NCBI GenBank assembly: GCA_965223005.1
Contig: CBDCVK010000010.1
Coordinates: 1,568,001-1,632,000 of the forward strand
Reading direction: 5' to 3'
Length of the DNA: 64,000 nucleotides
From: Terriglobia bacterium
GTDB taxonomy: Bacteria > Acidobacteriota > Terriglobia > JAJPHL01 > JAPKYU01
Below are positions 1-64,000 of this stretch, in pieces. Positions within the stretch are counted from its first letter, which is position 1. Every line of letters begins with the position of its first letter. The position numbers were made by a program, and so were the translations under genes. The notes under the pieces were generated by a model that was not told the DNA's origin, searched no databases, and saw only the letters and a list, made by a program, of their open reading frames with translations.

Positions 1-2
1 AT

Positions 3-467
3 ACGCTGGGCACGCGGGAATCGGGTAAGATCAGTTTGCTGAGGGCCAAGCAGCAGCCCGGCAGCCTGAGCGATTTCGCTGTTGCCATGTGGAACCACGC
101 TCCACAAATGCAGCGCTGGGCACAAGCCGCCGGGAGGTCCATCCCCACCTTCGGCGGCAAGGAAATGAACCAGTTGGTGGGCTACCTGTTCTGGGTGCGC
201 TTTTTTGAACAACAGGGAAATGCCAAGCGGGGCCGGCGCGTCTTTGTCCGCAAGAACTGTGCTGCCTGCCACGAACAGAAGACCGTTTCCGGGGCGCCAG
301 AGCTGGCCTCCTTCCAGGGCCAGGTTTCGCCGATTTTCATTACCGCAGCACTGTGGAGACACGGACCCCAGATGGTCGTGGCGATGAAGCAGCAGGGCCA
401 TTCCTGGCCGCAGTTTAGCGGCACAGAGATGACCGACTTGATCGCTTACCTGAATCGCGCGCCTTAG
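3..467 (+). CDS. c-type cytochrome, C-terminal part (gene begins before the window)
   Basis: Frame is open from base 3. It has a CAACH heme motif after 'GNAKRGRRVF' and repeated 'MWNHAPQM'/'LWRHGPQM' segments typical of multi-domain class I cytochromes c. Confidence 0.8.
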   Translation, partial: TLGTRESGKISLLRAKQQPGSLSDFAVAMWNHAPQMQRWAQAAGRSIPTFGGKEMNQLVGYLFWVRFFEQQGNAKRGRRVFVRKNCAACHEQKTVSGAPELASFQGQVSPIFITAALWRHGPQMVVAMKQQGHSWPQFSGTEMTDLIAYLNRAP

Positions 468-564
468 CAGCCGCCGGAGCAGGACATTTTGTGCTTGCGC
501 GCCGGGGTTTGCGGTATATCTTCCCAAAGGTTTTTGAAAGGACTTCCGTTTGGAGGTGCGACAA

Positions 565-897
565 ATGAGGAGAAGGCTGACTTACGGACTCCTCTTGATC
601 CTGGTGGCTGCGCCGCCGCTGCTTGCGGGCAAAGGTGATGCCACGGCCGGGAAAACTGTTTACAGGAAACGCTGCTCCGGCTGCCACGGCCAGACGGGCG
701 AACCCAAGAAGGCCATGGCCAAGATGCTCAAGCTGCAGCTGCGCGCCCTCGGCTCGAAAGAGGTGCAGGCGAAGAGCGATGCCCAGCTGCGCAAGGACAT
801 TGTTGAAGGCACAGGCAAGATGAAGCCCGTCAAGAAGCTGAGCGCCACGGACGTGGACAACGTGATTGCCTACGTGCGCACCCTGGCCAAGAAGTAG
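565..897 (+). CDS. Monoheme class I cytochrome c with signal peptide
   Basis: GGAGGT RBS at 552-557, signal peptide, 'GDATAGKTVY..CSGCH' and distal Met in 'GKMKP'. Confidence 0.9.
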   Translation: MRRRLTYGLLLILVAAPPLLAGKGDATAGKTVYRKRCSGCHGQTGEPKKAMAKMLKLQLRALGSKEVQAKSDAQLRKDIVEGTGKMKPVKKLSATDVDNVIAYVRTLAKK

Positions 898-1058
898 AGC
901 GGCCCTTCGCTTGGCTAGGTTTCCGCCGGCCCCACGCAGAGCGCGTGGGCCAGCCGCTAGATTCGGCCAGAAGCCCTTTGCCGTCTGCACCTTATAGTTA
1001 TAGTGCGCTAAAAGAATCTCGTGCGAGGCTTTTGGGCGGCATCTCTGAATTCGTGGAA

Positions 1059-1283
1059 CTATTCTTCTTTTGAGCGAAGCTGGGAAGCGATGGTAGCGTT
1101 GAGCGCGCCCAGTAATTCGTCCACGCTGACTTCGCTACGCTGCGCAACCACGGTCACCGAACAATCCCAGCAGGACGGGCGCACACGAAATCGCTCGAAA
1201 ACCCCCTCGGTCTCCGGATACCGGTTACGGATGTCCCGAACAATCATGTCTCGGCGAATCAGATCAGTGAAACGGAAGCTCAC
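1059..1283 (-). CDS. DUF1858/ScdA-N-like small Cys-containing protein
   Basis: AGGAGG RBS before GTG at 1283. The pattern 'DMIVRDIRNRYPETEGVF..CWDC..VDELLGALN' resembles DUF1858. Confidence 0.6.
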   Translation of the reverse strand: MSFRFTDLIRRDMIVRDIRNRYPETEGVFERFRVRPSCWDCSVTVVAQRSEVSVDELLGALNATIASQLRSKEE

Positions 1284-1800
1284 GGCTCCTCCTTTCGGTT
1301 GCCCTTGGCTGGTAGACACACGACGGCTCTTCATCGAGGAAATTCCTCGTTACGCCGTAAGCCCGGGCGCCCTGGATACGCGCGCCCCGCTGGTGCTGAT
1401 TGACCAATTTGCATTGCATCACCCCAAGAATGAGCATTTCTATGTCCTTTGGACATCTTGAGGGCGATCAGCTAGATAGAAACAGAACAACCGCACCCAG
1501 GTGCGCGAGAACGCGCAGGCGTTGCGGCTTCTTGCGCAACCAGAACGGGATGTCAACCTCCATGCAGAGGGCTTGGTCTGATATGCACAGCGGGCAGGGA
1601 CGCTGCATTTTCCCAGTGGGTGAGCTGCAGGCGAGCCAGCGAGTAAACCGGTATCGGGCCAGCACGCTATCGTTCTAGCCAGCATACCCAGGGTAGGGTT
1701 CCCGCACCGGAATTCAATGCCGTCCGTATAGACAAAACAGACCTAGCTTCCCCCAAACTTCTTCGATAAGTCACCATCATCGTGCAGCAGTCTGTCCAAG

Positions 1801-1907
1801 TCTTTGAGTACAAGGACGCTTGCCTAAGATTCAGTGAGTAGGTCCCCATTAGCTTCCGACTGACAGTAGCCCACTTGGATGTATAACGCGCTAACCGGAC
1901 AAGTGCC
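1801..1907 (+). repeat. Multi-subsite repeat, copy 1 (subsite C, partial A, full B)
   Basis: 1801-1848 TCTTTGAGTACAAGGACGCTTGCCTAAGATTCAGTGAGTAGGTCCCCA closely matches the reverse complement of 12806-12852. Subsite B at 1873-1904 is ACTTGGATGTATA-ACGCGC-TAACCGGACAAGT. Confidence 0.85.
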
Positions 1908-1948
1908 TGGATTCCCTTTGGGGAAGTACGCCTGGCGCAAAAGGCTGG

Positions 1949-1977
1949 ATAGTCCCCAGTAACGGGCTAGTGCTTAC
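1949..1977 (+). repeat. Multi-subsite repeat, copy 2 (subsite A only)
   Basis: ATAG-TCCCCAG-TAACGG-GCTAGTGCTTAC; matches the A subsites at 4186-4215 (reverse) and 20591-20620. Confidence 0.8.
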
Positions 1978-2095
1978 CAAGGAAAACTGGGAATCGGCTA
2001 GTCTGTCTTCTGCGTAGTTGCATACGAAGTGTTGTCGGGGTTCAAACTGTCGGCCCGAAGCGCCACTTCGCGGGGGGAGCCAATTCGCTAGTTAT

Positions 2096-3859
2096 TTACC
2101 TGGGCACCTTAGATTTCAACATCCGGTACTTCTCGTACTGTCGCGAGTTGGCATACATAAACGGCAGCCCCTTCTTCACGCCGAGTTCTTCGCGAGTGTA
2201 AAACACCATGTTGTACACGTATGCGATCCTCGGGTCCTTCTTGCCTTCGAATGCCACCGTTATATTTATGCTGTATTGCAGCGGCTGCCCCCGAAAGTTC
2301 TTCTTGGACACAGCCCAGTCGCGGGCCGTGACGCACGCAGTCACTGGGATGTGCACGTCGTCATACTCGGGCTTGCTCCAGAGCTTCGCTTTTTTGAGAT
2401 AGTTCAAGGCTGCTGCAGCCAGGGCAGCAGGCCTACCCGGACCGGCAAAGGCAGCGTTGTGCCCGGGCCACGTTAACTTTTTGAGCGCTTCTACCCACTC
2501 CGGATAGGTTTCGTCGCGGGCCACCTGGGCTTGAGCGATGAAGTCATCGTAACCACCGTCCGGGTCGAATGCTTTAGCGATCTTGAAGCTGTTGAGAGCC
2601 CGTTCGGTATAATCGAATTTCAGTTCTACCTTGGTAGGATCAGGATTGGTCATTCGCTTCCAGCGCATGTAAGAATAGCGGCCTCGCTTGACGGCCCAGT
2701 CCACATAGGTCTTTTCCTGCTTCGTTACGTCAACGTTTGCGAGAGTGCCGTACGATATGACGAGGTCCAGGGAGACATCCAGTGGTTTCCGGACCCCTTT
2801 GAAGGATTCGAACACGTCGCTGTGGGTCTTCCCGTAGCGTTGCTCAAAAAGGTTCCAGAACGGAAGGAATGCATCTTTCCACTCGCGCCATTCCGCGATA
2901 ACGGTGGCACCTGCTTTGATGAAATAGCCCTCAGAACTCAAGCTATCCCTGAATTTGTCGGCCAGTCGCTCGAGGGTCACCCAATCTTTCGCGGCCTGGT
3001 TTTTGTCGATCACACGCGCCTTCCAGGCCTCCTCCTCAGCCTTCTTGGCAGCCCGTTCAGCCTCCTCGGCTTCCAACGCTGCTTTCCTCGCGGCCTCTTT
3101 CTTCGCTTCCACTTCAGCAACTGCCGCCGCAAACACATCCACTTTGGCCTGGATTTCTTTCTGTCGTGCCAGGGCGCCGGCAATGTCCGGATGATCTATG
3201 GGAATCTGATCGCCGTACATCTTCACGATTTCAGCCATGTATCGGTCGGCACTCCGCAACTCGTATTCCGCCTGTTCTGCACGCCACTTATCGGAAACAT
3301 TGCTTTCCTTGGTCAGCACTGTCTCTGCAGAGTCCAGTCTCTCGTGAAAATCTTTCAGGCGCTTCGTCACACCATGCGGCAATTTGGTAGCGGCAGGCAC
3401 GGCGCGGGATGCGGGCGCGGAAGGTGTCGACGAACTGGCCGCGCGAGCAGCTTGTCTCCTCAGGCGCCTGTCGACATCCCTGCGGTGCCTCGCGTATTTC
3501 TGTTCAAGAAGCTTCACTTTGCTGTTCGCGGGATCGGCTTCCTTAATCTTTCGAATGAGCTTGGCGACTTTATCAAGCAGGGCAGATGCCTCCTGATGCC
3601 TGCTGTTGAACATGTGGTTCTGTGAGATACGCAGATCGTTGTTGGCTTGCTTGATCAGCGCGTCGACATCAGCCGATTTCAAAGACGACCTTCCAACGAG
3701 CTTTTTCAATACGGAGTCCAGTTGTCCCTGAGCTTGTCTGAAGCCTCTATGACCCTGTGCCCAAGCATCCAGGGCTGCGAGGCAGAGGATTCCCGCAACG
3801 AGAACGAGGCAGAGCGACCCACGGGCCCACCCCCAATGAAGACCGGTTGGGCTCGGCAT
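2096..3859 (-). CDS. Secreted hypothetical protein with coiled-coil region
   Basis: Long ORF with a hydrophobic signal peptide ending 'AWA-Q' and an Ala/Glu/Lys-rich helical middle. No recognisable catalytic motif; start uncertain. Confidence 0.75.
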   Translation of the reverse strand: MPSPTGLHWGWARGSLCLVLVAGILCLAALDAWAQGHRGFRQAQGQLDSVLKKLVGRSSLKSADVDALIKQANNDLRISQNHMFNSRHQEASALLDKVAKLIRKIKEADPANSKVKLLEQKYARHRRDVDRRLRRQAARAASSSTPSAPASRAVPAATKLPHGVTKRLKDFHERLDSAETVLTKESNVSDKWRAEQAEYELRSADRYMAEIVKMYGDQIPIDHPDIAGALARQKEIQAKVDVFAAAVAEVEAKKEAARKAALEAEEAERAAKKAEEEAWKARVIDKNQAAKDWVTLERLADKFRDSLSSEGYFIKAGATVIAEWREWKDAFLPFWNLFEQRYGKTHSDVFESFKGVRKPLDVSLDLVISYGTLANVDVTKQEKTYVDWAVKRGRYSYMRWKRMTNPDPTKVELKFDYTERALNSFKIAKAFDPDGGYDDFIAQAQVARDETYPEWVEALKKLTWPGHNAAFAGPGRPAALAAAALNYLKKAKLWSKPEYDDVHIPVTACVTARDWAVSKKNFRGQPLQYSINITVAFEGKKDPRIAYVYNMVFYTREELGVKKGLPFMYANSRQYEKYRMLKSKVPR

Positions 3860-4137
3860 GATTAGCCTTCTCACTGATCGATTCCTCCAGGTGATGTTAG
3901 CTGTAAAGGCAAACCTCCCACAATTTACATACATGCATTATATGCCGCACCGTCAGAGTCAGCGAGCTACAGGTGGGCCTGTCTGGCTGCTCCCCTGGTC
4001 GTGCAGACCTTGTGAGTGTCTATCGCGTAGTCGAGTCGGTTCGGGCGGGTCCTCCAGGCCCTGTCTGGCCTCTGTCAGTCGGAAGCTAGTGAGGACCTAT
4101 CTACTCTCAGCTATTGAAGTGACACTGCCTCCAGGTA

Positions 4138-4220
4138 GGCACTTGTCCGGTAAACCGACTATACGTCCAAGTGAACCCGGGATTGATAAACGCTAGCCCG
4201 TTAGTGGGGATCTATCTGGC
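4138..4220 (-). repeat. Multi-subsite repeat, copy 3 (A+B, inverted)
   Basis: Reverse complement reads ATAGATCCCCAC-TAACGG-GCTAGCGTTTAT caatcccgggttc ACTTGGACGTATA-GTCGGT-TTACCGGACAAGT gcc. Confidence 0.9.
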
Positions 4221-4243
4221 ATTGCGGCTGACAAGGAGGTAGG

Positions 4244-4699
4244 TTACTTCTTCGGGTTCTTTGCTGCGTGTTTGGCTCGGATGGTCTTGGCGCGGGCTTC
4301 CATTTTGGCCGCCTCGGCATCCCGATTCGTCTTCCGTAGAAGTACTGCGTAATTCTCCAGGGTCGTTGCCACGTCAGGATGCTCCGGCCCTAGGGCTTTC
4401 TCCAAAATCGCCAGCACCCGTCGGAAGAACGGTTCGGCTTCGGCATACTTGCCCTGGGCACGGTAGAGTTCTGCTAGGTCGTTGAGGCTGTAGATCAGCC
4501 GCCCGTCCAGCTCCCCAAACTTTTCCGCTTCCTTGAGGGCAACCAGCAACAACTTCTCAGCCTCGGCGTACTGGCCGCTCCGGTAGGCTTTCCCACCGGC
4601 CTCGCTGTACTTCGCCCAGGCCGTGTCATCGGCCACGGCAAAGGACGCCAGACACAAGATTCCCAGTAGCAGCCAGCCAGTTTTGGCCTTCGTCATCAT
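4244..4699 (-). CDS. Secreted tetratricopeptide-repeat protein
   Basis: Signal peptide plus TPR_12-like repeats 'SLNDLAELYRAQGKYAEAEPFFRRVLAILEKALGPEHPDVATTLENYA'. Confidence 0.85.
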   Translation of the reverse strand: MMTKAKTGWLLLGILCLASFAVADDTAWAKYSEAGGKAYRSGQYAEAEKLLLVALKEAEKFGELDGRLIYSLNDLAELYRAQGKYAEAEPFFRRVLAILEKALGPEHPDVATTLENYAVLLRKTNRDAEAAKMEARAKTIRAKHAAKNPKK

Positions 4700-4742
4700 C
4701 GAGGACTCCTCCAGCAAACGGTAGGGCAGCCGATTCTCCCAC

Positions 4743-5276
4743 CTACCATGAGACTTCGAACGGCTTGCCTGCCTCCAATTCAATGACACCGCCTTTGCCC
4801 GAAGCTTCGCCTGTCGATAAGACTTTTCGGACTTCGGCGCCTCCAAGAGGATTTTCGGGGTCGGCCATCCGGCCCTCAACCATCTCGATCTTCAGGGGTC
4901 CACCTTCATTACGGATCGTGGCTCGCAATTTCAATCCCTCAATGTACGACGAGGCCAGGTATCTGTTATGGTCATCCTGGACCTTGAGGTCATGGCTCAT
5001 TGTCTGGGTAGCCGGAGGCCGATACCGTGATTTTGGAGTACGAGATGCCACTCGGACTCGAAACTCTGTTCCCACAGGGCCCGACCAGCGGAAACCCAAC
5101 ACCCACGGGTTGTTGGGGTCGTCCTGGCTGGCATTCCCGGGTTGTGCACCACTACCTTGTTGGGCCGAAGCTGCCGGATTCGCCTGCTGGCCCGAGGTGC
5201 TGGTCTCATCGCTTCCGCCGCACCCTACAAGAACCGAGACCAGCAGCAAAGGAAGCACCTTTGATAAGTTCCTCAT
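4743..5276 (-). CDS. Hypothetical lipoprotein
   Basis: Lipobox 'VLVGC' after a hydrophobic stretch, then a Ser/Gln-rich linker. Confidence 0.7.
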   Translation of the reverse strand: MRNLSKVLPLLLVSVLVGCGGSDETSTSGQQANPAASAQQGSGAQPGNASQDDPNNPWVLGFRWSGPVGTEFRVRVASRTPKSRYRPPATQTMSHDLKVQDDHNRYLASSYIEGLKLRATIRNEGGPLKIEMVEGRMADPENPLGGAEVRKVLSTGEASGKGGVIELEAGKPFEVSW

Positions 5277-5383
5277 GTTCCCCTCTTTCATTGACAAGGT
5301 TACCCGGCCTTCGACCCGGCCGGGGACTGACTGAGTCCGTCATCGTTTTTCGCCGACGACAGCCAAATCCCGCCCGACGGCCT

Positions 5384-5794
5384 TCACAAAGCCGCGCGGA
5401 TGCGTCCGCACAGGACCCTCAGGATGCCACGCGTCACCTCCATGTGGTTGGCCATCAACCTGAGGAAGGGCGCGCTAGAGAGCTTGAAAAGCTGGGTCGG
5501 CTCAAGCGCAGTGACCGAGGCTGCGCGTTGCTCGGGGTCCAGAGCGGCCAATTCGCCAAAGATCTCCCTGGGTCCCAGCTCGGCGATGTCGCGGCCGCCC
5601 GAGTGGACCCGAATCCGGCCGTCGATGATAATAAACATGGCCGTTCCCATGCCACCCTCGCGGAGGATCTCTTCGCCGGGCCCAAATTCCATCTCCTCCA
5701 GGATCGAGGCAACCTCGACCAAGGCATCCGCGGGAACTGCGGAGAAGAGGTCAACGGACTTCAGGATCAGCACCCTTTCCAGTGTAATCCGCAT
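5384..5794 (-). CDS. Stand-alone cyclic-nucleotide-binding domain protein
   Basis: 'ILREGGMGTAMFIIIDG..IFGELAALDPEQRAASVTA' phosphate-binding cassette. Its ATG overlaps the upstream TGA. Confidence 0.9.
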   Translation of the reverse strand: MRITLERVLILKSVDLFSAVPADALVEVASILEEMEFGPGEEILREGGMGTAMFIIIDGRIRVHSGGRDIAELGPREIFGELAALDPEQRAASVTALEPTQLFKLSSAPFLRLMANHMEVTRGILRVLCGRIRAAL

Positions 5795-8594
5795 CAGCTT
5801 CCTCCTTCGAGGTTGTCGGCCGCCCGTTCGGCATTGTCCGTTCGGGCATTGGGGTCCAGGACGGAAACCGCCCAGGCTGCGGTTTCGTGAACCAGGGGAT
5901 TTGGATCGTCGATCACATCGCGAACCGCGTCCAAGAGTCTCGTGTCTCGGGTCTTGCCAACCAGGTAGTTGCGCAGGCCCGTGTCCAGGGCAACAGCAGG
6001 GCGTTGGTCATGACCTCGCGCTGCAAGCGTTCCCTGCTGGGGGATTCTCGGGGCACCCACTCCTTCAACCGTGCGAGCTGCTCTCCCGCCGGGATGTCGT
6101 AAAAAAGGGGAAGGGTCATCGCCTTCATGTCCTGGCTCAGCAGGTTGTCCACCACCTCGAGGCCGGTGGCGCGCATGTCGGCGTGATCGCTGCACAATTT
6201 CTCCTTGGCGTCCAAGATCGCCTGAGAGGGAAACAGAAAGGACAGGAGGGAAAGTATGCGGTCGCGGCCTTGGCGGGCTTCCCATTCGAGCGCGCTGGCC
6301 AGGAGGTCCATTGCCCTTGCGGTACGCCACTGCTCAAGCGCCGTCAGAACCCACACAGTACTCTGCACTTCCTGCCGGATGTTGTCGCGTATCAACGCGA
6401 CAGTGTCACCACGGGCTTGGTAATTTCGCTCCGCCAGCTCGTCGAGCAGGGGATGCCGCACCCTTCGATTTGGGATGGACAGATAACCCAGCAACCGTTG
6501 TGTTGAGGCTTCGCTCCCGATCTCGCCCATCAGCCTGATCAGCAGAACGCGCTCCACGTCGGTGGTTCCCTCTCCATCGAACGCCGCCGCCAGCTCAGGA
6601 AGGGCGGGCTCGCCTAGGCTCACCAACGCCTTGAAGGCGAGTTCGCGCAAAGCGGGTTTTCTGAGACGTTCAATGATCGGCACGGCGAGTTTTGGGTTGC
6701 GGAGCTTGCCGGCGGCGACGATCACCGCTCGCTGCACACCGGTGTTTTCGTCGTCCAGGAGCGACAGGAGCGGATGATAGAAACCCGTGCTCCCGACGTC
6801 ACCGAGAACTTCGGCCGCGAATTGCCGCTCTCGCGGGTCCGACGACTTCAGCAGCTCGACCAGTTTCGATCCCGCCAGCAGCACGCCCTCCAGCCCACCG
6901 TTTCGCAACAGTCCGACCATGGCGCCTCGTTGCACGTGTTTATCGGCCGAATCCAGATGGGGCAAAGCCACGTCTAGCGCCTCGTCAGCATGCAACACAC
7001 AGAAAACTCTCACGGCGTCGCCCCGCACCTCACTGTCGCTTTCCGTCCCCATCAGGCCCAAGACGCGATCGGCAGCGGTGGTGATGTGGTTCGCCTCAAT
7101 CTGCGCGAGCGCGTGCTTGCGGACGTTGCTGTCGGGGTGAGCAAGCGCTTTGAGCAGGAATTCGTCCAGCGACGGGTGCTCGGCCTGTTCCAGCAACTTG
7201 AGACCGGTAATCACCTCAATGGGCATGTCGCTGTTCAGTCTTTCTTCGAGAATCTGCTGGCTCGAAGCGTCATCGAACGACAGGAGCCCTCCGGACAAAC
7301 GCCGCCGGCTGATGGCGCTGGTAAGCGCGATGACGTATTCGCGCCGAACCAGGAAAACACTCAGAACCGTCAAGCCGAGAAACGCCATGAGGACGTATGC
7401 CAGCCCGACGCTGGTGAGTTTCCATACCTCGGTCAGCAGCAAAATCAGGAACCCTGACAGCGCGATGGCGATCGGTTCGATGATCGATTCGCGTACCGCC
7501 TGCGCGCGCAGCCGGTCACCGGGACCAAGGGGCTGATAGAGAATGCGGAAGGTCGGCATTTCCAATGCCGACGTGGCGGCCTCGTGGACCAGCTTGGTGC
7601 CGATCAGGATCCACAGGAACGCGCCGGCCAGCGCAAGGGCGGCGAGTCCCAGTGCCGAGACGAGTCCCACCGTGGCTGCGGCCGGCGCCGCCACAAGGCC
7701 CGCAAGCACGCCAAACCGCGCCAGTAGACGGGCGGTGACCACGCCGCTCGCCACCAGGTTGACGAGGCTGAGGACGGCGAAAAAGATGCCGAAGAACCCG
7801 GCCAGCGCCGCCTCGTTCGTGTAAACCGACTCCACTTGATCGTAAAAAATGTAGTCCAGCAGGAAGAAGGAGACGCACGACAGCAGCGAGAGAATAAAGA
7901 AAGGACCCAGGAACCTGTCACGGCAAAGCTGCAGGAGAGATTTCCGGGTGACCACCTCTTCCTCCACGTCCTTCTGGGCGAAGTGATGCCCCTGCATCTT
8001 TTCCATGACCACCAGCATCACGAAACAGAGGCTGAGACCCACACCGGCGATCGGTATCAGGTGAACCGTTCCCGTCAGATCGACAATCCAGGGCATGCTG
8101 AAGCCACCCAGGATGTTCGCCAGAACATCTCCCGTGGCCACCAGCCCGAAGAGGCGCTTGCCCTGGCGCACGTTGAAGAGGAAGCCCGCGACCGCCCAGA
8201 ACTCGATATGGATGAGGACCCAATACACGCCCTTCCAGACCATCACCGCCATCCAAAGCCATTTGCCCGGCGCCAGCAGTATGAGGAAGTAGAAGCCGGC
8301 CATGACTGCGATCAGGAAGACGAGCACGCCCTTCATCAGCGAAAGCGGCTTGACCCTTTCCTCGCATTTCACATAAACCAGTCCCACCACCACCGAGACG
8401 GCAGCCGTGGCGATGTAGACGTAGGGAAGGAGGCTTACCCCGTATTCGGAAAGGAACTTAGTGTTTGCGGCAGTCTCGAGAAAGAGGACCGACGTACCCG
8501 TGAAGAAGGAAGTGATGAAGAGCAGAGCGAGGGCCTGGCCCTCACCCGACCTGACGTCGAAAGCCGACAAGATGCTGCCCCGCAGATTGATCAT
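5794..8594 (-). CDS. Npt1/Npt2 (TLC)-like MFS transporter with HEAT repeats, frameshifted near the 3' end
   Basis: About 12 TM segments with 'FNVRQGKRLFGLV', then HEAT repeats. The last HEAT repeat ('YLVGKTRD..DPNPLVHETAAWAV') lies in another frame after ~5968. Confidence 0.85.
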
Positions 8595-8802
8595 CGACCT
8601 GGTCCCAGGTTTTAACCGGAATTTCCGATTTCAACTTTACCTTTGCGCACAATCATACGCCAGTCGCCCTTTGCGGAAAGCTTACATCGCCATGGCCGTG
8701 ATGGGGGGGAACCGGCCCGTCTTGGCAGTTCGGATGACCTCCTTAGTGTGTTCCGGACCTCCCGCCTGCCGCGCTGCTAATACTCTCTGAGAGTGCAGTA
8801 AT

Positions 8803-8955
8803 TCTCTGAAACGGCAAGAGTTGGCTCAGACTTGGCAGATAGGTCCCCACAAGTCGGTTAGCGTTTACCTATGCTGCCACGCCGCCCACTTTGCCGTATA
8901 ACGCGCTAACCGGACAAGTGCCTTGGATTCCCTTCGGGAAAGCGCAAAGGATGGA
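8803..8955 (+). repeat. Multi-subsite repeat, copy 4 (complete C+A+B plus downstream hairpin)
   Basis: C = TCTCTGA-N11-TTGGCTCAGA; A (8839-8868) = ATAGGTCCCCAC-AAGTCG-GTTAGCGTTTAC; B (8888-8919) = ACTTTGCCGTATA-ACGCGC-TAACCGGACAAGT. The tail GGATTCCCTTCGGGAA..GCGCAAAGG is shared with copy 1. Confidence 0.9.
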
Positions 8956-9082
8956 AGGGACAGATCTTTGAAATCCTTCCAAATGTGAAATTATTGCCAC
9001 CTGGAGAGGCCAGGACTAAAGCGGCAAGGTCCCGTAAGGATTCTGGCTGTAGGGATTTGAACTCCTTTTGCCTGTTGGCACC

Positions 9083-9310
9083 TCAACCTTTCAGTGCCGC
9101 TTTGGCCCTCGGCGAATCGGCTGGCACTACCGCCTTGCTCCCACAGGTAGGACACCCCTGATAACTGGCCCCGTGCCGCCAGACTGAGTAGATCAGTCCA
9201 GGGACCAGGAAGCAGAGCCAAAGTACGACCTCGACCCCTATTGAGCCCGGCATTACCCGCTTTGGGGAACCAGCCACCTCGCAATCAAGGCAGTACATTT
9301 TCTTAGCCAT
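9083..9310 (-). CDS. Small LITAF-like zinc-ribbon membrane protein
   Basis: CxxC (CLDC), hydrophobic stretch 'VVLWLCFLVPGLIYSVW', second CxxC (CPTC). Confidence 0.65.
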   Translation of the reverse strand: MAKKMYCLDCEVAGSPKRVMPGSIGVEVVLWLCFLVPGLIYSVWRHGASYQGCPTCGSKAVVPADSPRAKAALKG

Positions 9311-9503
9311 GTCTTTAGCCCCTCTATCGGTTTGTATGTGCTGGGAATGCGCTAACAAACCAACTGTCGAACCGCGTCCTACTGCCCGCTGCCTACTCTG
9401 TCTCGGGAGTGGAATTCCGAGCTTGCGCGAAGCCCTGGCCTCGGCCTGGGACATAGTCTTCTGTTCCATTCACCCACAGGGTCCATCAGACAGTTCCGAA
9501 GCT

Positions 9504-9541
9504 ATGTTGCTTATAGTCGATTTGTTGCCAAAAGTCCACAG
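9504..9541 (+). promoter_or_regulatory. C-box-like operator upstream of the XRE gene
   Basis: ATGTTGCTTATAGTCGA...AAGTCCACA resembles the GAC-TTATA-GTC operators of restriction-modification controller proteins. It lies just upstream of the XRE start. Confidence 0.5.
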
Positions 9542-9557
9542 GGCATGATGACCTTTG

Positions 9558-9773
9558 ATGGCCGAAGATGTTCGTGCCCGCTTCGGGCGAAGACTGCGCA
9601 GGCTCCGCACAGGGAGGGGCTGGACACAGGTGGAGCTAGCGGAAAAGCTGGGTCTGGATCGGAGTTATCTTGCAGACATAGAGCGCGGCAGACGGAACGT
9701 GTCCCTGATGAATCTTGAAATCATTGCCAAAGGTTTTGAGCTGTCATTGTCACAGCTGCTATCCCAGGTTTAG
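9558..9773 (+). CDS. XRE-family HTH regulator (R-M controller protein-like)
   Basis: 'FGRRLRRLRTGRGWTQVELAEKLGLDRSYLADIERGRRNVSLMNLEIIAKGF'. Confidence 0.9.
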   Translation: MAEDVRARFGRRLRRLRTGRGWTQVELAEKLGLDRSYLADIERGRRNVSLMNLEIIAKGFELSLSQLLSQV

Positions 9774-9981
9774 GAAGTCCCAGTGATTGCACCGCATAGG
9801 ACGCGGCTTGTGGCTTCCGTGAAAGGAGTCGCGGTCCAAGAAGGCTGAGCCCGCTACGGGGGAAGGAAGAGGACACGAAGGCACTGGAACGGGTTGGCTC
9901 GGCACCGGATTCTTTCAACGGAAACCCCTGTTTGGCTGGACGACCTGACCAACCCACAACCGTTCGTCGCTTCTAATCATC

Positions 9982-11493
9982 TCAGAAAACCATAAACGGT
10001 ACCCGTGGTCTAGCCATCGCGCCCACCAGCGCCCCAGCAGCGGCGTTTGCCAGGTCATCATGCCCGCCTGGGCCGTGGTCCACGGTGTCCCTTCCGATCC
10101 GGGAAGTCCGGCGCTCCAGAGAGCGCAGTTGCGCCAAGAGTCGAATGTTGTCCAGTAGCTCTACCTTGCCGCTGTTGATGGCGGGCAGAAGTTCCAGGTA
10201 AAGCTCGCTTTTGGTCTTGTCCGCCGGTTTGTACTCGATTCCGTGCTTTCGGAATTGCTCCCTGGGCCATTCGCCACCGTACCTGTCACCAGTTACCGTA
10301 CTCAGGCGGTAAGCCTTGAGTACTCCGGCAAACTCAGAGGCAACGGCCTCTGGCGAAAACGGCGGTTTCTGTTCCCTCACCACGTCTAGAACCGCCGTCC
10401 CGTTCTCGCTGTGAGCTATTGCCAAGGTCATACTGTCCTGGCTGCCACCAGAGGGGTCAACAAAGCCGAAGTATCTGACTTTGGAAACACGAGGAAGCTC
10501 ATACCTTCCATCGACTACCACAGCCCCAACCGCCTCCGCAGAAACAAAGCCCTCAATATCACGCCGGAATTGGGCGCCGTATTCTGCCTCTGCTGCTGAT
10601 TCATCCTGCGCATAGGCTTCTGCGATCACCTGTTCGTCAACCGATGGATTCATGCTGCGAGTGTCAGCATGCCAGACCAGCACCGGGTCTCCGTCTTGGC
10701 CGTAGTGCCGCCGGTAGGCTTCCCATAAAGCCCCGCGCCTTGCGTAGGGCGAAGAGATGCACAACAGCAGGGCATCGGGAACCGTCGCCATGCCGGGGCG
10801 TAGCCCGTTCAGGATTTCCGTGTCGGGATTGGCTGAGTCTTCCGAGCGCCAGAAGGCAATTTCATCGCAGATGGCCCCAATCACCGTGTAACCCCGCACG
10901 GCCCGGAAGTTCGCCGTGTGAACTTCGATGGTCACGCAATTGGTAAGGTGGATCGTCTCTCTCGTCCTGGACTCCACCATTTGCACCAGCATGGACACGC
11001 CGTCCAGTAAACCAGCGATGTAGCCAAAGACATGCCGCGCTTGTTTTCTGTCGGCGGCAATCACCATCACAGTTCCTCGCTCGCCCGGGGCCAAGATCTT
11101 TCGGTAATCGCGAAAGCAAGCCAAGAACACCGCTACCAGCGCCGCAATGCGGCTCTTGCCCCCGCGCCTGCCTACCACTAGCCAAGCTTCCCTGGTGGGC
11201 AATTCTGGAGCCGACGTGCGGCGAGTATGCTGCCGGTATATTCTCAGGTCGGCCCTGTGGATCGGCAAGCCAAACAACGTCGACAAGAAACCTTTCCAGA
11301 CGTCCCAGCTTTTACCCTGGAACCACGGGCCGAACAGGGCCTGATCCCGCGTCGCGTCTAGGATTGTCAGACCGCTTTTCACTGCCCGCCACTTCGCAGG
11401 ACCCAAGCTTCTTTTCTGCATCGTGGGGAGCAGTATGCCCTTGGCAATCCACGCCTCACCCGTTTTCTGAGCGCGGCTCCACAGTTCCGACAC
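9982..11493 (-). CDS. Phage terminase large subunit-like protein
   Basis: Walker A 'GRRGGKS', Walker B 'ICDEIAF', coupling motif 'ISSP', and RNase H-like acidic residues 'FVDPSGG..D' and 'HDD'. Start uncertain. Confidence 0.85.
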   Translation of the reverse strand: MSELWSRAQKTGEAWIAKGILLPTMQKRSLGPAKWRAVKSGLTILDATRDQALFGPWFQGKSWDVWKGFLSTLFGLPIHRADLRIYRQHTRRTSAPELPTREAWLVVGRRGGKSRIAALVAVFLACFRDYRKILAPGERGTVMVIAADRKQARHVFGYIAGLLDGVSMLVQMVESRTRETIHLTNCVTIEVHTANFRAVRGYTVIGAICDEIAFWRSEDSANPDTEILNGLRPGMATVPDALLLCISSPYARRGALWEAYRRHYGQDGDPVLVWHADTRSMNPSVDEQVIAEAYAQDESAAEAEYGAQFRRDIEGFVSAEAVGAVVVDGRYELPRVSKVRYFGFVDPSGGSQDSMTLAIAHSENGTAVLDVVREQKPPFSPEAVASEFAGVLKAYRLSTVTGDRYGGEWPREQFRKHGIEYKPADKTKSELYLELLPAINSGKVELLDNIRLLAQLRSLERRTSRIGRDTVDHGPGGHDDLANAAAGALVGAMARPRVPFMVF

Positions 11494-11563
11494 TTCTCCC
11501 CATCTACCCTAGAACGTTTTGGAAAACGTTCTAAGGCCCCTGTCACATGCTCCCCACTGGCTA

Positions 11564-12100
11564 CTACCTTTCTGGAAGCCGGGCGGGCTGCCGGGGGCGA
11601 TAGGAGGATTGACGCCCCCTATCCCCCCTTCGCCCACCCAAGCGTGGATTTCCCTCCGATTTGCTCTCAAGTTCGGGCTTGGCACTCCTCTTCCCCTGAT
11701 AATTCTCCGCGATGTATTGAGCCAGCGCCGGGATCGGCTTCGTCTTTCGCTCTAAACCAAGCTGCCCCAGGATGCGGGCCAGCGAATCAACAAGCTGTTG
11801 GCGCTCTCGCAGCACCGGCAGGACCGACTTGCGCTTCCGGTTCACCAGAGACTCTTGCTCCATAATCCAGGCGTCCAGACTGTCCACATACAGCCGCGTC
11901 CTGACCGTCATGTCCACCAAGGCCATTTGCTGGGCGCTGACATCCTCCTCCCCGCCCAGGTCCGCGAGAAGTTCACGCCGCCAGGCAACAAGGGCCTGAG
12001 CCGCCGCCGTCCGCCGATCAATTGCCTGGAGTCCCCGTACCTTCACCTGGGCCTTCAGGGCGTTCAGACCATGCCTGGAGTAGGGTCTGCGGTCGGTCAT
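11564..12100 (-). CDS. Hypothetical protein, terminase small-subunit position
   Basis: Basic helical protein directly upstream of and co-oriented with terL; N-terminal 'RHGL'. Function inferred from position only. Confidence 0.55.
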   Translation of the reverse strand: MTDRRPYSRHGLNALKAQVKVRGLQAIDRRTAAAQALVAWRRELLADLGGEEDVSAQQMALVDMTVRTRLYVDSLDAWIMEQESLVNRKRKSVLPVLRERQQLVDSLARILGQLGLERKTKPIPALAQYIAENYQGKRSAKPELESKSEGNPRLGGRRGDRGRQSSYRPRQPARLPER

Positions 12101-12139
12101 GACACATCCCCACCGGTAGAGATTCCTCCGGCGCCGTGG

Positions 12140-12330
12140 CGTGAGGCCAAGTGGGGTGAGACCAAAAGGTGGGTAAGCTGTTGAACCGCTAGCAGCAGTT
12201 CTTTTGCTTCCGGCCCCGGAGCGAGACAGAAAGTTCGATACGTGTCAACGAAGGGGAGCCAATCCTTTCAAGGACTTACATCAGAACTGTCTTAAGGCTC
12301 GTGGTAGACTGTAGCGGAAACTGTAGCGGG
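12140..12330. other. Putative integrase attachment-site remnant
   Basis: Direct repeats GTGAG(G/A)CCAA x2 and CTGTAGCGG x2 flank two opposed IHF-like boxes (TAAGCTGTTGAAC, TTTCAAGGACTTA). Confidence 0.4.
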
Positions 12331-12786
12331 TGCGTGCTGCTTCGGTCCCTCCATGGCTGCCAGCCTGCCCCTTCTCAAGCTGCTGCCTAACGCGGCTGGA
12401 TCGTTCATTTTTTCTGCTCACCCATATTATCCACTCGCTCTCCCGGGCGCTTTCCGGGACGATCTAATGCCCCCACGCATGCCCTCTAGCGGAAGCGTGC
12501 GACCCCACCTGGGCCAATTCTGCTCGAAAGACGCCCATTCCTCGTCTCGAACTCGCCGCTTGGCGCTTTTCTTCTCCTTGGGGGAGCAATTCAATGAATC
12601 GCTGATAAACATTGGGATTAGGCCGAGCCACTATTCGTTAGTCGCAAATCAGGAAACACCAGGGAAAGTAACATAGTTTTCGCTTCCATCACAGGGGGTG
12701 GGGGTTGCGCTATCTCACAATTCTTGCCAGCTGGAGGACAAATCCAACTATTTACTGGAGCGCAAGAACTCTTTCCTGAAGGATAA

Positions 12787-12852
12787 GTAAACGCTAAACG
12801 ACTTGTGGGAACCTAGCCATTGAATCTGAGGCAAGCGGCTTCTACTCAGAGA
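12787..12852 (-). repeat. Multi-subsite repeat, copy 5 (C+A, inverted)
   Basis: Reverse complement reads TCTCTGA-N11-TTGCCTCAGA-N8-CTAGGTTCCCAC-AAGTCG-TTTAGCGTTTAC, with the same spacing as copy 4. Confidence 0.85.
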
Positions 12853-13019
12853 GTTGCAGCCCAATCAAGCTAACAGCTCGAACACGGCTGCGGCTGAGAG
12901 TGAAAACCCCACCGAAACCGAACTCTTTTTTCGATTCGTTGCGCTGAAGCAGGAGGTGGAGAGGCCTCGCTACTTTGATTTCCATATGAGCCGCGCTGGT
13001 TCTGCTTTCGCCAAGTAGT

Positions 13020-14270
13020 TTACAGCGCCGCACGAAGTGCCGGCGACTCGCGCAGGTCAAAGTGGGGATTGATCTCGACTGCGCGCTGCAGGTATTCCTT
13101 ACCGCTCTCAGTTTCTCCGGCTTTCTGGAAAATCTTACCTGCGTGGTAGTAGAGGCGGGCGTCCTGGGTGCCTAACCGCAGTGCCTGGCCTATGGCCGCC
13201 GTGGCTTCCTCGATGAGCCCGGCCTTGTAGGCAGCCCAGGCCAGGGTGTCGAAGGCGGCGATGTCGCGGGCGGTGCGCAGGTCCTGGCGCATCCAGTCAA
13301 GCGCCAGGGCGAGGTTTCGGTCGTGGTCCGCGTAGAAAGTAGCCAACTCATGCCGTGCCATGTCACCCTGGTCCAGCAATAACCGCTCGGCGCGGCGGTA
13401 CTCGCGTTCGGCCGCTCGCGCCTGGCCGCGCCGACTGTAGATATCTCCAAGTAGAATGTGCGCGTTGGGGGCGGCCCAGCGGGTCGCACGCCGGACCAGG
13501 CGGATCGCCTCCTGGTCGCGGCCGCGGGCGGCGCTCACCCGCGCGCGCCCCACCAAAGCTAGTTGAGAATCGGACCAGGCGCCGAGCGCCTGGTCGTAGG
13601 CGTGTTGTGCCGCGTCCAAGTCGCCGCCGCGGAAGTACAGGTCTCCCAGTTGAGTTAGGCACCAGGACAGGTTCTCCGGGTCGCGCGGGCTGGCGGCGCG
13701 AACAGCCAGCTTCATGATCTCGATGGCGCCGGGGCGGTCTCCTAGCAGTTCGCGCAGGTGGGCTGCGCGGCTGTAGGAGGCGACGTCGGGACGTAATTCG
13801 ACCATGCGCTGGAAGGCCTCAGCGGCGACATCGTAGTCACCCAGTTCGAGGTAGGCATCGCCCAAGGTGCCATAGTTCCAGGCGTCGTTCGGTTGCATCG
13901 CCTGCGCTTTGCTGGCCCAGGCCAGCGACTCTTGGAAGCGGTGCTGCCCGGCCAGGACCCAGGCCATCATTTTGGTGGCTGCATAATGATTGGGCTCCAC
14001 CGCCAGGGCCCGTTCGGCGGCCTGCTGCGCCTTGCTGTACCACTGCTGGCCGCCGGCGGCGCGCGCCTTCCGCATGTAGGCGCCGGCGAGATCGGAAAGC
14101 AGATCGGTGTCATTGCCTACCTTCGCCAATCTTCGCTTCAAGATGGAGATGCGCTGCTCAATGTCGGGCGGAACAGAGGGCTGGCTGTCGCCGGCGGGGC
14201 GCGTCATCAAGAGGGCGCCCGAAAACAAGCCGAGCAGAAAAACCACGATGTAGAAACGTCTTCCAAACAT
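13020..14270 (-). CDS. Exported TPR protein (DUF4331-associated)
   Basis: N-terminal TM/signal segment and many TPRs; last gene of the operon after DUF4331. Confidence 0.85.
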   Translation of the reverse strand: MFGRRFYIVVFLLGLFSGALLMTRPAGDSQPSVPPDIEQRISILKRRLAKVGNDTDLLSDLAGAYMRKARAAGGQQWYSKAQQAAERALAVEPNHYAATKMMAWVLAGQHRFQESLAWASKAQAMQPNDAWNYGTLGDAYLELGDYDVAAEAFQRMVELRPDVASYSRAAHLRELLGDRPGAIEIMKLAVRAASPRDPENLSWCLTQLGDLYFRGGDLDAAQHAYDQALGAWSDSQLALVGRARVSAARGRDQEAIRLVRRATRWAAPNAHILLGDIYSRRGQARAAEREYRRAERLLLDQGDMARHELATFYADHDRNLALALDWMRQDLRTARDIAAFDTLAWAAYKAGLIEEATAAIGQALRLGTQDARLYYHAGKIFQKAGETESGKEYLQRAVEINPHFDLRESPALRAAL

Positions 14271-14272
14271 GG

Positions 14273-15793
14273 TTACAGAGAAGGGTTGGCATGGACCCGG
14301 TCGCGTCCCGAATGCGGGGACGCCTGGTAAGGAAACGTTTCCAGGTACGGCCTGTCATTGGCATTAATCCCGTCGCCCACTGCTGGCGGTGAGAAGCCCT
14401 CGACCAGCACTCCCATCACCGCGCGGAGCACAATGTCGACGACGTCATCGCTGACGCGCCGGCCGTTCGGGTAGCCAGCGCCGTCGGCGGCAAGCCCTCC
14501 CAAGCGCCTGCGGGCGGAGGCGTCGGTAGGCGAAACGGCCACGTTCAGCCTCAGCAGGTCGGCGATGGGCCCCGGCGTGTCACCTGGATACTGAAGCAGC
14601 AAGCTGGCCAGGTCGTTGCGTGGGGGCGGGGGAGCGGGGACGCCGAACACCGCGTCCACCAAGCGGGCCAGCAGCGGGTCCAGGCCGAAGCTGGCATAGC
14701 TGGAATCGTTCTTCGGCTCGTCCTGGCTCCACATGTCCTTGAAGCCTGTGCCAATGACCAGCTCGTTGATCAACGGATTCCCCATGCGCTGCACCTGCTT
14801 GAAGCTGCCGAAGGAAATGGGCTTGCCGAGCGTCGGCCGGACGGTCACCAACGGGCGGGCCGTGGTGCCCCAGGTGCCGATGACCGCCGTAGGATCGCTC
14901 GCCGATGTCGGCGTCATTCCCGAGCTGGTCAGCATGCTGATCGGCGCTTCGATGGCGATCGACTGCACGTTAAACCCGGCGAGCATGTCGATGCCAAAAG
15001 CGTTCGTCGTGTCGTCATCGTCCTGGCCTGCACTCAGCACCGGCGTGGCGCGGAAGTTCAGAGAATCGAATGTCGCGCCGAGGTCAATGTAAAAGCCGTC
15101 GTCGCGCTGCCCGGCGAAAACGCGAACGCCGTCTCCCAGGTCATACATTCCCTGGGCGGCGAGCTGGTCGTAGTCGGGCATGGTGAGCGGGCCCACATTG
15201 GAAGGCACGGCAAAGAGGGCGCCGCCGGCGGCGGGGGTCAGCAAAGTGCGCGTAGCAGTAATGCCAGAGCCGCGCACCAGGGTCACCGAATAACTCTGCC
15301 GCAGGTTCAAACCCTCAGAACCGGGGCCGTCCAACGCGGTGATGGCGGGCGGCACCAGCGGATCACCCGGCGAGAAGGGTGGGGCTGTGCCGGCCGGGGC
15401 AGGAATGCCGTCGCCGGCGCCCACCAGACCCACGACCACATCGGGCGCGCGCACCTCGGTCGTGAACTGAACCTCGAAGGTCACATCCTCGATCGCGTCC
15501 CGGTTGTTGTCCACCTTAAACGAGTACAGCACATCTTCGCCAAAGGTGAAGTAGTTGGGACCCAGGCTGGGATCCTCCAGAGGGACCACGTTCATGATCA
15601 TGGTGACCTTGGTGGGATCGTCATAGCTGACGAAGGCAAACCAGTCCGTAATATCCGCCACCGGGTCCTGAGAGATCAGCGGGGCTTCACGGTGACTGGC
15701 GGCCTGCGCGTCCCGCCTGCTGGTCGGAACCAACGGCCCGAGCACCAGCGTCACCACCAGGATGGCCACGACACATGACAGAAACGTTCGCAT
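14273..15793 (-). CDS. DUF4331 domain secreted protein
   Basis: Signature motifs 'ASHREAPLISQDP.ADITD', 'VFAGQRDDGFYIDLG', 'RMGNPLINE' and 'GYPNGRR..DDVVD'. GGAG RBS before ATG 15793. Confidence 0.9.
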   Translation of the reverse strand: MRTFLSCVVAILVVTLVLGPLVPTSRRDAQAASHREAPLISQDPVADITDWFAFVSYDDPTKVTMIMNVVPLEDPSLGPNYFTFGEDVLYSFKVDNNRDAIEDVTFEVQFTTEVRAPDVVVGLVGAGDGIPAPAGTAPPFSPGDPLVPPAITALDGPGSEGLNLRQSYSVTLVRGSGITATRTLLTPAAGGALFAVPSNVGPLTMPDYDQLAAQGMYDLGDGVRVFAGQRDDGFYIDLGATFDSLNFRATPVLSAGQDDDDTTNAFGIDMLAGFNVQSIAIEAPISMLTSSGMTPTSASDPTAVIGTWGTTARPLVTVRPTLGKPISFGSFKQVQRMGNPLINELVIGTGFKDMWSQDEPKNDSSYASFGLDPLLARLVDAVFGVPAPPPPRNDLASLLLQYPGDTPGPIADLLRLNVAVSPTDASARRRLGGLAADGAGYPNGRRVSDDVVDIVLRAVMGVLVEGFSPPAVGDGINANDRPYLETFPYQASPHSGRDRVHANPSL

Positions 15794-15842
15794 GTTCAAT
15801 TCTCCTTTTCCTTCTCCACTGGTTTCACTGACCAGCGTGGTT

Positions 15843-17051
15843 TCACTGAATGGTGACTTGCACCGTGTTGCTGACTTGGCCCTCGGAGCTGACCACCAGA
15901 TCCACGGTTCCCCGGCCGGCAAATTCCTCCGGCAGAAGGACGTTGATCTGGTCCAACCCGACAAAGACAGGATGGCTGCCACCGAATTCCACCGGGACTG
16001 GGACTCCGTCCAAGGTGACCTGGAGCGACTCGGCCACGTTCACCAGGGTTCTGCCTTCGGCAAGCGGAATGTCGTTGGTCGGGTCCGTGTTCGGGAGATT
16101 GCGGATGCCGGTGAGGAAGATGGCCAGCCGTGTACGCTTGTCCTCACCCGGGTTTTCCGGAGTGGTGACTGCGAAGGGCCCTCGCTCAAACGTGACCCCG
16201 TTCAAAATGGATCCCAGGCCACTTCCGGAAGCATCCTCGGTGAAGATGGCCGGCGACGCCGCCTGTACCTCAACCGTCCCGGTGGCGACGGCGCCGTTGT
16301 TTCCCGTCACCACGACCTCAGCAGTCCCCGCGGCGATTTCTAACGGCATGAGGAAGTTCACCTGGTTGGCGGAGGCGAAAAAGAGTTGCGCCAGCTGACC
16401 GCCGACCAGGACGGTGACCCCAGCCAGCGCGAGCGGAAGCTGCCCCTCCTCGTCAAACATGCCGGTCGCCGAGGAGCCACTGACGGCGAGGCTGGTGAAG
16501 ATGGTGGCTACGCTGTCTTGGGCGATCGGCCCGCGGTAATCCGGGGCGCGCACCGCGGTGGCCCCACCTGCGGCCGCACCTTGCAAAGCAGCGAGTTGCG
16601 GCGCGGTGAGATTCTCCAGGCCTCCCCGGAGGGCGTCGATCGCCGCGGCCGTCACGTTTCCTGCCGACCCCAGTCTCACCAAGAAGGCTTCTTGCAGTTC
16701 CCCTGTACCGTTCCGCGCCAGCGATTGCGCTGCCGCCGCCAATAGGGCCTGGAGGCCTGCCAGCGCCGGTGCGACCGTGTCGCCACCGGCCTGCTGGATC
16801 TCCTCCTCGAAGGCCAGTCGGCTGGCGGCCACGATGAACTGCAGGTCGTCAATTTCGACGGCGGCATCTGCCATGGTGAGCTTTCCGGTGACCAGATCCA
16901 CCAAAATGGTCTCAATGCGGTCTGCCACATACTGAAACAGAGCGTCGGGGCCCGCCGTGGCTGGCTGCGCTTGGGCGCGGGCCGTACCAGACAAGCTCAG
17001 CACCAGTATCAGCACTGGCACCAGCGCTGCAGCCGCGATTCGCTTGTTCAT
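15843..17051 (-). CDS. Secreted protein with TIGR03437-type C-terminal domain
   Basis: 'LPLALAGVTVLVGGQLAQLFFASANQVNF..PAIFT..FVGLDQINV..SNTVQVTIQ' is typical of the Solibacter C-terminal domain family; signal peptide present. Confidence 0.8.
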   Translation of the reverse strand: MNKRIAAAALVPVLILVLSLSGTARAQAQPATAGPDALFQYVADRIETILVDLVTGKLTMADAAVEIDDLQFIVAASRLAFEEEIQQAGGDTVAPALAGLQALLAAAAQSLARNGTGELQEAFLVRLGSAGNVTAAAIDALRGGLENLTAPQLAALQGAAAGGATAVRAPDYRGPIAQDSVATIFTSLAVSGSSATGMFDEEGQLPLALAGVTVLVGGQLAQLFFASANQVNFLMPLEIAAGTAEVVVTGNNGAVATGTVEVQAASPAIFTEDASGSGLGSILNGVTFERGPFAVTTPENPGEDKRTRLAIFLTGIRNLPNTDPTNDIPLAEGRTLVNVAESLQVTLDGVPVPVEFGGSHPVFVGLDQINVLLPEEFAGRGTVDLVVSSEGQVSNTVQVTIQ

Positions 17052-17082
17052 CGTCGTCTTTTCTCCTACCGGGTCTTGTCTC

Positions 17083-17505
17083 CTACCAATTGCGCAGAAG
17101 CTCCTCCCGCAACCGCTTTGCTTCCTCCGGGGTGAGCTGCCCTAGCTTGCTGATGAAATCCACGGCACTCTGAACCTGCCCTGCTACGGGGATCATGGGC
17201 TTGGGCTGATACACCACTTTCGGGCCAGCGCGGTCGCGGCGGTGCAGGATGATTACCTTGCCCCCGCCCAACACGTAGTAGTCCACCGGCCAGCCCTCGA
17301 CCATCCGCCGCACGGCCCGCACCGGCTCCTCGTCTTGCAGTCGCACGGTCAGCTTGAGATCGGAAAAGTCGCCTTGCATCTCCAGGCGGCTGCCCAGCCG
17401 CCCGGCCAGCGCCTTCATGGCTTCCGGGAGCGGCACCGCCGTGGCGACCAGAGACACCTTTCCACCCACCAGCGCCAGCGCCAAGCCCATGGCGGCAATC
17501 CACAT
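17083..17505 (-). CDS. Small exported hypothetical protein
   Basis: Hydrophobic N-terminus; first gene after an ECF-type promoter; co-oriented with the operon. Confidence 0.65.
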   Translation of the reverse strand: MWIAAMGLALALVGGKVSLVATAVPLPEAMKALAGRLGSRLEMQGDFSDLKLTVRLQDEEPVRAVRRMVEGWPVDYYVLGGGKVIILHRRDRAGPKVVYQPKPMIPVAGQVQSAVDFISKLGQLTPEEAKRLREELLRNW

Positions 17506-17524
17506 CTCTTGCCTCGGGGATATA

Positions 17525-17551
17525 TACGGGGAAGACAGCAGAATCGGATTG
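17525..17551 (-). promoter_or_regulatory. ECF (SigK-like) promoter CAATCC-N16-CCGTA
   Basis: Matches the motif upstream of the sigma gene and resembles the CCATCC/CCGAA SigK consensus. Confidence 0.65.
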
Positions 17552-17580
17552 CGGATTTCGGCAGGAAGTGGGCTGTCGTT

Positions 17581-18387
17581 TTATTGGAGGGGCACTGTGA
17601 GGAGGATTTGTCCGGTTGGGGCCGGCACGCCGCCCGGGGGCTCGTCACTGACGGCAATGGCCCGGAGGGAAGCGACCTCGATCGGTTGCTTCCACAGGTG
17701 GAAGGCGTTGCCTTCCGCATCCGGCTCGAAGACGCCGGCGGGAATTGGGGCGGGACGCCCGGCAGCGATCAGCCACAGCTCGTAGACGCGGCCGGGCGGC
17801 GGCGGCGGAAAGTCGGTAGCGAGCAGGACTAACCCGCCAGGCTGCAGGAAGATGCGCCCGGAAGGCTGCTGCGGGCCGAAACGGACCTCGCGTGCCTCGG
17901 GCGCCGTCATCAGACGCATGGCCTCGCGAAAGGCACCCAGACGCTGCAACAACTCTCGCTCGCGCTCCTGCAGAATTCGAGCGCTGGTTTCCGAGGATTG
18001 CAAATCGGCTTCCAGCGAACGGCCTTGCCGAAACAGACCAGCGGCGACGATCAGCAACGCAATGGCCGCAATGGCGCCGGCCGCAAACGCCCACCTCCAG
18101 AACGCCAACTTGCCAGGGGACACCCTCTCCAACTGCGGTCCAGCCTGGCGCAAGCTCGCAGCGGCTTTCAGGATGTCTGCGCGCAACCGAGCTGGCGGCT
18201 CGGCCGGCGGCACGGCTAGGGCCAGATGGGCAGCCAGCTCCCGTGCCTGAGCAACACCTGCTGCGCAGGTGGTACAGCCCTTGGCCAGATGTGCCTCAAT
18301 CTCGGCCCCGACAGTGGCGCGCTCTTCCGGCTCCAGCGTCCCGAAGACGTAGAGTTCGTAGCCGTGCTGGAGTTCTTCGCAGGTCAT
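17581..18387 (-). CDS. Anti-sigma factor, RskA-like with zf-HC2
   Basis: 'HLAKGCTTC' ZAS motif, a TM helix, and C-terminal 'VYELWLI..AIAVSDEPPGGVPAPTG'. Overlaps the sigma stop codon. Confidence 0.9.
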   Translation of the reverse strand: MTCEELQHGYELYVFGTLEPEERATVGAEIEAHLAKGCTTCAAGVAQARELAAHLALAVPPAEPPARLRADILKAAASLRQAGPQLERVSPGKLAFWRWAFAAGAIAAIALLIVAAGLFRQGRSLEADLQSSETSARILQERERELLQRLGAFREAMRLMTAPEAREVRFGPQQPSGRIFLQPGGLVLLATDFPPPPPGRVYELWLIAAGRPAPIPAGVFEPDAEGNAFHLWKQPIEVASLRAIAVSDEPPGGVPAPTGQILLTVPLQ

Positions 18388-18938
18388 GGCTTGAGCGTCT
18401 CGCGCAGCGCCTTCAGACCGCTGCGAGTCCAGGTCTTCACCGTTCCCAGCGGCTGGTTCAGCCGCGTTGCAATCTCGCTCTGTGTGAAGCCCTCGTAGTA
18501 GGCCATCTCGATCACTCTGCGCTGCGGCTCGGGCAGCGTGGCCAGCACCCGGCCCACTCGTTCGGCCGTCTCCAGGCTGCAGTGCGTGTGCGGGGAAGCT
18601 GGTGGCGCTTGGTCTTTCAAGGGCACGGATGCCGCGGCATCACGCTGCTGACGAGACCGTAACCGGTCAATGGCCCGATTCCGGGTGAAGGTGAGCAGCC
18701 AGCCGAGCAACTCGCCGCGCGATGGGTCGAAGGAGCCCGCCCGACGCCAGAGCTGGAGGAACACGTCCTGGGTGACTTCCTCGGCAACGCTGGGGTCTCC
18801 GACCACGCGCAAGGCCAGGGCAAACACCAGGCGCCCGTAGCGGTCATAGAGGCGACCCAGGGCCTGCTGATCGCCGCGCGCGGCGGCCGCTACGTCGGCC
18901 TGGTCGGTCTCTCCTTTACGGGCAACCGCCAGCGCCAT
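18384..18938 (-). CDS. ECF RNA polymerase sigma factor (SigK-like)
   Basis: Region 2 'AEEVTQDVFLQLW' and region 4 'EGFTQSEIATRLNQPLGTVKT'. Start placed at 18938 because the ATG at 18968 lies inside the promoter. Confidence 0.92.
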   Translation of the reverse strand: MALAVARKGETDQADVAAAARGDQQALGRLYDRYGRLVFALALRVVGDPSVAEEVTQDVFLQLWRRAGSFDPSRGELLGWLLTFTRNRAIDRLRSRQQRDAAASVPLKDQAPPASPHTHCSLETAERVGRVLATLPEPQRRVIEMAYYEGFTQSEIATRLNQPLGTVKTWTRSGLKALRETLKP

Positions 18939-18947
18939 AACTAAGAA

Positions 18948-18974
18948 TACGGCGGGAGCGGCAGCCATGGATGG
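18948..18974 (-). promoter_or_regulatory. Autoregulatory ECF promoter CCATCC-N16-CCGTA
   Basis: Read directly on the minus strand; the -10 element lies 9 nt before ATG 18938. Confidence 0.7.
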
Positions 18975-19152
18975 GCAAGGGTATCATGTCTCGGTGGGCT
19001 CGCGATGAAGCCCGGTTACCCTGATCACGCCATAACGCCTCGCTGCGATCGGAAAGTGGCGGAGCAGCGAAAATTTGCCAGCCGGAGCGCTAGCCGCCGG
19101 TGGAGGGCATCAGTCCCCCAAGCTGCCGTGCTGCTAGACTGTCCACAGGACA

Positions 19153-20397
19153 ATGAAAGTCATCGTAATCGGCCTCGGCAGCGCCGGTGACGTTCACCCC
19201 AACGTGGGCCTTGCTCTGGCTCTACGCCGGCGTGGCCACCAGGTCCTCCTTGTCGCTGCCTCGATCTTCCATTCATTGGCGCAGCGCGCCGGTCTGGAGT
19301 TCGCCGGACTCGGCACCGACGACGAGTACTATGAGGCCATTCGCGATCCGGACATGTGGCATCCTCTCCGGTCCTTTTTTGTGTTGGCTCGACGCTTGAT
19401 CCTGCCTTCGGTGCCCCGGATCTACGACCTCATTGCCAGGCTTAATGAGCCCGGCCAAACCGTCGTTGCCGCCCCGGGCACAGCGCTCGGCGCCCGCATT
19501 GCACAAGAGAAGCTCGGCGTGCCGCTGGCAACCGTGCACCTGCAACCGATCATGCTGCGCAGCACACTCGAGCCTGGTTGCTTTGGCTTTCCGGACATCA
19601 TCGGTCACTTGCCGCGCCCGCTGAGGAGTGCTTACCTACGAGTGGTGGACCGGTTTCTCATTGACCGTCTCCTGGCGCCGGATACAAACGCGTTTCGCGC
19701 CGAACTCGGGCTGCCGCCAGTTCGCCGACTGTTCGATCGCTGGTTTCACTCGCCCCAGCTCATCATCGGACTTTTCCCGGAATGGTTCGCGCCGCCCCCT
19801 CCCGACTGGCCCCCCAATGTTCGTCTCACTGGCTTTCCACTCTGGGACGAAGGAGACCTGCGGCAACGTACTCCCGAGGCGGAAGAGTTCCTCGATGCCG
19901 ACGATGCACCAGTCGTCTTCACCGCGGGCTCGGCTATGGTCCAGGGCAGAGAGTTCTTCCGGATTTCGGCGGAAGTCTGCCGCGCCAGCGGGCGGCGAGG
20001 TTTGTTTCTGACCCAGTATCCTGAGCAACTCCCCGTACGACTCCCCAACGGAGTTCGTCACTTCAACTACATACCGTTCAGTACGGTATTGCCGCGAGCG
20101 GCCGCCTTTGTGCATCACGGCGGCATTGGGACAACCGCGCAAGCACTCGCCGCGGGCGTCCCGCAGATCGTCGTTCCCTCAGCTCACGACCAGCCGGACA
20201 ACGCTGTGCGCATCCGGCATCTTGGGGTCGGAGATTTTCTTCTACCGAGGGATTACAAGCCGGCTGCAGTTCTCAAATATTTGGACCGCCTACTCAGGTC
20301 GCCGGCAGTGAAGGAGAACTGCATACGGCGAGTCGGCGACGTCGCCGACAGCAGATCCCTTGAACAGGCCTGCGATTTGATGGAGCAGCTTCGATAG
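19153..20397 (+). CDS. GT1 family glycosyltransferase (RhlB-like)
   Basis: 'GSAGDVHP' N-terminal motif and 'FVHHGGIGTTAQALAAGVPQ..HDQPDNA' UDP-sugar box. Confidence 0.9.
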   Translation: MKVIVIGLGSAGDVHPNVGLALALRRRGHQVLLVAASIFHSLAQRAGLEFAGLGTDDEYYEAIRDPDMWHPLRSFFVLARRLILPSVPRIYDLIARLNEPGQTVVAAPGTALGARIAQEKLGVPLATVHLQPIMLRSTLEPGCFGFPDIIGHLPRPLRSAYLRVVDRFLIDRLLAPDTNAFRAELGLPPVRRLFDRWFHSPQLIIGLFPEWFAPPPPDWPPNVRLTGFPLWDEGDLRQRTPEAEEFLDADDAPVVFTAGSAMVQGREFFRISAEVCRASGRRGLFLTQYPEQLPVRLPNGVRHFNYIPFSTVLPRAAAFVHHGGIGTTAQALAAGVPQIVVPSAHDQPDNAVRIRHLGVGDFLLPRDYKPAAVLKYLDRLLRSPAVKENCIRRVGDVADSRSLEQACDLMEQLR

Positions 20398-20590
20398 CCG
20401 ACAAGTCGGTACGACACCCACTTCCCTATGAATCCACCGGAATTTATCCCAGGCTGAACTCCATCCTCTCGACTAAGGTGGAAGCACTCTTTCCTAAATC
20501 CACCATCGTCCTGGCCAGTTCGGTGGGCGATCCGGGGCTGCGAGCCGTTCAGGTAGAACTTGAGTAACTGCGAAACACCGCCTTCTCTGG

Positions 20591-20665
20591 ATAGGTCGTC
20601 ACTAACGGGCTAGTGCTTATCAATCCCGGTTTCAGTTGGGCGAATAGTCGGCAAACCGGTTGATA
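20591..20665 (+). repeat. Multi-subsite repeat, copy 6 (A+B, diverged)
   Basis: ATAGGTCGTCAC-TAACGG-GCTAGTGCTTAT caatcccggtttc AGTTGGGCGAATA-GTCGGC-AAACCGGTTGATA; colinear with copy 3. Confidence 0.85.
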
Positions 20666-21179
20666 TCTCTGTGCACCACCTTGGTGTTGAAGCTGGCTTC
20701 CGACAGGCGATGGACAGAACTTCAGGTCACAAGGACGCTAACTCACCTTTTCCTTTACACCGGCCGCGAGGCGATGGTACTCTTGCTCGCTGTTTCGCCA
20801 AGGTAAGGTAAAGTTCGGCCTGTTGGGCTGTGCTCGTTGCAGCCATCTCTATACGGAAAGTAGAGTTAGCGCCTGAGTTGATGACGAAATTGCTCCGCGG
20901 CCAGGATGGGCCGCGCGCCTCCCACCGAGGTTGGCGCAGTTGTTCGCGCCACTTGAATTCCGAGCAGCCCCTGGAAATTCCTCTCCATTGGTGGGTCGGC
21001 GTTGCTGTCGGAGGACGCGATCTGTTGCGGAGAGAAGAGAGTTGCACCATAGCCCCCTCTCGACCCACTCCCTCACCCTCATCCCCTATAGTCTCCGTGA
21101 CACATGCGAATCAAGATGTTCAGTGTTGTCTTTCAACCTCGACTTGCTGAATTACGGCCGGGGCGGTTCATCTTTGTAT

Positions 21180-22547
21180 ATGAAACTAGCCGAAAAGCAG
21201 GGCACTAGCATCCGCACCGCTGTGATGCTGGGCGCCGGCGGTGGACACCGCTTGCGCCAGGTGACGAACGGAAAGCCGAAGTGCCTGGTGAACCTGTTGG
21301 GACTCACCCTGCTCGCGCGCAACCTGCGTGCCTTGAAGGAAGTGGGCATCTTGGATGTCCTCTTGGTGGTGGGCTGTCAGGGCGATGCGATTGAAGAGGC
21401 GGTGGGGCAGCTGGATTGCGACGGCCTCAATGTCCGCTGCCTGCCAACTCCCGACTGGAGGTTGGGCAATGGGGTCTCCTTGATGCGGGCCCAGGCGGCA
21501 GCGAGCGATGAAGCCCGCTTCCTTGTGTTGATGGCTGACCATCTGTTTGAGGTGAACACGCTGCGTGATTTCTTGCTCCGGGTCCCCGACAATGGTCACG
21601 CACATATGCTGGTGGATTTCTCCCCTAACGTCGAAGTGGATAAGGAAGACGCCACCTACGTCCGCGTTTCGGATGACGGTGAGGTTTGCGCCATCGGCAA
21701 GGCGCTGGAAAGAGACCACGGTGTTGATTGCGGCCTGTTTGTCTTCACCCCAGCCATCTTTTCGGCTCTGGAAACGTCTCTTGCTGCGGGAGACAATTCT
21801 CTTACCGGCGGCTGCCGCCGTCTCGCCGAGCAGCACGGCTTAGCCAACGTCCCCTTCAGGGAAGGGTTCTGGCAGGACATCGACACCCCGGCCGACTACC
21901 AGAATGCCAAGAAGAGACTTCTTACGTCTCTGGCCAGCCCCGGCGACGGCCTGGTCGCCCGCCACATTAACCGGAAATTCTCGCGCCCCATCACGGCTTG
22001 GCTCTCACGAACTGCGGTCACGCCAAATCAGGCAACAATTGCGTCTTTCCTCGTGGCGCTGGCGGGAGCTGTGCTGTTTGCAGTCCGAGAACCGCTATGG
22101 GCCGGACTGGCCGTGCAACTGGCGTCGATTGTGGACGGAGTGGACGGCGAACTGGCTCGGCTGAAACTAAGAACGTCGGCCTTTGGCACCCTTTTGGATT
22201 CTTTGCTTGACCGCTACGCTGATGGGCTCATCGTGTTGGCGATGGGCTACTACAGTTACACGCTCTCGCCCGGCTGGGCCCCGCTCTTAGTGACTACGGC
22301 TGCCCTGGTGGGTGTCCCGCTGTCGATGGCGTTCAAGGATCGCTACCGAATCGCCTTCGGTCGCTCCTTTACCAGTCAAGCCGACGACGCATGGTCTCGT
22401 TATCTTCTGCCCAATCGTGATGGCCGCCTGTTCGTGGCGATGTTGGGTGGGGTGAGTGGGTTTGTGCTGCCAGCCCTAGCTTTCACCGCCGTAGTATCAC
22501 ACGTGGTCTTTCTACGGCGACTATTGTTATTGCGAGTTGGAAAGTAG
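21180..22547 (+). CDS. Bifunctional nucleotidyltransferase / CDP-alcohol phosphatidyltransferase (IPCT/DIPPS-like)
   Basis: 'MLGAGGGHRL..KPKCL', 'LMADH' and 'WQDIDTP', fused to 'TPNQAT..DGVDGELAR..G.LLDSLLDRYAD'. Confidence 0.88.
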   Translation: MKLAEKQGTSIRTAVMLGAGGGHRLRQVTNGKPKCLVNLLGLTLLARNLRALKEVGILDVLLVVGCQGDAIEEAVGQLDCDGLNVRCLPTPDWRLGNGVSLMRAQAAASDEARFLVLMADHLFEVNTLRDFLLRVPDNGHAHMLVDFSPNVEVDKEDATYVRVSDDGEVCAIGKALERDHGVDCGLFVFTPAIFSALETSLAAGDNSLTGGCRRLAEQHGLANVPFREGFWQDIDTPADYQNAKKRLLTSLASPGDGLVARHINRKFSRPITAWLSRTAVTPNQATIASFLVALAGAVLFAVREPLWAGLAVQLASIVDGVDGELARLKLRTSAFGTLLDSLLDRYADGLIVLAMGYYSYTLSPGWAPLLVTTAALVGVPLSMAFKDRYRIAFGRSFTSQADDAWSRYLLPNRDGRLFVAMLGGVSGFVLPALAFTAVVSHVVFLRRLLLLRVGK

Positions 22548-22559
22548 CTACTAGCTTTG

Positions 22560-22970
22560 CAAATCAACATCGGGCTCAACTGGTTCGTGGAGCTGAAGCG
22601 CCTCGTCCCCACCCGACAAAAGTGATCTGTCGCCTGGCCTCCGACCCGCGCTTCCAGGAACTGATGCGGCGCATGAACTTCCCGCCGTACGCTTGAGACT
22701 CCCTCCCGTGCGGTAACCTCGGTAGACTCGCGCTCGCGTGCAAGACAGGGCACGGCCCTGCCGCTATTGCACGGTGAGGGTGACGGTGTTGCTGGGGACG
22801 CCGTCCTGGGTGATCACCAGCGGGACTGTTCGGGTCGAGATTGCTGCCAAGACGGGGTTTCTTCCCATGATCGGCCACACGGTCGGCCACTACCCCATTC
22901 TGGAGAAGCTGGGTGGCGGCGGCGTGGGCGTCCTCTACAAAGCTGGGGACACGTTGCTGAACCGCAACAG
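22560..22970. pseudogene. Cluster of four gene-terminus scraps
   Basis: Plus strand 'QINIGLNWFVELKRLVPT*' and 'SDPRFQELMRRMNFPP' (kinase C-termini); minus strand 'VPLVITQDGVPSNTVTLTVQ*' (TIGR03437-like C-terminus); plus strand 'MIGHTVGHYPILEKLGGGGVGVLYKAGD' (kinase N-terminus). Confidence 0.7.
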
Positions 22971-23203
22971 TCGCGACAGGGCGGCGGGTGTGTGCTTTCG
23001 GGCGAGGGAAAGCTCAAATCGGAAATTTCGGCTCAAGGCTGCCGGAAGCCCATTGAGCCTCGTGATCGCGCAGTTGCCCGATATAGTATCTTAACGGTGA
23101 CCGAAGAGTCATACTTGATAGGTTCTTGTGATGGCGGTGGGCTCGACGCTGTTTTAGCCCGAGCGCCCGAGAAGTGCAGAAACCAAAATGGAGGGAGTTT
23201 CGT

Positions 23204-23713
23204 ATGCAGCCTTTGTATGATCCGGAAGCAGTGCGACCGATGTGGGAGGAGTTGGCGCAATGTGGCGTCACACCGCTTAAGACCGCTACCGATGTTGATG
23301 AGGCTCTTGGCAAGCCTGGAACCACGCTTATTGTCGTAAACTCCATCTGCGGCTGTGCGGCTGGAGGCGCCCGACCCGGGGTCACCCAGGCGCTGCAGGC
23401 CGCTGTCATCCCGGATCACTTGACCACGGTTTTTGCGGGGGTCGATATGGAGGCGACCCAACGCGCGCGCGAGCGCATGCCGGAGGTTGCGCCATCGTCG
23501 CCGTCCGTCGCCCTGTTCAAGGACGGCGCGTTTGTCTACGCGCTGGAGCGTCGGCACATCGAGCGCATGACGCCTGATGAGATCGCCGGAGAGCTTGAGA
23601 AGGCTTACCGTCAGCATTGCACTCGCAAGGGGCCGTCCGTGCCCGCCGATGTGTACGGGCAGGTAGTGCACGCGCGGCAGTGTGGATCGCAGATCCCGAG
23701 CTTTAGAGGCTGA
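23204..23713 (+). CDS. BrxA/BrxB family bacilliredoxin
   Basis: 'VVNSICGCAAGGARPG', 'TVFAGVD.EAT..AR' and 'PSSPSVALFKDG..LERRHIE'; GGAG RBS. Confidence 0.9.
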   Translation: MQPLYDPEAVRPMWEELAQCGVTPLKTATDVDEALGKPGTTLIVVNSICGCAAGGARPGVTQALQAAVIPDHLTTVFAGVDMEATQRARERMPEVAPSSPSVALFKDGAFVYALERRHIERMTPDEIAGELEKAYRQHCTRKGPSVPADVYGQVVHARQCGSQIPSFRG

Positions 23714-23935
23714 TACGGGACCATGTCCGGGTTGGTCAAGGAGGTGCCGTGCAAGTTCTCCGGCAAGCTCAGTCGGCCTCGGTGTAGTCACTGAATCGAA
23801 TCCCGAACGCACCACCATAGATTTCGATTTCCACGGCATCAAGAAATTCGTCACCAGTCTCATGGTGGTCGAACTATTGCCCGGAAGAGCTCCCTCCAAG
23901 CCTGCACTTCCAAATCGCCGCACGAACAAATCCCC

Positions 23936-24151
23936 AGGGCAGAAAGCGTAAACCTCCTCCGGGACCATACAGGCGACCTGCGCGGCTTTGGTTTCGTGGA
24001 GATCCAGAACGCCGCGGAAGCCGAACGCGCCGTCAAGGGTCTGAACGGTAATGACTTTCTGGGTCGCGCTTTGGTAGTTGACGAAACCCGCCCCCGTCAA
24101 GGCGGTAGTCGCGGCTGGGGTGGGCGGGGCAGACGCCAACGCAACTGGTAG
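23936..24151 (+). pseudogene. RRM RNA-binding protein, N-terminally truncated
   Basis: RNP1 'RGFGFVEI' followed by 'AERAVKGLNG..FLGRALVVDETRPR' and a Gly/Arg tail. No in-frame start after the TGA at 23792. Confidence 0.75.
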
Positions 24152-24492
24152 CCCTGTTTCAAAAGAAAAGGCTATGCCCTACTGCGGTAAATAGGCGGAA
24201 TAGGCGTTGGCTACAGGTTCATCGCGCTGAGGCGGTAAGCTTCACCAGTCGGTCGGCCTCTCCTATCTTAACTTGATGATGAGGGGAAATGGGGAGAGAG
24301 TGCTTCACCGCGCCGGAGCCGTTCCCCTTCGAGGTCCAGTAATCCCAAGGGAGCGCTCTCGCGGATTGTGCTGGCGGATGTCGAGGGCTTTCTGCCTCAA
24401 AAGGCCCCATTCACCGGCAGTCAGCGTCATCGAGCAGCAAGAACGGTTTTGGGGCTAACAGGCATGTTATCAGGCAAGTAGCTGAAAGATAT

Positions 24493-24567
<75 letters not shown>

Positions 24568-24632
24568 ACCTCCCGCGAGACGTGACCGACGCGGGCAGAA
24601 AAGCCCCCGTGACGGGGGCCGTGGAGAAACCC

Positions 24633-24707
<75 letters not shown>

Positions 24708-24784
24708 GCCAAAAATGATTCTACCGCCCTTGCGGCGCGGGGGTCAATTGTCATCCCGGCTCGCGCAGTTCCTCTGAGGGCCGC

Positions 24785-25795
24785 TCAACCGGCTGGCTCC
24801 AGGGACACCTCGCGCAGGAACTTTGCGGCTTCCTCCGGCGGTGTCGGATTAATGTAGAAGCCGGTACCCCATTCGAAGCCGGCCACCCGGGTCAGCTTGG
24901 GCATCATCTCCAGGTGCCAGTGATAATAGTCGTTGGGCGCTTCCTTCACTGGGGAGGTGTGGAACACCAGGTTGTAGCTGGGCATCTCCAGCACCGTGTC
25001 CACGCGCATCAACAGGTTCTTCAGCGCCCGCGCCAAGTTCTCGTAGAAATGCGTCTGCGAGTTCTCGAAGGCCGACTCGTGCTCCTTAGGCAGGACCCAG
25101 GTCTCGAACGGGAAGCGCGGCGCGTACGGCGCCACGGTCAGGAAGTCTTCGTTCTCGGAGATCACCCGAATGCCGGAATCCCGCTCCTGGCGGATGATAT
25201 CGCAGTAGACGCACCGTTCCTTGTAGGCGTAGTAGCCTTTAGCCCCGTCCACCTCCTCGCGCACTCGCTTGGGCACGATGGGCAGCGCAATCAGTTGGGA
25301 GTGGCTGTGCTCGAGCGTGGCGCCGGCCGGTGCGCCGTGATTCTTGAAAATGAGAATGTAGCGGAAGCGCTTGTCCCGCTGCAGATCGACCATCCGGTCG
25401 CGGAAAGCCCACAGCACATCCTCGACGCGCTTTTCCGGCAGCGTCGCCAGCGTCTGCTCGTGGACCGGCGTCTCGATGATCACCTCGTGGGCGCCGATGC
25501 CGCTCATCTTGTCGAACAGTCCTTCGCCCTGCCGGCTCACGGCTCCCTCGATGCCCAGGGCGGGAAACTTGTTGGGGACTACGCGCACCCACCAGCCGGA
25601 CGAATTCGGCCCGCTCCCATCGCTGCGGTAGGCCAGAATTTCCGGCGGCGTCTTATCTTCGTGGCCGGGGCAAAACGGGCAGAAGCCGCCTCGGATTTCA
25701 GCCGGCTCGACCGAAAAGTCGGTCGGCCGTTTGGCCCGCTCCGTGGAGATAATCACCCAGCGCCCGGTAATTGGGTCTTTCCTCAGCTCAGGCAA
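24785..25795 (-). CDS. galT: Galactose-1-phosphate uridylyltransferase
   Basis: 'ELRKDP..RWV..RAKRP', 'CPFCPG', 'RVVPNKFPAL' and 'NHG..AGATLEHSHSQ'. Confidence 0.95.
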   Translation of the reverse strand: MPELRKDPITGRWVIISTERAKRPTDFSVEPAEIRGGFCPFCPGHEDKTPPEILAYRSDGSGPNSSGWWVRVVPNKFPALGIEGAVSRQGEGLFDKMSGIGAHEVIIETPVHEQTLATLPEKRVEDVLWAFRDRMVDLQRDKRFRYILIFKNHGAPAGATLEHSHSQLIALPIVPKRVREEVDGAKGYYAYKERCVYCDIIRQERDSGIRVISENEDFLTVAPYAPRFPFETWVLPKEHESAFENSQTHFYENLARALKNLLMRVDTVLEMPSYNLVFHTSPVKEAPNDYYHWHLEMMPKLTRVAGFEWGTGFYINPTPPEEAAKFLREVSLEPAG

Positions 25796-25844
25796 CCGCT
25801 TCCTCCTCGGTAAGGCAGCTCGACGGCCATTCCTGCATTGCCGG

Positions 25845-26303
25845 CTATGGCATGCTTCCGTCGGCCTCGCTGAAGGCGTCGCGGAAGTGCTCCACTACGG
25901 GCTCGCCGCTCGCCCGCCGCCCTCGGTTTGGATGCGGATAGACGCTGACGACGTCGAAGCGGTAAGGCACCTCCAGATGGGCGCGACGCCGATAATCACG
26001 CGCCGCCAGCACCAAGTGGCGCCGCTTGTCCCGGTCCACGGCGTCCTCGGCCTGGCGCACTTCCGCCGACTGGCGCGTCTTGACCTCCACAAAAACCAGC
26101 GTCTCGCCATCCCAGCCGATCAGATCCACTTCCCCGCCGACTCCTGCGTGGCGATAGTTGCGCGCCACCAGGGTGAAGCCGCGGTCGCGCAGGTACCAGT
26201 ACGCTAGCTCTTCTCCCTGCGCTCCGAAAGCAGCCTCCGCTCCAACCCAGCCGGCTTGGCGCAAAGAACCGAGCGTGCGGCGGAGCAGGTGCGGCCAAAT
26301 CAC
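25845..26303 (-). CDS. YraN family (UPF0102) protein
   Basis: 'G.QGEELA..YL..GF..VARNYR..GEVDLI..LVFVEVKTR..RFDVV'. Confidence 0.92.
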   Translation of the reverse strand: MIWPHLLRRTLGSLRQAGWVGAEAAFGAQGEELAYWYLRDRGFTLVARNYRHAGVGGEVDLIGWDGETLVFVEVKTRQSAEVRQAEDAVDRDKRRHLVLAARDYRRRAHLEVPYRFDVVSVYPHPNRGRRASGEPVVEHFRDAFSEADGSMP

Positions 26304-26405
26304 GGGGCTCCTCCGTTACGGGACCTTATAGGTGGCAACATGCCTCCGCCGTTAACCTCATTTCATTGTACCGTGCTCGCGCTAGGCCCAACCCGTCCAC
26401 GACGC

Positions 26406-26945
26406 CTATTTCAGCACCTCGAATTCGAAAGTGAGCACCTTGCCTCGTACGATGTAGCAGAGGTAATACTCCCAAAATCGCCGAAAGCGGCGGGAGCGGT
26501 TCACCAGGCATTCGAAGCCCAACCAACGCCACAGCGCGAGCAGCCGCACATGCACACGCCTTTCGAGCAGCTTCTGCCGGGTGTAGTAGCCGAACCCTCC
26601 GTGGTCCTCGCCGAAGTGGCGGAAGCTGAAGCTGTTCAGGTGCCAGCGATGCGTAGGATCACAGAAGGAGCTGAAGTCGGTGTAGTGCGGGGTCACCACG
26701 ACGATTCTGCCACCGGGCCGTGCCAGCCGGTGAAACTCCTTCATGGCGGCCAGCACATCGGCGACGTGCTCGATGACGTGTATGGCCCGCACCTCGTCAA
26801 ACTGGCTGTCCGCAAACGGGTAGGGCGGCCGGTCCAGGTTGCAGAGGACGTCGGCCGCCGTGTCCGGATTGTAGTCAATGCCGATGGCGCCGGCATACTT
26901 GTTGCGCCCACAGCCCACGTCCAGGATCAGCGCTTGAGCCGGCAT
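26406..26945 (-). CDS. Class I SAM-dependent methyltransferase
   Basis: 'LDVGCG', 'YPFADSQFD..HVIEH' and 'DPTHR'. Confidence 0.88.
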   Translation of the reverse strand: MPAQALILDVGCGRNKYAGAIGIDYNPDTAADVLCNLDRPPYPFADSQFDEVRAIHVIEHVADVLAAMKEFHRLARPGGRIVVVTPHYTDFSSFCDPTHRWHLNSFSFRHFGEDHGGFGYYTRQKLLERRVHVRLLALWRWLGFECLVNRSRRFRRFWEYYLCYIVRGKVLTFEFEVLK

Positions 26946-27087
26946 CAGCCGATGAGACCAGTTTCACTGCGAGGAACGCGAAGACCGCACCCCCTTCCCA
27001 ATTATACCCTGCACTCAAAGTCCACCCTCGACTGGATACCAGCGGGGCAACTCTCAGGCCCAACCTTCAATTCCCTCAACCTCCAGC

Positions 27088-28350
27088 CTAACCACCGGGG
27101 GACGCCATCAGCCTCCAAAGCCGTAGCGCACCCATATAGGCGAATAGCAGCAGGGTGATGGTCAGAAGCCCGTTGGTGAACCAGCCGCTTCGAAACTGCG
27201 CCCCCACCCAGCGAAGCCGGTTGTTCATAAGCAATAAGGTCAGGGCCAGCAGGGGCATAAATAAGGCGCCCATGATGGCATAGCCAACTTGGATACGCTC
27301 AACGGTGACCCACAGAAGCCCCAGCGGGACCACCGCAATCGCTACCTGGTAGGCACGGTAGGCCCGGGTTTGAGAAAGGTTCTGCGAAAGATCCACACCT
27401 GGCTGGGAGCGGCCGCGCTGCAGGTTCAGAAAGTCGGCAAACAGATACGGCGCGCTTTGCCAGACACCCAGCAGGCTGGAGAACACGGCGCCCCAGAATC
27501 CCAGCAAGAAAACCCATTTGCCCAACGGACCCAGCGTCACCGCCAGCTCCTCGGCAAGCTGAATCGCAAGGCTGACTCCCTGGCCTTCCACCTGGATCCG
27601 CGAGCCGATGATGACCATCGCCATGCCAAACAGCGCCGTTAGCACGTAGGCCACCGCCAGGTCGATGCGGCAGAGCCGCACGCCGCTCTGCCCGGTGCGG
27701 CCTTTCTCGCGAATCCAGTAGCCGTAGGAAAGCAGGGTCACCGTCCCGCCGACGCCCCCAAGAATGCCCAACGTCCAGGGCAGGCCTCCCTCCGGGATGG
27801 TGGGCCTCAGGATGCCGCTTGCCACCGCCCCCCAGTCGGGCCCCACCAGCGCCGCCGTCACCAGGACGCACACAAACATTCCGCCGATGCAGACCGACAT
27901 GACCTTTTCGAACAAGGCGAATCCTCCGACCCACACCAGCGCCAGGCCTGCCAGCGAATGAATGATGCCCCAGACAATCTTGGAGGTGTTCGCATCGCCC
28001 AGCGGCAGCAGCCCGCTCCCGGCCACGCCGCAGGCATTCACCAGAGCGCCGCCGACCATCAACGTCCACACAAAGAAGTAAGTCAGGAAGACCCACTGAA
28101 TCCAGCTTCCCAGCCGGGTCACCCAGCCCTCCAGCAGTGTGGTCTCGGTGGCCATTTGCCAGCGGGCGATGCCCTCGTTTAGAGTCCACTTCAGCAACGC
28201 GCCCACCACGACCGCCCATAGGATCGCCAGCCCGACCTTAGAGCCGGCCAGGCTGGCAGTCAGCAGGTCACCTGCGCCCACGCCGGTGGCCGCCACCAGA
28301 AGGCCCGGCCCAATCACCCCGCGCCACGAAGTTCGCTGCCCCTCGTTCAT
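27088..28350 (-). CDS. Nramp-like divalent metal transporter
   Basis: 'GPGLLVAATGVGAGDL' and about 11 TM helices. Confidence 0.88.
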   Translation of the reverse strand: MNEGQRTSWRGVIGPGLLVAATGVGAGDLLTASLAGSKVGLAILWAVVVGALLKWTLNEGIARWQMATETTLLEGWVTRLGSWIQWVFLTYFFVWTLMVGGALVNACGVAGSGLLPLGDANTSKIVWGIIHSLAGLALVWVGGFALFEKVMSVCIGGMFVCVLVTAALVGPDWGAVASGILRPTIPEGGLPWTLGILGGVGGTVTLLSYGYWIREKGRTGQSGVRLCRIDLAVAYVLTALFGMAMVIIGSRIQVEGQGVSLAIQLAEELAVTLGPLGKWVFLLGFWGAVFSSLLGVWQSAPYLFADFLNLQRGRSQPGVDLSQNLSQTRAYRAYQVAIAVVPLGLLWVTVERIQVGYAIMGALFMPLLALTLLLMNNRLRWVGAQFRSGWFTNGLLTITLLLFAYMGALRLWRLMASPGG

Positions 28351-28452
28351 TGCTCCAATCGTGGAGAAAGCACCCAAGCGGCCTGCCCGGGCCGTTCTTC
28401 ACCCCGGTGTAGCATACAATGGCCGGTATTTGCGGCCCTGCCACGTTATCTA

Positions 28453-28644
28453 TTACCGTCCAGCTCCGGTCTTTCCTTTCGGGACGGAGAGATCCAGTCC
28501 CATCTGGCCGGCAACGAGAAGCTGCATCATTCGGGAAAAGTCACTGGTGGCTTTATCCGTACCTCCAGCACCATTCCCTCCCATCACAAGGTTCGGGACC
28601 TGACGCTTGGCATACGCGTTCGCCCAGAGCTGCTGGGCTTGCAC
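28453..28644 (-). pseudogene. C-terminal fragment resembling an SPFH/band-7 protein tail
   Basis: 'QQLWANAYAKRQVPNLVMGG..MMQLL..QMGLDLSVPK'. No N-terminal part; lies back-to-back with another C-terminal fragment. Confidence 0.45.
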
Positions 28645-28914
28645 ATGTCGCAGTGAACCTGAAGGTGGCCCATCCGACCGCGGTGCGTACGTATCTGTAC
28701 GCCTTGCAGGAGACCACGCGCTATGCCAACGGGCGAAAATCGGTGGCCGCTTTCCATACCGAAGTGGCCTCCCGGTTCAGCATGGATCCCTGGGATGTCC
28801 TCGACGTGTTCAGCAACACCATCTTTGCTCTGGGAGACTTTGACCCCGCCACCGCCCTAGCGCTGTGGGAGCGCGAAGTGGTCAGCCTGCGCAGGGAATG
28901 ATCCTGCGTCTGGC

Positions 28915-29907
28915 TCACGGGTTTCTGGAGGGCTGCTCGAGCGAGAACAGGGCGCGCGCCAGGCGCCGAAGTTCCGCGGCGTCCTCGACGCGTTCACGCC
29001 ACCCAGTGGGAATCGCCTCCTCGCCCAGATAGGCGCCAGCCAGCGCCCCCGCCATCGAGGCGATGGTGTCGGTATCGCCGCCGAGGCGGATCGCATAAAG
29101 GACCGCACCGGCAAACGAGTCGGGATGCCTCAGGAATGCGTACAGGGCCGTGGGCACGGAGCGGAAGGCCTCGATCCCGTTGCCGAGTCTCAACGCCGCC
29201 TCGGGCGGAGGCAGGTCGGCGGGGAGAGATTCCATCGATTCCAGGATTTCGCGGAAAAGCTTCGTCTGAACACGCCGTGCCAACTCACGAAGCAGCGAGG
29301 GAGGGTGCAGCGGTTGCCCCGGCTCGGCCTCGAGCAGCAGAGCAATCGCGCAAGCCTGCAATACCGCACCGTCCACACCGCGCTCGTGAGTGTGCGTGAG
29401 CACAGCGGACTGCTGCGCCAGTCGCGCCACCCGGTCCAAATCTCGAAAGGCAAATAGGGCCACTGGCGCCACTCGCATGGCTGCCCCATTCCCGTAGGAA
29501 CCGGTGCCGCCAAACAGGCTTCCTGCCGCCTGGTCCCACGGCACACCCTGGCGCATCAAGCCGAACACGTGCGGCGGCCCACCCCCGTAGCCGCGCCACG
29601 GCTCTTGTTCAAAGTTTCGGGCGAATCCCTCGGCGGTATGCGCGGCGTCGAAGCCCTGCTTTTCAATCAGCGACCACGCCAGCCCCAGGGTCATGTGCGT
29701 GTCGTCGGTGTAGCGAAGCAGGTCCGGATCACTGGCGAACTTTGCCAGTTCATCCGGGTCCACCGATCCGACGCCTTCGAACCGCGCCCCCAGCGCATCG
29801 CCGACCGCGACACCCAGCATCGCCCCGCAAAACCGGCCCTCCGTCAGCGTCTCAAGCCTCCAGCCTCCGGCCAATCTTGGGCCTCGCGTTGAGCTTCTTC
29901 CAGGCAC
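28915..29907 (-). CDS. ADP-ribosylglycohydrolase family protein
   Basis: 'GAMLGVAVGDALG', 'YTDDT', 'GNGAAMRVAP' and 'GGDTDT'. True start is probably ~50-90 nt downstream of 29907. Confidence 0.93.
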   Translation of the reverse strand: MPGRSSTRGPRLAGGWRLETLTEGRFCGAMLGVAVGDALGARFEGVGSVDPDELAKFASDPDLLRYTDDTHMTLGLAWSLIEKQGFDAAHTAEGFARNFEQEPWRGYGGGPPHVFGLMRQGVPWDQAAGSLFGGTGSYGNGAAMRVAPVALFAFRDLDRVARLAQQSAVLTHTHERGVDGAVLQACAIALLLEAEPGQPLHPPSLLRELARRVQTKLFREILESMESLPADLPPPEAALRLGNGIEAFRSVPTALYAFLRHPDSFAGAVLYAIRLGGDTDTIASMAGALAGAYLGEEAIPTGWRERVEDAAELRRLARALFSLEQPSRNP

Positions 29908-30011
29908 TTGCTCGGGACCTTCACCGCGAGGTCCGCCTGGGCTCGGGAAGGGCAGGGCCTAGTCGCAGCCAAACAAGTTGGGGCGGGCCAAGGCAGGAGT
30001 TGCAGGCCGTG

Positions 30012-31553
<1,542 letters not shown>

Positions 31554-31636
31554 GTAGATAGCGATGTTAGCACACCCGGCTGGCTGGCTCGAACGCCGGG
31601 GCGCTCAGCCGGCCCGCTGCGCCGTGAACGGGGTGC

Positions 31637-32302
31637 TCAGCCGGGTCGCTGCGCCGTGAAATAGCTGGCCCACAAGACGAAGTTGCCAGCGGCATACTTC
31701 CATCCGGAGGGCTTCAGCATTGCACGCAAAGGCAACTGGAACTGGCGGCGAGTGCGATGGGCGTGTGTCACGTGGAACTGCCGGTTCAGCAGTCTCGCGG
31801 CGGCCTCATGGGTCCAATGGTGTGGATGCAGCCGATCTGGCCAAAGCAACGGCAACACGCACGCCGGAAAGCTGTGCACCATTGCCAGCAGCGTTCCGTG
31901 CGGGCGCAGGACGCGGTGGACCTCGGCCAGGGCCGCCTGCGGATCGCGCATGTGGTCAAATGCGTTGAAGCAGATGCACACATCTACGCCTGCAGCAGCC
32001 AGCGACAGTTGCGGCTCGGCCAACGGCAGGCGTCCGCGGTATTCGACCAGCAGCGGATCCAGGCGCACTCGTGCCCCGGCTTCGGGCAGGAAGTGTACCA
32101 ACCCGACCGGACCGCAGCCCACATCCAGCACCCGGCGACCGGCAAAGAAGTCGGGCGGCAAGGCGAATTTTCTCCGCTCGCCAGCCCAGTAGCTTTCCAG
32201 GTCCAAGCCCTGGTAGGCAGGAAGTTCCCCCCAATGCTCCCAGAAATCCAGCTCGCGCCGTTGGGCTTGGCGCCAGCGGCGCGCGGAAACCGATGCAGTC
32301 AT
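31637..32302 (-). CDS. Class I SAM-dependent methyltransferase
   Basis: 'RVLDVGCGPVG' and 'NAFDHMRDP..EVHRVLRP.G'. Confidence 0.8.
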   Translation of the reverse strand: MTASVSARRWRQAQRRELDFWEHWGELPAYQGLDLESYWAGERRKFALPPDFFAGRRVLDVGCGPVGLVHFLPEAGARVRLDPLLVEYRGRLPLAEPQLSLAAAGVDVCICFNAFDHMRDPQAALAEVHRVLRPHGTLLAMVHSFPACVLPLLWPDRLHPHHWTHEAAARLLNRQFHVTHAHRTRRQFQLPLRAMLKPSGWKYAAGNFVLWASYFTAQRPG

Positions 32303-32446
32303 CAAGCCGTTGAAGTTTTGCGGACCGCTGCCCGGGGATGTTCCCTTCTCCCTACACATTCCCCTATGCATTCCCCTGCCCAAGCGACCCGGCCAGGTCG
32401 GCCAGTTCCCTGATGCGCTTGTTCTTTAGCGTGAGGCGCCTTCGGG

Positions 32447-33328
32447 CTAGGAGAGCGCTGAGCGGACAACCTTCTCCGTGAGCTGGAAGGCGCGCGAAGC
32501 GACCGCCTTGAGGTCGGAAGCATAATCCTTGCCTTGGATGCACTCCACGTGCCAGAACCCGTCGAATCCTTTGGCGTCGAGGACCTGAACAAATTCCTTC
32601 AACGGCAGTTCTCCTTCCCCGGGCATGATCCGGTCCAAGTCAATGCCCGGGTCGCTCAGGTCCGCTGGAGCATCCGCCAGATGGACAGCAATGATCTTGT
32701 TCAGCGGGAACGCCTCAAGGTCTTTCAAGCTTGAGGAACCGGCGTAGAAGTGATAGCTGTCGATCGTCACACCGCCATTTGAGGCGCCGGCAAGGTCCAC
32801 TATTTCCCAAGCCACGGCGAGGCTTTTTAACTGGGGGCTCGGCCCGATAAACTCCAGACCCAGAGGCATCCCCAGAGTGTCCGCGTACTGGCACAGTTCC
32901 CGGAACCCCTGGGCAGCCTGGCGCACCTCTCCCGTTTCAAAGGACCCGACGATGCTGGCGTTCTGGCAGCCGGCGGCATGCGCCAGGTCCAGTGAAGACT
33001 TGGCGAGGGACAACGCGTTTTGCCGAGCGCTGCCACTGGCGAAGGCCCAGCCCTCGGCCACGAATGTGCATCCCGTCAGGGGCATGTGGAGCTTCTGCAC
33101 GAGCGTCTTGAGTTGCGAGAGGGCGCCGCGCTCTTGGTAAAAGGAAACCAGGTCCCACCAGCTTGTCCCGACGCCACCGAAGCCGGCCTTTTTGGCGATA
33201 CGCATCTTGGTTTCCAACGGGCTGCTCGTCGGAACCCGGCCTTTCATGAACCACGGGAAATACCAGCCGATGACGCGGTGATCAATAAAGGAAAACTTCG
33301 GTTGCTTCATTGGCTTCGGTTGTTTCAT
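32447..33328 (-). CDS. Sugar phosphate isomerase/epimerase (AP endonuclease 2 TIM barrel)
   Basis: 'LGLEF', 'IDSYHF', 'VHLAD' and 'RIMPGEG.LPL..GFDG..HVE'. The N-terminal MKQPK is duplicated. Confidence 0.88.
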   Translation of the reverse strand: MKQPKPMKQPKFSFIDHRVIGWYFPWFMKGRVPTSSPLETKMRIAKKAGFGGVGTSWWDLVSFYQERGALSQLKTLVQKLHMPLTGCTFVAEGWAFASGSARQNALSLAKSSLDLAHAAGCQNASIVGSFETGEVRQAAQGFRELCQYADTLGMPLGLEFIGPSPQLKSLAVAWEIVDLAGASNGGVTIDSYHFYAGSSSLKDLEAFPLNKIIAVHLADAPADLSDPGIDLDRIMPGEGELPLKEFVQVLDAKGFDGFWHVECIQGKDYASDLKAVASRAFQLTEKVVRSALS

Positions 33329-33496
33329 TGGAAGGATCTCCTCACAGCTATTTTGCCCACGCGGACATGCATGCCGGTCACGTTCGCCCGGTCCGCGCGT
33401 GAACACCAAGCCTGCTTTGACACGCTGGCCTGACTGGGCGTTCCATCTTCCCACTTGTTGCGGGTCGGCCGCAAGATCGGCCCTCCAACCTTGGGT

Positions 33497-34516
33497 TCAA
33501 CTCAGCTTGGTAGGTTTGCGCGGGGTGTCCGGGTCCAGGCCCTTGACGGCGGCCAGCGTGGCGGCGAAAAGCTGGCCGGGAACGATATAGGGGATGGGTG
33601 CGTACAGCTCCTGGAGCGCCACGGGGATGCGCAGCAGGCGCGTCGCCAACTTGTCCAGAGGCCGGCAGGAGATGACCAGGCTTTCTGCGCGCAGTTCCTG
33701 CAGCCTCCGGAGGATGTCGGTGGTGCCCTCTTGCGTCAGGCCGGGCGGCGCGAAAACGATCACCGGGAAACCGGATTCCACCCGTGTAGAAGTTGGCAAG
33801 AAAATGGCCGAAGAGAAGCGCTCGGCGACCACGTCGCAGGTTTCCGTGAGCTTCAGGGCCAGCTCCCAGGCGTTGGCGTAATTCAGCCCGCGGGCCACCA
33901 CCGCCGCATGACGCAGAAAGCGGTAGCGCTCCACCAGGGACTCTACCTGAGAACGCAGCTTGAGCGCGCGTTCGGCGTGATCCGGCAGCCGCGCCAAGTC
34001 CTCCAGTACGATGCGTCCACCCAGCCCCCAGGCCAGCAGGTAGAGCAGGAGCAGCTGGCTGGTGTAGGTCTTGGTAGCCGCCACGCCGCGCTCCTTGCCC
34101 GCATGAACGAACCAACACTCGTCCACCAAGCCCACCATCGAAGACTTCGGCTCATTGGTCATGCCCAGGGTGTAGGCCCCATGCTTGCGACAGGATTCCA
34201 GGACCAGGTTGACGTCCTCATCCTCCCCAGACTGAGAGAGGCCGACCGCCAGCGCGCCTTCCAGCCGCAGCCCGCTGCGGTACAGGGTGTGTACCGAAGG
34301 CGCGCAGAGAGAGACTGGGATACCGGTGGTGATTTCGATCAGGTACCGGCCGAACAGTGCAGCGGTGTCGGACGTTCCCCGAGCCACCAGCACCACCATA
34401 CGAAAGTCGCGGAGTGAGGAGAGGGTGCGGAATCGTCGGGCCTTGCCCAACTCCCGCTGGTAGGTGCGCTCGAGCGCTCCCGGCTGCTCTTCAATTTCGC
34501 GAAGCATGATGGACAT
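33497..34516 (-). CDS. Double-SIS domain protein (GlmS-C / glucosamine-6-P deaminase-like)
   Basis: 'MLREIEEQP', 'ARGTS', 'SQSGE', 'VAATKTY', 'ELALKLTE' and 'GLDPDTPR'. Confidence 0.9.
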   Translation of the reverse strand: MSIMLREIEEQPGALERTYQRELGKARRFRTLSSLRDFRMVVLVARGTSDTAALFGRYLIEITTGIPVSLCAPSVHTLYRSGLRLEGALAVGLSQSGEDEDVNLVLESCRKHGAYTLGMTNEPKSSMVGLVDECWFVHAGKERGVAATKTYTSQLLLLYLLAWGLGGRIVLEDLARLPDHAERALKLRSQVESLVERYRFLRHAAVVARGLNYANAWELALKLTETCDVVAERFSSAIFLPTSTRVESGFPVIVFAPPGLTQEGTTDILRRLQELRAESLVISCRPLDKLATRLLRIPVALQELYAPIPYIVPGQLFAATLAAVKGLDPDTPRKPTKLS

Positions 34517-34687
34517 GGATCTTGTTCACCTCGCGGTGGTCGCCTGCCGGGACCATTGTATGCCTGCTTGTCCAAGAAGTGGATGACAACCCGGCAGGTC
34601 CCAGCTTTGTCCGACTTGCTGTGGAGGACTGGGTCAGCAGTCCGAATTGGCAGAGCGCCCGCCGTCAGGGAGCCACGGTGTGCAAGC

Positions 34688-36466
34688 TCACTGAGCTACT
34701 GGTACGTATTTCCGCGGTAGGGGGATGACCTCCCGCGCCGCCAGCGGGCCGGCGGGCTCGCGCAAGATGTGCGGCGTCAGCACCAGAATCACATCCGTTT
34801 CGGCGGTCTCCTGTGTGCGCTGCCCAAACAGGTAACCCAACACCGGAACCTCAGCCAGGAAGGGAGTTCCGATCAGCGAGCTGCGTTCTTCGCGGGACAG
34901 GACGCCTGTGATCAGGGTGGCCTGCCCATTGCGAACCCGCACCACCTGCTCCGTCTCGCGGTTGCTGAAGCTGGGCAGGCCGCTGAACGTCTGCCCGGTC
35001 AGCGATCGCGCCTGAACCTGCACGTGTAAAGAGATCTCCTGCCCACTGTGGATCCGCGGTGTGACCTGCAGGCTGATCCCGATGTCCTCAAAGGTGAACG
35101 AAGGGACGGGGTTGATCAAGGTGCCCTGCTGCTGCCCTTGCTGTATATCGGCGCCAAAGGCGGGGGAGTAGATGGCGTTGATGACCGGGAAGCGCTCGCC
35201 CACCATCAGGGACGCGGGCTGGCCGTCGCTGCCGCGCACCGTCAGGGTCGAGATCCTCTGCACCAGCGCCTCGGAGAGCCGGGCGCGAAATTCGACAAAG
35301 GGTAGGGTCACGCCAAAGAAGCTGAGACCTCCGCCAAACGTGCCCAGGGGCGGTTGGGACTCGGCGCCGGCCATAGCCGGCGCGCGCCCGAGCAGCTGCG
35401 ACAGGGGGACCGCCACGCCCGACTGCACCCGACCATTCAGCGGGGACAGCTTGAACAGGCTGGTCTGTTGGAGGGAGAGCACTCCCAGCTCACGGGCGCG
35501 CCGGGAGTTCACCTCCAGTGTCTCCAATTCCAGTAGCACTTCGGGGCGGCCCACATCTAAAATCCGCACCAGACGCTCGGCTGCCCGCACCTTGGCTGCA
35601 GTGTCGCGCACCGTAATTACTTTCTGTGCCGGGTTGGGCCGCACAAACTTCATCTCCAGCAGCGCCCGCAGTGCGGTGGCGACTTCGGTGATCGCCTCCG
35701 GCGTAGCCAGTTCGTTCACCACCAAGTGCTGCAACACCTGGCGCTCGAACTGCTTCCTGTTCTGGGGGGTATCGGGAGCCACCAGCGCCACCTGTTCCGC
35801 CAGCGGCGCGATGATGGTCCCGGTGACGGTGGCCAGGACGCGAGCGGCGGTAGCAAAATCGGCTTCTTCTAAATGGAATCGCGTACGGGCACGTGGGACC
35901 GCGTCCTCAAATTCAAACTGGATTCCGTAGAAGGCGCCCAAGGCCAGGTACAGAGCGCGCGGGTCACCGCGCAGGTTCCAGGCACGACGCACCGGGCGCG
36001 GCTGCAAGGCCAGCAAGGGTTCGATCGCCGGTAACCTGGGAGCAGGGGCCGGGCGTTGCTGCCGCCCTGCCGCCAAGTCCGCCGCTTCCCGGGCACGCTC
36101 CAGTTGCTGGCGTGCGAATTCGTTGGAGGAGTCCAGTTCCGATGCCTGCTCAAACTGGCTCACCGCTTCGGCGTAGCGTTTCTGGCGGACCAGGCGCAGG
36201 CCGGCGCTCACGTGCTGGAACGCTACGCGCTGGCGAGCCATCTCGCGGTGCAGGATCATGCGGGGGTCCCTGGGCGCAAGTTCAGCGGCGCGCTTGTAAG
36301 CGTCCAGAGCCTCGCGAAGCTTACCCGCCTTTTCCAGGCGCTGCCCCTCTCGGTAGGCCCGCTGGGCCTGCCGGTCGGCGGCTTGACCCAGTCCCGCCAA
36401 CAGCAAAAAAACGCACAGGATCCGGACCGTGGCAGCAATTCCGGTCATCGACACGCCGAGACTCAC
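34688..36466 (-). CDS. TPR-containing secretin (type II/III secretion family)
   Basis: N-terminal TPRs and Secretin_N, then C-terminal 'DIGISLQVTPRI..VRNGQ..ITG..PFLAEVPVLGYLF..ILVLTPHI'. Confidence 0.9.
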   Translation of the reverse strand: MSLGVSMTGIAATVRILCVFLLLAGLGQAADRQAQRAYREGQRLEKAGKLREALDAYKRAAELAPRDPRMILHREMARQRVAFQHVSAGLRLVRQKRYAEAVSQFEQASELDSSNEFARQQLERAREAADLAAGRQQRPAPAPRLPAIEPLLALQPRPVRRAWNLRGDPRALYLALGAFYGIQFEFEDAVPRARTRFHLEEADFATAARVLATVTGTIIAPLAEQVALVAPDTPQNRKQFERQVLQHLVVNELATPEAITEVATALRALLEMKFVRPNPAQKVITVRDTAAKVRAAERLVRILDVGRPEVLLELETLEVNSRRARELGVLSLQQTSLFKLSPLNGRVQSGVAVPLSQLLGRAPAMAGAESQPPLGTFGGGLSFFGVTLPFVEFRARLSEALVQRISTLTVRGSDGQPASLMVGERFPVINAIYSPAFGADIQQGQQQGTLINPVPSFTFEDIGISLQVTPRIHSGQEISLHVQVQARSLTGQTFSGLPSFSNRETEQVVRVRNGQATLITGVLSREERSSLIGTPFLAEVPVLGYLFGQRTQETAETDVILVLTPHILREPAGPLAAREVIPLPRKYVPVAQ

Positions 36467-36740
36467 CCTGTTAGTAAAGACGATGTCCGAGCCGCTGGCG
36501 TTGAGTCACTCAGCCACACGGATAGGCCGGATAGGGTGGCCCGCGCCTGCGCGCCGTCTACTGCCGCGGCTTAGCCGTTCACTCATTTGCGCTTGCGGTC
36601 ACCCAAGCCCTCTGCTAGGGTGGCATCTTCCATAACTTGCCTCTTGCGGAGAAGGTAAGATATTCTTCTGGGGAGGCTTGGTTCCTCAGCGATACTGCGG
36701 GAAGTTCCGGTAAAGCTGGGGACCTGAGGGGAGTTCGCCG

Positions 36741-37001
36741 ATGGTATATGTGATTGCCGAGCCCTGTATCGGGACGAAGGATACTGCCTGTGTGGACGCT
36801 TGCCCGGTGGACTGCATCCACCCGAAGAAGGATGAGGCTGAGTACGAGGGCGTCGAGATGCTCTACATTGACCCGGTGGAGTGCATTGATTGCGGGGCCT
36901 GCGTGCCCGTCTGCCCGGTCACGGCAATCTTCGCCCTGGATGACCTGCCGGAGAAGTGGAACAACTTCACCGAGATCAATGCCGCCTGGTACAAGAAGTA
37001 A
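36741..37001 (+). CDS. Ferredoxin (FdxA-like dicluster)
   Basis: 'YVIAEPCIGTKDTACVDACPVDCI' and 'CIDCGACVPVCP'. Confidence 0.95.
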   Translation: MVYVIAEPCIGTKDTACVDACPVDCIHPKKDEAEYEGVEMLYIDPVECIDCGACVPVCPVTAIFALDDLPEKWNNFTEINAAWYKK

Positions 37002-37184
37002 CCGCGCCTAGAGTATTTGCCTAGAGTCGCGGTCGCCACCCAGGCGCGTGACGCTAGCGTTCCAACGACTGGTTCTTTTTAAAGCTCCTAAATCCCGGGT
37101 GCCCCTGGGCACGAAGAATCATGTAGAGTATTTGTGTATTCGTTTGTGCCCTGTCGTGGAGAGCACAGAAACGGCGGTGTGGTC

Positions 37185-37934
37185 ATGATTCTCTGGACGC
37201 GAGTAGCAATGATCGGCTTTGCCCTGGCGGCGGGGCAGGTAGTAATGGCACAGCACGGCCACATCCTTGAGATGCCACCGCAAAAGGGAATGACGCCCGC
37301 AGCCAGCGGCCCACCGGGTGAAGCGCCGGATGAATGGGTGGTGGGCGGGAAGGTGGTAGGCAAGCGAGTCGAACCGGAGCCCGGGGAGTTTTGTGTGGTC
37401 TGCAACGAACAACTGCACGAGGGGGATGTGGTGTATATGGTGCAGGGCCAGCGCGTCGCCGTTCACCTGGGAGCGTGCCAGCAATATCTAAGCGCCCAGC
37501 CGCGTCGATGGCTTTCGCAGCTCAAGCCGAGTGGCGCCTTCCTGAGCGCCCGAGGGGATCAGGTGGCTCTCTCGCCGTTCTGGTTCTTCGCCGGTCTCTA
37601 CGTCCTGCTGGGGGTGGTCTTTGCAGGTGCCTGCGCGCACCAGGCCGTGCAGAAAGCTCTGCCGCCGGTTCGCTGGTTCTTCGTCGGATTATTCTTGAAT
37701 GCGGTGGGTTACTTGGTTCTGGTCACTCGACCGTCTGGCCAAGTGAGCCAGCTCCCCGAGGGCGTTCCGAAGGGCCTGCGCAAGGTGCCCCACACCCATT
37801 CCTTCACCGAGTGTCCCAAGTGCGGCTACCACAACCACCCGTCCGCTCAATCCTGCCTGGGTTGTGGTGCAGCGGTGACCCCGTCGTTTGAATCAGAGGC
37901 CGCTCGCTGGCACAAAGAGCATCCCATCCATTAA
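37185..37934 (+). CDS. Membrane protein with Cys/His metal sites and C-terminal zinc ribbon
   Basis: Signal segment, CxxC..HxxxC, two TM helices and 'CPKCG..CLGCG'. Confidence 0.7.
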   Translation: MILWTRVAMIGFALAAGQVVMAQHGHILEMPPQKGMTPAASGPPGEAPDEWVVGGKVVGKRVEPEPGEFCVVCNEQLHEGDVVYMVQGQRVAVHLGACQQYLSAQPRRWLSQLKPSGAFLSARGDQVALSPFWFFAGLYVLLGVVFAGACAHQAVQKALPPVRWFFVGLFLNAVGYLVLVTRPSGQVSQLPEGVPKGLRKVPHTHSFTECPKCGYHNHPSAQSCLGCGAAVTPSFESEAARWHKEHPIH

Positions 37935-37942
37935 AACGAAAC

Positions 37943-40237
37943 ATGCTCGGTAGACTCCAACGCTGGATGGAAGGGATCTTCGAGACGGCCAACGGGACGG
38001 CTCGGCGCCCGGATCTCAACCAGCATCGTGAGTCCAATATCCCTGGGCTGTACGTCATCGGCGACCTTGCCGGGGCGCCGGTGATTAAGCTGGCCATGGC
38101 GCAGGGTGTGGAAGTCATCGAGCACATCGCCCGGAAGCTGGAGACTCGCTCCAGTGACCCGAACGTGTACGACGTGATTGTGGTGGGTACCGGAGCCGCT
38201 GGCTTGAATGCGGCGCTGGCCGCCAAAGACAAGGGGCTGCGCTGCCTGGTGTTGGAGAAGAACAAGATCGCCAACACCATCGAGGACTTTCCAGAGGGCA
38301 AGTGGATCTACGCCGAGCCGGACGACACCCCGCCCAAGGGCAAGCTCTGGTTGGACGGGGCCACCAAGGAAACGCTGATCGAACGCTGGAACCAGATCAT
38401 CCGCGACTACGACCTGGAGGTTCATGCCGGCGACGGACTGAAAAGCATCAACCGCCACAAGGACGGCAGCTTCACACTGCATACGGAGCAGGGAAAACAG
38501 TACCAGGCCCAGCGGATCGTCCTGGCCACCGGACAGCGGGGCAACCCCCGCCGGTTGGGAGTTCCCGGCGAGGACGAAGAGCGAGTCTATCACCGCCTCT
38601 TTAGTCCGAAGCTGTACCATGACGAGCAGATCCTGATAGTCGGCGGCGGCAACTCGGCGGCCGAAGCGGCCCTCACCCTGAGCGAGCGCAACCAGGTCAC
38701 TCTCAGCTACCGCGGCGAGCAGTTCTATCGGCTCTTCAAGGACAATGAGCGCCTGCTCCAGGAAGCCATTGCTGCCGGACGCCTCCGGCCTATCTTGAGC
38801 TCCAACGTCACCGAGTTTGGGGAGCAGGAGGCCACTCTTAAAATCGAGAAAGACGGCAAGACAACCAACGAAAAAGTTTCTTACGACCATGCCTTTGTGT
38901 TGGCTGGCTCGGAATTTCCCGGGCAATTCTTGAAGTCGTTGGGGCTAAGGCTGGAGAACGAGTGGTCGGGCAGCCTGGGAAGCTCGGCCGCTCTGGTGCT
39001 GGCCACCCTGCTGGGGTTGTGGGTCATGGGCGGCCAGGCTTCGCTGGAGGTGGCGCGGCAAATGCCCCGCTGGCTCGGCGGTCTGGTGGCGCTGGGCGCG
39101 TTCGGCACCTTGCTGGCGACTGCTGTGCGGGGCCAGCGCTGGTCGTGGCTGGGCTTTTCCTTCCTCGGCTTCTACTCGCTGTACGGCATCAAGGCTGGCC
39201 CGGACCAGGAATTCTGGCCCTACACCGGCTGGGCCTATCAACTGTTCAACTTCGGCAACCGCCCGGTGCAGTTTTGGTACTCGGTGCTCTATACCGTGGT
39301 GATGACCTTCTTTGGCTTGCAGGCACTGAAGCGCTGGGGCCTGGATCGCCAGGACAAGTTCCAGATCTGGCGCTTCTCCAGCCTGATTGGTTTCCAATGG
39401 GTCTTCTTTTTCCTGGTGCCGGAGTTCCTGTTCCAGTGGGCCATCCGCTACCAATGGATAGGTGAGCGGCTGGCCAGCGACCCCACCTTTGCCGAGCAGG
39501 GCTGGCGCAGCTACGGCATCGTTTATGCCTGGCCGCTGTTCTTCTACACCTTTTTCTACAATCCGCACCAGCTCTGGGTGATCTGGGGCGTGTTGCTGGC
39601 TTTCGGCATCATCCCGTTGATGGTCGTCTGGCACGGCAAGCGGTACTGCTCCTGGATCTGCGGCTGTGGTGGTCTGGCCGAAACCTTGGGGGACCGCTGG
39701 CGCCATCTGGCGCCGAAGGGCAAAACCAGCCTGCGCTGGGAGAAGATGAACCTGCTGGTGTTCGCTGCGGCCGTAGTGATCACCGCGATGATGCTGGGGC
39801 GCGATGTGGTGGAAGCGTTCAACAAGCCCGCCCAGCAGGGCATCCACATCTACCGGATAGTCGCCGATATCTGGCTGGTGGGCATCCTCCCGTTGACGCT
39901 CTATCCCTTCCTGGGCGGGAAAATCTGGTGTCGTTACTGGTGTCCGCTGGCCAAGATGATGGAGTTCTTTAGCCGCGCCTACGAGCGGCTCGGCATCAGC
40001 CGGTACCGCATTGCCTCCAACGAAAAATGCATCGCCTGCGGCGAGTGTACCCGCAACTGCCTGGTGGGAATTGACGTGATGCGCTTTGCCCTTAAGCAGG
40101 AGTCCATTACCAACGCTAACTCCAGCTGCATCGGCTGCGGCATCTGCGTCACCGTCTGCCCGATGGACGTCCTCAGCTTCGGTCTCGCGCCGCCCAAGTC
40201 CGGCTTGGTGCAAATCGGCAAAGCCATTTCGGCTTGA
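37943..40237 (+). CDS. TrxB/YpdA-like FAD/NAD(P) oxidoreductase fused to a NapH/CcoG-like membrane 4Fe-4S domain
   Basis: 'VVGTGAAG', 'LATG' and 'VGGGNSA'; multiple TM helices; 'CSWICGCG', 'CRYWCP' and two CxxCxxCxxxC motifs. Confidence 0.88.
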   Translation: MLGRLQRWMEGIFETANGTARRPDLNQHRESNIPGLYVIGDLAGAPVIKLAMAQGVEVIEHIARKLETRSSDPNVYDVIVVGTGAAGLNAALAAKDKGLRCLVLEKNKIANTIEDFPEGKWIYAEPDDTPPKGKLWLDGATKETLIERWNQIIRDYDLEVHAGDGLKSINRHKDGSFTLHTEQGKQYQAQRIVLATGQRGNPRRLGVPGEDEERVYHRLFSPKLYHDEQILIVGGGNSAAEAALTLSERNQVTLSYRGEQFYRLFKDNERLLQEAIAAGRLRPILSSNVTEFGEQEATLKIEKDGKTTNEKVSYDHAFVLAGSEFPGQFLKSLGLRLENEWSGSLGSSAALVLATLLGLWVMGGQASLEVARQMPRWLGGLVALGAFGTLLATAVRGQRWSWLGFSFLGFYSLYGIKAGPDQEFWPYTGWAYQLFNFGNRPVQFWYSVLYTVVMTFFGLQALKRWGLDRQDKFQIWRFSSLIGFQWVFFFLVPEFLFQWAIRYQWIGERLASDPTFAEQGWRSYGIVYAWPLFFYTFFYNPHQLWVIWGVLLAFGIIPLMVVWHGKRYCSWICGCGGLAETLGDRWRHLAPKGKTSLRWEKMNLLVFAAAVVITAMMLGRDVVEAFNKPAQQGIHIYRIVADIWLVGILPLTLYPFLGGKIWCRYWCPLAKMMEFFSRAYERLGISRYRIASNEKCIACGECTRNCLVGIDVMRFALKQESITNANSSCIGCGICVTVCPMDVLSFGLAPPKSGLVQIGKAISA

Positions 40238-40281
40238 CCCGGCGTGCACCTTCCCTGGGGTGGCTGCATCTATTGCAATAT

Positions 40282-41187
40282 ATGCGGGTACTTGCCTTAC
40301 TCGTTTTCCTGACGTTAACTCTCGCAGGAGATGGATGGGCCAACGGTTTTGACCATACGACGTTGGACCGGGTGTTGAAGGGGTATGTGAACGAGATCGG
40401 CGAGGTCGACTACGCCGGTCTGAAGAAGAATCCCGCCGAGCTGGACCGCTATGTGGAGATGCTGGCCGCGACCAGCCCGGCCAACCGCCCGCATCTTTTT
40501 CCCACCCGCGACGATCGGCTCGCCTACTGGCTGAACGCCTATAATGCGTTTGTGCTGAAAGCGGTCTCGGCTGCCTACCCGGTGAACAGTGTGCGCGATA
40601 TGGGGTTCCTCTACAGCTTTTTCTGGCGGCGAAAGTTTCTGGCCGGCGGCCAGCAGATGACGCTGACGCATCTGGAAAACCAGATGATTCGCAGGCGATT
40701 CGGCGATCCGCGTATTCACTTCGCCCTGGTCTGTGCCTCCCTGAGTTGCCCCTTGCTGCCGCGTGAGGCTTTCACTGGCCCCGCGCTCCAGGAGCAGTTG
40801 GAGCGAGCCGCCCGCCTGTTCATTAACCAAAAGCGGAACCTCACGATGGACACGACCGCGAACCGAGTCTACCTGTCGGGGCTGTACAACCTGAGCGACT
40901 ACGAAAAGGATTTTCTTCAGCACCTTCGCAAGCGGAACCCCGACCGCAAGGTCACCCTGCTCGACTATATCCTCCCGTATCTAACCCCCAACCGCAAGGT
41001 CACCCTGCTCGACTATATCCTCCCGTATCTAACCCCCAGGAACTTGCAAGCACTGAATTTCCTGAGGAACCCCAAGATCGAATTCCTCCGCTACGACTGG
41101 TCCATCAATGACCCGGGCTCGCGTGCCCGCGCCGGTGCGGTTCAAGAACGAGAGCTGGCCAGAGGGAGCCCACGACGACGACGGTAG
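40282..41187 (+). CDS. DUF547 domain protein
   Basis: 'VDYAGL', 'LAYWLNAYNA', 'DPRIHFALVCASLSCP' and 'YDWSIN'. Confidence 0.92.
   Translation: MRVLALLVFLTLTLAGDGWANGFDHTTLDRVLKGYVNEIGEVDYAGLKKNPAELDRYVEMLAATSPANRPHLFPTRDDRLAYWLNAYNAFVLKAVSAAYPVNSVRDMGFLYSFFWRRKFLAGGQQMTLTHLENQMIRRRFGDPRIHFALVCASLSCPLLPREAFTGPALQEQLERAARLFINQKRNLTMDTTANRVYLSGLYNLSDYEKDFLQHLRKRNPDRKVTLLDYILPYLTPNRKVTLLDYILPYLTPRNLQALNFLRNPKIEFLRYDWSINDPGSRARAGAVQERELARGSPRRRR
40943..41038 (+). repeat. Perfect in-frame 48-bp tandem duplication
   Basis: ACCGCAAGGTCACCCTGCTCGACTATATCCTCCCGTATCTAACCCCCA twice. Confidence 0.95.
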
Positions 41188-41353
41188 CCCACTACGGCGA
41201 TGAAGTGTGTCGCTGTCAGACGGCAGCGTGGTGCCGGTGCGTTGCGCCCCAGCGGTCTTCTCCATTTCACGGTTCGGACTTCGCCCTGGAATATGGCAGA
41301 ATAGAACGCGTCTTGTGGGCACAAATTCAGCTTCTGCGTGTGGCGAGGCTTCC

Positions 41354-42349
41354 TTGACTCAATCGCGGACGAAAATCACCTCCCTGGGAGTCTACGTTCC
41401 TCCCCGAGTGCTGACGAATGCTGACCTGGAACAGATGGTGAATACGACCGAGCAGTGGATCCTGGAGCGAACGGGAATTCACACGCGGCACTTGGTCAGT
41501 GACGGAATGGCCACTTCCGACATGGCGGTGGAAGCGGCCCGTACGGCGCTGGCAGCGCGCGGCCTGGATCCGCGGGACGTGGAAGTGATTCTGGTCGCCA
41601 CCGTGACCCCCGATATGTTGTTCCCGGCCACCGCCTGCTTGGTCCAGGACAAGCTCGGGGCGCGCGGCGCCTGGGGGTTCGATCTGTCAGCCGCCTGCTC
41701 CGGCTTCCTCTACGCGCTGATCGTGGGCACCCAATTTATTGCCAACGGGGCGCACCGGCGCATCCTGGTCGTTGGCGCCGACACCATGTCCAGCATCGTT
41801 GATTACACCCACCGCGCCACCTGCGTGCTGTTCGGGGATGCCGCCGGCGCCGTGCTGTTGGAGCCGGCAGATGCCGGCGAGCAGGGCCTGATCGATTACC
41901 TGCACGAAATTGACGGCGCCGGCGGCGGCGCCTTGCACATGCCGGCCGGGGGCAGCCGTCGCCCGGCCAGCGAGGAAACCGTGCGCCAGCGCATGCACTA
42001 CGTGCACCAGGACGGACGGCAGGTATTCAAATACGCAGTCCGCAAGATGTACGACATCTGCAAGGGGCTGTTGGACCGCAATGGGCTGACGGGGCGCGAC
42101 GTCCGGGTCCTGGTTCCCCACCAGGCCAACCGGCGCATCATCGAGGCCACGGCTGAGCGCCTGGGTCTGGGGTGCGACCAGGTGATCATCAACATTGATG
42201 AGTACGGCAACACAACCGCCGCCACCATTCCTCTGGCACTGGCCACGGCTGTGCAGGCCGGAAAACTCAACAAGGGGGATCTGGTGCTGCTGACGGCCGT
42301 GGGGGCAGGATATACGGCGGGAGCGGCCCTGCTGCGCTGGACGATTTGA
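41354..42349 (+). CDS. fabH: Beta-ketoacyl-ACP synthase III
   Basis: Catalytic triad motifs 'AACSGF', 'PHQAN' and 'YGNT', plus 'LFGDAAGA'. Confidence 0.95.
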   Translation: MTQSRTKITSLGVYVPPRVLTNADLEQMVNTTEQWILERTGIHTRHLVSDGMATSDMAVEAARTALAARGLDPRDVEVILVATVTPDMLFPATACLVQDKLGARGAWGFDLSAACSGFLYALIVGTQFIANGAHRRILVVGADTMSSIVDYTHRATCVLFGDAAGAVLLEPADAGEQGLIDYLHEIDGAGGGALHMPAGGSRRPASEETVRQRMHYVHQDGRQVFKYAVRKMYDICKGLLDRNGLTGRDVRVLVPHQANRRIIEATAERLGLGCDQVIINIDEYGNTTAATIPLALATAVQAGKLNKGDLVLLTAVGAGYTAGAALLRWTI

Positions 42350-42399
42350 CGCAGCAGCCACCAGCGAGGAGGCTTGGCTTGGGCCGCTACTGCGAGCAT

Positions 42400-43032
42400 A
42401 TGACGAAGGCTTTGGCAACCCCGCTGCTCAGTGCCTTGCTGGCTTCTGTCTGCCTGGCGCAGGTAGTGACGCCGCGAGGGCACTTTGCTGCCATTTATGA
42501 GGCACCTGATCCAATCTCCCCCATGGTGGCCGAAGTAGAGCCCACCGGCCGCTGGCGCCTGCAATTTACGGGTGCCAAGATTGCCGCGCGGCTGCCGAAG
42601 GAGTCCTCAGCCTTTCAGTTCGCCTTTTTGCTCCCGGGGCGCGACACTGGCAAAACGGTCCTGGCGCGGGTCCACATCCCGGGGAAGAAAGACCAGGGGT
42701 GGGTAGAGTCGGCGAAAGTGGAGGTATCCCCAGCGCGCTTCTGGAAGATTCCGACCGATACGCCGCTGTTTGCGCCCATGCGGGGCCGCGACCTGCCGCC
42801 ACTGCGAGTGGCCCCCCTGCCCGCGGGTTTGCAGAATCGTCCCTGTTCCTATTTGCTTCTGGTGGATACGGAAGGAAAGGTAGCCAGCCTCCGCCCGATG
42901 GAAGACGCCACCGATCCTGCGTTGGAAGCTGCCCTACGGCAATTCCAGTTCGCCCCTGCGGTCGTCGAGGGCGAGCCCACCCACGTGCTGTTGGCTATCC
43001 GCGTTGAACCTCGCTCTCGGCCGCGCCGCTAG
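42400..43032 (+). CDS. Secreted hypothetical protein (TonB-C-like tail)
   Basis: Signal peptide; C-terminal 'LVDTEGKV..ALRQFQFAPAVVEGEP'. Confidence 0.6.
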   Translation: MTKALATPLLSALLASVCLAQVVTPRGHFAAIYEAPDPISPMVAEVEPTGRWRLQFTGAKIAARLPKESSAFQFAFLLPGRDTGKTVLARVHIPGKKDQGWVESAKVEVSPARFWKIPTDTPLFAPMRGRDLPPLRVAPLPAGLQNRPCSYLLLVDTEGKVASLRPMEDATDPALEAALRQFQFAPAVVEGEPTHVLLAIRVEPRSRPRR

Positions 43033-43035
43033 CGG

Positions 43036-44316
43036 TTGCCCCCCAGTCGAGGCTTCCGGCTCGACTGCGAGCCGGGGGTCAGTTTGAGTCTCTTAGAAAG
43101 GCTTTTGCAAACGGCAGCAGCGAGAAAACTCGTCGTCCTTACCGGCTTGCTTCTAGTAACCCTTATCGTAGGTTGCGGCTACGACCAGCAGGCTCCGCCG
43201 GCCCCAAAGGAGGCGTTCTCGGCAAAGAAGATAGACGCCACCGTGGGCGGCGAACCGGTCGTCGTATTGAACGCACCTAAGTCAGGCAATGGAGGGCTCC
43301 AAATACTGAAGGTCTACATCCTTCCAGGGCGCTCCATGAACATTTATCAAATGCAGGCTTACGTGCCGGGCAGGGGCACCTTCGAGATGTTCCAATCGCC
43401 TTCTCTTGAGGCCGTCAGGGAGATCATGAACGGCGGCCCTCAGGACTCTCACGGAGAGCAATCATACCAAATGGGAGGTGCGTTTCTCCTTCCCTACGCA
43501 AATCGCATTCGCGGGAAATTCCTGCCTGATGAAAACCGCATCCAGGCCCGGATTCTGGACAAGGCCGTCAAGCTGCCGGCGACCGGCCAGGGTAAGGCGC
43601 CAGGAGCGGAGAAGTGTGCGGTGCACGGGCTGTTTCTGCGAAACCGCATGGATGAAGTTACATTGGAGTCCGGCCCGGGCGAGGCGAAGGTGACCGGGCG
43701 GCTCGACGCGGGAGACTTCCAGGGCCAGTGGTTGTCGAAGACTTTTCTCACTGTGACCGCAACTCTGCGGGCCGATTCCTTCGTGTTCTCGGTCACGGCA
43801 AAAAACATTGGCGACGAGCTGTTGCCGATGGGAGTCGCCTGGCATCCCTATTTCTTGTTCCCGAGCGGCAGGCGCGAGCAGGCGAGGCTGCACCTTCCGG
43901 TGCGAAGGCGGCTTCTGGTAAACAATTACGACGATGTCTTTCCCACTGGGGAGGTCGCCGCCATTCAAAGCACGCCGTTCGATTTTTCTGAAGCCCAGGG
44001 CAAGGAACTCGGGCAGATGTACTTAGATGATTGCTTCGTAGGTCTGGTCAGGAATGCGGACGGCCACGCGGCCGCCTCTGTAGTCGATCCTTTAGCGAGC
44101 TACGGGGTTCGCGTCACTGCCCTGAGCCCCTCGATCCAGGTCTTTCAGGTAGCGGCGCCTACCGATGAGCCCATGATTGCAATCGAACCGCAGACACATT
44201 GGACCGACCCATTCAGCAAGATCTGGGGTCCCCAACAGGAACGCACCGGAATGGCGATTCTTCGTCCGGGCCAGTCGGTCACTTACGAAGTCGAGGTCAG
44301 GTTGTTCAAACCATAA
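43036..44316 (+). CDS. Aldose 1-epimerase family lipoprotein
   Basis: Lipobox 'IVGC'; 'PYANRI', 'VHG', 'WHPYF', 'LDDCF' and 'IAIEPQ'. Start uncertain. Confidence 0.88.
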   Translation: MPPSRGFRLDCEPGVSLSLLERLLQTAAARKLVVLTGLLLVTLIVGCGYDQQAPPAPKEAFSAKKIDATVGGEPVVVLNAPKSGNGGLQILKVYILPGRSMNIYQMQAYVPGRGTFEMFQSPSLEAVREIMNGGPQDSHGEQSYQMGGAFLLPYANRIRGKFLPDENRIQARILDKAVKLPATGQGKAPGAEKCAVHGLFLRNRMDEVTLESGPGEAKVTGRLDAGDFQGQWLSKTFLTVTATLRADSFVFSVTAKNIGDELLPMGVAWHPYFLFPSGRREQARLHLPVRRRLLVNNYDDVFPTGEVAAIQSTPFDFSEAQGKELGQMYLDDCFVGLVRNADGHAAASVVDPLASYGVRVTALSPSIQVFQVAAPTDEPMIAIEPQTHWTDPFSKIWGPQQERTGMAILRPGQSVTYEVEVRLFKP

Positions 44317-44322
44317 TCGTTG

Positions 44323-45549
44323 GTGGTCTCAACCCATCGACGCAACACTTTGCCTTGAAAGGAGGAGGTGGAGTGTATGCGGATGAAGCAAAGAGCTCGT
44401 CGCGGTTACACGCTGGCGGAACTGGAGGAGGTGTGGGATCGGTGGAAACGAGGGGAGTCGCTCAAGTCGATTGGACGAGTGTTTGGTAAGCAGCCATCGT
44501 CTGTTTACCATCAGCTTGCTCCGTACGGAGGCATCCGTCCTCGGCCACCACGCCGTTCATGTTGGGCACTGACGTTGTCGGAGCGCGAAGAGATCTCTGG
44601 AGGCATTGCGGCACATCAATCGATACGATCCATCGCCGGGTTGCTGGGTCGCTCACCATCGACGGTGAGCCGGGAGATTCGGCGGAATGGCGGCGATAAT
44701 GACTATCGAGCAGCGGAGGCCGATGAGCAAGCCGGGGAGAGGGCCCGCCGGCCGAAGCGGTGTCAGCTGGTCAAGCATCCACAACTACGCCGGGTAGTGG
44801 CCAGAAAGCTCAGCATAAACTGGTCGCCTGAGCAGATCGCCAGCTGGCTGAAACGAGCCTATCCGAAGGATCCGTCCTATCACGTGTCTCACGAGACCAT
44901 CTACCGCAGCCTGTTTGTTCAAGCCCGCGGTGCGCTGAAGGCAGAGCTGATGCAGCATCTGCGGTCAAAGCGGACGATTCTTCGATCCCGACATGCAAGT
45001 CTGAGAGGCCATGGACGAGGACAGATCACCGACATCGTATCGATCCGTGAGCGCCCGGCCTCGGTCGAAGATCGTGCCGTGCCCGGTCATTGGGAAGGCG
45101 ATCTGCTGTCCGGATCGAAGAACAGCCACATTGCGACTCTGGTCGAACGTCATACGCGCTACGTGATGCTTACGAAAGTATCCAGCAAGAAAACGGAGAC
45201 GGTCGTGTCGGCGCTCATCAAGCACGCGAAGAAGCTGCCGACGGAACTGTACAAATCTCTGACTTGGGATCGAGGCCTGGAGCTCGCCGAGCATCGACGG
45301 TTCACGTTGGCGACCGACATTGACGTATACTTCTGTGATCCTCAGAGTCCATGGCAGCGCGGTTCGAATGAGAACACCAACGGTCTACTCCGACAGTACT
45401 TCCCCAAGGGAACGGACTTGTCGGTGCACTCTCAGGCGCATCTGAACAAGGTGGCACGTCAGCTGAACGAACGGCCCCGTCAGACGCTGGAGTTTGAAAC
45501 TCCGGCAGAACGATTTAACGCTTGTGTTGCATCGACCGGTTGAGCTGGC
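44323..45549 (+). mobile_element. IS30-family insertion sequence
   Basis: Imperfect TIRs GTGGTCTCAACCCATCGACGCAACAC and (reverse complement) GCCAGCTCAACCGGTCGATGCAACAC around an intact transposase; no clear TSD. Confidence 0.9.
44368..45543 (+). CDS. IS30 family transposase
   Basis: 'LGRSPSTVSREI', 'WSPEQI', 'SHETIY', 'GHWEGD', 'TWDRG.E' and 'PWQRGSNENTNGLLRQYFPKG'. Confidence 0.97.
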   Translation: MECMRMKQRARRGYTLAELEEVWDRWKRGESLKSIGRVFGKQPSSVYHQLAPYGGIRPRPPRRSCWALTLSEREEISGGIAAHQSIRSIAGLLGRSPSTVSREIRRNGGDNDYRAAEADEQAGERARRPKRCQLVKHPQLRRVVARKLSINWSPEQIASWLKRAYPKDPSYHVSHETIYRSLFVQARGALKAELMQHLRSKRTILRSRHASLRGHGRGQITDIVSIRERPASVEDRAVPGHWEGDLLSGSKNSHIATLVERHTRYVMLTKVSSKKTETVVSALIKHAKKLPTELYKSLTWDRGLELAEHRRFTLATDIDVYFCDPQSPWQRGSNENTNGLLRQYFPKGTDLSVHSQAHLNKVARQLNERPRQTLEFETPAERFNACVASTG

Positions 45550-45969
45550 AACCCTTAACTTATAGGAGCCGGGTGGCAAGGAAACCTTAGAATGACCGAC
45601 GCTATAAAACTGGTCAGTCCCTGTATAGGGGTTCTCGACCTTCTTGGAGAGCAGGGCTACCGCCCGTTCCAAAGTCAACCGTGCGGGTTCCTCCTGGGCC
45701 ATATCGCAATCGCCATCAACAGGCAATGCATCCTCCGCGATGTAGCCGTGGCCTTCCTTGTCCAGTAGTTCAACCCGGGCCGGAGTAGGCTGCCCAGAGT
45801 CGGCATCCGCAATGGTCAATTTCAGTGTTCCAGGTTTGGGGTTGCTTTGCGCAAAACCCAAAGGAGAATTCTTGAGAACAAGGATTATTCCAGTCAGAAT
45901 GAGCAAACCCATGAAGGTTTGGAAAAACCGTGAGGCCGTATGACCATTAGTTCTTCTTACTTTGTTCAT
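45550..45969 (-). pseudogene. Exported protein truncated by IS30 (N-terminus resembles CehA/McbA-type hydrolases)
   Basis: Signal/TM segment then 'GTLKLTIADADSGQPTPARV..VSLPPGSYKLRV'; the frame runs directly into the IS30 right TIR. Confidence 0.65.
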
Positions 45970-46084
45970 CGCCCAAAACCTTTCTAGCTTGCCTCGCTGG
46001 GGAACCGGAAATTGGTATCCGTTAATACGACTTGGGAATCCACGATTCCAGTGACAACTTTCCTGAAATCTTTCCGGGGACTCC

Positions 46085-47410
46085 TCAGGCTGCGGTTGGT
46101 TTCCAGCGGATCAGGCACCCTCCTTTGGCCGGATAGTTCCCGTATGCGGTCAGAATGTGCCCATCGTCCAGCAACGTTGAGTAAAGGTGTCCGCAGGTTA
46201 TTGCCCAGGGCGTCCCGTCCGCAAACTCAAAGTCATCCAGCAGGTAGCGGTGTCCCATATCCCAGGTCTGTCCGTTATCCCGGCTGATGACCGCCCCGCA
46301 ACCTCGACGGTAACTGGCCAATCGGCCGCCTTGAACATCCTGCCGCATGATGTGGGTCAACACGATAACCCCGTTCGGCATGAGCAACAGGTGTCCATGC
46401 TGTCGTCCCGACTCGTAGAGCACCTGGGGCGCAGACCAGGTCTTGCCCTCGTCCTTGGAGATGGAAATCGCGGTCCCGCAGAGATTGTCATTCACGGTGT
46501 GCAGCAGTGGGGGTGGAATATGGGTTCTTAGGGACGCGACTAGCCAACCGTTAGCCGACCGCACGAAGGAGCTTTCTCCCACGCTCCGCGTGTAGCTCTT
46601 CCCCTGGTATTCCTCCTGCCAGCGCCATTCCTTCGGCACGGTTTCATTGGTCCAAGTACGCCCTCCGTCACGGGACCAACGCAGAAAACAGAACGATGGG
46701 CCCCCCGGCCAATCACCTTCCTTGAAGTTCCATCCCCCCGCGGCGATCCTCGTCGCCACCCCCTTCGCATCCCGGTCGACCAACGGGTTGCCTTCGCCAT
46801 GGAAGAGTCCACCATTCGGCGGGGGCTGCAGAGGTTTCCGCTCGGGCCAGGTGCGTCCGTAATCGCTGCTGAAATATTGCATGGGGCGCTTTGGAATCTG
46901 GGTGTGAAATCTCAGGTTACCCTTACCCAGATAGGTCAACATCACCGGGCGACTGACCGCATTTTCAATGCGCTTTAGCTTCGTCCACGATTCCCCCCGG
47001 TCACGGCTGAAAGCGATGGCAGGTCTTTCGATCCTCTTTTCCCCGCTGGCTTCCACTCCTCGGAGGCCCCACTCGCCTTGATTCTCACATCCTATGAGGA
47101 CAACCTCACCGTTGTCCATTTGGGCCACGCCGAAGGGGCAGAACGACTTGAACTTGGGGTCGTTGTAGGCGAGCTTGCCATTATCCCAATGGAGCAGCTG
47201 AATCTCAGCAGGTCGTAGAACCCACCCTCCCTTGCCATCGGCTTGCTTCATCCAGTGCGGCTTGAAGCCAAGGTGTCCTTGGTCCTCCCCTGAGCCTGTT
47301 GCAGAGCTGGCCGGATTTGGTACGGGAGAGGAACGCAAGGACTTGGACCTGAGAGGTGACAGGACCGTCAGGGCTCCTGCTTGTTTTAGAAAGGCACGTC
47401 GGTTTTTCAC
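46085..47410 (-). CDS. Tat-exported Asp-box (BNR/sialidase-like) beta-propeller
   Basis: 'RRAFLK' Tat motif and five Asp boxes (SRDRGESW, SSDYGRTW, SRDGGRTW, SKDEGKTW, SRDNGQTW). Confidence 0.88.
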   Translation of the reverse strand: MKNRRAFLKQAGALTVLSPLRSKSLRSSPVPNPASSATGSGEDQGHLGFKPHWMKQADGKGGWVLRPAEIQLLHWDNGKLAYNDPKFKSFCPFGVAQMDNGEVVLIGCENQGEWGLRGVEASGEKRIERPAIAFSRDRGESWTKLKRIENAVSRPVMLTYLGKGNLRFHTQIPKRPMQYFSSDYGRTWPERKPLQPPPNGGLFHGEGNPLVDRDAKGVATRIAAGGWNFKEGDWPGGPSFCFLRWSRDGGRTWTNETVPKEWRWQEEYQGKSYTRSVGESSFVRSANGWLVASLRTHIPPPLLHTVNDNLCGTAISISKDEGKTWSAPQVLYESGRQHGHLLLMPNGVIVLTHIMRQDVQGGRLASYRRGCGAVISRDNGQTWDMGHRYLLDDFEFADGTPWAITCGHLYSTLLDDGHILTAYGNYPAKGGCLIRWKPTAA

Positions 47411-47501
47411 GTTCTTAGCCTCCTAAGCGAAGGGGTTTTGGCGGACGCCCGTGCGGCTCAGCGGATCGTGGTCGCTCAATCCGGAAATCGGCAACCCGAG
47501 G

Positions 47502-47591
47502 TGGCGGAGGAGGAGGGATTCGAACCCCCGACACCCTTTCGGGTGTGCTGGTTTTCAAGACCAGTGCCATCAACCGCTCGGCCACTCCTCC
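47502..47591 (-). tRNA. tRNA-Ser(TGA)
   Basis: GGAGGAG acceptor stem, loop CTTGAAA, long variable arm, GTTCGAATC, G73 and CCA. Confidence 0.96.
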
Positions 47592-47770
47592 GCGGCTGCC
47601 ACTAGAAGCGAGCTAGAGAGGCTTTGCCCTCCTTCTCGTCCCATGGTTTTCAAGGCTGGGGCAACATTGTCAAGTGTGACAGAACCGCAACCACGCTTCA
47701 ACTGTCCCTGTACTTTCGGTGCCAGATTGCCATAGGATTCTGAAAACCAAGTGCCGGAGATTCATCTGCT

Positions 47771-48700
47771 TTGATCCGAGTGGAAAAGTTGCAGAAGGAG
47801 TTTGACGAGCTGGTGGCCGTGAATGACCTGGAGATGGTCGTTCCGGAAGGAGAAATCTACGGCCTCATCGGCCCCAACGGGGCCGGCAAGACAACCACCA
47901 TCCGCATGGCCTGCGGGTTGCTGGAGCCGACCGGCGGTAAGGTCTTCATTTCTGGCGTAGATGTACACCGTCAGCCGGAGCGAGCGCAGCAGTTCGTTGG
48001 CTACCTATCCGATTTCTTTTCCGTGTACGAAGATCTCAAGGTCTGGGAGTACCTGGACTACTTCGCCCACGCCTACAAAATGCCAGAGACCGAGATTGCC
48101 ACGCGCATTGACGAAGTGATCCAGGAGGTGGGTCTGGAGGTGAAGCGCGACGCCATGATCAAGGGCCTCTCGCGCGGCATGAAACAGCGCCTGGGCATTG
48201 CCCGCGCCGTGATCCACCGCCCGCGGGTGCTGTTGCTGGACGAGCCCGCCTCCGGCCTGGACCCGAAGGCCCGCGTCGATCTGCGCAATCTGCTCCAGTC
48301 CTTGCGGGACCAGGGGACGACCGTGCTGATCTCCTCCCACATCCTTACCGAATTGGAGGGTTTCTGCACTTCCATCGGGCTTATGGAAAAAGGCCGGATG
48401 GTCCGCAGTGGAAAGATTGAGGAAATCACTGCCGCCGAAAGCAGCTACCGCGTGGTGCGCTTTAGCTGGGTAGGCGATGCCGCCAGCGCCGTGGAATCCA
48501 GTCTGCAGGCTAATCCCAAAGTTTCCGGCCTGCTGGTGAAAGGACGCGAGGCAGTGTTCAAGTTCGTCGGCGAAGAAGAGGAGCTGGCCGGGCTGCTCGC
48601 CAACCTGGTGGCCGCCGGAGTCCGCATAGTCTCCTTCGGGGAGGTCAAGAAAACCGTCGAGGACCTATACCTGAAGCTTTCCGGCCATGAGGTCATGTAG
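47771..48700 (+). CDS. ABC transporter ATP-binding protein
   Basis: 'GPNGAGKTT', 'LSRGMKQR', 'LLLDEP' and 'SSH'. Confidence 0.95.
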   Translation: MIRVEKLQKEFDELVAVNDLEMVVPEGEIYGLIGPNGAGKTTTIRMACGLLEPTGGKVFISGVDVHRQPERAQQFVGYLSDFFSVYEDLKVWEYLDYFAHAYKMPETEIATRIDEVIQEVGLEVKRDAMIKGLSRGMKQRLGIARAVIHRPRVLLLDEPASGLDPKARVDLRNLLQSLRDQGTTVLISSHILTELEGFCTSIGLMEKGRMVRSGKIEEITAAESSYRVVRFSWVGDAASAVESSLQANPKVSGLLVKGREAVFKFVGEEEELAGLLANLVAAGVRIVSFGEVKKTVEDLYLKLSGHEVM

Positions 48701-49013
48701 TGCAGTTCTGGCGGAACCCGGAACTGGTGCGGCACGCCCGGGCTGATTTGCGCCCGGCGCGCGCGCTGATAACCGGGCTGCTGGTCCTGGTGATTTGCCT
48801 CCTCACGGCGCTGGCCTGCTGGAGCGCTGAGCCTGACAACTTTCGCCTCTTCTCCCGCCTGTTTTATAGCTGGTTGCTCGGGATGCAGTTCGCGGTGATG
48901 AGCTTCTGGTGTGCCTCGGCCTGCGGCCAGGCGATTTCGCGCGAGCGGGAACTGAAGACCTTCGACTTCTTGAAAACCACCCGCTTGACCGCGGGCGAGC
49001 TATTGCTTGGAAA

Positions 49014-51206
49014 GGGCTCGAATAGTGCGCAATCCCCACTTCCGCTTGGGCGGTTTGTAGTTGATGGCCGCTCTCCAGGTCGTTCGGGGCAATGAATGCT
49101 CACATCGGCTTCCAGTTCCGCCTTCGACGGCTGGTAGCTGGACGCCACTTCCTGTTGCTTAGGTGGTTGTTTTGCCTGCTCACGGCTGTCTCATCTTTGA
49201 ACATTTCGGATTGAGGGTTTTCAGGTCGTTGGCTTGGAAATTGTCAACTTAGGGTCAACCCGCTCTAGTTGTCCGTCTAATCCAAAGTCGTAGTCGTCAA
49301 ACGGTGGAGTTGGTCATGTTCTTAGCCGCTACGTCGCGTCTTGAGGCTTGCCGATCCCTGGGAAGCGCCTTAGTAAGCGGCGTGCGACCTTTCAAGCTGG
49401 GTGAACTCCTGCTCAATAAGGCGAAGTAGGTGAGGGCTCTTCTGCAAGCCTGACCGCCATCGCGTTTGAACACCTGCTGGAATCCATTTCGCATTCGCGA
49501 GCCTTCTCAAGCACATATATGCAGGCTTGGCCGCCGATGAATGACGATCCCAAAGTTTCCAGATACAAGCTCCCAATAATATTTCAGAAAGCCAAACTCG
49601 TTTTCCCGCAAGCGATCGAGGCACTTGGAGAATAACGCTTCTGTTCGCGGTCCCTGTAATTGATCAAGTCGGCTGGAGCGACATTGTCGATGTAGGTAAA
49701 GGTGCCGTCTAAAACGCGCAATGCCGGAGCCGTCATTGTCGTAGTTCAGCGTTCCCGAATACGGACACGGCGGCGGCTCCAGACAGGTCTGGCCGGGCGA
49801 TCTCTTGCACCTGGTCCCTGGGCTAACGCGGCACCATATCTGGGTGCCCCAGTGGCCTTTTATCTGCGGCGGTCGTAATCGGTTCCGCATACGACCCGTC
49901 TCCTGGGTTCGGAAAACAGATAACTGTGAGGTCAAGTAAGAACCGTCGAGGACCTCCTGGCTACCTCATCCGAAGCTTTCCATTCGTGTTTCTACGGCCA
50001 TGAGGTCATGTCATCAGTGCGAGCGGCGAAGTTGGCTCCACGGAACACCGGAACCGGTGCTCGCACGCTGTTTGTGGAAGCCATCTCAAGCTCCACACTA
50101 CATCGTCAGCTTGCGTCAGTAAATCGCCGGCCTGCTGAAACGCATCTTGCACTGTCGCGACCGTGAATGTTGCTGATAGCCCGCCTTTTTCTCCTGTCCG
50201 CTGCTCCCGGTACGGTCAGCGGTTTCTGCTTTCTGGTAGTTAACGTCATTCTGCCTCCATCACGCCACCAAGTCGGCGTACTTCAACCGCTTCTGGTCCA
50301 TCCCGCGCACCATTGCCTGCATTTGGAGCGTGTCGGACTCCCGTTGCTGGCGGCCTAGCCGTTGACGTATCGTTGGAGATGCTTGGCACTGAGATTGTGG
50401 AAGGTGCCTCTGCTCCTTGAGCATCGACCGCTCTCCACGTCGTTTGTGTGCGCATCCCGCGTTGCATACTCGGCAACCGAGTGCTTTACCGACTCATGCT
50501 CGAAGCCCGGCATGTCATACACTGGAGCATCGTCGGTAGACCTTAGCACCTGCGACCGAATCCCTGAGAAACCCTTGCAGCGTTCGCTGTCCGTGTGCGA
50601 GACTCACGAACGAGCGTTGGGCGGTCCATTCCGGCCACGGCCACCTTCGCCCGCGCCCGTCCATCTCCTTGCGCTTCGCGGATTGCGCCGCTTCCCGCCG
50701 ACGTAGCACTCATCGGCCTCGACTGGCCCGGCAAACAGGGAGCCATCTCTTCCCACGCCTTGCGCAGTCTGTGAGCCAAGTGCCATGCCGACTTCTGCGA
50801 GATGCTCAAATCTCTGCGGAGCTTCATCGAAGAGATTCCTTTTAGTCCGGTCGCCAGAAGGTAGATGCCGATGACCCACGACGGAAGCCGAGATTCGATC
50901 CTTCCAGGGCAGTGCCAACCTTCGCACTGAACCGCTTCCGGCAGTCGCGGCAACGGTAGGGCATCGTCTTGTGCTTCGCTTTATCTTGCACGTTTGTCGA
51001 TCCGCAGTGTGGGCAGTCCATCAGGCCAACGGGCCTTGACTAACCACGCCTCGGCGGTAGCATCATCCGGGAACATCCTAAACAACTGGGGGAGTGATAG
51101 CCCCTTCGGTAGTGTTTTCCTGGCGCTTTATGCTTCATCATGTTTTACATTATAGTGCCCAACTTCACGAAAGTCAAGACTTTTTGGGCACTATTCGATA
51201 TCTCCC
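49014..51206 (-). mobile_element. Decayed IS1595-family element (2,193 bp) with passenger DNA
   Basis: 8-bp TSD CTTGGAAA at 49006-49013 and 51207-51214. TIRs GGGC-TCGAATAGTGCGCAA and GGGAGATA-TCGAATAGTGCCCAA. Confidence 0.92.
50240..51140 (-). pseudogene. IS1595 family transposase, multiply frameshifted
   Basis: Fragments in several frames: 'FPDDATAEAWL..RWPDG', 'CPHCGS..YRCRDCRKRFS', 'KGISSMKLRRDL.ISQKSAWHLAHRLR', 'VEADECYVGG', 'VKHSV.EY..HTN.VES' and 'GTFHNLSAKHLQRYV'. Confidence 0.9.
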
Positions 51207-52491
51207 CTTGGAAAGCTGTTGGGCGCGCCCATTCTGGCCTACTTCTCCCTGGCTTGCTTGTTGCCCATCTCGCTGCTGGCGGGAATTTTCGGGGGATACT
51301 CGCTTGGCGTGCTTTTTTGGACCTACCTCCTGCTGCTGGCCTTGATGCTGTTTCTGGGCCTGATCGGTTTGTGGATATCGCTGCTACGGGAGAAATCGAG
51401 CGGCGTAGTCGGGGCAGTGGCACTTTTACCAATTAGCTTGACGTTCGGCTTAGCCTACAGCCCCTTCCCGGGGGCGGGAGCCATCAGTATTTTTCCTGCC
51501 CTCTTTTCGCTTTACGGGCTGGGTGGGGAAATCGCCAGCGTGACGCCCAAACTATTCGGAATGCCGAGTTCTTTCCCCTTCTTGACGCTGTTCCTCTATG
51601 CCGCCTTCGGCGCCTGGCTTGTCCTGATGCTGACGCGGAACTTCAAGAAGGATCTGGAGCAGGTCCGCCTTCTCTCCCGGTGGCAGGCCCTCGGCTTTGC
51701 GATTTTTCTCAACGCGCTGTTCTATGGGTTCCTGGACATGGAGAAGGTCTCGCGGCGAACGGGCGTCCCGTTGGTGTCCCCGGAACAGGCATCCAATCTT
51801 GCAGTGGCCATGAACGCGGCAATTCTGTTCCTGCTAGGTCTGGCAGCCGTGGTCCCGCACGAGAAGCTGAAGGTGTGGTGGCGTAAGCGCGCTGCGGCAG
51901 AGGAGCCTTACCTGTCCGAGGATGGCCTGCCGTGGCCCTGGTTGGCCATGGCTGCTCTGGTGGCTTACAGCCTCCTGGCTGGCCGAGCCCTGGCCGGATG
52001 GGACTCGATTCCTTTCGCGCTCTGGCACCTCGGAAGCGCAGGCGTCCAGATGCTTGTCTTTCTGCTCTTCATATCGCGGGACATCCTGTTCCTTCAATGG
52101 TGCACCCTCACGCGGATGAAGCGCCCACTGGTTAAAGGTCTTTTCTACCTGTTGCTCTATTACACGGCAGTCTTCATCATAGGAGGCGTTCTCCACCTCG
52201 TCTGGGCACCGTCCCGCTTCACCTTTTACGCTTTGACAAGTCCGTTTACCGCCTTCGGCGCGGAACAACTCGGGCCCGCCGATGTGCCCGGGATTTATCT
52301 GGGGATGGCATTGCAAGTCGCGGTGATCTGGCTCCTGCTAAGAGCAATCTCCCGCCGCCTGGGGCGCCCCTCAAACGCTGCCGCGGCTTCCGAATCGTAG
52401 GTTGCGCTCCAATCCTGCGGAAATCGTCCGTGCATTGGCAATCGCTGCGGACACCATTGGACCGTCGCGCCAGAGTTCGCTTCCGGCCTTC

Positions 52492-52519
52492 TTGACAGGT
52501 CGCCAACCGGCATTATAAA
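52492..52519 (+). promoter_or_regulatory. Sigma70-type promoter candidate for the respiratory operon
   Basis: TTGACA-N16-TATAAA about 265 nt upstream of the Rieske start. Confidence 0.5.
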
Positions 52520-52784
52520 AATGGTAGGTTGTACGGGGCTTTGGCAGCACTGGGAAGGCAACCACGGGAGTGGAGCGCTTCAGTAGCGCACCGGGTTTGC
52601 GAACGGGAGTCGGGAACTGCCCAGACAGTTGCCAGAGCGGTAGTTACTGCTTCGACTGGCAGGGTCGGGCTCTAGAGCACCTCATGGGGGTTCTTCCCGA
52701 AGTTTTTTCCTGGGAGCAGTGGAAAGCTTGGGGCGGGCTGCGGCCCGAGCACCCAAAACCAGCACAGAGCAAGGGAGCGGGCGT

Positions 52785-53411
52785 ATGGAGGAATTGACGG
52801 GCAAGGGAAACCCTGGCCCGCCGGAGGGTTCCGGGAAAGCGGCGACCGGTGTGCCAGCGAAGAAAGCCGAGCAGCCCGCGGCTCCGAGCAAGCAACAGGC
52901 CAAGGAAACTGCTGAGGCCAATCCGAGCCTCCGCCGGCGGCGCCTGGTGTGGGCTTGCGTCGTGGCCTACCTGGTGACCAACTTCCTGATGTTCCTTCGC
53001 TTTTTCCTGCCGCGCACGCTCTTTGAACCAAAAACTAAATTTACAATCGGCTATCCCGGCGACTTCGCCTTGGGCGTGGAGACCAAGTTCCAAAAGGACT
53101 TCCGCATCTGGGTGGTGCGCAACGCCGAGCGCATCTTTGTGATCTTTGCGCGCTGTACGCACCTGGGCTGTACGCCGGACTGGAAGTCGGCCGAGACTAA
53201 GTTCAAGTGTCCGTGCCACGGCAGCGGCTATGACACTGAGGGAGTCAATTTTGAAGGCCCGGCGCCACGGCCCATGGACCGTGCCCACCTGGAACTAGAC
53301 GCCCAGGGCCGCATCGTGGTAGACACCGGGCGCCTCTACGAGTGGCCCAAGGGACTGCAATCGGAGTTCGACGAAGGCGACGGTCGAAGCGGCGCCTTTA
53401 TCCAGGTGTAG
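52785..53411 (+). CDS. Rieske 2Fe-2S subunit of a Rieske/cytochrome b complex
   Basis: 'RRRRL' plus a TM helix; 'CTHLGC', 'CPCHGSGY' and 'GPAPRPM'. Confidence 0.95.
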   Translation: MEELTGKGNPGPPEGSGKAATGVPAKKAEQPAAPSKQQAKETAEANPSLRRRRLVWACVVAYLVTNFLMFLRFFLPRTLFEPKTKFTIGYPGDFALGVETKFQKDFRIWVVRNAERIFVIFARCTHLGCTPDWKSAETKFKCPCHGSGYDTEGVNFEGPAPRPMDRAHLELDAQGRIVVDTGRLYEWPKGLQSEFDEGDGRSGAFIQV

Positions 53412-53453
53412 GGTTCAGCGTGTAAGGTTCAGCCCCGCAGGCGGGAGATTCGC

Positions 53454-54389
53454 ATGGCAGAGGAAAACACGAAGCAGGACGGCGACGGCAACCAAGGCGT
53501 GAGCGGGAACGGAAAAACGAAGGTGGCCACGCTGGTAGAGAAGGCCAAGGCTGGAGCCCGCCTGCTGATGGGGCAGGTGCAGGAAGACGCTGAGGCGCTG
53601 AAGAAACCGCAGAAGACCCAGCTGTGGAAGTCCCTGTTCCGAGTCAAGCACGACGACACGACCCGTAGCCGGGCGTTGGGCGTGCTGAGCAATGTCTTCC
53701 TGCACCTGCACCCGGCCAAGGTCAATCGCGACGCCGTGCGCTACAGCTACACCTGGGGCATGGGGGGCATCACCTTTTACCTGTTCATCGTGCTGACCTT
53801 CACCGGGGTGCTCCTGATGTTCTATTACCACCCCACCAAGGTGCAGGCGTTCCGCGACATCCTCTACCTGGAGCATGACGTGCCCTTCGGCCGCTTGCTG
53901 CGGAACATGCACCGCTGGGCCGCGCACCTGATGATCATCACCGTGTGGCTGCACATGTTCCGGGTGTTCCTGACCGGCTCCTACAAGAAGCCGCGCGAGT
54001 TCAACTGGGTGGTGGGTGTGATCCTGCTGGTGCTAACCATGCTTCTGTCGTTCACCGGCTATCTGCTGCCCGACGACCAGTTGGGATTCTGGGCGGTGAC
54101 GGTGGGCACCAATATGGCGCGCGCCACTCCGATGCTGGGATCCGAAGGGCCGTTTGGGCCAGAACTGGGAATGAGCCCTCTAAACGATGTGCGCTTTGCT
54201 CTGTTGGGCGGTTCTATCGTGGATTCCAACGCCCTGCTGCGCTCCTATATCTGGCACTGTATCGCCATTCCCCTGATCGCCGCCGTTTTCATGGGGGTCC
54301 ACTTCTGGCGGGTGCGCAAAGACGGCGGAATTTCCGGCCCGGCGCCGGTGATGCTGGAAAGCGAAATCAAGGAAGTCCGGAAGCTATAG
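53454..54389 (+). CDS. Cytochrome b, N-terminal (b6-like) subunit
   Basis: 'RNMHRWAAHLMI..LHMFRVF..YKKPREFNW', 'TGYLLP' and 'WHC..VHF'. Confidence 0.95.
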   Translation: MAEENTKQDGDGNQGVSGNGKTKVATLVEKAKAGARLLMGQVQEDAEALKKPQKTQLWKSLFRVKHDDTTRSRALGVLSNVFLHLHPAKVNRDAVRYSYTWGMGGITFYLFIVLTFTGVLLMFYYHPTKVQAFRDILYLEHDVPFGRLLRNMHRWAAHLMIITVWLHMFRVFLTGSYKKPREFNWVVGVILLVLTMLLSFTGYLLPDDQLGFWAVTVGTNMARATPMLGSEGPFGPELGMSPLNDVRFALLGGSIVDSNALLRSYIWHCIAIPLIAAVFMGVHFWRVRKDGGISGPAPVMLESEIKEVRKL

Positions 54390-54404
54390 CGGAGAGGGAA
54401 GCCA

Positions 54405-55340
54405 ATGGATTGGGCACAACTGTGGGAAATCGCGTCCTTGCCGGACAACGTGCCGATCGTAGCACTGCTGTTTCTGGTGCCCTTCTATTCCTGGTACGGC
54501 TTGCGCCAGGCTCTGGCCAATGACCGGCTGATCGCACAACTGGAAGCCGACCCCCAATTAGCCAAGACCCATCATCGCAAAACCCATCCTTTCCGGCCCG
54601 GCTGGGCCCGCGACGTGCATGTCTGGCCCTTCTTGCTGCGAATAGAATTTTTGGCGGCCATCATTGTGACCGTGATCCTGATGGTTTGGTCGCTGACGCT
54701 GGACGCGCCCCTGGAAGAGCCGGCCAATCCAGGCCTGACCATGAATCCGGCCAAAGCTCCCTGGTATTTCCTGGGCCTGCAGGAGATGTTGGTTTACTTT
54801 GACCCCTGGATCGCTGGTGTGGTGATGCCCACCCTCATCGTTATCGGGCTGATGGCGATCCCCTACATTGACGAGAATCCGCTGGGCGGTGGCTACTACA
54901 CCTTCCGCCAGCGCCGCTTTGCCATCCTAACGTTTTGCTTCGGTTTCATCTTGCTCTGGGTGGCGATGGTGGTGATCGGCACCTTTATCCGCGGACCGGG
55001 CTGGATGTGGTTCTGGCCCGGCCAGGTCTGGGATCATAACAAGCTGATCTTTGAAGCCAACAGGGACTTGCCCGACATCCTGGGCATTACCAGCATGGCG
55101 GGCAAAAGCATCCTCGGAGCTCTGGTGGTGGGCGGCTATTTCCTACTGGCTGGTGTCGGCCTCCATATGTTGATCACGCTCACTGAGTTCAGCCGAAAGA
55201 TTTATAAGCGAATGAACTTACTGCAATATCTGACCTTGCAGTTTCTCGTCATTACTATGCTGGCGCTGCCGGTGAAGATCTTCCTCCGGCTGCTGTTCCG
55301 GATTAAGTACGTCTGGGTAACCCCATGGTTCAACGTCTGA
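54405..55340 (+). CDS. Cytochrome b C-terminal (subunit IV-like) protein
   Basis: 'PLEEPANP..NPAKAPWYFLGLQE' (PEWY-equivalent), 'IPYID' and extra TM helices. Confidence 0.9.
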   Translation: MDWAQLWEIASLPDNVPIVALLFLVPFYSWYGLRQALANDRLIAQLEADPQLAKTHHRKTHPFRPGWARDVHVWPFLLRIEFLAAIIVTVILMVWSLTLDAPLEEPANPGLTMNPAKAPWYFLGLQEMLVYFDPWIAGVVMPTLIVIGLMAIPYIDENPLGGGYYTFRQRRFAILTFCFGFILLWVAMVVIGTFIRGPGWMWFWPGQVWDHNKLIFEANRDLPDILGITSMAGKSILGALVVGGYFLLAGVGLHMLITLTEFSRKIYKRMNLLQYLTLQFLVITMLALPVKIFLRLLFRIKYVWVTPWFNV

Positions 55341-55385
55341 AAGTAAGGTGCGAAGGCCCGAGGTGCGAGGGCAGGGAGGGGCCTG

Positions 55386-58300
55386 GTGCCTGAGACACCC
55401 GCTCCCGAACGAGACCCGATCGTCAGCCAGTCCCTCAGCGGTCCCCTGCTGATTTCCGCCTTCTTGCTGGTGGTGACGGTGGCTTGGTCCCTGTACGACG
55501 AACTGTACGGGCAGCGTCCCTGGAAGGATTACCAGGAGCGGTTTGTGGGCCAGTACACCGCGTATCTGAAGAGTTTGGAACCCAAGCAGGCGAGCGCGGA
55601 AGAGAAACTTCGGGGGTCGGACGAATACCAGCGCCTGGAGCAGGAATTGGCCGAAGCCGAGAAGGCTGTTGCACCCAGGCTGCGCGACCTTGGCCGCGAG
55701 ATGAACCAGGAGCTCACCCCGCGGATCATGGCCCTAACGGAAGTTTTCCAGGTGGCCCGCGGGAAGTTGGGTGAAAAGATCTACCAACTGGAAACCGCCT
55801 CCAGCACCAGCGAAAAAGAGTCGCGCAGAAAGGCGTTGGAACAGGCCAGACAGGAGAAGTGGTCGGCCCGGCTGCCGGCCGGCGACGGCAAAATCGAGCG
55901 GGTCAGCCTTACCTACGACGAGCTGGAACGGGAATTCAACGAGCTCAAGACCCGCAGAGCAAAGTTGCAGGCTGAGCGCGCCGAACTGCTCCGACGGCCC
56001 ACCGAACTTCGGGCCCAACGGGATGCCTATTTGAAAGAAAACCTGGTCGGCCTGGACAAACAGCAGATCGCCGGGCTGCTCGGGAACATGGAGAACTTTG
56101 AATACAAGATCAAGCAGATTCACGTTGGGGCGGACCGCATCTACGCAGGAGTTGGGCGCGTAGATATGGTGGATCGCTGCCACTCCTGCCACGTGGGGAT
56201 CCTGGAACCAGTCACGCTGACCAGGGACGACATGGGCGGCGAAGCAGCCTTCACCAGCCATCCCAATCCCGAGCTGCTGCGCGTCCACGACCCGGAGCGG
56301 TTCGGCTGCTCGCCCTGCCACGGAGGCAACGGGCGCGCCACCACCAGCGTGAAGAAAGCCCACGGCCAGTACAAACACTGGCTGTGGCCGCTGTACGCAC
56401 GAGAGAACGCGGAAGCCGGCTGCCAGCAGTGCCACAGCACCGAGATGGTGTTGGAACATGCGGAAGTGCTCAACGCGGGTAAGCAGCTTTTCCGCAACAA
56501 GGGCTGCATCGGCTGCCACCGCTATGAGCGTTTTGACCCGGAGGCCGAACGGCTGCAAGCAGTGCGGCAGGCCGTCCGTTCACGGAAAGAACAGCGCAAG
56601 GAACAGAAGCGCGAAGTGGCATTAACCATTCGGGCTGCCAATGCAGCCACCGACAACGCTGCGTTCGCTCGGCTTAACGCCAAGGCAGATGGCTTGCGCC
56701 AGGGCCTGTCACTGATTGACCACGAGCTGGAACAGCTCCAATTGGAGTCTCGCAGCCTGATGCGCGAGTTGAAAAAGATCGGTCCTAACCTCAAGGACGT
56801 GCGGCAGAAACTGCGTCCCGAGTGGTTGCCGGTCTGGATCCAGAATCCGCATGAGTTCCGGCCCACCACCAAGATGCCGCGCTTCCGGCTTAGGGAGCAG
56901 GAAGTGCAAGCCATCGCCGCCTACCTGTGGCAGACCGGCACTCAGTTGCCGGTGCCGAAGCGGCCGCCGGGCGACCCGGTGCGCGGCAAGGAATCCTTTG
57001 AGACGCGCGGCTGCATGGGCTGCCACTCGGTGGGGGAGGGCAGCCAGCGGTTGGGCGGCACGTTTGCCGCCAACCTGAGCCGCTTGGGCGAGAAGGCCAA
57101 TTACGAATACATCGTGCGCTGGATTCACAACCCGCGCGAGCGCAGCCTGCCCTATTGCCCGCTGGAGAACCGCGACATCGGTCCCGAAGACTACGCCAAG
57201 CACGGGTTGCCCTTCCGTTTCGACCTGGATCACAGCCTCTGCCCCAATGACGGCTCCGAAATGCAGGTACAGCAAATGACGGTCATGCCCAACCTGCGTC
57301 TGAGCTGGCAGGAGAGCCGCGACATCGCCAGCTACCTGATGACTCTGAAGCGGGAAGGCGAATCAGATTACCCGCCGGTGGAGTTTCTCAACGACCCGAA
57401 ACTCATGGCGCAGGGGTCCATGTACATCCGACACTATGGATGCGCGGGTTGTCACGAAATTTCCGGCTTCGAGCAGGAAAGCCGCATCGGGACGGAACTC
57501 ACCACCGAGGGTAGCAAACCCATCGAGCGTCTGGACTTTGCCCTGCTGACCCACGATGCCAAGAAAGAGGGCTGGTACGACCACAAGGGCTTCTTCGAGC
57601 GCAAGCTGGGCGACCCGGCCGTCTTTGACCAGGGGAAGGAGAAAGCGCGGCTGGAGTTGCTCAGGATGCCCGAGCCTAACGTTACCCCGCGGGAAATCAC
57701 TGCGCTCACCACCTTCCTGCTGGGCAGCGTGGACCAGACCATACCGGCCCAGTATCAGTTCCGGCCTTCGGACCAGCGCCAAGACATTCAGGAAGGCTGG
57801 TGGATTGCCACCAAGTACAACTGCATGGGCTGCCACCAGGTCCGCATCGGCCAGGAATCGGTGCTGATGAATGTACCGCGCTATCAGACTCCCGACGGGA
57901 AAGAGCAGTTGCCGCCACGTTTGGTCGGCGTGGGTGCCCGCGTTAATCCCGCCTGGCTGCTTCGTTTCCTGGAAAACCCGGCGCTCAGCAGCAAAGACAC
58001 GGACCGGAATGGCGCCCGGCACTACTTGAAAGCGCGCATGCCCACCTTCCACTTCTCTGACGGCGAACTGCGGAAACTGGTGCGCTTCTTTGCGGCCCTG
58101 GCGACTCAGGCTACCCCCTATATTCCGCCTCGCTTGGAGCCACTGTCGTCTCAAGAGATGAGACTGGCACGGCAACTGTTTACCCACCCGGCCGCGCCCT
58201 GCTTGAAGTGCCATGCGACCGGAGATCCGGCTCACGACCGCAATGCCACCGCTCCCAATTTCCTGCTGGCGAGGGAACGCCTGAAATCAGGCTGGACCAA

Positions 58301-58568
58301 ACGCTGGATGGTCGAGCCCTCGCTGATCAGCCCCGGCACTTCTATGCCGGACGAGCTGTTCCGGCAGGAAGGAGAACGGTGGGTCTTCAACTTCGGCGGG
58401 CCGGCTCCGGAATCGTTCCGGAGCTATGAGAAGGACCACGTGGAGCTACTCACGCGCTACATGTTCCAGATGACGCCGCAAGAGCAGCGCAGGCTTACCG
58501 GCAGACGAGTCTCGGCATCCGTTCCGTCCAAGGGAAGAAGGCTGGCACGGATGCGTCGCGCACAATAA
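55386..58568 (+). CDS. Membrane-anchored octaheme cytochrome c with coiled coils
   Basis: Eight CxxCH motifs (CHSCH, CSPCH, CQQCH, CIGCH, CMGCH, CAGCH, CMGCH, CLKCH) and an N-terminal TM helix. Confidence 0.93.
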   Translation: MPETPAPERDPIVSQSLSGPLLISAFLLVVTVAWSLYDELYGQRPWKDYQERFVGQYTAYLKSLEPKQASAEEKLRGSDEYQRLEQELAEAEKAVAPRLRDLGREMNQELTPRIMALTEVFQVARGKLGEKIYQLETASSTSEKESRRKALEQARQEKWSARLPAGDGKIERVSLTYDELEREFNELKTRRAKLQAERAELLRRPTELRAQRDAYLKENLVGLDKQQIAGLLGNMENFEYKIKQIHVGADRIYAGVGRVDMVDRCHSCHVGILEPVTLTRDDMGGEAAFTSHPNPELLRVHDPERFGCSPCHGGNGRATTSVKKAHGQYKHWLWPLYARENAEAGCQQCHSTEMVLEHAEVLNAGKQLFRNKGCIGCHRYERFDPEAERLQAVRQAVRSRKEQRKEQKREVALTIRAANAATDNAAFARLNAKADGLRQGLSLIDHELEQLQLESRSLMRELKKIGPNLKDVRQKLRPEWLPVWIQNPHEFRPTTKMPRFRLREQEVQAIAAYLWQTGTQLPVPKRPPGDPVRGKESFETRGCMGCHSVGEGSQRLGGTFAANLSRLGEKANYEYIVRWIHNPRERSLPYCPLENRDIGPEDYAKHGLPFRFDLDHSLCPNDGSEMQVQQMTVMPNLRLSWQESRDIASYLMTLKREGESDYPPVEFLNDPKLMAQGSMYIRHYGCAGCHEISGFEQESRIGTELTTEGSKPIERLDFALLTHDAKKEGWYDHKGFFERKLGDPAVFDQGKEKARLELLRMPEPNVTPREITALTTFLLGSVDQTIPAQYQFRPSDQRQDIQEGWWIATKYNCMGCHQVRIGQESVLMNVPRYQTPDGKEQLPPRLVGVGARVNPAWLLRFLENPALSSKDTDRNGARHYLKARMPTFHFSDGELRKLVRFFAALATQATPYIPPRLEPLSSQEMRLARQLFTHPAAPCLKCHATGDPAHDRNATAPNFLLARERLKSGWTKRWMVEPSLISPGTSMPDELFRQEGERWVFNFGGPAPESFRSYEKDHVELLTRYMFQMTPQEQRRLTGRRVSASVPSKGRRLARMRRAQ

Positions 58569-58628
58569 CTCGACTGGAGTCCCTGACCGGACAGTAATAG
58601 GAAAAGTTCAGCGAAAGGGTGACAAACG

Positions 58629-59429
58629 ATGCGAAACGCAAAGCTATTGTGGTTCTTGATTGTGGTGCTGGCGCTGGGGATCGCTGGCTGCGCCACGAAG
58701 GAAGAAGCCCCACCCGCCCGAGAAGCGGTGGAGGCGCAACCGCCACCCACGCCGATTGACCCGGCCACCGTCGGTTCCATCACCGGCAAAGTCAGCTTCG
58801 ACGGATCGAAACCCAAGGGTCGGGTGATCCGCATGGATGCGGAGCCGGACTGCAAGCGCCTGCACAGCAGCCCGGTGCGGTCCCAGGAAGTGATCGTGAA
58901 CAAGAACGGGACGTTGCTGAATGCCCTCGTCTACGTAAAGCAGGGCTTGAGCAACTACAGCTTTGAAACCCCCAAGACTCCTGTGACCATGGATCAGGAG
59001 GGCTGCATCTACAGTCCTCACGTCATTGGCGTGCAAACCGGGCAGGAAATCCATGTTTTGAACAGCGACCCCACCACCCACAACATTCACCCCCTGCCCA
59101 AGAACAACCGGGAATGGAACGTGTCGCAGCCGCCCGGGGCGGACAAGATTGTGCAGAGCTTCCCGCGGGAAGAGCTGCTGATCCCGGTCAAGTGCAACGT
59201 GCACCCTTGGATGCGCAGCTACATCGCGGTGCTCAAGCACCCCTTCTTCGCAGTGATCGGCGAGGAAGGCACCTTTGAATTGAAAGGGCTGCCGCCAGGA
59301 GAATACGTAGTTGCCGCCTGGCACGAAAAGTATGGAACCCAAGAACAGAAAGTAGCGCTGGGACCCACGGAAGCTAAGAGCGTCGACTTCGCTTTCCCGG
59401 AAGCGGCCACGACAGCGGGTGGCCTGTAG
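58629..59429 (+). CDS. Lipoprotein with cupredoxin-like and carboxypeptidase-regulatory-like domains
   Basis: Lipobox 'IAGC'; 'HNIH' and 'CNVHPWM'; 'FELKGLPPGEY..AWHE'. Confidence 0.85.
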   Translation: MRNAKLLWFLIVVLALGIAGCATKEEAPPAREAVEAQPPPTPIDPATVGSITGKVSFDGSKPKGRVIRMDAEPDCKRLHSSPVRSQEVIVNKNGTLLNALVYVKQGLSNYSFETPKTPVTMDQEGCIYSPHVIGVQTGQEIHVLNSDPTTHNIHPLPKNNREWNVSQPPGADKIVQSFPREELLIPVKCNVHPWMRSYIAVLKHPFFAVIGEEGTFELKGLPPGEYVVAAWHEKYGTQEQKVALGPTEAKSVDFAFPEAATTAGGL

Positions 59430-59439
59430 ACTGCACTAA

Positions 59440-60423
59440 ATGCGCCACTGCTCACACAGTCTTTGGTTGCACAGGTACGCGGTCCTGGTGGCCGGCGCCA
59501 CCTTCCTGCTGATTCTCGCCGGGGCCCTGGTCACCAGTAACGACGCCGGCCTGGCAGTGCCCGACTGGCCCTTGTCCTATGGAGGGTTGACGCCGCCCAT
59601 GGTCGGGGGCATCTTCTACGAGCACGGCCACCGGCTGGTAGCGGCCACCGTAGGACTGATGACCATCGGCCTGGCAGTCTGGTTGTGGCGGCGCGAGCCC
59701 CGGCGCTGGGTTCGCCTGTTGGGATGGGCGGCCCTAGGGACGGTGGTTGTCCAGGGAATTCTCGGCGGAATCACCGTGCTGTACTACCTTCCGCCTGCCG
59801 TCTCGATCGCGCATGCCTGCCTGGCACAATTCTTTTTCTGCTGCACGGTCAGCCTGGCTGTCTTTACTTCGCCTTCTTGGGTGAACTCCGGATGGGCCGG
59901 AGCCGGGTCCGCAGGTGAGTCCGAAGAAGATCGCGGCGCATCCCTGTTTGGCCTGGCCGTAGCCACGGCACTCGCGGTGTATAGCCAGTTGGTCCTGGGG
60001 GCAGCCGTGCGGCACGCCGTGCTGGGCATCTGGCCTCACATTTTCGGGGCGGCGGTCGTGGCGGCTTTGGGATTTGCAACCGTGGCACGAGTGTTCCGGC
60101 CCCGGGACTCGGACCCGCACCTGCTGCGCCGCCCCGCGGCCCTGGTGGCGGTCCTGGTGCTCATCCAGATGGGTTTAGGCTTGGGCTCGTATTTGGTGAA
60201 ATACGAGGCCGAGCGGGTTCAGCCTCTCCCGCTGGACGTCGCCATCAGCAGCGCGCACGTGGCCTTCGGTGCGCTGTTGCTGGCTGCCAGCCTGGTACTG
60301 GCGCTCCGAGCGCATCGCCTGCGCGGCCAGGTTAGAGACCAAGTTAGAGAAACGAACCAGGGTCGGGTGCTGGCCCTGTCCCCCGCCCTGTCCACCGAAG
60401 AAGTGCCCGAGAACGCGGTATGA
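59440..60423 (+). CDS. ctaA: Heme A synthase (COX15/CtaA)
   Basis: 'GALVTS.DAGLAVPDWP', 'YEHGHR', 'QGILGG.TV' and conserved His residues. Confidence 0.88.
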   Translation: MRHCSHSLWLHRYAVLVAGATFLLILAGALVTSNDAGLAVPDWPLSYGGLTPPMVGGIFYEHGHRLVAATVGLMTIGLAVWLWRREPRRWVRLLGWAALGTVVVQGILGGITVLYYLPPAVSIAHACLAQFFFCCTVSLAVFTSPSWVNSGWAGAGSAGESEEDRGASLFGLAVATALAVYSQLVLGAAVRHAVLGIWPHIFGAAVVAALGFATVARVFRPRDSDPHLLRRPAALVAVLVLIQMGLGLGSYLVKYEAERVQPLPLDVAISSAHVAFGALLLAASLVLALRAHRLRGQVRDQVRETNQGRVLALSPALSTEEVPENAV

Positions 60424-61322
60424 GAAGCATTCTCCAGACGTGGAAGCTAGACGTGGCGGCCGAGCGTAGCCGGCTGGCCGACTACCTGGAGCTTTCCAAG
60501 CCCGAAGTGACCTCGTTGATCCTAGTCGCGACGGCGGTGGGCTTTTGCGCTGCTTCGTCCGGCCAGTTTCGGGCGGATCTACTTGCGCATACTCTGTTAG
60601 GGACACTCTTGGTGGCGGCGGGGACCGCGGCACTGAATCAGTTCTTCGAGCGGGATGCCGACGCCCGGATGCGCCGGACGGATCAGCGCCCGCTGCCCGC
60701 CGGACGGATGGCTCCCGGCCGCGCCCTCGCCTTTGGCGTGGCGACTGGAGCTGCCGGCGTCTTCTATCTGGCCACGACCACGAACCGCCTGGCCGCCGGG
60801 CTGGCATTGCTGACCATGCTCAGCTATTTGCTCCTGTACACGCCTCTGAAAGCGAAAACACCCGCCAGCACCACGGTTGGCGCGTTCCCTGGCGCGGCTC
60901 CGCCACTGATTGGCTGGGCGGCCGCGACGGGCGAGTTGAGCTTGGGGGCCTGGGTCCTCTATGCCATCCTGTTCCTCTGGCAGTTTCCGCATTTCCTGGC
61001 CATTGCCTGGATGTACCGCGAGGACTACCGCCGCGCCGGCTTCCTCGTGCTGCCGGTATTGGAGCCGAATGGGGTGAGCACCGCCCGCCGGGTAGTGTTC
61101 TGCCTGCTCGTTCTGCTGCCAGTGAGCCTGCTCCCCAGCCTGGTCGGCATGGCGGGGCCGCTTTATCTTGCTGGAGCGCTCCTGCTCGGCCTGGCTTTCT
61201 TTTACTTCGGGCTGCGCCTGGCGCAGACACGCACGCTGGTCGAGGCGCGGCGACTCCTGCACGCCTCGGTCGCGTACCTGCCTTTGCTGTACGGGCTACT
61301 GCTGGTAGATCGAGGGTCGTAG
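60420..61322 (+). CDS. ctaB: Heme O synthase (protoheme IX farnesyltransferase)
   Basis: 'ERDADARMRRT..RPLP.G', 'YTPLK' and 'WQFPHF.AIAW..REDY'. Confidence 0.95.
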   Translation: MRSILQTWKLDVAAERSRLADYLELSKPEVTSLILVATAVGFCAASSGQFRADLLAHTLLGTLLVAAGTAALNQFFERDADARMRRTDQRPLPAGRMAPGRALAFGVATGAAGVFYLATTTNRLAAGLALLTMLSYLLLYTPLKAKTPASTTVGAFPGAAPPLIGWAAATGELSLGAWVLYAILFLWQFPHFLAIAWMYREDYRRAGFLVLPVLEPNGVSTARRVVFCLLVLLPVSLLPSLVGMAGPLYLAGALLLGLAFFYFGLRLAQTRTLVEARRLLHASVAYLPLLYGLLLVDRGS

Positions 61323-61349
61323 TGTAGGTTCCGGAAGCCCCTAGAAACG

Positions 61350-61658
61350 ATGTGGGAAACGATCATCCTGCTGGCGATTTACCTGGTGCTTGGCCTGCTC
61401 TGCCTCGCGGTGGCCGGGTGGGGTGTGGTCACTGGCCAGTTCCTCGATGTGGACGGGCTTTTCCTGGTGCTCGTGTGCCTGAGCTTGGCAGTGGTCTTTC
61501 TCGCCGCGTTCGCCCTTGCCATCCGGCGTGGTGAATTCGCAGCCGTGATGAAAGGCTTGCGGCGCTCCCAGGCGGCTACCTTGCCCGAAACTCCAGGGCC
61601 CGAAGCTCCCGGACAAGCTGAAGCAACCAACCCTTCGCGGCAGCAAGCTAACCAGTAA
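61350..61658 (+). CDS. Small two-TM membrane protein
   Basis: Two hydrophobic helices; lies within the operon between ctaB and DUF420. Confidence 0.6.
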   Translation: MWETIILLAIYLVLGLLCLAVAGWGVVTGQFLDVDGLFLVLVCLSLAVVFLAAFALAIRRGEFAAVMKGLRRSQAATLPETPGPEAPGQAEATNPSRQQANQ

Positions 61659-61676
61659 GCCACCATAGCGGCCCCG

Positions 61677-62105
61677 ATGTTCTCCATTCCCCAATGGCCC
61701 GCGCTGAACGCCAGCCTCAATGCCTTAAGTGCGCTGCTGCTGGCCGCCGGCTACTTCTTCATCCGTCGCAAGCGAATCGCCATCCACCGCTTCTTCATGG
61801 GGGCCGCGTTTCTGACTTCATCCCTGTTTCTGGCTTCCTATCTGGGTTACCACTACTTTGTGGGCGCCACTTCGTTTTCGGGGCGGGGCTGGATCCGCCC
61901 GGTTTACCTTTCCATCTTGCTGTCGCACACCGTGCTGGCCGCGCTGACGCTGCCTCTGGTGATTGTCACGCTGTCCCGCGCCCTGCGCGGGCAGTTCGAC
62001 CGGCACCGGCGGATTGCTCGCTGGACGCTGCCAATCTGGTTTTACGTCTCCGTCACCGGAGTGATCATCTACGCGATGCTGTACCACCTGTATCCCTCGC
62101 GCTGA
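61677..62105 (+). CDS. DUF420 family (CtaM/YozB-like) membrane protein
   Basis: 'PALNASLN', 'HR..M', 'SYL.YH', 'ILLSHTVLA' and 'HRRIARWTLPIW.YVSVTGV'. Confidence 0.9.
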   Translation: MFSIPQWPALNASLNALSALLLAAGYFFIRRKRIAIHRFFMGAAFLTSSLFLASYLGYHYFVGATSFSGRGWIRPVYLSILLSHTVLAALTLPLVIVTLSRALRGQFDRHRRIARWTLPIWFYVSVTGVIIYAMLYHLYPSR

Positions 62106-62204
62106 AGCCTGGGGGAAACCCGCGGGAGAACCGCTGGTTCGACGCGCGAACGTGAGCCAGTCTCTACCGCACACAACTCCCTTGAGTCAGAAGCGGCATG
62201 TATA

Positions 62205-62681
62205 ATGTCGATTATGCCCAAGGAGGCCAGGAGGAAATTGGAGGAAGAAATCCGGCGAATTGAGCATGAACTGCGCCACGAGCTGCCCAAGGAACTCAAG
62301 ACGGCGATCGCCCTGGGGGATCTCAGCGAGAATGCCGAGTACCACTCCGCCAAGCAGCGCCAGGAGATCCTGAGGGCCCGCCTGGGACAACTGAAGAAAC
62401 GTCTGAGCGACATCGCCATGGTCAACCTGTCGAAGATCCCGCGGGACCAGGTGGCCTTGGGCTCACAGGTGCTGCTCTATGACTTGCAGAAGGAGGCCGA
62501 GGTTCGCTACAAGCTGGTGATCACCGAAGAGTCGGATGTGGCGCAAGGCCTCATCTCCACCACCTCCCCCATCGGACGCGGCCTGGCGGGCAAGCGGGTC
62601 GGGGATGCGGTGAAGGTCCAGACGCCAGCGGGCGTGAAGGAGTTTGAGATTCTGGAACTCAAGACGATCCACGACGAGTAA
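62205..62681 (+). CDS. greA: Transcription elongation factor GreA
   Basis: 'GDLSENAEYH.AK' and 'IS..SPIGRGL.GK.VGD'. Start may be 62214. Confidence 0.93.
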   Translation: MSIMPKEARRKLEEEIRRIEHELRHELPKELKTAIALGDLSENAEYHSAKQRQEILRARLGQLKKRLSDIAMVNLSKIPRDQVALGSQVLLYDLQKEAEVRYKLVITEESDVAQGLISTTSPIGRGLAGKRVGDAVKVQTPAGVKEFEILELKTIHDE

Positions 62682-62707
62682 CTGCCGGACTCTCCCCAAG
62701 CCAGTCC

Positions 62708-63334
62708 ATGTTGACGGTCACCCGAAGTATCGGACACGCGGCAGGTTTCCTGCTGGATGGCATTCTGCGCGCGCTGGTCCTCTCCCGCATCCCTCCCAAT
62801 GTCCTGACCGCCGTCGGCCTGCTGCTGAACATCGCCGCCGCCTGCGCCTTTGGCTATGGCGAATTCCTGCTGGCCGGGCTGATCATGCTGGGGGCATCTT
62901 TGTTCGACTTCCTGGATGGTCCGGTCGCGCGCAAGACGAATCAGGCCACTCCATTTGGAGGTTTCTTTGATTCGGTGGTGGATCGCTACTCGGACCTCGC
63001 TCTCTATTTCGGCCTGCTGGTTTACTACGCGCGCCTCAACCTGTTCTTCTACGTGGTGCTGGTGGCGCTGGCCATGACCGGTTCGGTCATGGTGTCCTAC
63101 ACGCGGGCCCGGGCAGAGTCTCTCATCGGCTCCTGCAAGGTCGGCTTCATGGAGCGGCCCGAGCGCATTGTGCTGATGATCATCGGCGCCTTGTTTGACC
63201 GCATGGCGCCCGTGCTGTGGGTGATTGCCGTGCTGGCTAACGTCACCGTTGTCCACCGCATCATCTACACCTGGCAGAAGACTCGCCAGGCAGCTTCCCC
63301 GCCGGCTACCCGGGTCGTGCGCGCCGGCGACTAG
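62708..63334 (+). CDS. CDP-alcohol phosphatidyltransferase
   Basis: 'PNVLT', '[23 protein letters not shown]', 'SYTRARAE' and 'GFMERPER'. Confidence 0.93.
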
Positions 63335-63498
63335 CCAGGCTCCTCCCTCGCGCGGTTGGGAACTCGCGCAGGATTTCCACCATCCCGAAATAGTCCTCCG
63401 AACGCATGCAGCCGCGTCCAAGGCATCCTGTAGCGCCCGCTCACCAGGTCCTTGTAGAAGGGCTGGTGCACGTGCCAGAGGAAACAGACGCGGATCAT
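63331..63498 (-). pseudogene. Glycoside hydrolase family 57 N-terminal remnant
   Basis: '[28 protein letters not shown]', a frameshift to '[13 protein letters not shown]', then truncation. Confidence 0.8.
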
Positions 63499-63526
63499 TG
63501 GGTTGGGCCCCGGGTTAGACTTCGGG

Positions 63527-63865
63527 TTAGGCCTCGGCCGCCGGCGGCCGCAGGGCCGAGTGCAGGTCTTGCTGGAACTTGCCGTAGCGGTCGAGCAGCT
63601 CGGGCGTGGCCAGCGCTTCCCTGCTCTTAGCGACAAAAAAGCTGGCCGCCCCACGTTGGACGAGAAGGCCGATCTGCCCCTCGATGAGGTAGCCGGCCGA
63701 GCTGAACTGGCGGATTTCGCCGCTGCGGGTATATTCGAGTAGCGCTACAAAGCCCTCGCGCTCGGCGGCTACCTGGCGCTCGTAGCGGGGCAGCGTCAGG
63801 AATTGAAAGCCAAGGTCACGAAGTTTCGCCAGCGCTTGGGGCGCCTGCATCTCAGCATCCTTCAC
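63527..63865 (-). CDS. Hypothetical protein
   Basis: Clean 112-aa ORF with a GAGG RBS, upstream of the GH57 remnant. Confidence 0.6.
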
Positions 63866-64000
63866 TGTTCCCTCAACCCTGCCGGCACGTTTTCCCGTCC
63901 TGCAGGATCCTCTCTGAAGGCCCTGGGGACACTTGATGATAGCCCCAACGATTCGCCGTCGCCTGCACCAATACCTTCGAACTACCCCCTCGTCCTGCAG

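What the first reader, a model, noticed from the sequence alone, without database searches (positions are those of the whole stretch)
1801..20665. Array of multi-subsite recombination-like sites delimiting unrelated gene modules (candidate new cassette system)
Seen in sequence: six intergenic copies of a composite repeat at 1801-1907(+), 1949-1977(+), 4138-4220(-), 8803-8955(+), 12787-12852(-) and 20591-20665(+). It has up to three subsites. C = TCTYTGA-N11/12-TTGSCTMAGA. A = ATAGGTCCCCAC-N6-KYTAGYGYTTAY. B = ACTTKGMYGTATA-N6-TWACCGGACAAGT, a 13-6-13 dyad. Arms and spacing are conserved while the 6-bp centres and linkers vary, which points to protein-binding sites rather than a decayed gene. 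From copy 2 onward the orientation alternates (+,-,+,-,+), and the copies sit at boundaries between unrelated cargo blocks. Established knowledge: dyad arms around a 6-8 bp overlap are the core-site architecture of tyrosine recombinases (dif/pdif, lox), alternating sites flank pdif modules, and three-subsite layouts occur in resolvase res sites. Inference: a non-integron, pdif-like gene-module capture and shuffling system served by a recombinase in trans. None is encoded in this window.
Basis: partly seen in the sequence, partly recalled or inferred. Interest (0 to 1): 0.88.

Follow-up and report, generated by a model that had tools for sequence, protein, structure and literature searches.

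The report
Ends of IS1-like cargo transposons
The repeated "sites" are the long, modular ends of transposase-less mobile elements related to the IS1 insertion sequence, which carry assorted passenger genes in acidobacterial genomes; this is a known kind of element, not a new recombination system.

Summary
The six composite repeats are real and non-random. They are not a local array: the same A/B/C modules occur at 66 loci in this 3.24 Mb genome, almost all intergenic, and in all three congeners searched. Module B is a terminal inverted repeat. In its commonest outward-facing form the element starts GGTAGTGGGTCAGTTTCCG and ends with the reverse complement. Of 26 inverted pairs of such ends in three genomes, 14 are flanked by an 8-bp direct repeat matching at 7 or 8 positions, against 0.46% in mismatched controls. 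These are target-site duplications. The bounded segments run from 310 bp to 10.9 kb and carry unrelated passenger genes but no shared transposase. Autonomous relatives carry the same terminal GGTAGTGG, 8-bp duplications and an IS1-type DDE transposase. The repeats are therefore ends of non-autonomous IS1-like elements of the MITE / mobile-insertion-cassette type. The pdif-like site-specific recombination model is not supported. Two caveats apply. The window's own B copies belong to a variant end type for which I found no duplications. Cargo also differs between relatives at the same insertion site, which simple transposition does not explain.

The parts
1801..1829 (+). module C (short hairpin-like TCTYTGAG...CTMAGA), subterminal
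   Evidence: same module precedes A in the right end of the 310-bp element L068
1836..1871 (+). variant A module (A-X)
   Evidence: I4, 88% complementary to 4067-4099; also present in L068
1870..1908 (+). module B, variant outer arm CCGGACAAGTG (R1 type); outer side faces right
   Evidence: aligned to ends of duplication-flanked elements
1909..1943 (+). conserved tail after B with a small TTCCC-TTTG-GGGAA hairpin
   Evidence: D1, D3; same tail after several R1-type B copies
1944..1980 (+). A module (third subtype)
4067..4136 (-). A-X variant (4067-4099) plus conserved tail module (4100-4136) outside B
4136..4176 (-). module B (R1 type), outer side faces left
4178..4243 (-). A module plus conserved lead CCTCCTTGTCA..GCAATG that abuts the stop codon of the TPR gene 4244-4879(-)
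8614..8790 (+). further multi-copy intergenic module left of C
   Evidence: many matches to 8614-8784 in G001-G003; raised depth, loose ends at 8612-8670
8806..8923 (+). C (8806-8835), A (8832-8877), B (8885-8923): complete right-end composite
12780..12852 (-). A (12780-12819) and C (12825-12852), no B
20587..20659 (+). A (20587-20629) and truncated B (left arm, centre, AAACCGG, then unrelated)
4136..8923 (.). candidate cargo element (B-,A- ... C,A,B+) carrying TPR gene 4244-4879, ORF 5384-5794 and an 893-aa HEAT/MFS-like gene 5913-8594
   Evidence: architecture matches duplication-flanked elements; cargo; no target duplication found, so this is inferred
12780..20659 (.). possible second, inverted element (ends incomplete) carrying TPR, DUF4331, TIG, anti-sigma/ECF sigma and glycosyltransferase genes
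   Evidence: orientation of end fragments; cargo. Weak: in G001 the A-B end lies on the other side of the glycosyltransferase gene

Best explanation
The composite repeats are the terminal (B) and subterminal (A, C and further) modules of a family of non-autonomous transposable elements derived from IS1-like insertion sequences. An element has roughly 100-200 bp modular inverted ends, B outermost with A next to it, and between them either nothing (MITE form, 310 bp) or passenger genes (mobile-insertion-cassette form, up to about 11 kb). An IS1-type DDE transposase supplied in trans would bind the ends, cut at the GG...CC termini and insert with an 8-bp target duplication. Shown: the termini, the duplications, the lack of a transposase in the cargo, and autonomous relatives with the same terminus. 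Inferred: that the window's own copies, which have a variant outer arm, are ends or end remnants of such elements; that A and C are transposase- or host-factor-binding modules; and that mobilisation in trans occurs. The six window sites alternate in orientation because left and right ends alternate along the chromosome.
For: 1) Genome-wide family. There are 82 profile hits in 66 loci. 80 of 82 lie outside predicted genes, although the predicted genes cover 80-90% of each contig. There is no orientation bias to neighbouring genes: 24/22/19/17 of 82. Architectures are A-B, B+B-, A+A- and A-B-A.
2) Sharp terminus. After ...CGGAAACTGACCCACTACC the flanks are unrelated between copies.
3) Target duplications. 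In 26 inverted pairs of such termini (20 in G001/G003; 6 in G000 in corrected register), the flanking 8-mers match at 8/8 in 7 pairs, 7/8 in 7, 6/8 in 2 and 5 or fewer in 10. In 650 mismatched pairings, 7/8 or better occurred in 0.46%.
4) Cargo. Passenger genes are unrelated: alpha/beta hydrolase, cNMP-binding, Ser/Thr kinase-TPR, GNAT, aldo-keto reductase, cytochrome P460 and SBBP/DUF7948. The only recurrent genes are nested ISs.
5) Autonomous relatives. L157:1995-4982 has the same 16-nt terminus, an 8/8 duplication CAGAGTTA and a 305-aa protein hitting Pfam DDE_Tnp_IS1 at 35.9 bits (cut-off 24.1). L191 (G001) has the TIR GGTAGTGGGCTACTTTG and duplication GCCCGCCT 8/8. L192 (G003) has the TIR GGTAGTGGTCTG and duplication CAATATCC 8/8. 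Their transposases score 30.5 and 38.6 bits on DDE_Tnp_IS1. L064 (G001) has B-type ends around a homologous transposase gene that another IS has split.
6) Link to the window. The window ends align with ends of duplication-flanked elements through the inner arm of B and all of A. The 310-bp element L068 contains C, A-X, A and B in the window's order.
7) Literature. The related IS1595 family and Merlin elements have GG termini and 8-bp or 8-9-bp duplications (PMC8101967, passages read). MITEs and MICs lack a transposase and are activated by a cognate one (PMC3129680, passages read).
Against: All three intact B copies in the window have the variant outer arm CCGGACAAGTG, not the canonical terminus. 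Conserved sequence continues beyond them. No 8-bp duplication was found for the pair 4139/8920, and that test had a 7.8% false-positive rate, so it says little for this end type. No canonical terminus lies in the window. Ten of 26 canonical pairs show no duplication. Two of the 14 positives (L065, L075) carry the conserved 8-nt spacer CTGGCGGG of tail-to-tail doublets, so they may not be independent events. None of 16 simple insertions or deletions between G000 and G001/G003 in the fetched loci involves an A or B module, so recent mobility is not seen. G000's only homologue of the transposase (39% identity) sits in an element with a different TIR, GGTAGTGTCCTAATTTGG, and no duplication. At two orthologous insertion sites the ends and flanks are conserved but the cargo differs between genomes, and simple cut-and-paste transposition does not explain this. 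NCBIfam's IS1 model is hit only below its cut-off.
Confidence: 0.72

Rival explanations
1. The ends double as recombination sites. Cargo between two fixed ends is exchanged, either by homologous recombination or gene conversion between the ~100-bp conserved ends of different copies, or by a site-specific enzyme. The family would then work as a cassette-exchange system on top of, or instead of, transposition.
For: At C10:899896-901951 versus G001 (L030), flanks, duplication and ends are shared, but 1.87 kb of cargo is replaced by an unrelated 1.28 kb. At C10:598983-600843 three genomes have 1.8, 3.1 and 1.4 kb of different content between the same flanks. Window 1868-4216 is 92% identical to G003, against 85-90% in core regions, and the homology ends exactly at the inner edges of B and A. 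B occurs with mixed arm combinations: left/right arm types 22, 4, 4 and 0. Repeat-bearing intergenic regions hold synteny-block ends more often than others in the same loci: 19 of 36 versus 33 of 103, odds ratio 2.4, p=0.044.
Against: Breakpoints fall at different places: the left-arm/centre border, the centre/right-arm border, inside the tail, and at the AGGTC of A. This fits homologous exchange or decay rather than one crossover site. The enrichment at block ends is weak. Gene-level mosaicism is common in these regions without any repeat. No recombinase is consistently linked.
Confidence: 0.15
2. pdif-like or other tyrosine/serine recombinase core sites: B is a 13-6-13 core, A and C are accessory sites, and modules move by site-specific recombination.
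For: There are 12 Phage_integrase matches in the genome. By comparing coordinates, about four lie within roughly 2 kb of a repeat locus: C10:108233, 114492, 1106381 and 1549955. B has two partly symmetric arms around 6 bp.
Against: Ends carry 8-bp target duplications and GG...CC termini. The terminus is shared with IS1-type transposase elements. There is no fixed crossover point. Most of the 66 loci have no integrase nearby. Integrases and repeats both concentrate in variable regions, which can explain the adjacency.
Confidence: 0.04
3. REP/BIME- or REPIN-like palindromic extragenic repeats, moved by a RAYT-type HUH enzyme or serving as structural or RNA-stability elements.
For: They are strictly intergenic and mosaic, and occur as inverted doublets with short conserved spacers. 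The terminus contains GTAG/CTAC, a REP hallmark as I recall it. A B+B- doublet folds far better than shuffles (z -7.19), and one B subtype has z -3.80. Mini-palindromes made of two abutted termini exist (L141; C6:27908).
Against: The genome has no Y1_Tnp/RAYT match; it is 96% complete and the control genomes ring. Ten of 11 single modules do not fold better than shuffles (z -1.38 to +0.86). Target duplications of 8 bp are not expected from HUH transposition (established knowledge of IS200/IS605).
Confidence: 0.06
4. Cis-regulatory sites or a structured non-coding RNA shared by many operons.
For: Certain positions are nearly invariant. One tail type has a small UUCG-type hairpin. A-B follows the stop codon of several TPR genes.
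Against: There is no orientation bias to neighbouring genes. Rfam gives no match other than three tRNAs in the window. Neighbouring genes are unrelated apart from two paralogous families.
Confidence: 0.03

Closest known systems
IS1 family insertion sequences (and the related IS1595 family / eukaryotic Merlin)
   Same: Termini start with GG (GGTAGTG fits the GGnnnTG end I recall for IS1). Target duplications are 8 bp. The autonomous relatives encode a DDE transposase hitting Pfam DDE_Tnp_IS1 above cut-off. The 8-bp duplications and GG ends of IS1595/Merlin are from PMC8101967.
   Different: Classical IS1 is about 0.77 kb with about 23-bp inverted repeats and a frameshifted two-ORF transposase (recalled). 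Here the ends are ~100-200 bp modular composites. The autonomous relatives are 2-3 kb with extra ORFs, and most copies have no transposase. NCBIfam's IS1 model is matched only below its cut-off. No match to the IS1595 DDE model was reported at E up to 0.01.
Mobile insertion cassettes (MICs, e.g. MIC231 of Bacillus cereus) and transporter ISs
   Same: IS-type inverted ends bracket passenger genes unrelated to transposition, no transposase is present, and mobilisation is presumed to be in trans (definition from PMC3129680; the MIC231 example is recalled).
   Different: The scale differs: dozens of ends per genome. Cargo reaches about 11 kb and has many different contents. Elements form tail-to-tail arrays with a conserved 8-nt spacer, and cargo differs at the same occupied site between species.
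MITEs
   Same: The 310-bp element L068 and the 0.57-0.9 kb members have TIRs plus 8-bp duplications and no coding capacity for a transposase.
   Different: Most members carry genes, and the ends are mosaics of several modules in variable combinations.
REP/BIME mosaic elements of enterobacteria
   Same: Intergenic, modular, alternating orientation, GTAG/CTAC motif.
   Different: Target duplications are present, no RAYT is found, and most single modules are not significant hairpins.
pdif modules of Acinetobacter plasmids
   Same: Gene modules lie between inverted short sites of alternating orientation.
   Different: pdif sites are Xer sites without target duplications (established knowledge). 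Here the ends are transposon termini on a chromosome, and there is no fixed crossover point.

Membership tests
Non-autonomous derivative (MITE/MIC) of an IS1-like insertion sequence | Terminal inverted repeats with a defined terminus | tested here: met
   GGTAGTGGGTCAGTTTCCG ... CGGAAACTGACCCACTACC, with unrelated flanks beyond it. The window's own B copies carry a variant outer arm.
Non-autonomous derivative (MITE/MIC) of an IS1-like insertion sequence | Target-site duplication of fixed length (8 bp) | tested here: met
   14 of 26 end pairs match at 7/8 or 8/8, against 0.46% in 650 mismatched controls. Not met for the window pair 4139/8920.
Non-autonomous derivative (MITE/MIC) of an IS1-like insertion sequence | No element-encoded transposase; passenger genes unrelated to transposition | tested here: met
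   Pfam run on 20 main cargo ORFs. The only transposases are nested, multi-copy ISs with their own ends. 57 cargo ORFs share no other family.
Non-autonomous derivative (MITE/MIC) of an IS1-like insertion sequence | Cognate autonomous element with the same ends | tested here: met
   L157 has the same 16-nt terminus plus an IS1-type DDE. L064 in congener G001 has B-type ends around a disrupted homologue. L191 and L192 share the first 8-9 nt. None is intact in G000.
Non-autonomous derivative (MITE/MIC) of an IS1-like insertion sequence | Mobilisation in trans by that transposase | not testable with these tools
   Needs a transposition assay. No recent insertion polymorphism was seen in 16 indels.
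IS1 family (for the autonomous relatives) | IS1-type DDE transposase domain | tested here: met
   PF03400 at 35.9, 30.5, 38.6 and 36.5 bits versus a cut-off of 24.1. NF033558 at E=1.7e-15, but 57.5 bits is below its 100-bit cut-off.
pdif / Xer-type or other site-specific recombination modules | Exchange at a fixed crossover within the central region, without target duplication | tested here: not met
   Breakpoints are at several different positions, and 8-bp duplications are present.
pdif / Xer-type or other site-specific recombination modules | Similarity of the core to the host dif site; binding by XerC/D | not tested
   The host dif site was not identified. Binding cannot be tested here.
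REP/BIME/REPIN | RAYT (Y1 HUH transposase) gene in the genome | tested here: not met
   0 matches to PF01797 in G000 (96.28% complete). The control search rings in 6 of 14 named genomes. Congeners were not searched.
REP/BIME/REPIN | Each unit is a stable imperfect palindrome | tested here: inconclusive
   1 of 11 single modules folds better than all 200 shuffles. The other 10 have z between -1.38 and +0.86. Two compensatory changes between A subtypes were seen by eye only.

The most novel reading that the evidence does not exclude
The conserved ~100-bp modular ends act as fixed 'docking' sites, and whole gene cargos are swapped between them, by the transposase itself or by a dedicated recombinase. 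This would give Acidobacteriota a chromosomal cassette-exchange system that reuses occupied insertion sites. The tail-to-tail doublets with conserved 8-nt spacers would be its active junctions.
Probability: 0.1. Interest if true: 0.75.

Novelty: new member of a known kind. Interest (0 to 1): 0.36.

Why it matters
It replaces a proposed new recombination system with a concrete, testable identity: a large, apparently undescribed family of transposase-less, gene-carrying IS1-like elements. No paper in the held library was found that links them to Acidobacteriota: the 12 papers listed (of 1,593 that matched) hold neither the MITE nor the MIC term, and the terminus sequence occurs in one unrelated paper. 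The exact 18-nt terminus occurs in more than 110 stretches of species-representative genomes. Of the 80 rows shown, 71 bear names of lineages that I take to be acidobacterial. About 17 matches are expected by chance, by my arithmetic for a 596-Gb collection. These elements mark the variable regions of these soil genomes. They explain many intergenic repeats that break assemblies. They also offer a route by which single accessory genes spread, and the cargo differences at shared sites deserve a proper population-level look.

Tried and rejected
- Rfam on the whole window: only three tRNAs.
- Hairpin/REP idea: alifold on unfitted alignments gave no consensus structure, and single-module folds were mostly no better than shuffles.
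- RAYT search: none found.
- Cargo gene 2096-3934 as a hidden transposase: it is single copy, has no Pfam match, and looks like a secreted coiled-coil protein.
- Comparing B with the ends of 13 multi-copy repeats in G000: no resemblance by eye.
- Looking for a recurrent transposase next to 82 termini in other genomes: no family occurs in more than 4 of 82. The IS1-like gene surfaced only through a 2-member cluster.
- Exact 8-bp repeats at symmetric offsets for variant (R1) ends: 5 of 14 pairs were positive, but all lay in conserved tail sequence, and the control rate was 7.8% (31 of 396). The test is uninformative, and nothing was found for the window pair.
- Public runs: no RNA holder is listed.
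- Laying contigs of four runs on window 1-20000: short metagenome contigs break at the repeats, and the joints come from other copies. No usable excision or inversion evidence came from this.
- A 53-bp stretch inverted between the window (20657-20709) and G001 turned out to be part of a duplicated piece of another gene.
- Supplements of papers were not consulted.
- The IS1 end motif GGnnnTG, IS1's size and frameshift, the MIC231 example, and the name I would give the conserved C-terminal domain of neighbouring large proteins are all recalled, not from any call.

Full report
**Observation.** The second half of C hits three places, again with 0 of 100 shuffles reaching that. Some amendments apply. 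Copy 1 carries a variant A, and an inverted copy of that variant lies at 4067-4099. The last B is truncated. The B 'centres' come in a few alternative forms rather than varying freely.

**Not a local array.** The window is G000:C10:1568001-1632000 in a 3.24 Mb, 10-contig genome.
- An iterated nhmmer profile grew from 38 to 82 hits at E<=1e-3.
- Separate profiles gave 59 A, 58 B and 2 C hits, grouped into 66 loci. Architectures are A-B, A-B-B', B+B-, A+A- and A-B-A.
- 80 of 82 hits lie outside genes predicted by my crude codon-usage caller, which covers 80-90% of each contig.
- Orientation relative to neighbouring genes is unbiased: 24/22/19/17.
- Hits are clustered: 29 of 70 50-kb bins are occupied, and the top bins hold 12, 8 and 8.
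- Rfam finds nothing but tRNAs.
- Neighbouring genes are unrelated apart from two paralogous families, whose 3' ends were evidently duplicated together with the repeat.

**Relatives.** Six of 31 genomes searched match, G000 included. These are all three congeners (28, 28 and 9 matches; the first two equal the number of candidates scored, so may be capped) and two more distant genomes with two weak matches each. G001 is 92-97% identical to G000 over core DNA, and G003 is 85-90%.

**What the ends are.** I compared orthologous loci.
- At G000 C10:899896-901951 and its G001 counterpart, flanks and repeat ends are shared but the DNA between them is unrelated. Both sides are bordered by the same 8 bases directly outside ...GGTAGTGGGTCAG / CTGACCCACTACC....
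- Listing all matches to the outer arm of B showed a sharp boundary after CCCACTACC, with unrelated flanks beyond it.
- I then collected every inverted pair of such termini within about 11 kb: 20 in G001/G003 and 6 in G000 (which corrects a one-base register slip).
- The 8-mers flanking each pair match at 8/8 in 7 pairs, 7/8 in 7, 6/8 in 2 and 5 or fewer in 10.
- In 650 deliberately mismatched pairings, 7/8 or better occurred in 0.46%.
- Two of the positives carry the conserved spacer of tail-to-tail doublets and may not be independent.

These are target-site duplications. The bounded segments are transposable elements of 310 bp to 10.9 kb.

**Cargo and enzyme.** Pfam on 20 main cargo ORFs gave unrelated passenger functions, plus three kinds of nested IS.
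- The IS256-type gene in L063 is a 1.44-kb IS with its own ends, present about ten times in G000 at 99.5% identity.
- The 57 cargo ORFs share no other family.
- The exact 18-nt terminus occurs in more than 110 stretches of species-representative genomes; the scan stopped at its limit. Of the 80 rows shown, 71 bear names of lineages that I take to be acidobacterial.
- The ORFs next to 82 such termini show no recurrent transposase.
- A small cluster led to L157:1995-4982. It has the same terminus at both ends, an 8/8 duplication CAGAGTTA, and a 305-aa protein matching Pfam DDE_Tnp_IS1 above cut-off. NCBIfam's IS1 model is matched only below its cut-off.
- Homologues exist in all three congeners.
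- L191 in G001 and L192 in G003 are 2-kb elements. Their TIRs start GGTAGTGG, their duplications are perfect 8-bp repeats (GCCCGCCT, CAATATCC), and their IS1-type DDE scores are 30.5 and 38.6 bits.
- L064 in G001 has B-type ends around a homologue that another IS has split.
- G000 has one 39%-identical homologue, in an element with a different TIR (GGTAGTGTCC...), no duplication, and a P63C-domain passenger gene.
- Passages in PMC8101967 state that the IS1595 family, named in the title of its cited reference 15 as related to IS1, usually has 8-bp duplications, and that Merlin TIRs start with GG. PMC3129680 defines MITEs, MICs and transporter ISs.

**Back to the window.** Aligned with ends of duplication-flanked elements, the window's ends match through the inner arm of B and the whole of A. 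They differ in the outermost ~17 nt.
- All three intact window B copies have the variant arm CCGGACAAGTG. Beyond it conserved tail modules continue, so these B copies are not demonstrable termini.
- The pair 4136-4176(-) / 8885-8923(+) has the canonical layout (B,A ... C,A,B) around three genes, but no duplication was found. The test is weak for this end type.
- The end fragments at 12780-12852 and 20587-20659 may bracket a second, inverted element. In G001, however, the A-B end lies on the other side of the glycosyltransferase gene.
- I therefore hold the family-level conclusion with more confidence than the exact element boundaries in the window.

**What remains odd.**
- Cargo differs at occupied sites shared by two or three genomes, with breakpoints at varying positions within B and A.
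- Window 1868-4216 is 92% identical to a G003 segment in a different context, and the homology ends at the inner edges of the repeats.
- Repeat-bearing intergenic regions are modestly enriched for synteny-block ends: 19/36 versus 33/103, p=0.044.
- None of 16 simple indels involves a module.

This pattern suggests old insertions whose contents are later exchanged, most simply by homologous recombination between the conserved ends. A site-specific mechanism is not excluded but has no positive support.

**Verdict.** This is a new, widespread member of a known kind: IS-derived MITE/MIC elements. It is of moderate interest.

Noticed in passing
G000 C2:271899-271950, C2:139696-139750, C2:224267-224320, C9:92817-92870, C10:109385-109428; also C2:222370-231547: Tail-to-tail B+B- doublets always have exactly 8 nt between the two termini. 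That spacer is itself conserved: CTGGCGGG or its near variants for one end type, CGTCACTG for another. It resembles abutted-end (circle or tandem) junctions, or repeated insertion into the spacer. Unexplained.
   Followed up: partly
L080:3330-3390, L123:5013-5070, L149:7149-7200, L126, L092 (public MAG records): In several other genomes the B-like terminus is interrupted about 27 nt in, at the B centre, by a shared sequence (...CTCAACCGGTCGATGCAACAC). This sequence leads into an HTH_38+rve (IS30-type) transposase gene. It suggests an IS30-like element that targets these ends.
   Followed up: partly
window 4228-4243 and G000 C10:249968-249988, C3:129750-129771, C10:94651-94661, C2:519230-519250: A-B follows the stop codon of multi-copy TPR_12-type genes within about 15 nt. 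The intervening conserved lead contains CCTCCTT, which is complementary to a Shine-Dalgarno sequence.
   Followed up: no
G000: C2:60603-62051 and nine further copies; G001 L063:713-2150: A 1.44-kb IS256-family IS (Transposase_mut) is about 99.5% identical between G000 and G001, far above the 92-97% identity of core DNA. This suggests recent spread within the genus.
   Followed up: partly
G000 C10:107471-109261 (L015:7471-9261, minus strand): A 596-aa tyrosine recombinase with a C-terminal DUF3489 domain starts 152 nt downstream of a C-A-B composite. A C-terminal integrase fragment lies 110 nt after another A-B at C10:114492-114680. The two flank a 1504-aa DUF7948/SBBP/BACON gene.
   Followed up: partly
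L141:2246-2282, G000 C6:27890-27925, L090, L091, L108, L135, L147, L150: Mini-palindromes consist of two abutted termini (37 nt), and ~100-nt hairpin MITEs carry the same termini. They occur in distant Acidobacteriota and in G000.
   Followed up: no
window 8614-8790: A separate multi-copy intergenic module lies upstream of C, with dozens of matches in the congeners and strongly raised contig depth in metagenome runs.
   Followed up: no
G000 C9:87640-89630: A 1989-bp insertion relative to G001 ends 66 nt from an A-B locus. Its content was not examined.
   Followed up: no
window 24496-24567, 24636-24707, 47505-47591 (minus strand): Three tRNA genes. Synteny with G001 resumes just beyond the first two (window about 24386 onward), so the repeat-rich variable region abuts a tRNA pair.
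   Followed up: no
G000 C9:95216-99064, C10:109720-114234, C8:235927-237516 and about 50 other places: Large secreted beta-propeller/Kelch proteins share a ~120-aa C-terminal domain (...GLAPGFVGLYQVN...). In a few of them the C module starts 18 nt after the stop codon.
   Followed up: partly
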